A stretch of DNA of 46,996 nucleotides from a virus (taxonomy: Duplodnaviria; Caudoviricetes): positions 1 through 46,996 of the IMG/VR virus record IMGVR_UViG_3300012157_000003, one strand, 5' to 3'. The stretch's first letter is position 1, and each line of letters begins with the position of its first letter. Shown one piece after another: positions 1 to 46,996 of this stretch. The notes beneath the pieces were generated by a model. The model was given only the letters and a program-made list of their open reading frames with translations. It did no database searches and was not told where the DNA came from. The position numbers were made by a program, and so were the translations under genes.

Positions 1-1803
1 GATAGTGGTAATAGTAATAATTGGACTGCTACCGGAGCTATTACTTTTGGAACATCAATTGCTATACCTGCAAATGCATCAAGTGCAGGAGCAGTTGATA
101 TATTAGGTCTTCCCTTTACTGCTAATCAAAACCTTGTTGTAGATGGATTTGCTTTTGATGGCTGGTTTAAGCATACAGGAACAGGAAGCTATAATTTAGG
201 TATTTGGGGATTTGGTAATCTTGTAGATTTTAGTCCAAATGTACAGGTTTTTGATGCTGATTCTGTAACTGCATTTCCTAGTGTTGGACCAATAGATGCG
301 GATAATATTCCATTACAAGTTCCTTTTGTAGCAGCCCAGGTTAGATATTTTAAATATACACCTAACAATCGCACGCTTTCAGTAGCTAATTTAACTGTTA
401 ACGCCCAAGAATCTCCAAATGAAAGTGTTCCACTTGGTTCGATATTTGTTCCAGATGACCATGATGAAGGATTTAAATTAGGAGCTTTCTCTGCAATTGA
501 TGGCGATGATTATCATGTTTTGAAATTTATTGACTTTGTATCCTGTGAAAGTGGTGATATTCTTGATAATGGATTTGTACTTGTTGGAGATAAATCTGAT
601 AATAGTTTGAAGGGTTATAATGCTAGTTTTGTATTACAATTCACCATTTCTTCGCGTACACTGGCTAGTACATTTGGATGTATTAGACAGTGCCGTGGTA
701 CTCAGAGATGGTGGATATTATATTTAAGTGGTGGTACTCAATTTGTAGCAAGATTTGTTACTGATGCTGGGGTAGAAGGCACAGCTCATAATGTTGCTAC
801 ATTAGCCTCAGCAGAAGATCCTTATTGTTTAGCTGTTAATAATGATGAAAGTATTTTGTACTATGGAGAGGCAACTGCTGGTAGCGATACTATTAAGCAG
901 TTTAATCTTGCAACTGATACCCTAATTGGTACATTTGCAGCTGCGCCCGGAGCTAACTATAAAGTAACCGATATTCTTGTTCTTAGTGACGATACTATTG
1001 TTGCCTATTGGGGTTCAATTTCTGATAATAATATACAAGTAATTCAATATAATGCGGCAGGAACTATTCTCGAAACAATTGATTTAGGAACAGGATTTGT
1101 ATTTCCTTCTCTTGTTCGTGGTAGGATGGCTTATAGTTTAGATGATCCTGATAGCGTATGGGTAATGTTACATCCCGGCGCGGATCATATTGGAGAAACA
1201 AAATTCATTGAAATTGAGTTAGCAACTGGGACATTTTTAAAAGAAATCTTTCAACAGGAATATGAGATTGGTGAATATAATTCTCCTGTTAATGCTTCTC
1301 CAGAAAGATTTGGTAATAGTTTTTCTTGTCCATTTTGGGTAGCTACTACAGGCGCAGCTCCGCCGGATACAGGAACATTAACAGTAGCAAAACTAAGTGA
1401 TCCTTTTAGTGGGGCTCATATATTTACAGTGGACGTACTTAGTGGATTGAGTCCTGCGGTCTTATCATTAGTAAGTGATGATCCGGGTCATACTTATGAT
1501 CCAGTTCCTGTTGGTATATATTCAGTTGTAGAAAGACCTGATCCTGATTGGGATCCAGTTTATTTTGTAAGTAACGACGTAAATAATGATAATTTACATG
1601 TAAGTGTTGGGGTGGGTGAGGATGTAACAGTAATAGTTCTCAATACATTCTCTTCTCCTGGAGGTGGCCCATTTGAATTATTTCCTCCTGCTCCAAACGA
1701 ACCAGATATTCCAACGGATGATTTTCCAAATGGGGATGGCACAGTAACAAAGCGAGGAATACCTCCTCCATTTATTATTACAGGGTTTATACGCGATGCC
1801 TAG
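1..1803 (+). CDS. C-terminal part of a large tail fibre/receptor-binding protein (beta-propeller-like region plus Ig-like C-terminus); 5' partial, probably continuing the ORF that starts at 46494
   Basis: Frame 1 is open from base 1 (DSGNSNNWTATG...) into the listed ORF 520..1803, so the listed TTG start is internal. Beta-rich T/G/D/N composition; lies in the tail module. Confidence 0.7.
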   Translation, partial: DSGNSNNWTATGAITFGTSIAIPANASSAGAVDILGLPFTANQNLVVDGFAFDGWFKHTGTGSYNLGIWGFGNLVDFSPNVQVFDADSVTAFPSVGPIDADNIPLQVPFVAAQVRYFKYTPNNRTLSVANLTVNAQESPNESVPLGSIFVPDDHDEGFKLGAFSAIDGDDYHVLKFIDFVSCESGDILDNGFVLVGDKSDNSLKGYNASFVLQFTISSRTLASTFGCIRQCRGTQRWWILYLSGGTQFVARFVTDAGVEGTAHNVATLASAEDPYCLAVNNDESILYYGEATAGSDTIKQFNLATDTLIGTFAAAPGANYKVTDILVLSDDTIVAYWGSISDNNIQVIQYNAAGTILETIDLGTGFVFPSLVRGRMAYSLDDPDSVWVMLHPGADHIGETKFIEIELATGTFLKEIFQQEYEIGEYNSPVNASPERFGNSFSCPFWVATTGAAPPDTGTLTVAKLSDPFSGAHIFTVDVLSGLSPAVLSLVSDDPGHTYDPVPVGIYSVVERPDPDWDPVYFVSNDVNNDNLHVSVGVGEDVTVIVLNTFSSPGGGPFELFPPAPNEPDIPTDDFPNGDGTVTKRGIPPPFIITGFIRDA

Positions 1804-2077
1804 TGGAAGTAATATCATTCATTTCGGAGCAATAAGAGTTCGAGCAGTTGGAACTGGAAAACTAAGATATCAATTTCAAGGCTATAATGATATCTTATTG
1901 GAGAATCTTGTTCCTCATGATTTAAGTAGCACCAATAGCAGGGAACAAACACGATTGGCTAATTTTCAAAGTCAAGCGGGGAAGTTAAAGATAGAGCAAA
2001 CTACCCGTGGTGAAATAATGAGAGTTAACCATGTGATAATTTTTGTGAAACAACTTTGGACTGATTATCCGAGTTAA
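1796..2077 (+). CDS. Small tail protein, possibly the detached C-terminal domain of the tail hub
   Basis: 93-aa beta-rich ORF overlapping the upstream stop; position in the tail module. Confidence 0.5.
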   Translation: MPSGSNIIHFGAIRVRAVGTGKLRYQFQGYNDILLENLVPHDLSSTNSREQTRLANFQSQAGKLKIEQTTRGEIMRVNHVIIFVKQLWTDYPS

Positions 2078-2079
2078 TT

Positions 2080-2502
2080 ATGCCGCAAGATAGAACTGAT
2101 TATGGAAGACTAAAGAGTCTCCTAAGTAGATCTAATGTACAAAAGGAGAATCAAGCTCTTTTTCAAACTATTAGAGATCTTATTAATGCGGCAGAAAATT
2201 TTCAGAATTTGGTCCTTAGCAATTTTGCGGATACCAGTTTTGAGGATACTATTAATGAAACTATTGATAGCATTAGGGCTATAACTCTTAGAGAAGTAAA
2301 TACAAGTGGTAGTGCTCAAAGTAGAGCTTTAAGTACTTACGTAAAAGGTATGACCGTATTCGTTGATATTAATGGTAATGCCAGTGCTAATAATATTACT
2401 CTTGTAGGAACGGTTAATGGAGTAGTAGATCCTGTAATAAACACAGATTTTGGATTTTTTAGAGTCTTTAAGAATTCTAATGGGGACTATAACGAATGGT
2501 AA
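2080..2502 (+). CDS. Putative virion/tail protein
   Basis: 140-aa ORF with helical N-terminus and beta-rich C-terminus, tightly packed in the operon. Confidence 0.5.
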   Translation: MPQDRTDYGRLKSLLSRSNVQKENQALFQTIRDLINAAENFQNLVLSNFADTSFEDTINETIDSIRAITLREVNTSGSAQSRALSTYVKGMTVFVDINGNASANNITLVGTVNGVVDPVINTDFGFFRVFKNSNGDYNEW

Positions 2503-2846
2503 AAGAAATCCAATTTAAGGAAGGAGTAAGGTTTAAGAGATGGACTAGAGCTCTTGAGGTAATTTTTAGTAAAATAAGGCTTGTGCAATCAAGATATGAA
2601 TGGACTCCAGAAATAATTACAATAACTTCAGTGAACGATGGGCAACATATGGTAGGTAGTAGACATTATATAGATGAGGCTGTTGATGTTAGATCTAAGA
2701 ATTTTAGCGATATGGCCGATAAGTTATTTTTTGTTAGTATACTAAGAGAAGAATTAGGATTTCAATTCACAGTATTATTTGAAAATCAAGGCACAGATAA
2801 TGAACACTTTCACGTGCAAGTAAGAAAAGGTATAATTCTGACGTGA
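2496..2846 (+). CDS. Peptidase M15-like zinc peptidoglycan peptidase (endolysin candidate)
   Basis: Motifs ITSVNDGQH, SRHY...AVDVR and EHFHVQ match the H-x6-D ... H-x-H zinc site of the M15/hedgehog fold. Confidence 0.8.
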   Translation: MVKEIQFKEGVRFKRWTRALEVIFSKIRLVQSRYEWTPEIITITSVNDGQHMVGSRHYIDEAVDVRSKNFSDMADKLFFVSILREELGFQFTVLFENQGTDNEHFHVQVRKGIILT

Positions 2847-3214
2847 ACATAAGAGCTTTAGAGATAAGGGATATAGAAAAACTAAGAGAGATTCATGAGA
2901 AGTATTTTAAGGAAGAGTTTCCTTTCCCTGATTTTCTCAATGGTTATATTTGTGCTTGTGTTGTAGAGAAAGATAGTAAGATTATTTGTGCTGGTGGCGT
3001 ACGAACCATAACGGAACTTATAGCGATTACTGATAAATCACAAATGCCTCGTGATCGAGTAAGAGGTCTTAGAAGACTACTTGAGGCATCTATTTATTTT
3101 AGTACTAAAACGGGCCATGATCATCTTCATACGTTTTCACAAGGTGATATTTGGATAAATCAGTTAACTAAGGCTGGATTTATGCCTTGTAATGGGACTG
3201 CATTATACATTTGA
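2843..3214 (+). CDS. GNAT-fold acetyltransferase-like protein
   Basis: MNIRALEIRDIEKL start, VVEKDSKIICAGGV strand and LTKAGF end. Sits just before the ejection genes, as in P22-like phages. Confidence 0.65.
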   Translation: MNIRALEIRDIEKLREIHEKYFKEEFPFPDFLNGYICACVVEKDSKIICAGGVRTITELIAITDKSQMPRDRVRGLRRLLEASIYFSTKTGHDHLHTFSQGDIWINQLTKAGFMPCNGTALYI

Positions 3215-3220
3215 GGATTT

Positions 3221-4267
3221 ATGGCAAAAGGTGATCATCGGAGAGTACAGGATCAAATTCGTACTCAGCAAGGTATTGCTCAGAATAATATGGGCCAGGT
3301 TAATAACCAGTTAGGAAGAACTGCTGGTGAAATTGGTGGATATTATTCCGAGGGCGCAGGAAGAAATATTGCGGATTATGATACTATCATGCAAGGTTAT
3401 CAAAATCTTGGTGGTGGTGGGGGAGCAGGTGGGGGTGGAAGTTTATTTAATGAAGCTGCACAAGGATATAGAGGATTAACTCAGGGAGATAAATACGGAT
3501 GGGATCCTTTATTTAAGGGAGCTCTAAGTAAATCTATTGGGACCTTTGGTGAATTTGCTGATACGGGGGGATTTAGTGATCAGGATATTCAGAATATTAG
3601 GGCGAGGAATATTGCACCTACAAGAAGTGTATTTAGTAGTGCTCAAAGAGGATTAAATCAGAATAGATCTCTTGGGGGGTTCTCTCCTAATTATGCAGCC
3701 GCGTCGGCTAAATTAACACGTGATCTTGCTAGCACCATTGGTGATATGAATGTTAATACTAATGCGGGCATTGCAGAAATGGTTGCCCAAAATAGATTAG
3801 CAGGTGCGGGGGGATTAAGTGCAGCAGGTATTGGTGGGCAGGGACAAGATACCGCTATTAATGGATTAAATCTTCAAGCATTATTAGCTGGTTTAGGTGG
3901 GTTAATGAGTGTAGGATCTGCAAAAGCCGGAGCAGGTGCAGCGGGTAGAGCTAATGATTTAGCAGCATTAAGAGGTATGACTGATCTTTATGGTACTAGC
4001 CCAGCGTTAGCTCATACATTTGGTAATCAGTTATTAGGTGCTAATGGGCAATTACTTGAGGGAGCGGGATTACAGAATAACTTATCTATGGGTGGAGTTA
4101 ATAATCAGTATAATGGAGCTCAAATCCCAGGAAACTTTGCTAATACCATGCAGGGTATTAATTCCGTTCTTCCAATAGCTAGTCAAATCGCTGGGGCATT
4201 TGCAGGATTAGGTGGGAATAAACCACCAAATACCCGTACATTTAATGCTGATGGATGGAGTGCTTAA
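3221..4267 (+). CDS. Internal virion/DNA-ejection protein 1 (Gly/Ala/Gln/Asn-rich; MAKGD N-terminus)
   Basis: Composition, and first of three genes after the GNAT gene; RBS GAGGA. Confidence 0.65.
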   Translation: MAKGDHRRVQDQIRTQQGIAQNNMGQVNNQLGRTAGEIGGYYSEGAGRNIADYDTIMQGYQNLGGGGGAGGGGSLFNEAAQGYRGLTQGDKYGWDPLFKGALSKSIGTFGEFADTGGFSDQDIQNIRARNIAPTRSVFSSAQRGLNQNRSLGGFSPNYAAASAKLTRDLASTIGDMNVNTNAGIAEMVAQNRLAGAGGLSAAGIGGQGQDTAINGLNLQALLAGLGGLMSVGSAKAGAGAAGRANDLAALRGMTDLYGTSPALAHTFGNQLLGANGQLLEGAGLQNNLSMGGVNNQYNGAQIPGNFANTMQGINSVLPIASQIAGAFAGLGGNKPPNTRTFNADGWSA

Positions 4268-4285
4268 GGAAAGGAGGTAAATTAA

Positions 4286-5548
4286 ATGTTTGATTTTCCA
4301 ATGTTACAGGGGTTGGGGCAATTAACTCAACAACCACAAGTTCAAGCTCCCCCGCGAATGAATATGCCTTTGTTAAATATTCCTATGCTTGGTGGAACAC
4401 CTGAGCCCGAGGATAATATTACAAGCTTAATGAATCAGCTCTATAATCCTCAAATGGGTATGCAGAATCAGTATAATGAGCTAATTCAAAATTATCCACA
4501 AAGAGAGCAACCTAGTGGTTGGAGAAGATTTGGTGCAGCTCTTTATGGAATGGGACGGGAAGATCCATTAAAAGCTGCTGATCAGTTTAATAACTATCAT
4601 TACTATCAGAATCTTAGTGATTGGAATAATCAAGCTAAGAACTTACAAATGGCTGCTGATAATGAGCGAGCTCAGAATATTAATGAGCGTCAAATTGCTT
4701 ATCAGACGGCTGGAAGAACATTAGAGGAAAGGCGTATTAAAGAGACCGAAAGAAAGAATCTAGAAACTGAGGATCTTAAGAGAAAGACTGAAGATAGAAG
4801 AGCTCAGAGTGCTAGGATTCTTGATCATATTAGAATGAATCCTAATTTCGTACCACGAGAGATTAATGGGGAATTAGTATTTTTTGATCCCCGTACTGGA
4901 GATACGCAATCTACTGGATTTAAAGGATTGTCTGATCAAGAAAGATTAGATATCCAAAATGCTGCAGCAATGGCTAGAACTAAGTATTCTGCAGATTCTG
5001 CTACTGAACGTACAGGAATGACTATTGCAGGTCAAGCTGATAGACAACAGGTTGGAGCCTGGAATGTTGTAGAAGTTGATGATCCCAATAATCCTGGTAA
5101 GAAGAAGACCGTTAGAATGAATACGATTACTGGGGCTATTAGTGATTTACCTGTTACAGGCGCGAGGCGTATTGGAACAGGTGCAGGATCAGGTGGAGAT
5201 CCTAATTTAGCTGAATCTCGAGCGCGTTATGTAAGAGCTCAAGAAGCTAAGATGAAACCGGGATGGAGTAAATATGTAACTCTTGGACCTAATAATACAG
5301 TTACTATCCAACCACCTGGAATATTCTCAGGTCCTGATGCTAAAACCCATAAAGAAATTAGTGACTTTATTCTTGGTACTACTATGCCAGCTAATATGGC
5401 TGCGCCGGGTAGAACTAGTGGGCCATTAAAAGTTAATCCCCCGGGAGCTAGCAATACTACTGCACCAACTATTAGACGTCAAAGAAATAACCGTACTGGT
5501 GAAGTTAGAGTTTCTTATGATGGTGGAAAGACGTGGAGTAACCAATAA
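4286..5548 (+). CDS. Internal virion/DNA-ejection protein 2
   Basis: M/Q/P-rich N-terminus and coiled-coil middle; strong RBS AAGGAGGT; synteny. Confidence 0.6.
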   Translation: MFDFPMLQGLGQLTQQPQVQAPPRMNMPLLNIPMLGGTPEPEDNITSLMNQLYNPQMGMQNQYNELIQNYPQREQPSGWRRFGAALYGMGREDPLKAADQFNNYHYYQNLSDWNNQAKNLQMAADNERAQNINERQIAYQTAGRTLEERRIKETERKNLETEDLKRKTEDRRAQSARILDHIRMNPNFVPREINGELVFFDPRTGDTQSTGFKGLSDQERLDIQNAAAMARTKYSADSATERTGMTIAGQADRQQVGAWNVVEVDDPNNPGKKKTVRMNTITGAISDLPVTGARRIGTGAGSGGDPNLAESRARYVRAQEAKMKPGWSKYVTLGPNNTVTIQPPGIFSGPDAKTHKEISDFILGTTMPANMAAPGRTSGPLKVNPPGASNTTAPTIRRQRNNRTGEVRVSYDGGKTWSNQ

Positions 5549-7698
5549 TGCCCCAAAACGAATGGGTCGATATTGATGATGGTTGGGAAGATATTGATAG
5601 TAGCCCAGCTGTTCAAGCTCCTAAAAGCTGGATGAGCCCATTAACTGAATCTTGGGCTCCTAAGGTAAATATCCCCCAAAATATTCCTGAGTATCAGAAA
5701 TTACCAGGGGAAATTTACAATAGGTTTATTGAGCCAATGACTTCTCCATTAGGCGCAATAATGACAGGATTTGGTGGGGCTGCACTTAAGCCATTAGCTA
5801 GTTTATTTCCTAAAGCAGTAGGTACAGGAGTAGCCGCATTAGGAGGATCACAAGTAGCTCAAATTCCCGGTACAATAGGAGATATAAGTAGAGAAGGATT
5901 CAATGCTAAAAATGTAGTGGATCTTACTGAAGGACTTACTGGAGCCGCAGCTATTCCTTTTGGTGTGGGAATGGTTAGAAAGAATATGGTTCCTAAAGTA
6001 AGCGCGCCGGCTAGTGTAATAAGTAAAGTTGAAACTCCTATTGCACGAGCCGAAACTCCAACAGTATTAAATCCTCAGCAGTCTATGTTAGATTTAGATT
6101 ATGGAGATATTGTTAAGCCTACACCTGATGCACCAACTATTAACATTAAACAACCTGATACACCTGTTGATGTAACTCAGAAACTTAATGCGGCAATACA
6201 GAAAACTAGGCCATTAAGCAGAGCTCAAGAGATATTGCTTAGTACAGAAAGATCCGATAGAATTTCTCGTGCTATGACTCAAGGCGGAGAAGGTCAGGAT
6301 TGGGCTAAGAGTTTTATGGGCCAATTAGCTGGCGAACATACGAAGATTAAGATGGAGCCGCTTAAATTAGATCAGACGGATGTAGATGAAATCTTTAATA
6401 CAATAAAGGCTAGCAAAGAAACTATTGGATTTGATAAGGCTAAGTCTATCGGGGCAGTAACGAAATTATTAAGTGGAGAAGTTCTTCAAAGAAACGAAAT
6501 AGATCAATTAAGTAATCTTTTTGGGAAGGATACGGGGATTCTTCTTAGACAGCAATTACCTACGGTGGATAAGGCGCGAGGTATTATTGAGGAATTTGTT
6601 AATCTTCCTCGTGCTGTAATGGCATCATTAGATTTAAGTGCTCCATTTAGGCAGGGATTAGGATTGATTGGAGAGAAAACTTTCTGGCAATCAATGCCTA
6701 CAATGGTAAAAGCCTATGGATCTAGAAAGGCTTTTGATGGAGCGCAAGAAGCTATTGAGGCTAATCCTAAATTTAAGTTAATGAAAGATAGTGGGTTAGC
6801 TTTAACGGATCTCTTAGGATCTAATAGAGAAGAACGTTTCATGTCTAATTGGGCTGAAAGAATCCCACTTATTCGTAATGCAGTTGTACCGGCTAATAGA
6901 GCATATACAGCATATCTTAATAAGATTAGAGCAGATACATTTAGTAAGCTCACAGATGATGCTAAGAATATTGGACTTGATCCGGAGAAGAATTTAGTAT
7001 TAACAAAGGATATAGCTAACTTTATTAATAATGCTACAGGTAGGGGTAGCCTTGGGAAATTTGAGCAAAGCGCAATAGGACTAAATAGTGTGTTTTTCTC
7101 ACCACGCTTAATAGCCTCGCGGGTTAAGATGTTGTATCCAGGTACATATATTAAAGCTAGCCCCATGGTGAGGAAACAGTATCTTAAGTCTATGCTCTCT
7201 ATTGGGGCGGTAGGAAATGCTACATTAGGATTAGCTGCTATGGGTGGAGCGGAAATAGATACTGATCCTCGTGGTAGTGATTTCATGAAGGCTAAGATTG
7301 GTAATACTAGATTAGATCCTTGGGGTGGATTTCAGCAATATGGCGTCTTAGGCGCGAGGCAAGTATTCGGAGAATCTAAATCATCTACTAGTGGCAATAC
7401 TTATGAATTAGGCTCTCGCTATGGGTTACCTACGAGGCTTGATGTAGCGGCGAGATTTGGAGAAAGTAAGTTACATCCTTTTGCTAGTTTCTTTACTACA
7501 CTTTTACGTGGAAAGAACTGGGCTGGTCAACCTATAAGTATTCCTGAAGAACTGATTAGAAGATATACTCCTATGATTACTCAGGATCTTTATGATATCT
7601 TACAGGATGATCCAGCCTTAGCTCCATTAGTTCTTCCTGCTATTGGTGGTATGGGTGTTCAGACATTTGGTGGTAACGATCAAATTAGAGGGTATTAA
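5548..7698 (+). CDS. Large internal virion/DNA-ejection protein 3
   Basis: 716-aa helical protein; N-terminal EWVDIDDGWEDI motif typical of podoviral ejection proteins; last large gene of the late arm. Confidence 0.65.
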   Translation: MPQNEWVDIDDGWEDIDSSPAVQAPKSWMSPLTESWAPKVNIPQNIPEYQKLPGEIYNRFIEPMTSPLGAIMTGFGGAALKPLASLFPKAVGTGVAALGGSQVAQIPGTIGDISREGFNAKNVVDLTEGLTGAAAIPFGVGMVRKNMVPKVSAPASVISKVETPIARAETPTVLNPQQSMLDLDYGDIVKPTPDAPTINIKQPDTPVDVTQKLNAAIQKTRPLSRAQEILLSTERSDRISRAMTQGGEGQDWAKSFMGQLAGEHTKIKMEPLKLDQTDVDEIFNTIKASKETIGFDKAKSIGAVTKLLSGEVLQRNEIDQLSNLFGKDTGILLRQQLPTVDKARGIIEEFVNLPRAVMASLDLSAPFRQGLGLIGEKTFWQSMPTMVKAYGSRKAFDGAQEAIEANPKFKLMKDSGLALTDLLGSNREERFMSNWAERIPLIRNAVVPANRAYTAYLNKIRADTFSKLTDDAKNIGLDPEKNLVLTKDIANFINNATGRGSLGKFEQSAIGLNSVFFSPRLIASRVKMLYPGTYIKASPMVRKQYLKSMLSIGAVGNATLGLAAMGGAEIDTDPRGSDFMKAKIGNTRLDPWGGFQQYGVLGARQVFGESKSSTSGNTYELGSRYGLPTRLDVAARFGESKLHPFASFFTTLLRGKNWAGQPISIPEELIRRYTPMITQDLYDILQDDPALAPLVLPAIGGMGVQTFGGNDQIRGY

Positions 7699-7700
7699 TC

Positions 7701-7883
7701 ATGATTGGTTTATTGCTCACGTTAGCTGTTATCGGGTTTATTGTTTGGTTAATCGTAACCTACATCCCAATGCCGGATGTATTTCAAAAAGGGATTATCG
7801 TTATTGCGGTAATCTTTGTACTACTTTACGTGCTTAACGCGCTTGGTGTTGTTGGACCCGAGATTCCTAGACTTAATAGGTAG
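7701..7883 (+). CDS. Small two-helix membrane protein (Thivi_2564-like)
   Basis: Two hydrophobic helices flanking YIPMP. Confidence 0.65.
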   Translation: MIGLLLTLAVIGFIVWLIVTYIPMPDVFQKGIIVIAVIFVLLYVLNALGVVGPEIPRLNR

Positions 7884-8195
7884 GCGTGTAGTTATGTTTT
7901 GCATGTGGGGTAGTAATTCCTCATTATGCATAATAGCAAATAAGTTCCATGCGGTATGAGCTAAATGGTCCTCACTTGTATCACCAGCTAAATACTTGTT
8001 GATATGAGTGAGGGCATGATTTAGTAGGTTTTTAGTAGGAATACCTTTAAGCCAATTCTCATCCCCATATTTAAGAGAACCCTCACCATAAGTTTCTGCT
8101 AGTCTTCTCATACCTACGGGAGTAATTAAATCAAACCTCGCAATTGAATCCTCCTTACCTCTTACAGCCCCAGATTTAAACTTTGTAAGTTTCAT
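7821..8195 (-). CDS. dATP/dGTP diphosphohydrolase domain protein (DUF5664)
   Basis: Motifs FKSGAVR, RFDLI, GSLKYGDENWLKGIP and EDHLAHTAWN. Confidence 0.85.
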   Translation of the reverse strand: MKLTKFKSGAVRGKEDSIARFDLITPVGMRRLAETYGEGSLKYGDENWLKGIPTKNLLNHALTHINKYLAGDTSEDHLAHTAWNLFAIMHNEELLPHMQNITTRLPIKSRNLGSNNTKRVKHVK

Positions 8196-8383
8196 TATTC
8201 GTTCTCCAGAAACGGTAATCTAATTGTTGTCTTCAATCGCCTTCTCTTTTCTCGTTCATAGTTCGCACGCTTTAATCTACATTTAAAACAGATAGAGTAA
8301 TCCTTATCTCTTTCTCCCTTGGGATTGAAACATTCAGGGCATCTCCCTTCTTCTAATGCTTTATCGTATAGGACTTTATACAT
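8195..8383 (-). CDS. Small zinc-finger protein
   Basis: CPEC...CFKC followed by a basic helix. Confidence 0.6.
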   Translation of the reverse strand: MYKVLYDKALEEGRCPECFNPKGERDKDYSICFKCRLKRANYEREKRRRLKTTIRLPFLENE

Positions 8384-9911
8384 CTTCTTCTATTAGCCTG
8401 GTAAGCATATCAATTTCCGATTTAGCAAACACTGGCATTTCGTATTTTAGTTTTTGAATTAGATCTTGAGTACTTCCTGTATCCCAATAAGAAAATCTAT
8501 TAGGTCTGCCAGGTATTTTCGAGTACATATCTTCAAGTACCATGTAGAGAATTGGATGTGCGCTCATCCCATTAGCTCTTAAATCAGAGAAAGGCATAAT
8601 CCCAATAATCTTGTACTTGTCAATGAGTTCTTCATAGACGGGAACACACTCAATAATCTCATCTTCTTCCCAAATGCCCTGGTCATAGAACATTAGAGTC
8701 GCGACGATAGGAAGTTTATAAGCTGTTAGAATATTCATCATCTTTGTTAATCTTACTTCTAATTTCGAGACAGATTCACCCACTCTTCTATAACATTTAG
8801 CCCCCAGAAAAGTCTGATTACTAACGAGAAAAGCAGGAATAGCACTTGGCCAATTATCAGCGTCGTAATAATATATGATGGGTTTATTGGGCCATGTGTT
8901 TTGTATTTCCCTAAATTTATCACGCTTATCGTTAATACTTGAACCACCACAATGGACGTAATAGTAAAGAGTTCGATTGTCATACTGTTTGACCACTTCA
9001 ATGGGGGTATCCTCTCCAAGAATTAGTGGTAATTCTTTAGGTACTTTAGATAGAGCTCGGTAATCAGGAAAACATACATTACCAATGAATCTATCGGTTG
9101 TAACGATTTGTCCATTCTTAAAATTGTGTGTATCATAAGGAGCACAAATCATTAATCGAGGATATTTCTCGATAAGTTGAGATGGTTCTGGTATTGGCTT
9201 CTCAATAGGGGTAAATTGATCGGATGTAACAAAGAATGTTTTAGCATCTTCAGGTAGGGAAATTGATACTGTGCAAGTGTTATCATCATGCTCAACAATT
9301 GTACAGCCTACTTGAGTTTTTACTTGGGCTACTAGGTATAGCTTCTCAGCAACAGAATCATAAGCGATAATATCTTTATCAGAAGCGGTATGGAGACCCA
9401 CTCCCCATTTACCACTTGTTCTATAACGGGCTAGATGATAGTCTTGAATAGTAACGAGACCAACAGCATCAGTAAATAAATCCCATCCAGCAAATCCTTG
9501 AGATGTTCTATTATCAGGTAGAGGAATTGGATTTTTACTTAATTGATCTCCATTAGTATTAAATAGGTAATAATCAGGATGACAATCAGTAATAAGAATA
9601 TGGGCTGAATTAATCCATACACCCCACATACCGCAGCCAGCTCGTAGTTTCTTCTCTACTTTGCCAGTTTCTTTACAAACTAAGAAAGTACATTGGTCCT
9701 TAGCAAGATTAGCAGATGACATAAGGATGGCATAATGTTTATCATCAATTATGTCAGCCTTCATGTAATAGCCCTTGATATTCTCGTTAGGTACATCTTG
9801 AGGTAAAGGTATTACAGGATCATTACCAAAACGAACTTCACCTAGAATACCTTTACCCCATGAAGAACTAACACGTACTTTATCTACTGTTGTATCAGTA
9901 AAGAAGTTCAT
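8376..9911 (-). CDS. Hypothetical two-domain protein (beta-rich N-half, PIPEP linker, alpha/beta C-half)
   Basis: 511-aa ORF with RBS GAGG, directly downstream of the tRNA. Confidence 0.6.
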   Translation of the reverse strand: MNFFTDTTVDKVRVSSSWGKGILGEVRFGNDPVIPLPQDVPNENIKGYYMKADIIDDKHYAILMSSANLAKDQCTFLVCKETGKVEKKLRAGCGMWGVWINSAHILITDCHPDYYLFNTNGDQLSKNPIPLPDNRTSQGFAGWDLFTDAVGLVTIQDYHLARYRTSGKWGVGLHTASDKDIIAYDSVAEKLYLVAQVKTQVGCTIVEHDDNTCTVSISLPEDAKTFFVTSDQFTPIEKPIPEPSQLIEKYPRLMICAPYDTHNFKNGQIVTTDRFIGNVCFPDYRALSKVPKELPLILGEDTPIEVVKQYDNRTLYYYVHCGGSSINDKRDKFREIQNTWPNKPIIYYYDADNWPSAIPAFLVSNQTFLGAKCYRRVGESVSKLEVRLTKMMNILTAYKLPIVATLMFYDQGIWEEDEIIECVPVYEELIDKYKIIGIMPFSDLRANGMSAHPILYMVLEDMYSKIPGRPNRFSYWDTGSTQDLIQKLKYEMPVFAKSEIDMLTRLIEEDV

Positions 9912-9930
9912 TTATACCTCGCGCTTTTAG

Positions 9931-10017
9931 TGGTGCCATGAGAGGGACTCGAACCCTCAATCCCGTAAGGGCCTAGGATTTTAAGTCCTATGCGTATACC
10001 AATTCCGCCATCATGGC
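9931..10017 (-). tRNA. trnL: tRNA-Leu, anticodon TAA, with encoded CCA
   Basis: Reverse complement reads GCCATGA...TAGGA-CTTAAAA-TCCTA, long variable arm, GAGGG-TTCGAGT-CCCTC, TCATGGC-A-CCA. All stems pair; 87 nt. Confidence 0.97.
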
Positions 10018-10025
10018 TATGTTAA

Positions 10026-10181
10026 CTAAGCATCAAGTTTCTTATGCCACTTAGTATGATCTTTTAAATAGAGCGCGTATATGTTGGCATAACAGATGGG
10101 ACATACAAACTGGTTATCATGTATTGTTTTCCACTCTGCATCCTTATCTAACTTCTCTTTTTCTTTGGCTGTTAATGGCAT
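10026..10181 (-). CDS. 51-aa C2H2-type zinc-finger protein (not in ORF track)
   Basis: Hand translation MPLTAKEKEKLDKDAEWKTIHDNQFVCPICYANIYALYLKDHTKWHKKLDA; fills the gap between the DUF3987 gene and the tRNA. Confidence 0.65.
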   Translation of the reverse strand: MPLTAKEKEKLDKDAEWKTIHDNQFVCPICYANIYALYLKDHTKWHKKLDA

Positions 10182-10183
10182 GA

Positions 10184-11395
10184 TTATTTACCTCTGAAAT
10201 ATTTCTTAAGAATTTCTACCTGTTCCTCTTGCATTACGTAGGTGATAATATTACCCATAGCTTCACTTCTTATAGCCTTAGCAATTTCAAGCTGTTCACA
10301 AATCTTATCCCACTCCTCATGAGACGCGTGCATGTAGTATTTGTTGTTAAGTTGCTCGCGAGTTATTGTGTGATTAGGTCTATCTAGTAGTTCTAGTATG
10401 AGCAATTTTTTATGTTCAGCAAAAGATGATTTACCAGAGCCGAGTGTAGTACGCCTTACATTGCCAATAAGTTTAGAACATCTATCAATAGATTGCTCCA
10501 TAGCAGAGATTGATATTTCTAACTTAGGTTCCTGACTTAAGGATATTAACATAGCTACTTTCATTACTGATTCGCTATGTCGGTTCAGGGTACCTGTAGC
10601 ATCCTTCATATCAGTTAAATCCACCTGTTTAATAAAGTCATGATACCAGTCATGATAAAGCCTACCCACAGGGTTAGAAGTATTAAGCTCAAGAAAACCA
10701 CCCTTGAGCTTTGAAAGCTCTTTAAGGTAAACGGCAAGAGCTTTATAATTAGGTATAACGCTGGGGCGATCGATAAGAGCATTAGCAAGATTGCGCTTAT
10801 TTTCATGAATAATAAAAGAGCGTGCGATAAAGCCTCCATTTATATCCTTCTTTGAAAAGAATACCTCGGAGTGCGCGTTATTAATACCACCGAGTATTAC
10901 GAAGTTAGGTTTCTTAAGAGTAAAGAATTCCATCTTAAGGATAGACTCATAATCAGCATGACGATAGGAGCGATCATAAACGTCAGTAAGAATATCAAGA
11001 GAAGCCTTGTCTTCTACAAGAGATGAACTTAATTCACTAGCACAAATAAAAGCAGAAGTATCAACTTTTATTCCTGTTGGTGAACTAGGGTCAGATTTAC
11101 CCGTAGAAATAAGTTTCATTATTCCCTGAATAGATGAGCGCCCTGCTATAACGTGAGTATTATTTATCTCCTTTACGAGCTGAGCGGCCATAGAAATAGG
11201 CGGTCCTTTTTTAAGACCGGAGTCAGCATGTAAGATAACATAGATGTTAGGGTAAGAATCGTATAACCCTGCGCGAGGGAGAAATACATTATCTTTTACT
11301 ATAGCACTTATCGAAGCTAATGCCGCCCAATACCAAAATTCAAGTGGTGTTTCATATTCTTTATGCTGCTCGACTACAAGATCAAGCCATGTCAT
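10184..11395 (-). CDS. DUF3987 (YfjI-like) P-loop helicase-like replication protein with C-terminal winged helix
   Basis: Motifs ETPLEFWYWAALASIS, PNIYVILHADSGLKKG (degenerate Walker A), ICASELSS and GGFIARSFII. Confidence 0.75.
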   Translation of the reverse strand: MTWLDLVVEQHKEYETPLEFWYWAALASISAIVKDNVFLPRAGLYDSYPNIYVILHADSGLKKGPPISMAAQLVKEINNTHVIAGRSSIQGIMKLISTGKSDPSSPTGIKVDTSAFICASELSSSLVEDKASLDILTDVYDRSYRHADYESILKMEFFTLKKPNFVILGGINNAHSEVFFSKKDINGGFIARSFIIHENKRNLANALIDRPSVIPNYKALAVYLKELSKLKGGFLELNTSNPVGRLYHDWYHDFIKQVDLTDMKDATGTLNRHSESVMKVAMLISLSQEPKLEISISAMEQSIDRCSKLIGNVRRTTLGSGKSSFAEHKKLLILELLDRPNHTITREQLNNKYYMHASHEEWDKICEQLEIAKAIRSEAMGNIITYVMQEEQVEILKKYFRGK

Positions 11396-11592
11396 TTTGA
11401 TTTAACAGCAAAATTATAGATCTTTTGATATGCTTGAAACGCTAAAGTAGATTCCTGAGATACATAAGCATTATCCCATACTTCTACGAGCGCAAGGCAT
11501 TCTGGTTTGGTTAGTAAGAGATTAGTTTTGCTTACAAGTTCCAAACATCTAGCATCAAAAATTTCTTCAATCTCTTCTTTAATTTTGCTCAT
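11392..11592 (-). CDS. Hypothetical protein
   Basis: 66-aa ORF with ATGA overlaps on both sides. Confidence 0.55.
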   Translation of the reverse strand: MSKIKEEIEEIFDARCLELVSKTNLLLTKPECLALVEVWDNAYVSQESTLAFQAYQKIYNFAVKSK

Positions 11593-11771
11593 GATGTCTT
11601 ATCCGTATAGATACGTTCTAGAATATCTTCCTGCTTATCACTAATCCAAGAGCGTTGTGAGAAAAACTCAGTAACAGATTCCATGAAGTCTAGTTCCCAT
11701 TTTGAGAGGTTAACTCCATTTTCATTTACGTGATCAATCCATTGTTGAATAACCTCTTTATCCTTTGTCAT
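11589..11771 (-). CDS. Small phage protein (LSxWExDF...SDKQ type)
   Basis: LSKWELDFMESV...ISDKQEDILERIY pattern, common in phage replication modules. Confidence 0.65.
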   Translation of the reverse strand: MTKDKEVIQQWIDHVNENGVNLSKWELDFMESVTEFFSQRSWISDKQEDILERIYTDKTS

Positions 11772-14280
11772 TAATCATCTCCTCAATCTTCCACTTAAAC
11801 TTCTTAAGATCCTTATAGTTGTATCCTTCTTCTACCTCGCAAGGGATAGAAAGTAATCCACGAGGTAAAGAGCAATTACGAAAATCAATAGGTTTCTCAA
11901 GTTCTTCCTTAAGGATTTGCGCCGCCTCGATTTCACGCTCGATTGGAACTTGTACCATAAGCGCATCATGTGACTCTATTAGGATATCTATCCAAGGTGC
12001 TCTCCCTTGTATCTCATGTTCCTCACAACCTTTAATTCTAAGCGCGGCGCCTTTAGTATTTTCACTGACAATTCTCTGTGGCAATGAGCTATAAGCTTGT
12101 CTAAATAATTCATCTCCCCAACGCTCAAAGAAGATTCTTTTTCCGCCTTGAGATGCTTTAATTCCATGAGGAACTGGAGCGATAAGGAATCTGTCTCGTT
12201 CAAGACAATTAATAATTCCATTATGAAACACACCTCTTATCTTAGGTTGCATTGCGTGGAAGGTTCGCAAAGCATCTTCTGCTTTTCCCTCGGTGATAGA
12301 GATATTAACTTTATATTTTCTTGCATCAGTATTAACCGTAGTGGCAGCGCGTTTTGCTCTTGCTCCAAGATGCCCTGCATGGCGTAATGTTTTACCCACG
12401 AATCGCTCAGGTACTTCGTATCCGAGAATCTTCTTAGAATATTTAGCTTCATCCCCACCGAAAAACCATGAAGTGGTGAGAGCATGGTAATCGATTTTAT
12501 TAAGAAGTTCGAGGGCTTCATAATCTGTAGCAAGTAAGAAGACCACTCTAGTTTCAGCTTGTTCTGAGTCAGCTTGTAAAAATACATGACCAGGATCAGG
12601 TACTAACATCTTACGGATATCAGCACCAATGTCTCCATGTTTAGTAATGGTTTGAAAAGCCATTCCTCGCGATTGATGTTTCTTAGTTTTCTTACCATCC
12701 TCAATAGCATGATATTCTATATCAGGTCTAATAGGTGGATCTTGTTGTGATGTAGATGAGCGACCTGTATCTAAGCATAGGAAGTACGAAGTTCTCATCC
12801 TTCCATCAAAATCTGGAAGAGCATATGCGTAGGATGATAGAGTCTTTCTTACCTTTCTATCCTCAAGAATAAGCTCTATGCCCTTTGCATAATTAGGCTT
12901 ATTCTCCATATACTTAGTATCTAAGATAGCACTTAATACTTCCTCACCTACACCCTTGCGTTCGGGTAGTTTCCATTCTTCATAAAGTAGCTTAGCTACT
13001 TGCTTAGGAGAGTTAACATTTACTGGATGACCTGCTAGTTTAAATATCTCGTATCTTAATTTCTCATCCATCTCTATATATTTGAGGATGACTTCTTTTC
13101 TAAATTCACTATCAAGGTTAATTCCTTTGTTTTCAATACCTGCATACACCACTTGGAGCGGGAGGAGAAAGTTTTTGTAATACTGTTCTGTACCAATATC
13201 TTTAAGGTCTTCATCTGTGTTAATGTCAACCTCTTTGGTACAACAAGCGTCACGTGCGCATCCAAGTAATAGGTCGGATACTTCACCTTCATACATTCCC
13301 TCATTTTTATAGAAAGGTTCCTCGGTGTAGACGGAGGTAAGATATGCTAGATTTTTAGGGAGTTCAGGATACATTGCAAATGCTTTGAGCATTGTATCTG
13401 AGTGAATCTTCTTAATACGAAACCCAAACCTCTTAAGTTTATCTCGGTCATAGCCAATGTTCTGCCCTACTATATCATGATTCGCGAGGAACTCAGCTAA
13501 CATCCCGTAAATAGTAGCAAGGCTACTAGTAGGAATACTAGATACACCAAAGCAATTCCATAAAGGTATACATATTCCATCATGTGGAGTAAAAGCAATC
13601 CCAACACAAATAGGAATGCATTGCCAAGCCTCGATATCGATCGCAGGATATAGATACCCTTTATTTCTATCCAAGAATTCTTTAAACTCATGCGGTGAGC
13701 TTATAACTTTTAGGCTTCGCTGTGGGAGCCTTATATCTTTGAATTCACTTTGTTTCTTTACACGTACAAGGTCTGTTTGTAGGATATTCTTCGCCCAATA
13801 TCCTCCAGCCTCTCCTCCAGAGTATAATATGTGCGCTGGATGGTATGAACCTACCGTTTTTATCCCTCCAACACCACTCAGAATGCTTCCTCTCCAATCT
13901 TCTATGCCACTCTTTCCAGTTGTTGCCCATAGAGCTGTTCCTCCTAGAGGAACTATAATATTGGGTTGAAGATGTAAGAGTTCTTTACGGAGATTCTCTA
14001 ATTCTTTTGTTAAATCTACTCCACTAGTGTGAGCTCTGACTGCAAAAGGTATTTGCTTTTCTCCCTTTCGGTTTGGTGTAACATAGTACTTACATACGTT
14101 AGTAACCCAACAATTACTACGAGAGATACCAACGTCGGATAGTAAACTATTAAGTAATTTACCACTGGCGCCAACAAACGGTTTGAGAGCAAGTAATTCT
14201 TCATGGCCTGGAGATTCTCCTACAAAAACTATCTTAGGGTTTATAGGTCCTTCACCGGGTACATATGTTTTAGAGTCCAT
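11758..14280 (-). CDS. polA: Family A DNA polymerase with N-terminal family-4-like uracil-DNA glycosylase domain and 3'-5' exonuclease (SPO1-type architecture)
   Basis: UDG motifs VPGEG, VGESPG, PFVGASG, TNVCK and YHPA. Exonuclease motifs DIE, QNIGYD and HSDTM. Polymerase motifs TGR, A (ADSEQAETR), B (RFVGKTLRHAGHLG) and C (SHDAL). Confidence 0.93.
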   Translation of the reverse strand: MDSKTYVPGEGPINPKIVFVGESPGHEELLALKPFVGASGKLLNSLLSDVGISRSNCWVTNVCKYYVTPNRKGEKQIPFAVRAHTSGVDLTKELENLRKELLHLQPNIIVPLGGTALWATTGKSGIEDWRGSILSGVGGIKTVGSYHPAHILYSGGEAGGYWAKNILQTDLVRVKKQSEFKDIRLPQRSLKVISSPHEFKEFLDRNKGYLYPAIDIEAWQCIPICVGIAFTPHDGICIPLWNCFGVSSIPTSSLATIYGMLAEFLANHDIVGQNIGYDRDKLKRFGFRIKKIHSDTMLKAFAMYPELPKNLAYLTSVYTEEPFYKNEGMYEGEVSDLLLGCARDACCTKEVDINTDEDLKDIGTEQYYKNFLLPLQVVYAGIENKGINLDSEFRKEVILKYIEMDEKLRYEIFKLAGHPVNVNSPKQVAKLLYEEWKLPERKGVGEEVLSAILDTKYMENKPNYAKGIELILEDRKVRKTLSSYAYALPDFDGRMRTSYFLCLDTGRSSTSQQDPPIRPDIEYHAIEDGKKTKKHQSRGMAFQTITKHGDIGADIRKMLVPDPGHVFLQADSEQAETRVVFLLATDYEALELLNKIDYHALTTSWFFGGDEAKYSKKILGYEVPERFVGKTLRHAGHLGARAKRAATTVNTDARKYKVNISITEGKAEDALRTFHAMQPKIRGVFHNGIINCLERDRFLIAPVPHGIKASQGGKRIFFERWGDELFRQAYSSLPQRIVSENTKGAALRIKGCEEHEIQGRAPWIDILIESHDALMVQVPIEREIEAAQILKEELEKPIDFRNCSLPRGLLSIPCEVEEGYNYKDLKKFKWKIEEMINDKG

Positions 14281-14519
14281 TATGAATCAAGTTCCTTAAG
14301 AAAGTTTGCGATCTCTCTTAAGCATATCATATCAAAAACTATTGTATCACCTGCTGTGCTAAACACATACTTATTCCAATCTTCATAATAATTTATCCAT
14401 CCAAGATTTACGCCCTTTTTATTCCAAACTCTATAATTTCTAGGAGAGATTGCAGCAACTCTAGTTTGTGCTTCAACCTCTTCAAATCTCAGAAACTTTG
14501 TAGTTTTAATTATATTCAT
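14280..14519 (-). CDS. Hypothetical protein
   Basis: Listed ORF 14280..14567; ATG at 14519 avoids overlap with the upstream gene. Confidence 0.55.
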   Translation of the reverse strand: MNIIKTTKFLRFEEVEAQTRVAAISPRNYRVWNKKGVNLGWINYYEDWNKYVFSTAGDTIVFDMICLREIANFLKELDS

Positions 14520-14520
14520 A

Positions 14521-14760
14521 TTAGGATACCTTAAGAATCTTAAGAGCTTTCTTACGTGAGCTAACACGTTTAATTCTATTCATGTTACGAGCAAGTCTAA
14601 GATTCTCACTCGCGAGTCCAGTCGAAGTTTTAAAGTACTTCGCTGTATGTTCTAGCTTATGATCTTTATTCTTAGATTTCATAACAACATGATAGAGATA
14701 CATAACACGTACTCTGCCTTGCCAAGTAGAACATTGAGAATACTTCTCTTTGTAGGTCAT
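14521..14760 (-). CDS. Small basic HTH protein resembling a ParB-type HTH without the CTPase domain
   Basis: LEHTAKYFKTSTGLASENLRLA helix-turn-helix pattern. Confidence 0.5.
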   Translation of the reverse strand: MTYKEKYSQCSTWQGRVRVMYLYHVVMKSKNKDHKLEHTAKYFKTSTGLASENLRLARNMNRIKRVSSRKKALKILKVS

Positions 14761-15110
14761 TAGCCGTTCAACGATTTGAATTCACCACAATTAACGTCTA
14801 CTTCATTATTTGTTTTCTGCCAGAGTTTCCAAATAAAATCTATAACTCCGGCTTGAACGATTTTCCAAATATCAGAATGGGTAGTAAAGTTATTCGGAAT
14901 TTGGATTGCATAGTAGGGAATAAGTGGGTTATCTAACTTATCATATTGAACCTTGGGGATAATATAAGCAATCTTAAAATCTTCTGTCTTACCTTCTTTA
15001 GTTCTTACTTCAAAAGTACATTGCCCATCAGCTCTATAAAACTGAAGCCCATCTCCTAATATAGGACGGCACGATTCCATTAGAAATTCAAGATGTTCTT
15101 GAGGAGTCAT
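14760..15110 (-). CDS. Hypothetical protein
   Basis: 116-aa ORF coupled to both neighbours. Confidence 0.55.
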   Translation of the reverse strand: MTPQEHLEFLMESCRPILGDGLQFYRADGQCTFEVRTKEGKTEDFKIAYIIPKVQYDKLDNPLIPYYAIQIPNNFTTHSDIWKIVQAGVIDFIWKLWQKTNNEVDVNCGEFKSLNG

Positions 15111-15382
15111 TAATCTATTACCTCAATTTTAATAGCACGCCAGCCCTTATCCTCAAACTTAACGAGATCAAATCTTACCTTAGTACCTTTAGTAAGTTCT
15201 TTAAAGTTTAGGGTATTAGGTAACAAGGCAGTCCAATGGAAAAAGATTCTCGTATAAGGTTTAGCCCGCGAGGCAATAAAACCAAATCCACCTTTACCCT
15301 CTTCATCAAAAATCTTAGAGATGGTTCCTTCAATACGTTCAATCTTAGTTGTATCTAGTGGGATAACTTCGGCTTCTTTCAT
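15110..15382 (-). CDS. Cold-shock domain (OB-fold) nucleic-acid-binding protein
   Basis: RNP1 GFGFI, RNP2 IFFHWTAL, and FKELTKGTKVRF...KGWRAIKI. Confidence 0.85.
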   Translation of the reverse strand: MKEAEVIPLDTTKIERIEGTISKIFDEEGKGGFGFIASRAKPYTRIFFHWTALLPNTLNFKELTKGTKVRFDLVKFEDKGWRAIKIEVID

Positions 15383-15396
15383 TATGTATCCTATAT

Positions 15397-15475
15397 AAAA
15401 AAGAGGATGTGCAGCGTTTGAGTTTGTCTATGGCAATGATACCATGTTAATCAAACTTACTACTGCACACCCTAT
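15397..15475 (-). terminator. Long hairpin followed by a U-tract upstream of the cold-shock gene
   Basis: Minus strand AGGGTGTGCAG..TAAGTTTG..ATGG..CCAT..CAAACTCA..CTGCACATCCT followed by CTTTTTT. Confidence 0.55.
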
Positions 15476-15532
15476 CCATCCGATTCGTTAACAAATAGCT
15501 CAGAGTAGAGCTAGTGAACTTCTATTACCTAG

Positions 15533-15721
15533 TTACTCGTCATTGCTATTAGGATCATCGGATGAATCTTCGTCATTAAGATCATCATCGTCATCGTCAT
15601 CAAGATCTACTTCTTCTTCATCAGACTTCTTAGGCTTTTCCTCAACATCATCCTTATCAGGATCTACATTGGGAGGAAATTCTTCTTCATTTTCAGGAGC
15701 GATACCGTAAAGGTTTTCCAT
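15533..15721 (-). CDS. Very acidic 62-aa protein
   Basis: About half the residues are D/E; fits the operon spacing. Confidence 0.6.
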   Translation of the reverse strand: MENLYGIAPENEEEFPPNVDPDKDDVEEKPKKSDEEEVDLDDDDDDDLNDEDSSDDPNSNDE

Positions 15722-15724
15722 TAG

Positions 15725-15943
15725 TTAATCACTCTCAATCTTGTTGATAAAGTCTCTAACTTCTTCACTAGCATCATACATCTTAATAGCATAATTAGCT
15801 TTATCGAGTGCGGATTGTGCTCTATTTCTTTCTATTACCATACGTTCTCTGAAAGGTAATGGTCTTTGTTGTTGTTGTGGAGGAAATCCCTGATTAGGTA
15901 ATCCCCTATTTAACATTGCTGCAATATTGGGTGGAATTGGCAT
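15725..15943 (-). CDS. Hypothetical P/Q-rich protein
   Basis: 72-aa ORF with RBS AAGGA. Confidence 0.6.
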   Translation of the reverse strand: MPIPPNIAAMLNRGLPNQGFPPQQQQRPLPFRERMVIERNRAQSALDKANYAIKMYDASEEVRDFINKIESD

Positions 15944-15969
15944 TTAGTTTCCTTTTAAATTAAAAAATG

Positions 15970-16134
15970 CTATTGATAACCAGTTCCATCCCAACCACCA
16001 GCACCACATCCTCCAATAATACAACCCCGTATAATAATTCTAATCCATGTAGCTAAAGTAATAAAGTTTACGCTGCAAAGAAGGCCAATTCCCATAAGAG
16101 CAATAGCTGTCTCAATCTTACGTGCTTTAGTCAT
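15970..16134 (-). CDS. 54-aa single-helix membrane peptide with Gly/Cys-rich tail (not in ORF track)
   Basis: Hand translation MTKARKIETAIALMGIGLLCSVNFITLATWIRIIIRGCIIGGCGAGGWDGTGYQ; RBS GGAG. Confidence 0.55.
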   Translation of the reverse strand: MTKARKIETAIALMGIGLLCSVNFITLATWIRIIIRGCIIGGCGAGGWDGTGYQ

Positions 16135-16273
16135 TATGTTCTCCAAAAGTTAAAGTTAAAAGATGCTCGCTGGATGAACCCCACCCTGACATAGTGTCTA
16201 GTTATTCCGAGCGTATTACCCTAGCATCCAGTTATTGTTACCTAATCATCTAGACGATGTTAGAAGGTAACAA

Positions 16274-16672
16274 CTACTCCGCTGGTGCTGCCCTATAACT
16301 ACCCTTTACCTGATTCTGAAGTCTTCCATCAAACTCACCATTGCCAATGAATACAACAATTTTCTTATTGGCAACGGCACTCCAATCAAGTTTAGTACCT
16401 TCTTCGATTGTTACTCCAAGAGCTGCAAAGAATGGAATCATAAAATCAGGACGCTTTGAGTTAAAGGTCCAGAATGGAAGTGGAACTCCTGCAAACTGAG
16501 TACTTCCATTATCTGCATCCTTAATGATTTCCGCATCATCAATGATGTAGTTCTTTGACTTACCATCCTTTGACATTGCTTCACTAACAGTATTGATTGT
16601 CACGAGATAGTTAGAAGGGGTGACAATCTGCGAACGAAGCATGTCCTTCTTGGAGAATTGAATTACTGACAT
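16274..16672 (-). CDS. DUF669-like single-stranded DNA-binding protein
   Basis: Y-x-V-x-I start, SKDGKSKN and EFDGRLQNQV end; directly follows the AAA_24 gene. Confidence 0.65.
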   Translation of the reverse strand: MSVIQFSKKDMLRSQIVTPSNYLVTINTVSEAMSKDGKSKNYIIDDAEIIKDADNGSTQFAGVPLPFWTFNSKRPDFMIPFFAALGVTIEEGTKLDWSAVANKKIVVFIGNGEFDGRLQNQVKGSYRAAPAE

Positions 16673-16690
16673 TTTGTTTTTGTCCTTTGT

Positions 16691-17521
16691 TTATATTGGT
16701 GTTAGTTGGTTTGTTGTTGGGAGTGATGTGGTTGAGCCAGCCATAAGCGATTTAATAGCAGGCTCGATGAAAGTAGGATACAATTGTTGGTCTTTGAATT
16801 TGATTTCGCGAGGCAAAGGGAGAGCAGTACGTGCAAAATCTTCACCTGTGTGCGAAGTAAAGATCCTATAGTCACCTTCCTCCCCCGATACGAGAGCTTT
16901 GGTAATATCAAAATGATATACCTCACGACAAACCGCAGGAATCATACCTGAGATTTGCTTACCCCCCGTAATAATAATTCTTGCATGAGCGGTAACACCA
17001 ACTTCATCAGACTTACGTTCACCAACTACGTGAGCAATAAGGATTACGTTAGTATCGTTCAGCTCAATCATATCTTGGCAGTTAGACATAATTTCTTGGA
17101 AGGCAGCGAACTCCGCTTTATAATCTTCCATTGTATTAACTGCGATTCCACCTACACGGCGACCAGATTCCTCACCAGATTTATTAGTGGAACCTTTCTT
17201 ATCACCTCGCGTTTGTTTATTAATGATAAGACCTGCGAGAGTAACAGAGTCAATAATAACTGTACGAAATGGGCAATTAAGTCTTAGCTGTTCTAGTTTA
17301 TTAATCAGCTTATAGTGCTCACTATAATCATCGTAGTTAATTTTTGACTTATCGATCCCCCATTTTTTAGCAGGAAGAGCTAGAGCACTCATCTTTCTAT
17401 CGGTACTAAACCAATATTGTGGCCCTGGCCAAGTCATAGCTTGAGTAGATTTACGAGTTCCAGGTTCACCCTTGAACATAGCGAACATCTTAGAAGGATC
17501 AACATCATTTAGGGTTGGCAT
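16691..17521 (-). CDS. AAA_24 / Sak4-like recombination ATPase
   Basis: Walker A GEPGTRKST, Walker B TVIIDSVT, and NVILIAH. Confidence 0.85.
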   Translation of the reverse strand: MPTLNDVDPSKMFAMFKGEPGTRKSTQAMTWPGPQYWFSTDRKMSALALPAKKWGIDKSKINYDDYSEHYKLINKLEQLRLNCPFRTVIIDSVTLAGLIINKQTRGDKKGSTNKSGEESGRRVGGIAVNTMEDYKAEFAAFQEIMSNCQDMIELNDTNVILIAHVVGERKSDEVGVTAHARIIITGGKQISGMIPAVCREVYHFDITKALVSGEEGDYRIFTSHTGEDFARTALPLPREIKFKDQQLYPTFIEPAIKSLMAGSTTSLPTTNQLTPI

Positions 17522-17524
17522 TAT

Positions 17525-17776
17525 TTAATTCTCATGATTATGTTTAATATCTTTCTTTTCAATCATTTCAACAAGAGTTTCTACATGACAGACAAGACAA
17601 GAGTTAGAAAGAATCTCATTATCTTTTCCCTTATGTATCATAACCACGTAGTGAACATCTTCAACATCAGCGATTGCCATGAAATCCTTAAGAGAATCCT
17701 TAAGATCCTCAAAAACTTCTGGTTCAAGATTTTTAAATAGCATCGTCGTGTCCAATATCCCAAGGCTTACCAACAC
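17525..17776 (-). CDS. Hypothetical protein (true start probably internal, at MLFKN)
   Basis: ORF fills the gap; CxxCH near the C-terminus. Confidence 0.5.
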   Translation of the reverse strand: MLVSLGILDTTMLFKNLEPEVFEDLKDSLKDFMAIADVEDVHYVVMIHKGKDNEILSNSCLVCHVETLVEMIEKKDIKHNHEN

Positions 17777-18638
17777 GGTATTGTGTTTGCTTTATTACTT
17801 CTCTATTAGCACGGTCGGATTCATCAATAGCATAGAAGTTACATTTACCGTATTGACCCTCACAATTATAGGTAAAAGGAAAATGACCAGCCTCAGTATA
17901 GGCTATTAACATACGAGCATGATGTGGTACGGTAACATTAGCCCATTCTGCTAGGCGGTCTACGGAATAAGGAATATAAACCCTTTGGAATTTTTCCTCT
18001 GGAGCTAAAGAAGTTTGCCAACCAATCTTATTAATCCGCACCTGACGCGAGGCCATAATAATACTTTGGCCCATAAATTGATTATTAAGAGATAACGTAT
18101 CTCTCCTTTGAGACATTGTTTTATGGTCAGTAGGTAAGAATCCCCCAGGAGTATCTTCGATAAGATCAAATTTTGCTTTCCAAAGAATCTGCATCTCATC
18201 ATCTTTATAAATCAAATGAGACTTAACACATTCCACACCTACGGGAGTAAAGCTATCATTGCGCCAAAAATCAAAATATTCATGCATAGTAGCAAACACA
18301 TAACGCCATCCAAGACGGTCTGGTTTCTTAGTAGATTCTTCTGGAGTATTGAGAATCCCAAGATGATCCTTTTCTTTAACATATTTATTAGTTTCTTTAT
18401 AGGCTACGAGATACTCTTTACCCGCCTCAAATCCAATATCAATAGCATCATTCCTATTCTTACCTTCAATTCGAGCTTTATAGAAAAACTCAAGAATTGT
18501 ATGGGTAAGAGAACCACATTCAAGAGAATTAGATTTACCTTCGTTCTTCTCTAGATTCTCATTGAATCTGTAGTTAAAAGCCGCAGGGCATTTCATCAAT
18601 GCCGTGAGAACCTGAGAATCCATTACTATGTGATGCAT
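17733..18638 (-). CDS. PD-(D/E)XK exonuclease (PDDEXK_1/Cas4-like)
   Basis: DSQVLTALMKCP, GSLTH, VE, AKFDLI, TDHKT and C-terminal C...C cluster. Confidence 0.85.
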   Translation of the reverse strand: MHHIVMDSQVLTALMKCPAAFNYRFNENLEKNEGKSNSLECGSLTHTILEFFYKARIEGKNRNDAIDIGFEAGKEYLVAYKETNKYVKEKDHLGILNTPEESTKKPDRLGWRYVFATMHEYFDFWRNDSFTPVGVECVKSHLIYKDDEMQILWKAKFDLIEDTPGGFLPTDHKTMSQRRDTLSLNNQFMGQSIIMASRQVRINKIGWQTSLAPEEKFQRVYIPYSVDRLAEWANVTVPHHARMLIAYTEAGHFPFTYNCEGQYGKCNFYAIDESDRANREVIKQTQYRVGKPWDIGHDDAI

Positions 18639-18639
18639 T

Positions 18640-18906
18640 TTAGAACCCGCCGTATTTATAAGCAGTACGCCGAGCAGTAACCATAAACATAAAAATTTTA
18701 GCTAACTCATCATTTCTTCCACACATACTTGAAACTACTACAAGCATGGCTTCAATATAAGAAGGATCGTTAGCAACTAAGTAATGTAGTTCCATTACTT
18801 TTTCCATATCCTTTTTATCTTGATTATGTTTGGGACCTAGAGATTCATGAGCCTCTATAATTCCTTTAGCATATTCAACAATTGAATCTTCAATAGTTTT
18901 ATTCAT
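18640..18906 (-). CDS. Hypothetical protein
   Basis: 88-aa coupled ORF. Confidence 0.55.
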   Translation of the reverse strand: MNKTIEDSIVEYAKGIIEAHESLGPKHNQDKKDMEKVMELHYLVANDPSYIEAMLVVVSSMCGRNDELAKIFMFMVTARRTAYKYGGF

Positions 18907-19115
18907 TTTTCACCTAACAGTTCATCAAAATCAATAGTTTCAAGAGGTATTTCATCTAATTCCATTTGCTGGAGCTTTTCTTCTAGCTTGACTTTACAAA
19001 CATCACACATATCCATATCAGCATCATGATTAATTGTGGGGCAAACAGCATTATCTACCTCACACTCGTAGGGGGACTTACAATATTTACAAATATGAAA
19101 CTTTTGGTAGCACAT
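18903..19115 (-). CDS. Cys-rich hypothetical protein
   Basis: CKYC, C...C and CDVC. Confidence 0.55.
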   Translation of the reverse strand: MCYQKFHICKYCKSPYECEVDNAVCPTINHDADMDMCDVCKVKLEEKLQQMELDEIPLETIDFDELLGEK

Positions 19116-19121
19116 TTTAGG

Positions 19122-19262
19122 TCAGTCTTTTAAAAAGAAAGATTTACTACAAACAGCACAAAGATAATAAGTCCCATTTATTACACGGAGAACAAGTTCT
19201 ATCAGAGTGATGTCTTCATTTTGACAATGAGGACACTTAGGTGGTGGGAGTTTTGGATTCAT
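19122..19262 (-). CDS. 46-aa zinc-ribbon protein (not in ORF track)
   Basis: Hand translation MNPKLPPPKCPHCQNEDITLIELVLRVINGTYYLCAVCSKSFFLKD; ATGA overlap with the helicase stop. Confidence 0.6.
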   Translation of the reverse strand: MNPKLPPPKCPHCQNEDITLIELVLRVINGTYYLCAVCSKSFFLKD

Positions 19263-21112
19263 GATTTAGCAATAGCCTCAGCAAGTTCTACAATAAGAGA
19301 TTTCTCATTCCATGTATTGGTGTATCCTGTTTTATTCATGGAATTATTGAAGATTCTCCTCTTAGTCTCCACAATTCCATCAAAAATTGTATCAACTGTA
19401 TTATCACCAAGGACATAAGTAGCGTTAACAATATCAGAAAGCTGACCGATTCGTACGAATCTTGATTCCGTTTGTTCTTCATTTGCAGGATTCCATTGAC
19501 GTTCATGCATTACACAATCGGAACAAGTTTGTAGGTTTAATCCCTCGCCAGAAGCTAACATAGAGCCTATAAGAAGTCTATGATTAGGACCATTGAATTT
19601 CTCTTGAATCTGAAATCTCTCGCTAGCATCAAGCGTGGCGGTTAATTGAAGTGGTTCAGGATATCCATTTTTCTCACAAAATGTAGTAAGCTGTTCCATT
19701 AGAAGTCTGCCGCACTCCTTATGATGGACAAATACTCCGATTTTTCTATCGGTCTCTTCGAGAAATTCCTCTACAAATTCTCTCGTAACATCTACCTTAG
19801 CTATACCAACAATCTGCCTCATGATAATAAGAGATTGCATGATTTGACCCTGAGATTTAAATGATGTCAAATCACTACCATCAAGAGCGGCCTTATCTAC
19901 GATATCCTTAATCTTATCGCGCTCTTTGTTATATTCCTTACGAGCATATTCAGGAACTTCACAATAGAGCTTAAGCCTACTTACATCAGGAAGTTCGGGC
20001 ATTACTTCTTTACGTTCGCGACGAATAGATATATGGGAAATTTTCTGACGGAATAGTTCTGGATTCTTTATACCAGCCTCTTTACCATCCGGTCCCACTT
20101 CAATCCATTCCTTTTTGAATTGAGCTTCACTCCAAAACATAACGGGATCAAGCATATTAAGAACAGTATATAACTCAGAACCCCTATTTTTCCAAGGAGT
20201 CCCGGATAAAGGAATAACGCGGGGAATTTGTTTAACAACATGCTTGACAGCGACAGTGCGAGAAGAACTCGGATTCTTAATCGCTTGGCATTCATCAAGG
20301 ATAATAGATTGAATACCAAAATTTTCAAACATAGTAAGGTCAAGCTGGCGAAATAAATCGTATCCAATGAGATAACCTTTAAGGCCGGGAATAAGAGATT
20401 CCCTACCTTTAGTTAGAATTTGAGGATAATAAGCATCACCAAGAATACGACGGATTTCTTTAGCGTGTTGGAATTTAATACCTGATTTTGTTACCCAAAG
20501 ATAAGGTATAGCTTCGGGGTTGAATTTTAGATATGCGAGGCTTTGAATAGTTTTACCTAAACCCATCTCATCAAAAATACCCATTCGACCAGCAGATTTT
20601 TCTAAGCTACGAGCACCTTCTAATTGGAAATCATAGAGTTTACGTGCTGAACATTTCTGACAGAAAGTCTTGGTTTTTAAATCAGTTCCCCATTGATGTG
20701 TGCAAGAGGAATCACCACCAATAACAAGTGTTGTATAATCACTCTTAAGTTGGGAGTTCTTAAATAGCGCGTGGCCGCATTCAAGAAATATAATACTTAA
20801 TCCATTACCATTCTCAATGCGGGATTTTTCTTTAGCAACTTTGCTACAATGAGGACAAAGGTCTTGGAGCTTATGAATATTATGAAATTTCTTGGACTTT
20901 ACACCATTAATTTCGTTCGTTAGAAATGTAACAATCTTTACATCATCAAAGATATCATTCCAGTGAACTGTGTTCACAAGAAGACGGTTATCTTCCGTGA
21001 AGGAAAAAAGATTATTATTATCAAACTCAGCAATGAGCTTAATATCGTACTTCCCTAGACCATTAGTGTCTAAGAAAGTTCTTATAAATTTAGTAGCTTC
21101 TAAGCGGTTCAT
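19259..21112 (-). CDS. SNF2-family (SF2) helicase/translocase with Cys-rich N-terminal extension
   Basis: DEMGLGKT, ILDECQ, LSGTPWKN, IRRERKEV, GEGLNL and WNPANEEQTESRFVRIGQ. Confidence 0.92.
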   Translation of the reverse strand: MNRLEATKFIRTFLDTNGLGKYDIKLIAEFDNNNLFSFTEDNRLLVNTVHWNDIFDDVKIVTFLTNEINGVKSKKFHNIHKLQDLCPHCSKVAKEKSRIENGNGLSIIFLECGHALFKNSQLKSDYTTLVIGGDSSCTHQWGTDLKTKTFCQKCSARKLYDFQLEGARSLEKSAGRMGIFDEMGLGKTIQSLAYLKFNPEAIPYLWVTKSGIKFQHAKEIRRILGDAYYPQILTKGRESLIPGLKGYLIGYDLFRQLDLTMFENFGIQSIILDECQAIKNPSSSRTVAVKHVVKQIPRVIPLSGTPWKNRGSELYTVLNMLDPVMFWSEAQFKKEWIEVGPDGKEAGIKNPELFRQKISHISIRRERKEVMPELPDVSRLKLYCEVPEYARKEYNKERDKIKDIVDKAALDGSDLTSFKSQGQIMQSLIIMRQIVGIAKVDVTREFVEEFLEETDRKIGVFVHHKECGRLLMEQLTTFCEKNGYPEPLQLTATLDASERFQIQEKFNGPNHRLLIGSMLASGEGLNLQTCSDCVMHERQWNPANEEQTESRFVRIGQLSDIVNATYVLGDNTVDTIFDGIVETKRRIFNNSMNKTGYTNTWNEKSLIVELAEAIAKS

Positions 21113-21258
21113 TAGTTATCTCTTAGAATGTTTAAAGCATACACTACGAAATAATCTTTCTTTCCATCGACCCTTAACAAAGTCTACTACACAACCACAC
21201 TTTAGTTTTATGAGCTTAGTATCTTTAGTTATTTTAAGATACTGTCCGGTTCTCATAA

Positions 21259-21606
21259 CTATTCCTCTACATAAGTCCAATAGAACTCATATTTGATTTT
21301 GATGATTTCGTAGTCATCTTTTGTATCTTCAAACCAAGTATTATCTTTAATAACAAATTCTGCTAATTCTCTTGAAGAATAATAACGTGCTTCCATGATG
21401 TTATCACAAAAACTTAAGTCACCATTCTCATTCTCAGTTAGATAACGATCTTTATCCTTAATCTTAATAAGAAATACTGTATCTTCTGAATGAAATTTAG
21501 GAGCTTCACTGATAACTACAATAGCCTCATTTGTAGTAAATCCTGCCTTGATAGCATTTTGTAATCTCTCAATAAGTTCTTTAACAGTTATAGGCTCTCT
21601 ATTCAT
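21259..21606 (-). CDS. Hypothetical protein
   Basis: 115-aa ORF starting with the common ITVKELIERLQ motif. Confidence 0.55.
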   Translation of the reverse strand: MNREPITVKELIERLQNAIKAGFTTNEAIVVISEAPKFHSEDTVFLIKIKDKDRYLTENENGDLSFCDNIMEARYYSSRELAEFVIKDNTWFEDTKDDYEIIKIKYEFYWTYVEE

Positions 21607-21821
21607 ACCTGAACCCTATCATTAGGATTAGTAGTCTTTTGCACAAAGTTAAATCCAAGTAGTTTTTCTTTTTCAAGATTACTAACAAAAGGCTTGCCCG
21701 TTGAGCATAGGACGCAGATGGGAAATTCTCTTAAGATACTACCATCATCTCGATATTCAATTCTCAACGCGCGAGGCTCTCGTGGTTTAGTAATAACATT
21801 ACAAGATGTGCATTTGAACAT
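21603..21821 (-). CDS. Small zinc-binding protein
   Basis: CTSC...CVLC. Confidence 0.55.
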   Translation of the reverse strand: MFKCTSCNVITKPREPRALRIEYRDDGSILREFPICVLCSTGKPFVSNLEKEKLLGFNFVQKTTNPNDRVQV

Positions 21822-21824
21822 GAT

Positions 21825-22109
21825 CTATATTCCTTTTCTCATTTGCTCTAAAGTAGAAATTAGATAATTTACTTGCTCATAACTAAGTAAAACTGTTACT
21901 ATATCACTAGAATCAGCATCGTCAGTATTAATATGGTCGGGGTCTCTTAATTCTATTCCTAACGATACACCACCCCAATTAGATAATTCTATTGTGGCTC
22001 TACCTCTACATTGAACAGTAACATTAGTAGGAAAGGTTGGCATATTAACTACCATCCTTATTAGAAATCTTTTCTTCTCCAAGCCTCGTAGCTTGCATTC
22101 CTTTTTCAA
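21825..22109 (-). CDS. Hypothetical protein (start uncertain)
   Basis: ORF in operon; probably starts at MVVNMP. Confidence 0.45.
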   Translation of the reverse strand: MKKECKLRGLEKKRFLIRMVVNMPTFPTNVTVQCRGRATIELSNWGGVSLGIELRDPDHINTDDADSSDIVTVLLSYEQVNYLISTLEQMRKGI

Positions 22110-22983
22110 TCATACCACGGGCCATTTCTTTAGAGATATTCATAGTTAATGCAAGTTGCTCAACCATACGCTCAATAGCATTAGTAGGAGTAACTTTCTT
22201 TAATTTTGGAACAACCGGCTTAACATTTAGGGGACTATACATTGCATCGCTTTGTTTAATCCTCTCACGAAATTCCTCACGAACGCTATTACCATAATCT
22301 CTTAGGATATTAATAGCTGCGCTATTTTGTACTGTGAGCGTAAGATTTTCCGTATTATTATCGAATATCTTTCTTTGATTAGATTCTATCGTTTCTACGA
22401 GATGTTTATGAAAAGCAAATTCTCTTTCAGATTCTGCTATTTCACTATTACTTAAGAATGCTTTCTTAATATCAATAAAAGCAATCGTTTCAGCGTTGAA
22501 GAAATCCCCGCTGTATTTCAGATTATCTTGAATCTTATTAGCTCTATCTATTAAATCCTTACTACTTTCTACAAGATTCTCTGTAACCTTTACTTCGTTC
22601 TTAAGTGCTTCCTGTGATTTAGCAACACAATTATCACAAAGAAGCATGTTATTAAATACATTACACTTACCTACAAAATCACAAGACTCACACTCTACAT
22701 TTTCCGTATGAGCTTTATAGGCTCTATTACATATCTTACATTGTAATAGGCTTTGAGGATTAGGACTAAACGGATGATCCATGTTTTTTTCTAGAGACTG
22801 TATTCTTAATACTAATCTCTTAAAGTAAACTAACCAATAAAGATTATCGACTAACTTAGTAACACGCGGGCGATAACATAAATCACAAAGAAAGCAATTG
22901 AATAAGATACGATAAGCAGCAGTATTACAGTAAATAGTGGATACTTCATAGCTGTAATTCTCACAATCATTACAGATAAGCAT
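22045..22983 (-). CDS. Cys-rich N-terminus plus coiled-coil protein
   Basis: Several CxxC pairs then a long helical region; a second start is possible at MDHPF. Confidence 0.6.
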   Translation of the reverse strand: MLICNDCENYSYEVSTIYCNTAAYRILFNCFLCDLCYRPRVTKLVDNLYWLVYFKRLVLRIQSLEKNMDHPFSPNPQSLLQCKICNRAYKAHTENVECESCDFVGKCNVFNNMLLCDNCVAKSQEALKNEVKVTENLVESSKDLIDRANKIQDNLKYSGDFFNAETIAFIDIKKAFLSNSEIAESEREFAFHKHLVETIESNQRKIFDNNTENLTLTVQNSAAINILRDYGNSVREEFRERIKQSDAMYSPLNVKPVVPKLKKVTPTNAIERMVEQLALTMNISKEMARGMIEKGMQATRLGEEKISNKDGS

Positions 22984-23255
22984 TAGTCATTAGTAGTAAG
23001 TAAGTTAGCTGGTAATTCAATCTTCTTAGTTCTGCAATTAACACAAATGGGTTTATCCATTTTCTTACTAATCTCATCCATTACCATTGGATTATCACAT
23101 TCCCAACAATAGCTTGCCTTACCGATAATCATAGCTTCCATATGTTGTGGCATGTAATGTGTGCAATCACTAAGAGCACAAGCGAATACTTGCATACCAG
23201 CAAAAGAAATCTTATGATACTTATGGATATGTCTACGACTACCTCGGCCTGCCAT
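22983..23255 (-). CDS. Cys/His-rich zinc-binding protein, first gene of the leftward early operon
   Basis: ATG at 23255 with AGGA upstream; HIHKY, C..C, CWEC and CVNC. Confidence 0.65.
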   Translation of the reverse strand: MAGRGSRRHIHKYHKISFAGMQVFACALSDCTHYMPQHMEAMIIGKASYCWECDNPMVMDEISKKMDKPICVNCRTKKIELPANLLTTND

Positions 23256-23364
23256 TATGTATTTCCTATTCCTAATAACTACTGTAATAAACAGCAAGTA
23301 ATAAAACTCTTATAAGTGTCCTGTTTCGGTGACACTCTAGGTCTAAGGACCTGTCACGATGGGT

Positions 23365-23394
23365 AGTCTAGCATACCTCCGGTCTACCTGTCAA
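23365..23394 (-). promoter_or_regulatory. Leftward sigma70-type promoter
   Basis: Minus strand TTGACA-N18-TAGACT with TGn extended -10. Confidence 0.75.
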
Positions 23395-23672
23395 GCCTCT
23401 CATGGGTCCTCTCTGTATGTGGGGTCAGCGACTTCCGCCCCACAGGCTCATACCCTACGTCACCAAAAGGGGACACTTATAGTAGTAGGTTTTGTAAAAA
23501 ATATAAAAAAAAAAATACAATACACTACTATAACTGCCCTATCTTGAGGACATAGCGTTGAGGCTTGGCGGGCGGGTTGGCTTGGCCCCAGACAGACAGA
23601 GAGTATGATAGGGTACTCCCCCTCTGAAAGAACAGGCTTATAACATTTCTTCGATGCCCTTGACGATTAGGC

Positions 23673-23701
23673 TTGACAGGGTTATGAGGTAATGCTAGAA
23701 T
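23673..23701 (+). promoter_or_regulatory. Rightward sigma70-type promoter
   Basis: TTGACA-N17-TAGAAT with TGn extended -10. Confidence 0.85.
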
Positions 23702-23800
23702 CACTACATGGTCAGGGGAGTAAGAGTCTCGACCATATCGTTCTTTGACAACCTAACCCCGTGTCCTTATTCGAGGACACTTATAAGAGGATATATTCCA

Positions 23801-24205
23801 ATGGCATCCAAGACAGAAAAAGCAGAAATCAAAAACTTCCGTGGTAAGCCTCTCCCCAAGCCTCTTAACTATTCGTATACGTTCGATACGTATTCGAGCA
23901 AACAGAATGCACTAGAGGCTAATGTTTGGCCGGCGGACGCAGATTCTTACGTTCTGGCAAAGATTAACACCCAGAGCGAGGCATCATCGAAGTCTGTAGA
24001 GTATCAGAAGACTTTGAAGGGTCTCAATGAGGTTTACGAGAAGACAAACGAATACAAGAGACAGCAGTTCCTAGATAACGCGGTTATCGGCGGAATGGCT
24101 CTTGAGCAGGCTGTAGCAATCGCTGATTCGGTTGATGGAATGAAGGTTATCCCTGGCGAAGTAGAGAAGGTCATCGCGGATTACTTCTCTAAACTCGGGC
24201 AGTAG
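23801..24205 (+). CDS. Monocistronic early protein of unknown function (134 aa)
   Basis: ATG at 23801 after GAGGA; has its own promoter and terminator; more C/G-ending codons than the late genes. Confidence 0.75.
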   Translation: MASKTEKAEIKNFRGKPLPKPLNYSYTFDTYSSKQNALEANVWPADADSYVLAKINTQSEASSKSVEYQKTLKGLNEVYEKTNEYKRQQFLDNAVIGGMALEQAVAIADSVDGMKVIPGEVEKVIADYFSKLGQ

Positions 24206-24225
24206 TTTGTAGCAAGACACTAATA

Positions 24226-24280
24226 AGGCTCGATAGGCTCTAGGTTATTCCTAGACACCCTATCGGGCCTTTTTTTGTTT
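24226..24280 (+). terminator. Rho-independent terminator
   Basis: AGGCTCGATAGG...CCTATCGGGCCT stem with inner TCTAGG/CCTAGA, then a T-tract. Confidence 0.85.
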
Positions 24281-24328
24281 TCATAGCTTAAATACTATAC
24301 TCCAGTACAGTATCTTCCCCATCAAATG

Positions 24329-24367
24329 AAAAGGGCCGGTAAGAGTATCTAGCTCTCACCAGCCCTT
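24329..24367 (-). terminator. Convergent terminator for the small leftward operon
   Basis: Minus strand AAGGGCTGGTGAGAG-loop-CTCTTACCGGCCCTTTT. Confidence 0.7.
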
Positions 24368-24505
24368 AAAAGCCTCTAGAATCGCTCTAGAGCCCTTACA
24401 GCCAAAGCCTACATCTATTAGCTTTCGCCAGCCAGTAAATCCCTAGCAGAGCATGTATATCCTCTCGACCTGCACAGAAGTAAGTAACGCCAAAGATTGT
24501 TACGT

Positions 24506-24697
24506 TCATTGTCCGACCATCCTTTCAAGTCTGTTAATCCTTACCCTAATCGGCATCGGTATTCCACGCACCATCTGTTTTCCTTCTCGGCTATAGCTCC
24601 ATTTCCCCACATGAAACGCTCCGCAATTCTTACAATGTGCTCTCGAATAAGCACTCAGACATATCGGGCAATCTTTAAGTGTAACGGCGTTTTTCAT
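24506..24697 (-). CDS. Small zinc-ribbon protein
   Basis: CPIC...CKNC; RBS-like AGGGA. Confidence 0.5.
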   Translation of the reverse strand: MKNAVTLKDCPICLSAYSRAHCKNCGAFHVGKWSYSREGKQMVRGIPMPIRVRINRLERMVGQ

Positions 24698-24710
24698 TTG
24701 TGATTTCCCT

Positions 24711-24911
24711 TCAAAGTGATTCGATGCTCTCGCCTACCATAGCGAATTGAATCGCATATGAGGCTATCGCCCTGGCATCCATCGTCATGTAATGCGAAGT
24801 GTAGTAAGCACGCATTGAGATGAATGGAATATATCCTCTCATCCTACGCAGGTTCTTAGCTTGAGCCTGCCAATATCTAATCGTGCTGAATCTCATTCCG
24901 TATCTTCTCAT
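24711..24911 (-). CDS. Small basic hypothetical protein
   Basis: RBS AGGAGG and an upstream TTGACA (24959-24964, minus strand). Confidence 0.5.
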   Translation of the reverse strand: MRRYGMRFSTIRYWQAQAKNLRRMRGYIPFISMRAYYTSHYMTMDARAIASYAIQFAMVGESIESL

Positions 24912-25352
24912 TGGCCTATCCTCCTATCTTCTCGCTTTATTACATATCGTCTCTCTCATGTCAAGGGAATAGGGATAGCGAACTGATACCAGGTGAAGTC
25001 TACGTCGAGCCTGCGTGTCTACACATACATACACCAACACATACATAAACTATACCACTAGAATATATACAATAACTATACCATAACATAAATGTAATGA
25101 TTACAAAAGCCTCGCGGCTAAATTTTTAGCAGGTGAGTATATCATACTCAACCCACCCCCATATGCCACCTTTATAGAGTCTCATCTCCACTCTGGCGGG
25201 GGAATATCCAACTCGAACGTCACATATGATTTTAAAAGATGTTATCATTTATGGGTCCCTTTTTTAGGTACCATAGTGGGTGGGTAGGTAGGATAAAAAA
25301 AATGTTATAAGTGGTTTTTGTATATATAAGTATAAGTGGTTTATTTCACCTA

Positions 25353-25382
25353 TTGACTTATGGGTACTACCTATGGTATGAT
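25353..25382 (+). promoter_or_regulatory. Promoter at the head of the structural operon
   Basis: TTGACT-N18-TATGAT with TGn; preceded by the direct repeat TATAAGTGGTTT (25306, 25331). Confidence 0.65.
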
Positions 25383-25437
25383 TGGGAGTAGGGGACCACT
25401 ATATCTAGGGCGGTGAAGTCCTGGGGTTATAATAGTT

Positions 25438-25974
25438 ATGCCTTTAGGTATTGTTAGTGAAGAAGAGTTTAATAAGGAAAATGAATTGTTTGATAGAGTA
25501 AGTACGGGTGTGATTAAAGATAGTAATGTTGGAAGAGGTAATAAACAAGAGACACCCGAGGTTATTAGAAATATTGTTGGTGAGGAAAAAGTAAGAGGTG
25601 AGGTAGGCAAGGAGCTAAGTAAATTATTTGGCTTAAGTGAAAGTAGTGTAAGCGCTTATTCGCGAGGAATGACTAGTTCTAATGGATGTAGCAATGAAGA
25701 ACTAGGGGAACATATTAATAAGGTACGGATTAAAGTTAAATCTCAGGCAGCTGATAAACTTAACCTCGCGCTTAGTCATATTGATAGTGATAAGTTATCT
25801 AAAGCCCGAGTTGGCGAACTCTCTTCTGTTGCACGTAATATGGCAGCTATTATTAAAGATATGGATGAGAAAGAAGGCTCAGACGGGCCTAAAACTCAGA
25901 TTATTTTTGTTGCTCCACATATGCGTAAGGAAGAACATTACGACGTTATTGATGTAAGCGCGAGGGATAATTAA
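25438..25974 (+). CDS. HTH protein, probable terminase small subunit
   Basis: HTH KELSKLFGLSESSVSAY, helical oligomerisation-like region and C-terminal beta strand (TQIIFVAP); first late gene. Confidence 0.5.
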   Translation: MPLGIVSEEEFNKENELFDRVSTGVIKDSNVGRGNKQETPEVIRNIVGEEKVRGEVGKELSKLFGLSESSVSAYSRGMTSSNGCSNEELGEHINKVRIKVKSQAADKLNLALSHIDSDKLSKARVGELSSVARNMAAIIKDMDEKEGSDGPKTQIIFVAPHMRKEEHYDVIDVSARDN

Positions 25975-26366
25975 TGAAAATCAAACTAGTAATCTTGTTT
26001 GTTCTTCTTTTTAGTTTTTCTCTTATTGCACAAAACAATACCACGCGCTTTTTTATCGCGTATGAGAATGAATCTCTAACTGTTGATACTACAGCTGGAG
26101 GTGTTGCTTTTGATTCTGCTAAAGTTACTAATCCATCTAATCCTGTTGAAACTGCACAGCTTGTTACCTTCTCAGTATCCTGTGCAAGTGGTACAACTTG
26201 TAATGCGCGGTTTACTATAGATACTACCGCACCTACTACAACTAATGGTATTCTAATTCAGTATGGACAAATCATTAGTATTTATCAACATAATAACATA
26301 GAAAACTTCCGCGCTATTCGTGAAGGCGCCACGAGTGCTGTATTAAATGTACAGTATTTTAGATAA
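25974..26366 (+). CDS. Signal-peptide-bearing small beta-sandwich protein resembling phage virion decoration proteins
   Basis: MKIKLVILFVLLFSFSLIA|Q; mature part ESLTV...RFTIDTTAPTTTNG...FRAIR; 2 Cys. Confidence 0.7.
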   Translation: MKIKLVILFVLLFSFSLIAQNNTTRFFIAYENESLTVDTTAGGVAFDSAKVTNPSNPVETAQLVTFSVSCASGTTCNARFTIDTTAPTTTNGILIQYGQIISIYQHNNIENFRAIREGATSAVLNVQYFR

Positions 26367-27748
26367 TGTTAAAACATTCTATTCTAGCCTTCGCGCTTCT
26401 TGCCCAAATAGTTATAGGTCCTGGTGGAGGCGCTAGTAGTGGTGGTTCATCTACAACCATCATTAATAATAACTTCACTAATATTACTAACACTACTGGT
26501 ACATTTACTTCTGTTGGGTGTCAAGTAGCTTGGAATGAAAACTACGAATATACAGTAAGCGCGTGTAATTATTATATTAATAATTCTAATTATCAGAGCA
26601 CTGAACAAGATGTTACGCTCGATGCTGCCCATGCTACTTTGGATAGGCTTGACATTATTGGTCTGGATATTACGGGAACTGTATTTAAATTAACTGGTAC
26701 CGCGGCAGCAGATCCCAGTGAACCTACAGTTGATCCCGAAACACAAATTAAGTTAGCTCTTATTTTAGTAACAGCAAATACCACAGAACCAGCTGGAATT
26801 GATAGTGAATTAATTTACTTTCAGAATGCTGGTAGTCCAACAGAATGGGATTGGACCACGAATGGTTCATGTTTTGTTACTAATTCTGCAGTAGATCCTA
26901 AAGCACCTGCTACTTTATCTATTAATGGTACTTCTTGTGCAGCTAATGCTTATGCTCAAGGTCAAATCGGAAGTGGTTCAATTGACCCCAATAGTTTCCT
27001 TCTCTTAAAATTATACATTAAAAGTAAAGCTACCTGGTCAAATAATAGAGGATTAAATCTAGCTTTCTATTCAGCTGGTGTTTTAGTTGGTCAACCAGTT
27101 CAGATTTTTCCAACTAATACTTGGGGATTTACTTCTTCAATTACTTCAGCATATCAGCAAGTAGCCATTCCAATTAGTAATTTCTTAGTTCCCAATGGAA
27201 CAACCGCGACTCAATTTCGAATAACAAAATTTGGTAGCGGTGCTAATATTGGAATGTTCATTGCAGATATTACTGTTCAGGGTAATGCTATTGTTGCCCC
27301 GCCTAGTATCATTCCTGGGGATTGCCCTACTGGTCAAGTATTAGTAAATATTAATGATGAAATATCTTGTAGCAATGGATTAAATTCAGATACTACTACA
27401 GGATTAGCAATTACTAATCGTTATCGTGGTGTTCCTGTTTCTCATGGAACAGTCGGTGCAACTGAAACAATTGATCTTAATACTGGAGTTACTCATTATC
27501 TTACATTAGATGAAAATCTTACTCTAACCTTCTCCAATCCTTTAGATGGTGATAGATTTATTCTAATGCTAAGGCAGGATGGTTCAGGGACTAATACAGT
27601 TACATTCCCTGCAACTGTTGAATGGCCTGATAGTGATACTATACCTGAATTAGATACTACTGCTAATGCACTTAATCTTTGTACATTTCTTTATGTTTCT
27701 GCAGTAACAAATTACTATGGTGCTTGTAACGTGAGTTATGTGGAATAA
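26366..27748 (+). CDS. Signal-peptide-bearing tail-fibre-like protein with a central carbohydrate-binding-like domain
   Basis: MLKHSILAFALLA|Q; phage fibre modules LDAAHATLDRLDII...GTAAADPSEP and LRQDGSGTNTVTFP; 8 Cys. Confidence 0.65.
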   Translation: MLKHSILAFALLAQIVIGPGGGASSGGSSTTIINNNFTNITNTTGTFTSVGCQVAWNENYEYTVSACNYYINNSNYQSTEQDVTLDAAHATLDRLDIIGLDITGTVFKLTGTAAADPSEPTVDPETQIKLALILVTANTTEPAGIDSELIYFQNAGSPTEWDWTTNGSCFVTNSAVDPKAPATLSINGTSCAANAYAQGQIGSGSIDPNSFLLLKLYIKSKATWSNNRGLNLAFYSAGVLVGQPVQIFPTNTWGFTSSITSAYQQVAIPISNFLVPNGTTATQFRITKFGSGANIGMFIADITVQGNAIVAPPSIIPGDCPTGQVLVNINDEISCSNGLNSDTTTGLAITNRYRGVPVSHGTVGATETIDLNTGVTHYLTLDENLTLTFSNPLDGDRFILMLRQDGSGTNTVTFPATVEWPDSDTIPELDTTANALNLCTFLYVSAVTNYYGACNVSYVE

Positions 27749-28895
27749 AACTGTACCATTAGTATTAGCTTTGTTACTAGTTCTGCCTATTAAGGGGCAG
27801 GAGCTTGTCAATTTAAATATAGTACAGGATTATTGGCTCACAGGTTTTCTAGCTAATGCTGGTGGTAACGGCGTAGACGCAGCAGGAGAAATTAGTGGCA
27901 CTATTGGTGCCATGTTTAATAAATCAGGAGGTACTCATACTTGTTCCAGTGCAGGATGCGCTGTTTATGTAGATATTCAAACTGCAACCGCGTGGGCTAA
28001 TGTTGGAACTAGTGTACGTATAGGATTACAAGATGTAGGAGCTGATGGATTTGGTGATGGAACATTTGATGTATTTGCTGATTTAGTTCCTGGAACAGAA
28101 ACTTTAACAGCGGCTACTAATCGTTATGCTATGGAATCTGGTAGCAAATCAGTAGCAAATAATCAACTTGTTTCATTACAGCTTACAATGACGGCTAGAG
28201 CTGGAGCCGATGCAATTACTCCAGATGGCCAACAGTTTGTTCCTAGTACATATACTAATACAGGATTTCCATACGGATTTAGAAATGCAGGTGCCAATGC
28301 TAAAAACTTAATCATGACGAAGATGATGATTGAGTATGATGATGGCACGTATGGTTGGATAAATGGTAATTATGTTCTTTCATATAATCAGGGAGCTAAT
28401 ACAGGTGTTACATTTGGAAGTGGTTCTACTCCAGATGAATATGCTGTTGCTGGTAGTTTTAAGAAGGATTGTGCTTTAAGCAGTATTACATGGGCTGTCG
28501 ATGATCAAGTTTCTGGAGATGATTATGAATTGCTTCTATACGATAGTCCATTAGGCACTCCAGCTGTTCATACTGGTGGAACGATTACAGCTAATCCTGT
28601 TCTTACTAATCTTGCTTCTGGATTCAATGCGCAAACCTATAACTTTGCTACTCCTATTATTGTAAGTGCCGGTGTTCAATATGGTTTTGCTATTAGACCA
28701 ACTACGGTTAATACTATTACCATTGCATACGAAAATATCACTAATTCAGCATCAATCATAGCAGCTTATAAGGCTGCACAATTTCTTGATGGTATGGGAT
28801 TGTATTCACGTACTAATCAAACTGGTGCTTTTGGTACTATAATTGGTACTGCAGTTCCTTTATTTGGTTTACAGTGTACTCAATTAGTTCAATGA
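27738..28895 (+). CDS. Signal-peptide-bearing beta-rich protein, paralog A
   Basis: MWNKTVPLVLALLLVLPIKG|Q; 4 Cys; aligns with the next gene. Confidence 0.7.
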   Translation: MWNKTVPLVLALLLVLPIKGQELVNLNIVQDYWLTGFLANAGGNGVDAAGEISGTIGAMFNKSGGTHTCSSAGCAVYVDIQTATAWANVGTSVRIGLQDVGADGFGDGTFDVFADLVPGTETLTAATNRYAMESGSKSVANNQLVSLQLTMTARAGADAITPDGQQFVPSTYTNTGFPYGFRNAGANAKNLIMTKMMIEYDDGTYGWINGNYVLSYNQGANTGVTFGSGSTPDEYAVAGSFKKDCALSSITWAVDDQVSGDDYELLLYDSPLGTPAVHTGGTITANPVLTNLASGFNAQTYNFATPIIVSAGVQYGFAIRPTTVNTITIAYENITNSASIIAAYKAAQFLDGMGLYSRTNQTGAFGTIIGTAVPLFGLQCTQLVQ

Positions 28896-30076
28896 AAAAG
28901 TTGCTTATAGCAATTTTATTCGTTTCATTTATTGCGTTACCAAGCGCGCAGGACTTTGTATTTGGTCCTTATGAAGTTAGTACTGTTCAGAATGCTAATG
29001 AAGGATCTAATACTACTCTTAATGCTGCCGGAGAAAGTGGAGCTACGGTTGGTTATATTTGGTTAGCTAATCAAGCTAGTGGTACTAGAGTTTGTTCTTC
29101 AGCTGGTGGTTGTCAAATTGGATTGCCAGTTGGTTCTGTTACCTGGGCTAATGTTGCTTCTAATCTTAGATTAGGTTTTCAGGATGTAGATTTAACAACT
29201 GGCTTTGAAGATGGAACATTTGATGTAGAAGCAAACCTAGTACCAGGTACAGAGGCTATTGCATCTAATACTGTTGTTTTCTATTCAATGGAAAGTAATA
29301 GTAAAACTATTACACCTTATACTACTCCTTATGCGCTTGTAGCTGAATTAACAGCTCGCGCAGGAGCAGATTCTGTTGCATTAGAAAGATTAACTCGTAA
29401 TGTTATTCCATTTGGGTTTCCCTATGGTACGGGGGATACAGGAGCGTTAGCTAGAACATTTGAGCCCACACCCTTTATTATTAAGTTTGATGATGGAACT
29501 ATTGGATGGTTTCAACAAGTTACACCATCAAGAAACTTTGCATTAGGTAGAACTACATTATCAGTTAATACTGGGACTAATCCCGATGAAATAGGTGCAA
29601 TTGCTGTTTCACCTATTGGAATGGTCATTGATTGTTTTGGTCATTGGTTAAATTCTGTTGCTACTACTGATACATTTGAATTTGCTATTTATGAAAACCC
29701 TCTTACTACAACTCCTGATGTTATTTGGGGTCCTATTACAGTAGATCCTGATCAGGTATTAAGTGATGGTATTGTAAGACAATGTGAGGATAACTTAACC
29801 ATATTACCCAACGTAGAATATGGTTATATGTTTAAGCCTACAAGTGTAAATAGTATTACATATGAATTCTTTACATTGCCATCTGGAACAGGCATGGCAG
29901 CAGCAATGAAGAAAGCTCAATTCTTTACCAGTATTATTCAAGCTGGTAGAATAGATGGAACTGGTATTTTTACGGAAACAGACGCTCTTCATTTGCCATC
30001 TTTTTTTCTTCACATAGTTTCATTTATTGAAACAGAATATGGTAATAGTTTTCCAGCATTACTCTTAGCTCCATGA
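28892..30076 (+). CDS. Signal-peptide-bearing beta-rich protein, paralog B
   Basis: ATG at 28892 (ATGA overlap); MKKLLIAILFVSFIALPSA|Q; 4 Cys; shares CSSAG, DGTFDV, LVPGTE, TARAGAD and GFPYG with paralog A. Confidence 0.7.
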   Translation: MKKLLIAILFVSFIALPSAQDFVFGPYEVSTVQNANEGSNTTLNAAGESGATVGYIWLANQASGTRVCSSAGGCQIGLPVGSVTWANVASNLRLGFQDVDLTTGFEDGTFDVEANLVPGTEAIASNTVVFYSMESNSKTITPYTTPYALVAELTARAGADSVALERLTRNVIPFGFPYGTGDTGALARTFEPTPFIIKFDDGTIGWFQQVTPSRNFALGRTTLSVNTGTNPDEIGAIAVSPIGMVIDCFGHWLNSVATTDTFEFAIYENPLTTTPDVIWGPITVDPDQVLSDGIVRQCEDNLTILPNVEYGYMFKPTSVNSITYEFFTLPSGTGMAAAMKKAQFFTSIIQAGRIDGTGIFTETDALHLPSFFLHIVSFIETEYGNSFPALLLAP

Positions 30077-30077
30077 A

Positions 30078-30482
30078 ATGCAAAATGACAAAAAAGATTA
30101 TCTTATAGAATTAGATAGGATAGTTGAAAGACAAATCAAAGTTTATGGGGACTTATTAGATAGAATAGCTGAGGAAGTTCGTAGTGAGGGATTAAATAAG
30201 TTAGCGGATAAAATTGGAATTCTTAAAGTTAATTATGGATTGGAAAAGTATATTGGGGGTAAAGAATCAGAATTTAATCTGAGAGAACCTTATAATTGGG
30301 AAGAATCTTATAATCGAGTACTAAGTATCTTTTCTAAAGAAAAGGGAATTCAATATAAGAAATCAGATATCTTTACCAAGTTAAATGGTAAGTTAACCGA
30401 AGTTATGTGGAATAAAGTAATCCGCAAATTGCAACGCGAAAATAAAATTAAGCGCGTGGGATTATTTTATTGGATGGAATGA
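30078..30482 (+). CDS. Hypothetical protein with possible C-terminal winged helix
   Basis: 134-aa charged ORF. Confidence 0.55.
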   Translation: MQNDKKDYLIELDRIVERQIKVYGDLLDRIAEEVRSEGLNKLADKIGILKVNYGLEKYIGGKESEFNLREPYNWEESYNRVLSIFSKEKGIQYKKSDIFTKLNGKLTEVMWNKVIRKLQRENKIKRVGLFYWME

Positions 30483-30673
30483 TGAGTTTATTACCACCAA
30501 CATGGGGTGACGTAGTTTCCGTAATAGTTTTTCTTGTTACGTTACATATGTATCATACTCGAAATGTTGCTCGGTTTGCTAAGTTGGAACTTAAGGTTGG
30601 TCTTATGTGGAGCCAACTTAAATCTAGATTAAATATTCATACGGATGATGAGGATGAAAATGGCGAAGGGTGA
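30479..30673 (+). CDS. Single-TM membrane protein (holin/antiholin-like)
   Basis: N-terminal hydrophobic helix, short coiled coil and acidic tail. Confidence 0.5.
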   Translation: MMSLLPPTWGDVVSVIVFLVTLHMYHTRNVARFAKLELKVGLMWSQLKSRLNIHTDDEDENGEG

Positions 30674-31790
30674 TTGGTGGAAACCTAAGCCGGTAAGATA
30701 TGCACTTGAAGTGCAATTAACTCCGGGTGTGTTTTCTGTTATTGATACGAATACTAATGAAGTTTATTATACTAATGATCAGGGTTATGTTCGTATTACC
30801 CAACCCCAAGGAAGAGAAGTAGATTTTACTTTAGTAGCTGATGGTTTTCATCCATATCATTTTGGTTGGCATTTTCCCATTCCTAATCATCGAATGGATC
30901 TTACGTTAGAACCTATTATCATTGTTCCTATTCCTGAACCTATCCCAGAACCAACTGGACCAATATTAGGTGATTGGTTAACTTGTCATCATCCTGATGG
31001 AAAAATTCTTTACCCATCAGTTTATCCTGTGGCTTCGCCAGAGTTAAGAGTAAGAATTATTGAAGCCCTAAAGCATAATAAGTATACAGATACATTTGTT
31101 GATGTAGCTTATAGTGCACGAAATAACGATGAAGTTTTTCAACATCCTGGTTGGAATTATTTAACTAGTGACCCACAGCCATTTATTGATGCATGTAATG
31201 AATTGCGTGCGCATGGTATTAGATGTATTGCAATGGTTGGTTATCAGAAAGATATTGCTCCCCCTTTTGATGAATTTAAAATTCAACTTGAAAACTTCCT
31301 TCAAAGAACTGGTAATTTGTTAAGTGGAGTAGTAGCAGGAGCAGAAGCTGAAGAATATTGGAAGTTTGATGAAATTGGAGAAGTTCTTAAACTTTCTGCG
31401 CAGTTTACTACAGGATTCTTAGGTTATCATGGTGGCAGAAATTCTTGGGGACCAGATGGTGGGCAATCTACAGAATGGAAACCAGGTGGTAGACAAGTTT
31501 CATGGTGGAAATGGTTGAAAGAACTAATTCCCAATAGGGAGTTATTACTGTTCTTTCAATATGACCACTTTATTAAGTACTCGAATGGGGGATTTTCAAC
31601 CTCCGATGCTCACATTATCGCGGATACTGAAATTTTAGTTACGCAAGAACGATTGGGTGGGTTAGGTATTAAGATTGTTGCAGCTGAACATAACTATCTT
31701 ACACCTGACCATATGAGTAAGCATTCTGGTAATGTAGCATTTAATGCCGGTGCAAGTGGCGGACGAATTAATGGAGGCTCCCTTCAATGA
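30660..31790 (+). CDS. MAKGD-start protein: small beta domain, PIPEPIPEP linker and putative glycoside-hydrolase-like TIM barrel
   Basis: ATG at 30660 after GAGGA; alternating beta/alpha pattern with Glu after strands (VVAGAEAEE, IVAAEH) as in clan GH-A. Confidence 0.55.
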   Translation: MAKGDWWKPKPVRYALEVQLTPGVFSVIDTNTNEVYYTNDQGYVRITQPQGREVDFTLVADGFHPYHFGWHFPIPNHRMDLTLEPIIIVPIPEPIPEPTGPILGDWLTCHHPDGKILYPSVYPVASPELRVRIIEALKHNKYTDTFVDVAYSARNNDEVFQHPGWNYLTSDPQPFIDACNELRAHGIRCIAMVGYQKDIAPPFDEFKIQLENFLQRTGNLLSGVVAGAEAEEYWKFDEIGEVLKLSAQFTTGFLGYHGGRNSWGPDGGQSTEWKPGGRQVSWWKWLKELIPNRELLLFFQYDHFIKYSNGGFSTSDAHIIADTEILVTQERLGGLGIKIVAAEHNYLTPDHMSKHSGNVAFNAGASGGRINGGSLQ

Positions 31791-32068
31791 ATAATGAATC
31801 GATTATTGCAATTGGTAGTGTGGTTGGAGCATTAAGTAAGTTTCTACAGATGACAACTTTTATTAAGGGCCCGTGGATTGTATTGGTTTCTATGCTTACA
31901 ACCACGTTAGTGTTTTCTATTTGGGGATATTCCCACGGTGATTTTGCTAGAGATACTACCTGGGATTATTTCACCGCTTGGGTTACGACATTAGGCTTAT
32001 CTGCTGCAGGCTATCATGGTACTGAGGAAGCAGTTAAGAAAGTTGTTGAAGTTAGTAATCGAGGTTAA
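31787..32068 (+). CDS. Holin-like membrane protein
   Basis: 93 aa, 2-3 hydrophobic helices and a charged C-terminus. Confidence 0.6.
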   Translation: MNNESIIAIGSVVGALSKFLQMTTFIKGPWIVLVSMLTTTLVFSIWGYSHGDFARDTTWDYFTAWVTTLGLSAAGYHGTEEAVKKVVEVSNRG

Positions 32069-32070
32069 TA

Positions 32071-32505
32071 ATGTATCAATATCAATCGTTCAAAGCAATG
32101 ATTGCATGCTGGGGAGTTGCATTAGTTATTGCATTAAGTATTAATGCTTGTGCAGGATTTAAGCCAGCAGTTAAGAGACTTGGTGATGCTACTTATGAAG
32201 CCGTATTAACCGCGAGGAATACAGCGGATAATATGGTTGCTAATGGTAGTATGAGTAAGATTCAAAGGCAAGAGTTTGCTAAGAATATTACTGTACCTAC
32301 CCTTACCATTCTTGAGCAAGCAATTATTGATACTCTTGCATGGAAAGAGGGAGAGCCTATTCCAGAGAACGTTAGTAGGTTAATAGGGCAACTAACTAAA
32401 AGTGCGGATGATATTCTAAAGACTTTTGGTAAAGATTCTAATCTCCATAGTAATATGCTAAAAGCTAAGAGTGCTGCGCAAGAATTCTTAGATAAGGTGC
32501 AATAA
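32071..32505 (+). CDS. Lipoprotein (possible spanin/lysis accessory)
   Basis: Hydrophobic stretch ending in lipobox-like INA-C; helical body. Confidence 0.6.
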   Translation: MYQYQSFKAMIACWGVALVIALSINACAGFKPAVKRLGDATYEAVLTARNTADNMVANGSMSKIQRQEFAKNITVPTLTILEQAIIDTLAWKEGEPIPENVSRLIGQLTKSADDILKTFGKDSNLHSNMLKAKSAAQEFLDKVQ

Positions 32506-32777
32506 TGACTAAAGAACAATTGGCAATTCTTGCATTGCAGGCGGGATTTGAAGCATTGTTAGGATTATTCCGTCGTCATCAACAGGGAGAAAATGTGACG
32601 GCGGATCTTGATGCATTGCTTAAGAAAGTTCAATCTCTTAAAGCAGAAGAAGAGTTTATTGCTAATGAAGATTTAGGTACGGGATCGGTTGGTAGTGATC
32701 CTAATCCTTTAATTAATCCTGGTAATAAGCCTCTAACTACTGAAGAATTAATCAAAGGTCTTAAAGTAGAAGACTAA
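32505..32777 (+). CDS. Hypothetical protein
   Basis: 90 aa with amphipathic N-terminal helix; coupled on both sides. Confidence 0.55.
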   Translation: MTKEQLAILALQAGFEALLGLFRRHQQGENVTADLDALLKKVQSLKAEEEFIANEDLGTGSVGSDPNPLINPGNKPLTTEELIKGLKVED

Positions 32778-34423
32778 TGCCTTTCGTTAATAACCAATGG
32801 AAACCGAATAGAAAACAAGCAGAGTTTTTAGCTCTGCCTGATAGTATTAGAGAAGGTTTCTATGGTGGAGGTGCAGGTTCGGGAAAGAGTGAGGTACTTC
32901 TCGTTTATCCTTTGATTCGTAAATACTACGAGAATCCTAGATTCAAGCAAGTATTTATGAGGAGGACGTATCCCGAATTACGTAACGAGATTGTACCTCG
33001 CTCACGTGAATTTTATCTTAAGTTTGGTGCGAAATTTAATAAATCGGAGATGTCGTGGACTTTTCCACGTGAAGATCAATATGGATCAGGATCAGAACCG
33101 AATGGAGCGGTAATATATTTAGGCCATTGTGAGAACGAGGATGACGTTCACAAATATGATAGTATGGAGATTAATCTCTATACACCCGACGAACTTACCT
33201 CGTTTTCAGAATGGATATACCTATATATAGCAATGACCCGTGTTAGGGCTGCGATTAATAGTGGATTACCTTCTATCATTAGATCAGCAGGAATGCCCGG
33301 TGGTATGGGGCATACATGGGTTAAAAAGAGATTCGTTGATGCTTATCCAAAAGGTGGAAAAACTCTTGTAGGTAAGGGTGGTAATAAGAGGATTTATATT
33401 CATTCTACCCTCGCGGATAATGAATATATTGACCCAAATTATCAGCAATCTCTTGAAGCGTTACCAGAGGCGGAGAAACAAGCTAAGAAGTATGGATCAT
33501 GGGATGCATATCTTGGACAGGTATTTGAGGAGTTTAGAGATAGACATTATCCTGATGAGCCTGAACATGCTGTGCATCTTATTGATCCATTTGAGATTCC
33601 AGATTATTGGCCAAAGATTATTTCTATTGACTGGGGATTTGCACCACCGGCAGCTACTTCAATACAATACTTAGCAATATCTCCTGAACGTAGAGTAATT
33701 GCTTATGAAGAAGATTGGTTTCAAAAAACAAAGATCGAAGAATGGTGTTCAGTTATCAAACCGAAAGTTGACTTGGCCGATCCAAAAGTTATCAAGCTCT
33801 GCCAAAGCGCGGGGCAACAAAGAGGAGATGAACATACAATTCGGCAACAAATTGAGAGTGCTTTAGGAAGGTCTGTAGATCTTACTTCTAATCAAGCGGG
33901 CTCAAGAGTAGCAACGAAAATGTTGCTACATGAATATTTTAGATGGACTCAAAAGCATAAAGCATCAATAGAAAGACTTCCATATGATCAGGAGTTTGCG
34001 GAATTTACTCTTAGGAATCATGGAGTTGAGGCATATCATAATTATCTGGCCTCCTTTAGTGAGATACCTGATGAGAATAATCTTCCCAAACTTCTGATCT
34101 TTAAGACGAAAGATGGAACGGATAGAAAATTAGTACAAGCGATTAAGTCATGTGTTTACGATAAAACAAATCCTCAAGACGTTTCAGAATTTGAGGGTGA
34201 TGATCCTTACGATGCTATTAGGTATGGAGTAGATGCGGCTGATAGATTCTTTAATGAAGCCGGAGATGCCCAAAAGAGATTTGATAGACAGCAAAAGTTA
34301 ATAGCTCAGCTTCAATCTACTGGTGATATGACGGCGTTTTATAGAAACGCAAAAAGAATTGAAAGTGAAGGAGTCACAATGGCAGTAAGAAGATTTCATA
34401 AAGGAAGAAGGCTTCATGTTTAA
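32777..34423 (+). CDS. terL: Terminase large subunit
   Basis: Walker A GGGAGSGKS, RRTYPEL, Walker B TPDELT, MPGGMGHTWVK, nuclease motifs SIDWG and DDPYDAIRY. Confidence 0.95.
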   Translation: MPFVNNQWKPNRKQAEFLALPDSIREGFYGGGAGSGKSEVLLVYPLIRKYYENPRFKQVFMRRTYPELRNEIVPRSREFYLKFGAKFNKSEMSWTFPREDQYGSGSEPNGAVIYLGHCENEDDVHKYDSMEINLYTPDELTSFSEWIYLYIAMTRVRAAINSGLPSIIRSAGMPGGMGHTWVKKRFVDAYPKGGKTLVGKGGNKRIYIHSTLADNEYIDPNYQQSLEALPEAEKQAKKYGSWDAYLGQVFEEFRDRHYPDEPEHAVHLIDPFEIPDYWPKIISIDWGFAPPAATSIQYLAISPERRVIAYEEDWFQKTKIEEWCSVIKPKVDLADPKVIKLCQSAGQQRGDEHTIRQQIESALGRSVDLTSNQAGSRVATKMLLHEYFRWTQKHKASIERLPYDQEFAEFTLRNHGVEAYHNYLASFSEIPDENNLPKLLIFKTKDGTDRKLVQAIKSCVYDKTNPQDVSEFEGDDPYDAIRYGVDAADRFFNEAGDAQKRFDRQQKLIAQLQSTGDMTAFYRNAKRIESEGVTMAVRRFHKGRRLHV

Positions 34424-34757
34424 GTGGCTTCATCATTTATTTAATCCCCATTGTGAATTTTGCAGGCTTGAAAGAGAATGCAAAAATTGCGATATGATGA
34501 GGGAAGAACTTGCTAAGGAACGTGCTGAAAAGATGGCTGTATTAAATAGGCTTCTTGAAACAACTATTAAGCCTAATGAAGTTATTCATGAACCACCCGA
34601 AGGATTAAAGCCTATTCAAATAGGTAGGAAACATACTCCTTGGGATGTTCGTAGAGCTGAATTAGAAGCTCAGCATAAGATTAAGGTTGAGAAAGTAGAA
34701 AGTCAAGTAGGCGATATTGAGCGTCTTGAAAAAGAATTAGGAGTCTCTAATGGCTAA
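34416..34757 (+). CDS. Hypothetical protein (Cys cluster plus coiled coil)
   Basis: HCEFC...CKNC. Confidence 0.6.
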   Translation: MFKWLHHLFNPHCEFCRLERECKNCDMMREELAKERAEKMAVLNRLLETTIKPNEVIHEPPEGLKPIQIGRKHTPWDVRRAELEAQHKIKVEKVESQVGDIERLEKELGVSNG

Positions 34758-35025
34758 GGGTGATGAATTAAATAAGAAGCCTATGACTAATAATCCTTTT
34801 ATGCCTCAAATGGGTCAAGGATTAACATCCCAGCCTTTTGGAAGTGGTATGCAAGGAGGAAATATTCTCCAATCATTAATGCCATTCTTAGCACAAATGC
34901 AACAACAGCAAAATCAGGGTATGGGTCAAGGAATGATTCAACCCGGAAGCCCTGTTAATAGAGCCATTAAAAGTGCTGGAGCCATTACTAATGCTAGAAA
35001 AAGATTAAGAGGGGAAGGTCAATAA
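34750..35025 (+). CDS. MAKGD-start low-complexity (M/Q/G/P) protein
   Basis: 91-aa ORF with RBS AGGAG. Confidence 0.65.
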   Translation: MAKGDELNKKPMTNNPFMPQMGQGLTSQPFGSGMQGGNILQSLMPFLAQMQQQQNQGMGQGMIQPGSPVNRAIKSAGAITNARKRLRGEGQ

Positions 35026-35981
35026 TGGCTAAAGGAGATCCAGTTAGAAATCCTAAGTATGGGGGTTCTCAACAGGGAAATCCCTATCAACAGTTAAATC
35101 CCGAGACGGGGGAATTAGAATATAGACCTGGGGATATGCAAGAAATTTCTCCTAATAATCAGCATCAAAACTTAGGTATGGCATTTGGTAAAACTGCAGG
35201 GCAATTATTTGATCCTCGTAAATCTGCATTGCCTTATCTTTTACCTTTATCTATGGCTATGAGTTCAGCCGGTGGTGCAGGTGCAACATTAGGACAAACT
35301 GGAGGATTTAGTGGATCTTCTATGGGTTCTGTACCTGGACAGATGTCTCAAAGTTTAATGCCACAGTTATCTAGTAATGCTATGAAGGGTGCAAGTTTTT
35401 TACCTGGTGGAGCTGGTGGTGCGGGTTCTGGCGCTGGAATGTTAGGTGGTGGAATTAATAGTGCGGGTGGATTAGGATCTATTCTTAGTAAGTTTGCTAA
35501 GGGTGGAGTTGGTAAAGATTTAATGAAGCGCGGCGCAAACTATGGAATGAATGCTATTGCTAATCGAGGCGGTAATACTCCACAAGGTAATGCTTTTGGT
35601 TTGGATAGATTATCTTCATTATTTCCAGGTCAGGGTCAAGGGTTAACTAATTCAATTAATGAGGGACGTTCTAGAGCTAGCGATTCTATCAATAGAGCAT
35701 CTCAGAGATTTAATCCTAATCCTATGATGGCTGGAGATGGAATGGGTGCAGGGATTGCTCTTCCACCATCTATGGCTCCTATGCAAGGATTTAATCCTAT
35801 GGGTGGGGATAGGATGAGTATGATTAGTAGAGATGGCATGAGCGGGGGTACATCATTATTTCCTAGTAGTAATAATAGTACATTACCTAATCAAGCGAAT
35901 AACCCATACTTACAAAGACCAGGATTCTTAAGTTCTTTAATGGGTGGTAGCTCCGGCATGATGCGTGGCTTTAATGGCTAA
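35025..35981 (+). CDS. MAKGD-start low-complexity (G/M/S/N/Q) protein, ejection-protein-like
   Basis: 318-aa ORF coupled to both neighbours. Confidence 0.65.
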   Translation: MAKGDPVRNPKYGGSQQGNPYQQLNPETGELEYRPGDMQEISPNNQHQNLGMAFGKTAGQLFDPRKSALPYLLPLSMAMSSAGGAGATLGQTGGFSGSSMGSVPGQMSQSLMPQLSSNAMKGASFLPGGAGGAGSGAGMLGGGINSAGGLGSILSKFAKGGVGKDLMKRGANYGMNAIANRGGNTPQGNAFGLDRLSSLFPGQGQGLTNSINEGRSRASDSINRASQRFNPNPMMAGDGMGAGIALPPSMAPMQGFNPMGGDRMSMISRDGMSGGTSLFPSSNNSTLPNQANNPYLQRPGFLSSLMGGSSGMMRGFNG

Positions 35982-38295
35982 AAAAGAGTACTCCGAAGAA
36001 GTTAAACAGTCTCTTAAAACTCTCGCGGATAGATATGGGAGAGAGGATCTTTCTGCGCGTGAGAGACAAATACGTCAATGGCGTAAGTTAAAGTATTATT
36101 GGGATGGATTCCAGAGAGTTTTCTGGAGTGAAATTGCTCATGATTGGCGCGTTTGGGATGGCGATAGTAACAAAGATTCTTCGGATCAGGGTGCTTATTA
36201 TGATAAGCCAATAAATATTTATAGGGCTTATCTAGAGTCTATTATTGCTGCGTTAAGTGTTAATGTACCATCAATTATTTGCTATCCAGACGATGCAGAG
36301 AATTCAGACGATATGTCTACGGCGAAAGCCGGTAATGAAATTTGTAAGTTAATTTATAGGCATAACGATGCACCGCTTCTTTGGATTAATGCGCTCTATG
36401 TTCTTTGTACTGAAGGGCTGGTTTTTGCCTATAACTATACAAAAGAAGACAAATCGTATGGTACTTACAAAGAAGATATCTACAAAGACGAAGAAGTAGA
36501 TAAGGAATATAAAGTCTGTCCGGTTTGCAATATAAGACTTGAAGATAAAGAAACAAGTGATCTTGGAAGGGATACATTTGATCCAGGGGAAAGTGATATC
36601 TTATCTCAGAGTGTTTTAGAAGGAACAGATATTTGTCCGGAATGCCAATTAATGATTACTCCTTCAATTCAGAAGGAGAAGATGATTGTCAATAGGTTAG
36701 TAGAACAAAAAGATGTTCCTAAAGCGCGACAGTGCATTGAAGTTTATGGAGGGCTTTATTGTAAAGTAGCAAGTTATGCTAAGACCCAAAAAGGAACTCC
36801 ATACTTAATCTTCTCTCATGAGACTAACGTCGCGAATGCTATTGATAGATTTGGTAATTTAGATGGTAAGATAAGACCAGGAGATGATAGTAATTCTAAT
36901 AGTAACGACTCCTATGAAAAATGGGGAAGGATGCCCGTTCAAAATACGGGGGATGATTCAGATAATGTTGTTACTATCAGAACTGCATGGTTAAGACCTT
37001 GTTCATTTTCTGTATTAAACGAAGATTGTAGGAAAGAATTAGATAAAGAATTTCCTAATGGCTGTAAGGTTACGTTCGTTAATGATCACTTCGCAGAGGC
37101 TTGTAATGAGGATCTTGATGATCATTGGACATTAACGTATAATCCATTAAGTGATTATTTGTATTATGAACCATTAGGTCAGTTATTAGTAAGTGTTCAA
37201 GATATTACTAATGATCTGATAAACCTTACCCTTCAAACTATTGAGCATGGAATCGGCCAAACATTTGCTGATCCCCAAGTATTAAACTTTGCTCAGTATG
37301 GAGATACAGAAGTTAATCCGGGGATGATATTCCCTGCTAAAGCAATATCAGGTAAGAATCTTGGGGATGGATTCTTCCAATTTAAAACTGCAACTCTTAG
37401 TGCTGAAGTAATGCCATTTGCTGAGAAAGTTCAACAAATGGGACAAACAGCATCCGGGGCTCTTCCATCATTATTTGGTGGTGCTCAACCAAATAGTTCT
37501 AAGACTGCTGCCCAGTATTCTATGAGTCGTAATCAAGCATTACAGCGCTTACAGAATAACTGGAAGATGATGACTTTCTGGTGGAAGAATATTTTTAGTA
37601 AGGTAATACCCGCTTATATCAAGAACGTAGTCGAAGACGAGAAGTATGTTGAAAAGGATAAGACAGGGAATTTCATTAATGTTTTTGTTCGTACTTCTCA
37701 ATTGAATGGTAGGATTGGAAGCGTAGAACTTGAGGGTTCAGAACAACTTCCTATTACATGGGCTCAGCAAAAAGATGCTATTATGCAACTTTTACAAGCC
37801 GGGCACGAGGATGTTTTAAGAGCTCTCTTTTCCCCAGAAAATATTCCTCTTGTTGTTCAAGCAATTGGGCTTAATGATTTTGAAATTCCTGGAGAAGATG
37901 ATAGACAGAAGCAATATGAAGAAATCAAAATTCTTATGGATTCAGAGCCAATAGAGATTCCGCCTAGTGGTCCTGTAGATACACAAAATCCAGAAGCTAT
38001 GCAACCACAAATGGTACCTAGTGTACCAATTGATGAAATGGTTGATAATCATGATATCGAAGCGGATATTTGTAGGCGTTGGCTCGTAAGTAGTGCAGGT
38101 AGATTAGCCAAAATTGAAAATCCAAAAGGCTATCTTAATGTGCTCTTACACATGAAAGAACATATTAATATTCTCACAATGCAAGAAGAAGCTGCTATGG
38201 CTCAACAAGCTGCTGCACAGCCCAAGCAGAATCAAAATAACAGTAAACCTGCAGCACAAAAGGTGAAAGATGGCAAACAATCCATTGCAAGTTGA
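35974..38295 (+). CDS. Portal protein (P22-like) with zinc-ribbon insertion
   Basis: Position after terL; size; LVSVQDITNDL, SKTAAQYSM and Q/A-rich tail; CPVC...CPEC insertion. Confidence 0.85.
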   Translation: MAKKEYSEEVKQSLKTLADRYGREDLSARERQIRQWRKLKYYWDGFQRVFWSEIAHDWRVWDGDSNKDSSDQGAYYDKPINIYRAYLESIIAALSVNVPSIICYPDDAENSDDMSTAKAGNEICKLIYRHNDAPLLWINALYVLCTEGLVFAYNYTKEDKSYGTYKEDIYKDEEVDKEYKVCPVCNIRLEDKETSDLGRDTFDPGESDILSQSVLEGTDICPECQLMITPSIQKEKMIVNRLVEQKDVPKARQCIEVYGGLYCKVASYAKTQKGTPYLIFSHETNVANAIDRFGNLDGKIRPGDDSNSNSNDSYEKWGRMPVQNTGDDSDNVVTIRTAWLRPCSFSVLNEDCRKELDKEFPNGCKVTFVNDHFAEACNEDLDDHWTLTYNPLSDYLYYEPLGQLLVSVQDITNDLINLTLQTIEHGIGQTFADPQVLNFAQYGDTEVNPGMIFPAKAISGKNLGDGFFQFKTATLSAEVMPFAEKVQQMGQTASGALPSLFGGAQPNSSKTAAQYSMSRNQALQRLQNNWKMMTFWWKNIFSKVIPAYIKNVVEDEKYVEKDKTGNFINVFVRTSQLNGRIGSVELEGSEQLPITWAQQKDAIMQLLQAGHEDVLRALFSPENIPLVVQAIGLNDFEIPGEDDRQKQYEEIKILMDSEPIEIPPSGPVDTQNPEAMQPQMVPSVPIDEMVDNHDIEADICRRWLVSSAGRLAKIENPKGYLNVLLHMKEHINILTMQEEAAMAQQAAAQPKQNQNNSKPAAQKVKDGKQSIAS

Positions 38296-39556
38296 AGCAC
38301 CCGCTAGTATGAGAGGTGGGGAAAAAGTTGCTGAAACTACTGAAGAAATTTTAGATATTTTGGATCAGACAGATGAAAATGAATCCGACGATGAGGGTGG
38401 TGACAAAGCTTCTAAGGACGAAAAACCTGTCAAGAAAACTAAGGAAGGAACTAGAGATGTCGATGAGGAGGATGAGGGAGATTCAAAGAAGAAGGGCGAT
38501 AAAGAAGAAGAGGATGAGGAAAAGGAAGATAAGTTAGAAGAAGACGAGACAGAGAAAGAAGATAAAGTTGACGAACTTGTAACTCCTATTGCACTTAAGG
38601 AGATTACGACTAAGTATCCTAATATTCTTAAAGAGTTTCCATTTCTCGAGAAAGTTTACTATCGAGAAAAGAAATTCACTGAAATCTTTCCAACAGTTCA
38701 GGATGCTCGCGAGGCTGTAGAGAGGTTAGAGAACGTAGCATCTATTGAACAAGAAGTTCTTAGTGGTAAGACGGAAACGATTCTTAAAGCAATTAAAGAA
38801 TCTAATCCTCATGGATTTGCAGAATTAGTTGATGATTATTTACCGGCGCTTGAGAGAGTACATCCGGGAGCACAGGCTCATATTGCATCCAATATTGTAC
38901 GGGGAATCGTACTTAGGATGTACAATACTGCGAGGGATGATAATCAGAAAAATGCTGCATTAGTTCTTAGTGATTACTTTTGGCCGGGGCAAAATCCCAT
39001 GCCACCTCAGCAATTTAGTAATCCTAATGCTCCACCAAAGCAAGATGAAAAGCTAACACAGGAACGTCAGAACTTTGAAAACCAGCGATTCGAGTATGCG
39101 GCTGTTGATTTAAATAGCAGAGTATTAAATCAACTCAAAGCTACGATTGATAATAACATTGATAAAGAAAATGTAATGACTGCCTTTATCAAGAAGAATG
39201 CAATTACAGAAGTTCAAGCCAAACTTGAGGAAGTATTAACTACTGACTCAAGATTCATGTCTCATATAAATACTTTATGGCAGAGAGCTAAAGCTGCCGG
39301 ATATTCTCGGTCACATATGGATAATATTCGTTCTGCTTATCTTGGCAAAGCAAAGACGGTATTAGCTCCAATAATTGTTAAGGTTCGTAATGAAGCCCTT
39401 AAAGGGGTAAGAAGAGCTAAACCCGAAAATAATGACGAAGATAAGCGTGGACCAATTCCAACGGGCAGATCCGCGGCCGAATCTAATAATAAAGGCGGAA
39501 ATAAAAAATCTATCCCCCAAGGAATGAGTGTTGAAGATTACATAATGTCTGATTAG
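38270..39556 (+). CDS. Capsid scaffolding protein
   Basis: Very acidic N-terminus and helical body; lies between portal and capsid. Confidence 0.75.
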   Translation: MANNPLQVEAPASMRGGEKVAETTEEILDILDQTDENESDDEGGDKASKDEKPVKKTKEGTRDVDEEDEGDSKKKGDKEEEDEEKEDKLEEDETEKEDKVDELVTPIALKEITTKYPNILKEFPFLEKVYYREKKFTEIFPTVQDAREAVERLENVASIEQEVLSGKTETILKAIKESNPHGFAELVDDYLPALERVHPGAQAHIASNIVRGIVLRMYNTARDDNQKNAALVLSDYFWPGQNPMPPQQFSNPNAPPKQDEKLTQERQNFENQRFEYAAVDLNSRVLNQLKATIDNNIDKENVMTAFIKKNAITEVQAKLEEVLTTDSRFMSHINTLWQRAKAAGYSRSHMDNIRSAYLGKAKTVLAPIIVKVRNEALKGVRRAKPENNDEDKRGPIPTGRSAAESNNKGGNKKSIPQGMSVEDYIMSD

Positions 39557-39566
39557 GATTACATAC

Positions 39567-40820
39567 ATGGCCGCATTTAATGAATCTGAAGTAGCAGGCG
39601 CAGAGTTAGAAAGAGTTCTGCCAAAGGTTCAGGTTGCATTTGAGAGTGATGATAAGTTCTACAATGCGATTAAAAAGCGCAACGTAGAGGTTATGTCATA
39701 TCGTCAGATGCGAGTTCCGATTGAGATTCGTACTGGTGGATCTTTCGGATATTTTGATCCTGATGGTGGAGATATGGGTCGTGGTAGTGGACCCACCATT
39801 GATAAAGCAGTTGTTCAGCCCGTATTCATGTACGAGGCTATTGAATATACTAAGCTTTCTCAGTGGGCAACAGATGATAGCAGGAAAGCTGTTATTAATG
39901 GCGTGAGGAGACTTACTGCTGGTGCATTAAAAGAAATCAAGCGTCAGATTGATGCACAGTTACAGCAGAATGGTAGTGGAGTAGTTGGAACTATTACATC
40001 TGTTACTACTTCTGGTAGTGTTGATACATACGTTTGCACAACGGATGGTTTTGGCGTTAGGTTAGTTAGATCAAAGCAGGAAATTCAGGTCTTTGATGCT
40101 ACCTTAGCTACACTTCGTGGAAGTGGTACGATTACTTTCTACGACGTCGCGAATAAAACCATTAAGGTTACGCCAGCAATTGCAGGTGTTGTTGCAACAG
40201 ATGTGATCGTTGTTAAGGGTATTAGTTCTCCTAGTTCCTTACCAGCACTTTATGGTGTGCCTTATCATCACAGCAATGCAAGTACGGGAACGTGGTTAGG
40301 ATTTAATCGTGCAACGACTCCTGAAATTCGTAGTAATCGAGTCAATGCTGCAAGTAATCCTCTCACATTACCGCTTCCACGCCTCGCGATTAATATGATT
40401 GGTAATCGTGTAGGTATTGAGAATCCTTTTAAACCTGTTGCATGGATGCATCCTGCACAGAAACAGGCTTATGAGGAAATTGGACAGTTAGTTTCAATCA
40501 TTCACAAACAGCCAAAAGAAGAGGGATTAAATCTCTACTTCAACGACAATATGCAGATGGCTGGAGCTGCAGTACGAGATCATTTCAATTGGGATATGAC
40601 TCGTATTGATTTTGTTTCAGAATCTGTTTGGGGTCGTGGGGAAATTCTTCCGATTGGATTCTACAAGACTGATGGACGACAGATTTTTGAAATTCGTTCA
40701 TCGTCTGGTGGTCTCAATACGGCAGATATTTTCTATATGGTTCTTGGTACGCAGACGTTTGTGAATAACCCAGCGGCTACTTCGTATATTGATGCGCTGG
40801 ATGTTCCAGCTGGATACTAG
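39567..40820 (+). CDS. Major capsid protein
   Basis: 417 aa after the scaffold; HK97-like pattern with a beta-rich insertion domain. Confidence 0.85.
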   Translation: MAAFNESEVAGAELERVLPKVQVAFESDDKFYNAIKKRNVEVMSYRQMRVPIEIRTGGSFGYFDPDGGDMGRGSGPTIDKAVVQPVFMYEAIEYTKLSQWATDDSRKAVINGVRRLTAGALKEIKRQIDAQLQQNGSGVVGTITSVTTSGSVDTYVCTTDGFGVRLVRSKQEIQVFDATLATLRGSGTITFYDVANKTIKVTPAIAGVVATDVIVVKGISSPSSLPALYGVPYHHSNASTGTWLGFNRATTPEIRSNRVNAASNPLTLPLPRLAINMIGNRVGIENPFKPVAWMHPAQKQAYEEIGQLVSIIHKQPKEEGLNLYFNDNMQMAGAAVRDHFNWDMTRIDFVSESVWGRGEILPIGFYKTDGRQIFEIRSSSGGLNTADIFYMVLGTQTFVNNPAATSYIDALDVPAGY

Positions 40821-40829
40821 GGGGATATT

Positions 40830-41165
40830 ATGAGCGATTTAGATTACCAGAACCTTAGTCCAGTTCAGAGCAAACAGCAACCTACTCCTACTCGTGTAGC
40901 TGCGACTGCTGCTAATGATACGATCTCACCGAATACGAGATTAACTGTTATCACTAGTAGCAATAGTGCCTCTAAGACAATTCGCACGATTGTACCGTAT
41001 GTTACGGGGTATCATGAGATTGTTTTAATGGGTACAGATGCAAGTCCTACTCCATTAGTTACGGGTGGGAATATTGGTGTAGCATATACAATCGTTCAGA
41101 ATAGGCCCGTAGTGTTATTCTACGATCCTGTTCTCGCATTGTATTACCCGATGGCAGTTAGCTAG
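40830..41165 (+). CDS. Capsid decoration/cement-like protein
   Basis: 111-aa beta-rich protein right after the capsid gene; TGGNI motif. Confidence 0.6.
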   Translation: MSDLDYQNLSPVQSKQQPTPTRVAATAANDTISPNTRLTVITSSNSASKTIRTIVPYVTGYHEIVLMGTDASPTPLVTGGNIGVAYTIVQNRPVVLFYDPVLALYYPMAVS

Positions 41166-41206
41166 TAATCAAAGGGGGATGCGCATCCTATAAACGCATT
41201 TATATT

Positions 41207-41395
41207 ATGCCTACAATTAAAGAAGCAGATGAAGCAAAGAAGGAATTTAAGGATACACCTCTTGAGAAATTGCTAGAAAGAGAAAGAGAAATCCTTAAGA
41301 GTTTTAATGGTATTGAAGGTGATATTCCTTTACACCATAAGTTTTGGGTGATTCGTAATGTCATTAGAGCCAAACGAAACAATCCAGACGCTTAA
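41207..41395 (+). CDS. Hypothetical protein
   Basis: 62-aa ORF. Confidence 0.5.
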   Translation: MPTIKEADEAKKEFKDTPLEKLLEREREILKSFNGIEGDIPLHHKFWVIRNVIRAKRNNPDA

Positions 41396-41930
41396 CGAGA
41401 GACTAAGATCTTTATTCGGATTTTTCTCTCATACAGCGAATCCTCTTTGGAGAATCGTTTTCTCATTCGATGAGTTTGAAAAACGATGGGTAACTCATAC
41501 TCCAGAAGGATTTAATTTAACTAGTCCGATTATAGCGTTAAGACCAAAGTATAGAAATTATATTAATCCTCCGGCTTTTGTGCTCGAAAGAGCAATGGAG
41601 ATTCCTCCTTTTGCTAATACGGATTTAGTAGAGAAATTCTCTTATGAGCCAGTTTGGGTATTTAAGGATGCGCGAGGAAATAACTTACCACCAATCTGGC
41701 CGGCAATTAAGTTAATTATTGAGAGTGTTAATAGTAAAAGCGCGAGGTCAGTGGGGGCTAAATATAAAGATCCTGAAATTGGTGATACCCCAGAAGAAAC
41801 TTTAGAACTTCAAAATGCAGCGTTAGATAAGTTAGCGAATGAATTGTTTGGGGAGAGTAGTGATATTGCGGATTCACTACACTACAAAAATGCCGTAATT
41901 GTTCCGCATAAACAGTTTGGAGATAAATAA
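41358..41930 (+). CDS. Hypothetical morphogenesis-region protein
   Basis: 190-aa ORF. Confidence 0.6.
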   Translation: MSLEPNETIQTLNERLRSLFGFFSHTANPLWRIVFSFDEFEKRWVTHTPEGFNLTSPIIALRPKYRNYINPPAFVLERAMEIPPFANTDLVEKFSYEPVWVFKDARGNNLPPIWPAIKLIIESVNSKSARSVGAKYKDPEIGDTPEETLELQNAALDKLANELFGESSDIADSLHYKNAVIVPHKQFGDK

Positions 41931-41931
41931 A

Positions 41932-42627
41932 ATGGCTCTTGTCACGGAAGTTAATCAGCTTGCTCCAAATAATCGTATGACCCAGAGGATGCCTGTAAAT
42001 CCTTTAGATGTTTGTACGATTGTTAGTATTTTTCCTGAACGTATTGTAGAGAAAAAGCATACGATTCAACCGGGGATTTTTATTATTCCTAAGGGATCTT
42101 ATGAAATTCCTGGTATTCTTCATGTTGGTCCTTCTTCATGGTGGAAAGATGTTGGTCCGGAACAAGATCTTGTAGAGATTCCTACGAGTTCAGTTCTTAT
42201 TGCTGATAGTGTTATTAGAGATTGGGCTAATGGTCTTCTTGCTTGTAATATGGGCGATAGAATGCCTGGATTATTTTGGGTGCCCGGAGAAAAAGAAATT
42301 GGTAATATTCTTACTGAACATCGACGAGAGTTAGATATTGCATTAGCAAGACAAAGAAATTGGTACGAGGCACAGGTTAAGATTGCTGATACGTTGTGGG
42401 CGCGTACACAAGGTAATCCAGTAAGTATTTCTAATCATGCTCGCCTCGCGGCCCAAGAATTAGGTTTAAAGAATAAGCCTTGGATGCAGGATTTCTCTAC
42501 GATCCAAATGAAGAATTGTCCAATGTGCGGGCATCTTTGGAATCCAGCTTTTCCAATGTGTGGAAATTGCAAGACTATTATTGATCCAAAAAGGGTTGAA
42601 GAACTTTCTTTAAAGCAGGTTGAATAA
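41932..42627 (+). CDS. Hypothetical protein with C-terminal zinc ribbon
   Basis: ATG at 41932 after GGAG; CPMC...CGNC. Confidence 0.65.
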   Translation: MALVTEVNQLAPNNRMTQRMPVNPLDVCTIVSIFPERIVEKKHTIQPGIFIIPKGSYEIPGILHVGPSSWWKDVGPEQDLVEIPTSSVLIADSVIRDWANGLLACNMGDRMPGLFWVPGEKEIGNILTEHRRELDIALARQRNWYEAQVKIADTLWARTQGNPVSISNHARLAAQELGLKNKPWMQDFSTIQMKNCPMCGHLWNPAFPMCGNCKTIIDPKRVEELSLKQVE

Positions 42628-42628
42628 T

Positions 42629-43306
42629 ATGGAAAAAGCCGCATGGATAATGGATGACAGTGCTGCGTACTTAAATGATAACACAAGGTCTATCTTTACC
42701 TATGCGGCCCAACTTCCTTATTTGAGAACTGCTTTTAGAGAATTAGAAGAACTCTATCAAGCTAATAGTGTACCTGTTACTAATGCTCAGGTGCAGAATT
42801 TAATCATTGCAGTTGGAGTTACGGATATTGGAGGTCCTACGGGGCCTGCTTTACCTAATGATTTTATTGAACCTATTAAGTTGTATGAAAGGCAACAGGG
42901 TTCTACTTATGATTTTGTGGAAATGACTCATAGAGAATTCTTACCTACTAATCAGGTTCCATTAAACTTATTAACTTTTTGGTCATTTGAAGATCAGATA
43001 ATTAAGTTACTTGAAGCAACTTCTATTATGGAAGTGCTTCTTAGGTACACCGCGAAATCCTTTGGAAATATCGAAAATGAAAATACGCAAATTAGGATTT
43101 CTAATACTCGTACTTTTCTTGGATATAGGACTGCTGCTCTATGCGCCGAGTTTATTGGCGAAAACACTGAGAGAGCACAATCTCTTAATATCATGGCCCA
43201 GCTCGCGGTAGATAGGGTACTTAATATTACTACAAAAGGTAGGCAAAATATTGCTACCAGAAGGAGGCCATTCTTAGCTGGATATAAAAATCGTACAATT
43301 CTTTAG
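42629..43306 (+). CDS. Head-tail adaptor protein
   Basis: AAYLND...YLRTAFREL, LPNDFIEP and FLGYRTAALCA pattern of podoviral adaptors. Confidence 0.7.
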   Translation: MEKAAWIMDDSAAYLNDNTRSIFTYAAQLPYLRTAFRELEELYQANSVPVTNAQVQNLIIAVGVTDIGGPTGPALPNDFIEPIKLYERQQGSTYDFVEMTHREFLPTNQVPLNLLTFWSFEDQIIKLLEATSIMEVLLRYTAKSFGNIENENTQIRISNTRTFLGYRTAALCAEFIGENTERAQSLNIMAQLAVDRVLNITTKGRQNIATRRRPFLAGYKNRTIL

Positions 43307-43357
43307 TTCTCTGTTCGTAGTTTGAATGGTGAGGTAAAAGCTCACTGGAGAAACAAA

Positions 43358-44329
43358 ATGCCTTCTAGTCAAGTTCAGAATAATATTTGGGCAAGATTGC
43401 GTGGAGCTGTCGCGGGACAAGCAATTGGGAATACATACTCGTTATTATCTGATGGTGGGCAGTTTGCACCCCCCACAGCTAATTTAGGTAATGGCCGTAC
43501 TTATATGGTTGATCCTCAGAATGGTTCAGATTCTAATGATGGGGTTGCGTGGGATCAGGCATTTGCTACAATGACAGCGGCATTTGCTGTTGTTGCTGAT
43601 TATGACACTATTCTTCTTAATGGTGTTCTTCGAGAACAGGTTACAGCTCCTCTAGGAGTATTTGATGTAACTATTCTTGGGGCCGCAAATAATCCACGTC
43701 AAGCAACAAGTGGTGGAGTTCCTACAGGTGGTGGTGCTACATGGTTAGCTCCTACAAGTCCTGCGGCTACTACTCCATTATTGACATTATTAGAACAGGC
43801 ATGGACCATTGATAATATTTTCTTTGGTACAGTAGCTTCCACGCCATCCTTAAGACTTAAAGGATTAGAAACAGCTTCATTTCCAGATGCCTCACATGCA
43901 ATTGTTAGGAATTGTGCATTTGCTACTCAGGGATTAACTGCCGAAGTGGGTATTGGTGGATGGAATTTATTCAATACTATCTTTAAGAATTGCAGATTTC
44001 AGGGTCTGACTGGAACTGCTATTGCCGGGGAAGATGTTAGTATTAGAACACCCGCTGAAAATCAAATCCTTGATTGTTATTTCCGAGAATGCGCAAATGC
44101 CATTAATATGCCTATGAATTATGGACGTATTGTGGGTAATTTCTTCAAGGATATTACAACTCTCCAGATTGATATTAATGCGGGAGCCGATAATTACGTT
44201 TGTTTCAATATGTTTGATAAATCCCAGGCAAACATCTCTATTGCTCAGGGGTTTGTTGGTAATGCAAGTGATATGTGGAGAAATTGGTCTTCAGATACTG
44301 CTGCATTAACTGTTGGCGTTCCTGCATAA
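43358..44329 (+). CDS. Right-handed beta-helix (pectin-lyase-like) tailspike/depolymerase
   Basis: YMVDPQNGSDSNDG..W..AFATM cap and repeats IVRNCAF, FKNCRF, ILDCYF, IVGNFF. Confidence 0.8.
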   Translation: MPSSQVQNNIWARLRGAVAGQAIGNTYSLLSDGGQFAPPTANLGNGRTYMVDPQNGSDSNDGVAWDQAFATMTAAFAVVADYDTILLNGVLREQVTAPLGVFDVTILGAANNPRQATSGGVPTGGGATWLAPTSPAATTPLLTLLEQAWTIDNIFFGTVASTPSLRLKGLETASFPDASHAIVRNCAFATQGLTAEVGIGGWNLFNTIFKNCRFQGLTGTAIAGEDVSIRTPAENQILDCYFRECANAINMPMNYGRIVGNFFKDITTLQIDINAGADNYVCFNMFDKSQANISIAQGFVGNASDMWRNWSSDTAALTVGVPA

Positions 44330-44344
44330 GAATAGGATTATACA

Positions 44345-44578
44345 ATGTCATCTCAGATTACTGTTACTGGTAAAGCTGGTCCTGGATTAACTGTTACGGC
44401 GGTTGTGCTAACTCTTATTCGTAGTTTTAGTGTGGGAGTTGATTTAACTGCATTGGGTAATTTCAATATCTTAACTGTTACCATGAATACTGGTGAAGTT
44501 AAGCAGTACGATATTACTGATGCGACTACGTTTACGGTTACTAAGTCAGCTGGTAATTACACGATCGTTGTGAGCTAG
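44345..44578 (+). CDS. Small beta-rich virion protein
   Basis: 77 aa, T/V-rich. Confidence 0.6.
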   Translation: MSSQITVTGKAGPGLTVTAVVLTLIRSFSVGVDLTALGNFNILTVTMNTGEVKQYDITDATTFTVTKSAGNYTIVVS

Positions 44579-44626
44579 TAAAAAGAGTTTGGTAGTACCT
44601 CATTTTAAAAACTACCACCAATTATT

Positions 44627-44965
44627 ATGCCTGTAACGTCTAACAGAAAAGTAACGATTACTTTTGAGAATGATATTGAGTATTCTCAGGAGTTTAGTGC
44701 TATTCAAAATAGTGCTAGTCCCGGAGCTATTGATGTTGTTGCATTAGTTGTAGGGGCTAATACTATTACAGTTCCTACTGGAGCAACTGGAGCTACTATT
44801 ATTCCTCCAGCTACAAATACGGAAACCATGACTCTTAAGGGAGTTAGTGGTGATACTGGAATTGCTTTAGCTTTGACCAGTCCTACTTCTATTGGGTTAG
44901 CAACTGTTACTAGTTTTGTTATTACCGCGGGTGGAACGATTACTCTTAAGATTATTTGGTCATGA
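44627..44965 (+). CDS. Small beta-rich virion protein
   Basis: 112 aa, T-rich; TLKGVSGDTGI. Confidence 0.6.
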   Translation: MPVTSNRKVTITFENDIEYSQEFSAIQNSASPGAIDVVALVVGANTITVPTGATGATIIPPATNTETMTLKGVSGDTGIALALTSPTSIGLATVTSFVITAGGTITLKIIWS

Positions 44966-46497
44966 AAGATTTAAGGGATCATCAGCCAGTTAGAATTGAA
45001 GAATTTAATGGCCTCTGGGCGCGAGGGGATAAAGAGTCATGCCCATTAGATCATGAAACTGACTGTAATAATGTGATCTCTTTTGAAGGGGGTTTTCGTA
45101 CAAGACCTGGAATAACACTTCATCAAATTGGAGATGATCCTAATAGTACTATTCCAAATCTCATTAGAGTTTATAAGTATGTTTATAGAAATACAGGCGA
45201 TGGCTTATTACTTCTTGATGCTCTAGGAAATATTTATCATTCTAAATCTCCTACTCCGCTTACACCTATTCTAACTATTGCAACAATGACGGATTTTTCC
45301 TATGTTTCAATGGGAGGAAGAGCTTATATTACTCCGCATGATGGAAGTACGGGGCTAGAAAATGAGTTCTTGTATGTATATCTTGGTGATGGAACTCCTG
45401 CGAGAAAAGCTGCTGGAGCTGGACCTACAACTGCACCGACAGTAGCTAATGGAGCATCTACTGGAACACAAGCAACTGAAGCTGGAATACATATTATTGC
45501 CGTTGCGTATGAAACTAATACGGGGTTCATTACTAAATCTAGTCCAAAAGTAGAATTAAGCGCGCCGGGGGGAGATGAAGTAGATATAACAAATATTCCA
45601 GTTTCGCCTGATAGTTTTGTAGTGAAAAGGCATATTCTTTCTAGCAAAGCTATTGATCCAGTAGACTATACTCAAAACATAGATGGGTACGAATTATTCT
45701 TTGTACCTAATGGAACGATTGAAAATAATACAGCAACGGCTTTAACTCTTAATTGGTTCGATGCGGAATTGTTGGAAAGTGCTGATTACTTAAATGATCT
45801 TTTTGAAGAGATTCCAGCATTCGTAAATTTAACTACCTATCATAATAGGCTTGTGGGTGTGGGAGAGTTTGGAGATCCATCTAGTGAAGAAACATATGGA
45901 TTGATTTCTACTGCAAGATTAAGTGCTCCAGGGCAACCAGAAGCAATAGATCAGATTAGTGGATTAATAGTTGTTCCACTTAATGGAGAGGCTTTAAGTA
46001 ATTGTCAGGAGTATAGGGATGTACTCTATTTATTCAAAGTAACTCAAACCCATGCTTATAATGATAACGGAGATGATCCAAGTTCGTGGCCCGGAGTAGT
46101 TATAGATCAGGGTGTGGGAGCAAGTATTCATGGAATTGCTTATGTTCTAGATAGTGGTGGAGTAAACATAGAGTATTTGTTAGTTATTGATTACTCCGGC
46201 GTGATGATGTTTGATGGTGCTTATAGGAGACCTGAGCTTTCATGGAAGATAAAAGATTTTTGGTTTGAATTGGATAGAGATGATTTCAAGAATATGCAAT
46301 TCATGAATGATTCTTTGACCCAATGGATATACATAAATCTTCCAAATAGAACATTGCTCGTAGGAGATTACACTACTCATCTTGACCCAGAAAAAATTAA
46401 ATGGTGGAAATGGACCTTTGATATCCAGGTCACAACAATTGCATTAATAGAAAAGAATAAACTTATTATCGGTTCGCGGGCTGAGTTAGAACCATGA
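44962..46497 (+). CDS. Tail hub/nozzle protein (P22 gp10-like beta-propeller)
   Basis: EEFNGL start, RTRPG, YHNRLV, SAPGQPE and WWKW; position after the adaptor. Confidence 0.7.
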   Translation: MKDLRDHQPVRIEEFNGLWARGDKESCPLDHETDCNNVISFEGGFRTRPGITLHQIGDDPNSTIPNLIRVYKYVYRNTGDGLLLLDALGNIYHSKSPTPLTPILTIATMTDFSYVSMGGRAYITPHDGSTGLENEFLYVYLGDGTPARKAAGAGPTTAPTVANGASTGTQATEAGIHIIAVAYETNTGFITKSSPKVELSAPGGDEVDITNIPVSPDSFVVKRHILSSKAIDPVDYTQNIDGYELFFVPNGTIENNTATALTLNWFDAELLESADYLNDLFEEIPAFVNLTTYHNRLVGVGEFGDPSSEETYGLISTARLSAPGQPEAIDQISGLIVVPLNGEALSNCQEYRDVLYLFKVTQTHAYNDNGDDPSSWPGVVIDQGVGASIHGIAYVLDSGGVNIEYLLVIDYSGVMMFDGAYRRPELSWKIKDFWFELDRDDFKNMQFMNDSLTQWIYINLPNRTLLVGDYTTHLDPEKIKWWKWTFDIQVTTIALIEKNKLIIGSRAELEP

Positions 46498-46996
46498 GTG
46501 CTATTGCAAACGTAAGTGGGGAATTAATTCAACAATCCAATAACGTAGCTGCTAGTTCTAGCTGGACTGCTATGTGTTGGTTTCGTGTTCTTAGTACTCC
46601 CGGAGTTGGCGAGTATCGTACTGTTTTTACCAGAATTAATGCGGGTTATACTGCATGGTCTGGAATTTTTTGTGATGCAGGAACTAATGATTTTCGTATA
46701 AGTACGGATGATGGCGCGGGAACTAATGCTTTTACAAGCGCGCAAACTCTTACAGTTAATCAATGGATCCATTTAGGTTATGTAAAGTCGGGTAATACTC
46801 ATCGTTTCTATGTTAATGGAGTTTTATTTAGCCAAACTACTCTTAATATTAACGCGGTTGTCTTTACTGACTTGTATGCGTTAGGAGATACATTTGATGA
46901 TCCTAATGTAGAGATTGCATTTTTTAGAGAATGGAATGATGTTCTTTCCACACCTGATGTTGTGTTGGAAATGAACTCAACTATTCCAATTCAGAC
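46494..46996 (+). CDS. N-terminal LamG/concanavalin-A-like domain of a tail fibre; 3' partial (not in ORF track)
   Basis: ATG at 46494 (ATGA overlap), open to the window end: WTAMCWFR...NQWIHLGYVKSGNTHRFYVNG...FREWNDVLS. Confidence 0.8.
   Translation, partial: MSAIANVSGELIQQSNNVAASSSWTAMCWFRVLSTPGVGEYRTVFTRINAGYTAWSGIFCDAGTNDFRISTDDGAGTNAFTSAQTLTVNQWIHLGYVKSGNTHRFYVNGVLFSQTTLNINAVVFTDLYALGDTFDDPNVEIAFFREWNDVLSTPDVVLEMNSTIPIQ

Follow-up and report, generated by a model that had tools for sequence, protein, structure and literature searches.

CGCGAGG, a strand-polar seven-base word enriched in an uncultured sediment phage and its relatives, as a possible Chi-type signal

Why does one seven-base word recur throughout a phage genome in which about one copy would be expected by chance? 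The question is raised by the window analysed here, which is the whole stretch of 46,996 nucleotides of the virus record IMGVR_UViG_3300012157_000003 (Duplodnaviria; Caudoviricetes). The 47-kb record is rated 100% complete and represents an uncultured family, and we found no cultured relative. All 19 sequencing runs that contained about a fifth or more of its sampled words were labelled freshwater sediment, and five of these 19 may be the record's own source. An earlier note had reported 16 copies of CGCGAGG and nine of its complement CCTCGCG and proposed a positively maintained DNA signal.

All 25 positions given in that note are exact matches. On the plus strand of the window, hereafter the top strand and the orientation favoured across the lineage, CGCGAGG starts at 5161, 6575, 7353, 11272, 13483, 15267, 16807, 18046, 21770, 25661, 25959, 32211, 38708, 41671, 41741 and 45020. 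Bottom-strand sites, read as CCTCGCG on the plus strand, start at 7115, 9917, 12665, 17205, 25110, 25764, 33409, 40382 and 42444 (7115-42450). This makes CGCGAGG the top 7-mer of the window, with one site per 1.88 kb. The GC content is 38.2%, not about 36% as had been assumed, and the earlier estimate of about one expected site agrees with 1.0 under an order-2 Markov model and with one to two under codon-preserving shuffles. Higher orders predict 2.6 (order 3) and 7.1 sites (order 4, P = 1e-7). An order-5 model (20 expected) is uninformative, since the word generates its own 6-mers. Sites lie inside genes in 23 of 25 cases, the intergenic ones being 9917 and 25110, and all six frame and orientation classes are occupied, as the mention of both orientations and different frames had implied. 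Codon shuffling from a genome-wide pool gave a mean of 1.0 and a maximum of 4 (300 shuffles), and shuffling within each gene a mean of 2.0 and a maximum of 6 (300 shuffles). With junction dinucleotides preserved as well, the enrichment persists (25 sites against a mean of 1.75 and a maximum of 7 in 1000 shuffles). The claim that codon bias does not explain the sites thus holds, with 25 sites against 1.0-2.0 in synonymous shuffles.

The word is sharp in this genome, since its 21 one-mismatch neighbours each occur only 0-5 times. The CGCG core was counted 82 times against 44 expected, close to the 80 or so estimated by eye. The bottom strand holds 9 sites against about 0.5 expected, and the strand ratio of 16:9 is by itself not significant (P = 0.23). 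Use of the word in ribosome binding was rejected, as it fits only two of the 25 sites (9917 and 25959); site 9917 lies where the ribosome-binding site of the gene at 8376-9911 would be. Two second-tier words, AAGCGCG (12/5) and TACGGGG (9/3), were also seen, and a repeat search and Rfam returned nothing relevant for the window. The three large site-free gaps described before do exist, but they fall within random placement (P = 0.22). The gap said to run from 45.1 kb round to 5.1 kb is an assumption, because the window ends join out of frame and without a terminal repeat. The largest internal gap is occupied by tail-fibre and accessory genes (25974-32777) whose best homologs belong to the motif-negative relatives G007, G017, G018 and G027.

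The genome consists of a leftward early arm and a rightward virion arm that diverge from a mostly non-coding region (23298-25437) with divergent sigma-70-like promoters at 23394 (minus), 23673 (plus) and 25353 (plus). This region may hold the genome ends or the origin. The first late gene (25438-25974, plus strand) encodes a putative small terminase (TerS), is universal in the family and has three sites inside and one upstream. The early or replication arm (7821-23297, minus strand) contains six top-strand and three bottom-strand sites. It encodes a DNA polymerase A with an N-terminal UDG-like domain (PolA-UDG; 11758-14280, minus strand), a SNF2 helicase, a cold-shock domain protein and a stand-alone DUF3987 protein (10184-11395, minus strand) without the primase domain that many related proteins carry as a fusion. 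Recombination genes at 16274-18638 (minus strand), for a 132-aa probably SSB-like protein, a Sak4-like annealing protein and a PD-(D/E)XK exonuclease, are present in all phage groups. The arm also carries tRNA-Leu(TAA) at 9931-10017 (minus strand). Since TTA is the commonest Leu codon of the phage and a tRNA for it is carried, these sequences hint that the host may be GC-richer than the phage. A segment at 7821-10181, shared with G007 only, encodes a dATP/dGTP diphosphohydrolase, a 511-aa protein without known function and two small proteins, and is possibly a base-modification or nucleotide-pool module. At 14521-14760 (minus strand) lies the small HTH gene that was earlier named as a possible reader. 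Contigs from two runs lack 374 bases at 14748-15123 and with them a 116-aa gene that lies between those for the cold-shock and HTH proteins.

Relatives comprised 38 genomes or fragments at first and 14 more added later, with the top strand set in each by PolA or terminase. CGCGAGG occurs at about 5-25 times chance in the window and dozens of distant relatives, mostly on one strand. Among 74 distinct PolA records, the 29 whose HTH has a canonical recognition helix contain 125 sites on the top and 43 on the bottom strand, where 18.3 would be expected for both together, the eight with a variant helix hold one on each strand (6.1 expected), and the 37 without the HTH gene hold 2 top-strand and 20 bottom-strand sites (41.2 expected). 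The word is degenerate across the lineage, with the consensus YGCG[A>T>G]GG. Main-clade genomes contain TGCGAGG 67/20 times (top/bottom) against 11/10 expected, CGCGTGG 64/21 against 9/7, and CGCGGGG 29/17, the variants being expected 3-11 times per strand.

Polarity follows the genome strand and not transcription. With transcription direction controlled in 15 genomes, the most genome-polar of 7,614 7-mers is CGCGAGG, and YGCGDGG favours the top strand in 15 of 15. The 27 held-out loci found later through the HTH gene, which were not de-duplicated, have 84 top-strand and 10 bottom-strand copies of CGCGAGG, where 5.3 would be expected on each strand. Four family words together favour the top strand in 25 of these loci, and the other two have no site. 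These four words, picked after data inspection, occur 70 times on the top and 8 times on the bottom strand of the early arm (seven complete genomes; one incomplete genome dropped), and 81 and 59 times outside it. One-strand spacing in the early arm is even at 1-2 kb (CV 0.51-0.68 in seven genomes, combined P = 5e-4), but spacing over the whole genome is not. Bottom-strand sites of the late arm are about 6-fold enriched (23 against 3.8 expected). When nine complete genomes are mapped with the putative TerS at the left, the final 40% of the map contains 49 of 86 top-strand sites, compared with 11 of 35 on the bottom strand, and the arm farthest from the putative terminase gene is thus the denser one.

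The sister clade without the HTH gene shows the opposite pattern on one strand. In the coding regions of 19 such genomes CGCGAGG occurs 2 times on the top strand against 17.0 expected and 15 times on the bottom strand against 18.2; these counts rest on greedy ORFs in related genomes, and the sites include one terminal duplicate and two pairs that look orthologous. It is the only one of 16,287 7-mers so depleted on one strand and near expectation on the other. A preference for the bottom strand is seen in eleven of these genomes and one for the top strand in none, and neighbouring GAGG words are not depleted. GCGCGT-type alternating words are 4-5-fold enriched on both strands of the HTH-less genomes, without clear polarity.

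Individual sites mostly turn over. Among 898 comparisons of sites between genomes with 70-75% nucleotide identity, whose pairs are not independent, 20% are identical and 31% stay within the word family, against 7% identical for matched GC-rich controls. Since sites are retained two to three times more than controls, they appear selected even though most turn over. On conservation in relatives, which the earlier note had put forward as a check, the word is enriched and retained above controls, but most single sites are not kept. Its proposal of a positively maintained signal stands on enrichment in relatives, on this retention and on the excess beyond codon bias. We conclude that CGCGAGG is a selected, strand-polar DNA signal. 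Not described in the note were the polarity between strands, the degenerate forms of the word in relatives, its avoidance on one strand by the sister clade and the words of other lineages.

These other words differ between lineages. GCG[G/A]CCG is enriched in G058 (21 vs 8) and G045, as is GCGGCCG in both, GCGCCCG is enriched in the HTH-bearing G057 and the HTH-less G037 and G035, and GCGCAGG is the lineage word of G006, G022 and G054. The genome G009 has another, CGGACTT, 16/18 times against about 2 expected and without polarity. Lineage words thus cut across both the phage tree and the presence of the HTH, which favours a reader outside the phage. Palindromes give a second signature. GATC is near-absent (observed/expected 0.00-0.05) in 17 of 18 main-clade genomes (G001, G003, G010-G012, G016, G022, G025, G038, G042, G045, G046, G053-G055, G057 and G058), and GTAC mostly so; in G059 the GATC ratio is 0.68. 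The window and the other clades keep both, and palindrome profiles place the window with its basal neighbours and not with the main clade. CGCG is above expectation in all 45 tabulated genomes and fragments (1.07-2.41), and CTCGAG is nearly absent family-wide. In the 62-kb record of G025 (L276-L279), which is probably a chimeric assembly, the replication region is present twice, in related copies of 75-93% identity, and so is the HTH gene.

Our preferred reading, which we hold tentatively, is that CGCGAGG could be a Chi-type control site of a RecBCD/AddAB-like helicase-nuclease of the host, which was not found. The genome ends would lie in the gap at 23.3-25.4 kb, and the host's end-processing enzyme, as the reader, would meet the word in its active orientation when entering from the early-gene end. 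Word-bearing lineages would use the word to turn degradation into recombination, the sister clade would have abandoned it and cleared its genomes of the active orientation, and the other words of other lineages would reflect other hosts. As reported for the Chi-rich phage LLS, 23 Chi sites occur at one per 1.86 kb, 20 of 23 in one orientation; half of them fall within the rightmost 22%, and the cluster is at the end away from the terminase genes (PMC12315714). The window phage resembles LLS, P1 and MD8 as portrayed there in having a short, G-rich, non-palindromic word as top over-represented oligomer at about one per 1.9 kb, with one orientation favoured, a higher density toward one end, an excess beyond codon usage and related phages with few sites (PMC12315714). 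Inhibitor-bearing lambdoids are described as having fewer Chi sites than expected (PMC12315714); no RecBCD inhibitor was identified in the avoiding clade. In sequence, GCGCGAGG agrees with the H. influenzae Chi, G(G/C)TGGAGG, at six of eight positions, and the L. lactis Chi GCGCGTG is contained in GCGCGTGG, as given in a published list of Chi sites (10.1101/2021.07.08.451572), a source that also calls computational Chi prediction unreliable.

Several points stand against a Chi-type site. Most Chi-rich lambdoids are reported to lack a Rec module (PMC12315714), whereas the Sak4-like and PD-(D/E)XK genes are present here. All groups encode Sak4 and the exonuclease, and the Chi reading leaves these phage recombination genes unexplained. 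Polarity in the window is weaker than in Chi-rich phages, at only 16:9, and the bottom-strand enrichment of the late arm is not accounted for, nor are the 4-5-fold GCGCGT-type words of the HTH-less genomes. Since the window keeps GATC and the main clade does not, the difference points to different hosts sharing one word. The sequence of the word, its lineage-specific alternatives and the strand-specific depletion in a sister clade also set this family apart from the Chi-rich phages.

Several routes to the host were followed. GTDB contigs gave terminase matches of only 29-38% (24 loci, almost all of them clostridial), a comparison of the capsid protein with 50,697 named phages gave no match, and the cold-shock domain had none on plasmids. 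A tRNA-Leu pattern recovered 71 metagenome loci, of which the non-phage ones differ from the phage tRNA at no fewer than 13 positions (ungapped count) and show no enrichment. Cluster look-ups returned no taxa. In a scan of 61 genomes from a single unrelated phylum, those with sizeable counts did not exceed the reversed control by more than about 2-fold.

The main rival reading, held with somewhat less confidence, is a reader encoded by the phage itself. The word would then be the operator of the 79-aa protein, which would coat the genome directionally and most densely over the early arm, and HTH-less phages would avoid the orientation in which the protein of a co-infecting relative could interfere. 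The AlphaFold model (pLDDT 96) is a four-helix HTH bundle without the ParB N-terminal domain. Its best PDB matches are Spo0J (Z 7.3), ParB-parS (Z 6.5) and KorB (Z 6.1) over 73-74 residues; the Spo0J match has an rmsd of 2.1 over 73 aligned residues, a middling Z, yet the top four are all of the ParB family. The HTH parts of phage ParB and ParB-methyltransferase fusions match at TM 0.78-0.86. The protein is thus predicted to have the fold of a ParB/KorB/Spo0J DNA-binding domain, a domain described as setting the sequence specificity of the ParB family (PMC7383237). As a modelled ParB-type fold with a conserved recognition helix, the protein resembles ParB/parS, KorB/OB and Noc/NBS proteins, which are reported to bind dispersed specific sites (PMC7383237), but it has neither an N-terminal CTPase domain nor a C-terminal dimer domain, and the word, unlike their sites, is a 7-bp non-palindrome that is polar and lies inside genes. 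The 56 window proteins gave no family match to ParA or ParB_N, and a ParABS partition system was rejected, as only the 79-aa ORF is there. Clustered palindromic parS sites were rejected as well, the word being dispersed, non-palindromic and without a palindromic flank. The stand-alone HTH family is large, with 519 clusters of which the best 150 are all 48-148 aa long, and no fusions of greater length were recovered when looked for, although this is weak as evidence.

Conservation within the protein is highest in the recognition helix. Among 47 non-redundant records, the 34 with a canonical helix and top-strand sites include every enriched record, and six with a variant helix have two sites in all. 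A canonical helix accompanies every enriched record but is not sufficient: 7 of 41 canonical-helix records have no top-strand site, including the complete genomes G059 and G028, four of the seven being 8-12 kb fragments. The HTH gene is also the best separator of the two clades and would explain the clade boundary, including the two top-strand sites in 37 HTH-less PolA records. An operator would further explain why the word is shared across different restriction signatures, since the window and L412 keep it in a GATC-keeping background. On the other hand, the correlation rests on about three independent events. G028, the nearest relative of the window (support 0.97), has an equally canonical helix and no site, and the HTH segment of the window (14 of 23 positions identical to the main-clade consensus) is no closer to it than those of G028 (14/23) or G007 (15/23). 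No single residue tracks the word: HTH position 38 (D/N) was rejected as determinant (P = 8e-4 overall, P = 0.21 within the GATC-free clade), and a column scan of core proteins gave ten scattered columns, none clean. Sites have no palindromic extension, and the HTH-less G037 and G035 own a strong word. A gene for a 60-aa protein (11589-11771 in the window) is clade-linked too, occurring in 13 of the 17 motif-positive genomes, 5 of the 10 discordant ones and 1 of the 20 others. Small proteins beside the HTH have a twin-arginine-like N-terminus in several main-clade genomes (L257:19410-19679 and equivalents). The small HTH pointed out in the earlier note is thus a real candidate reader, given its modelled ParB-type fold and its canonical helix in all enriched records. 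A fuller version, in which this widespread family of phages from sediment and soil marks its own genomes with a directional array of the 7-bp half-site of the stand-alone domain, spaced at 1-2 kb in the early arm, and sister phages that lost the protein purge it on that strand as a weapon between co-infecting relatives, we consider unlikely.

Start or loading signals for lagging-strand priming are improbable. A host primase or primosome would be the reader, because no primase catalytic domain was found among the 56 window proteins. The even one-strand spacing of the early arm and a DUF3987 protein without its usual primase partner would fit, but whole-genome spacing is uneven, the four words behind the early-arm figure were chosen after inspection, and the late arm has both orientations. 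Nor does priming explain why a clade that shares the replication genes avoids the word on one strand, and known DnaG sites measure about 3 nt against the 7-nt word.

A methyltransferase target, a HIP1-like repair-generated repeat or a head-to-head restriction site kept in one orientation is very improbable. One-strand avoidance is a product of type III restriction, as in T7 and EcoP15I, and the family-wide CGCG excess would suit such an origin. However, restriction predicts avoidance and not 25-fold enrichment on both strands. The methylation-linked mark and the HIP1-like repeat that had been proposed before are not supported: no methyltransferase was found among the 56 window proteins, the word is non-palindromic and polar, its A can be replaced, and near-miss words such as TGCGAGG and CGCGTGG are enriched in the main clade and not depleted. 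HIP1 of cyanobacteria is palindromic, and DNA-uptake sequences are longer and not genome-polar; like both, CGCGAGG is written into genes in all frames, but it has 7 nt, no palindrome and a polarity. Of the origins listed in that note, a Chi-like site and a protein-binding site fit best.

Least probable of all is programmed single-strand nicking of packaged DNA, as in T5, phiKMV and tf: tf offers a parallel, since its 46-kb genome is described as having arms that converge and as nicked 14 times at a dispersed, short, degenerate word, all on one strand and none on the other (PMC3517423), but here both strands are enriched, no conserved nickase was seen and the avoidance in the sister clade stays unexplained.

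A literature search for CGCGAGG or CCTCGCG together with 'motif' found nothing, and work on polar phage words, ParB-HTH fusions and primase arrays held no match to this system at the level of listings and abstracts. If the word is a Chi site, the kind of thing is known, and what is new is its sequence, the variety of words between lineages and the avoidance on a single strand; if the HTH protein is the reader, this would be a new kind of system. As the site of the ParB-type domain, the word would belong to a phage-encoded genome-marking system with a single 79-aa protein, which is easily tested. If it is Chi-like, as we tentatively prefer, the control sequence used by an uncultured host lineage could be read from these phage genomes, the lineage words together would become a tool for host assignment, and the family would allow one to test how the sign of selection on Chi depends on phage strategy.
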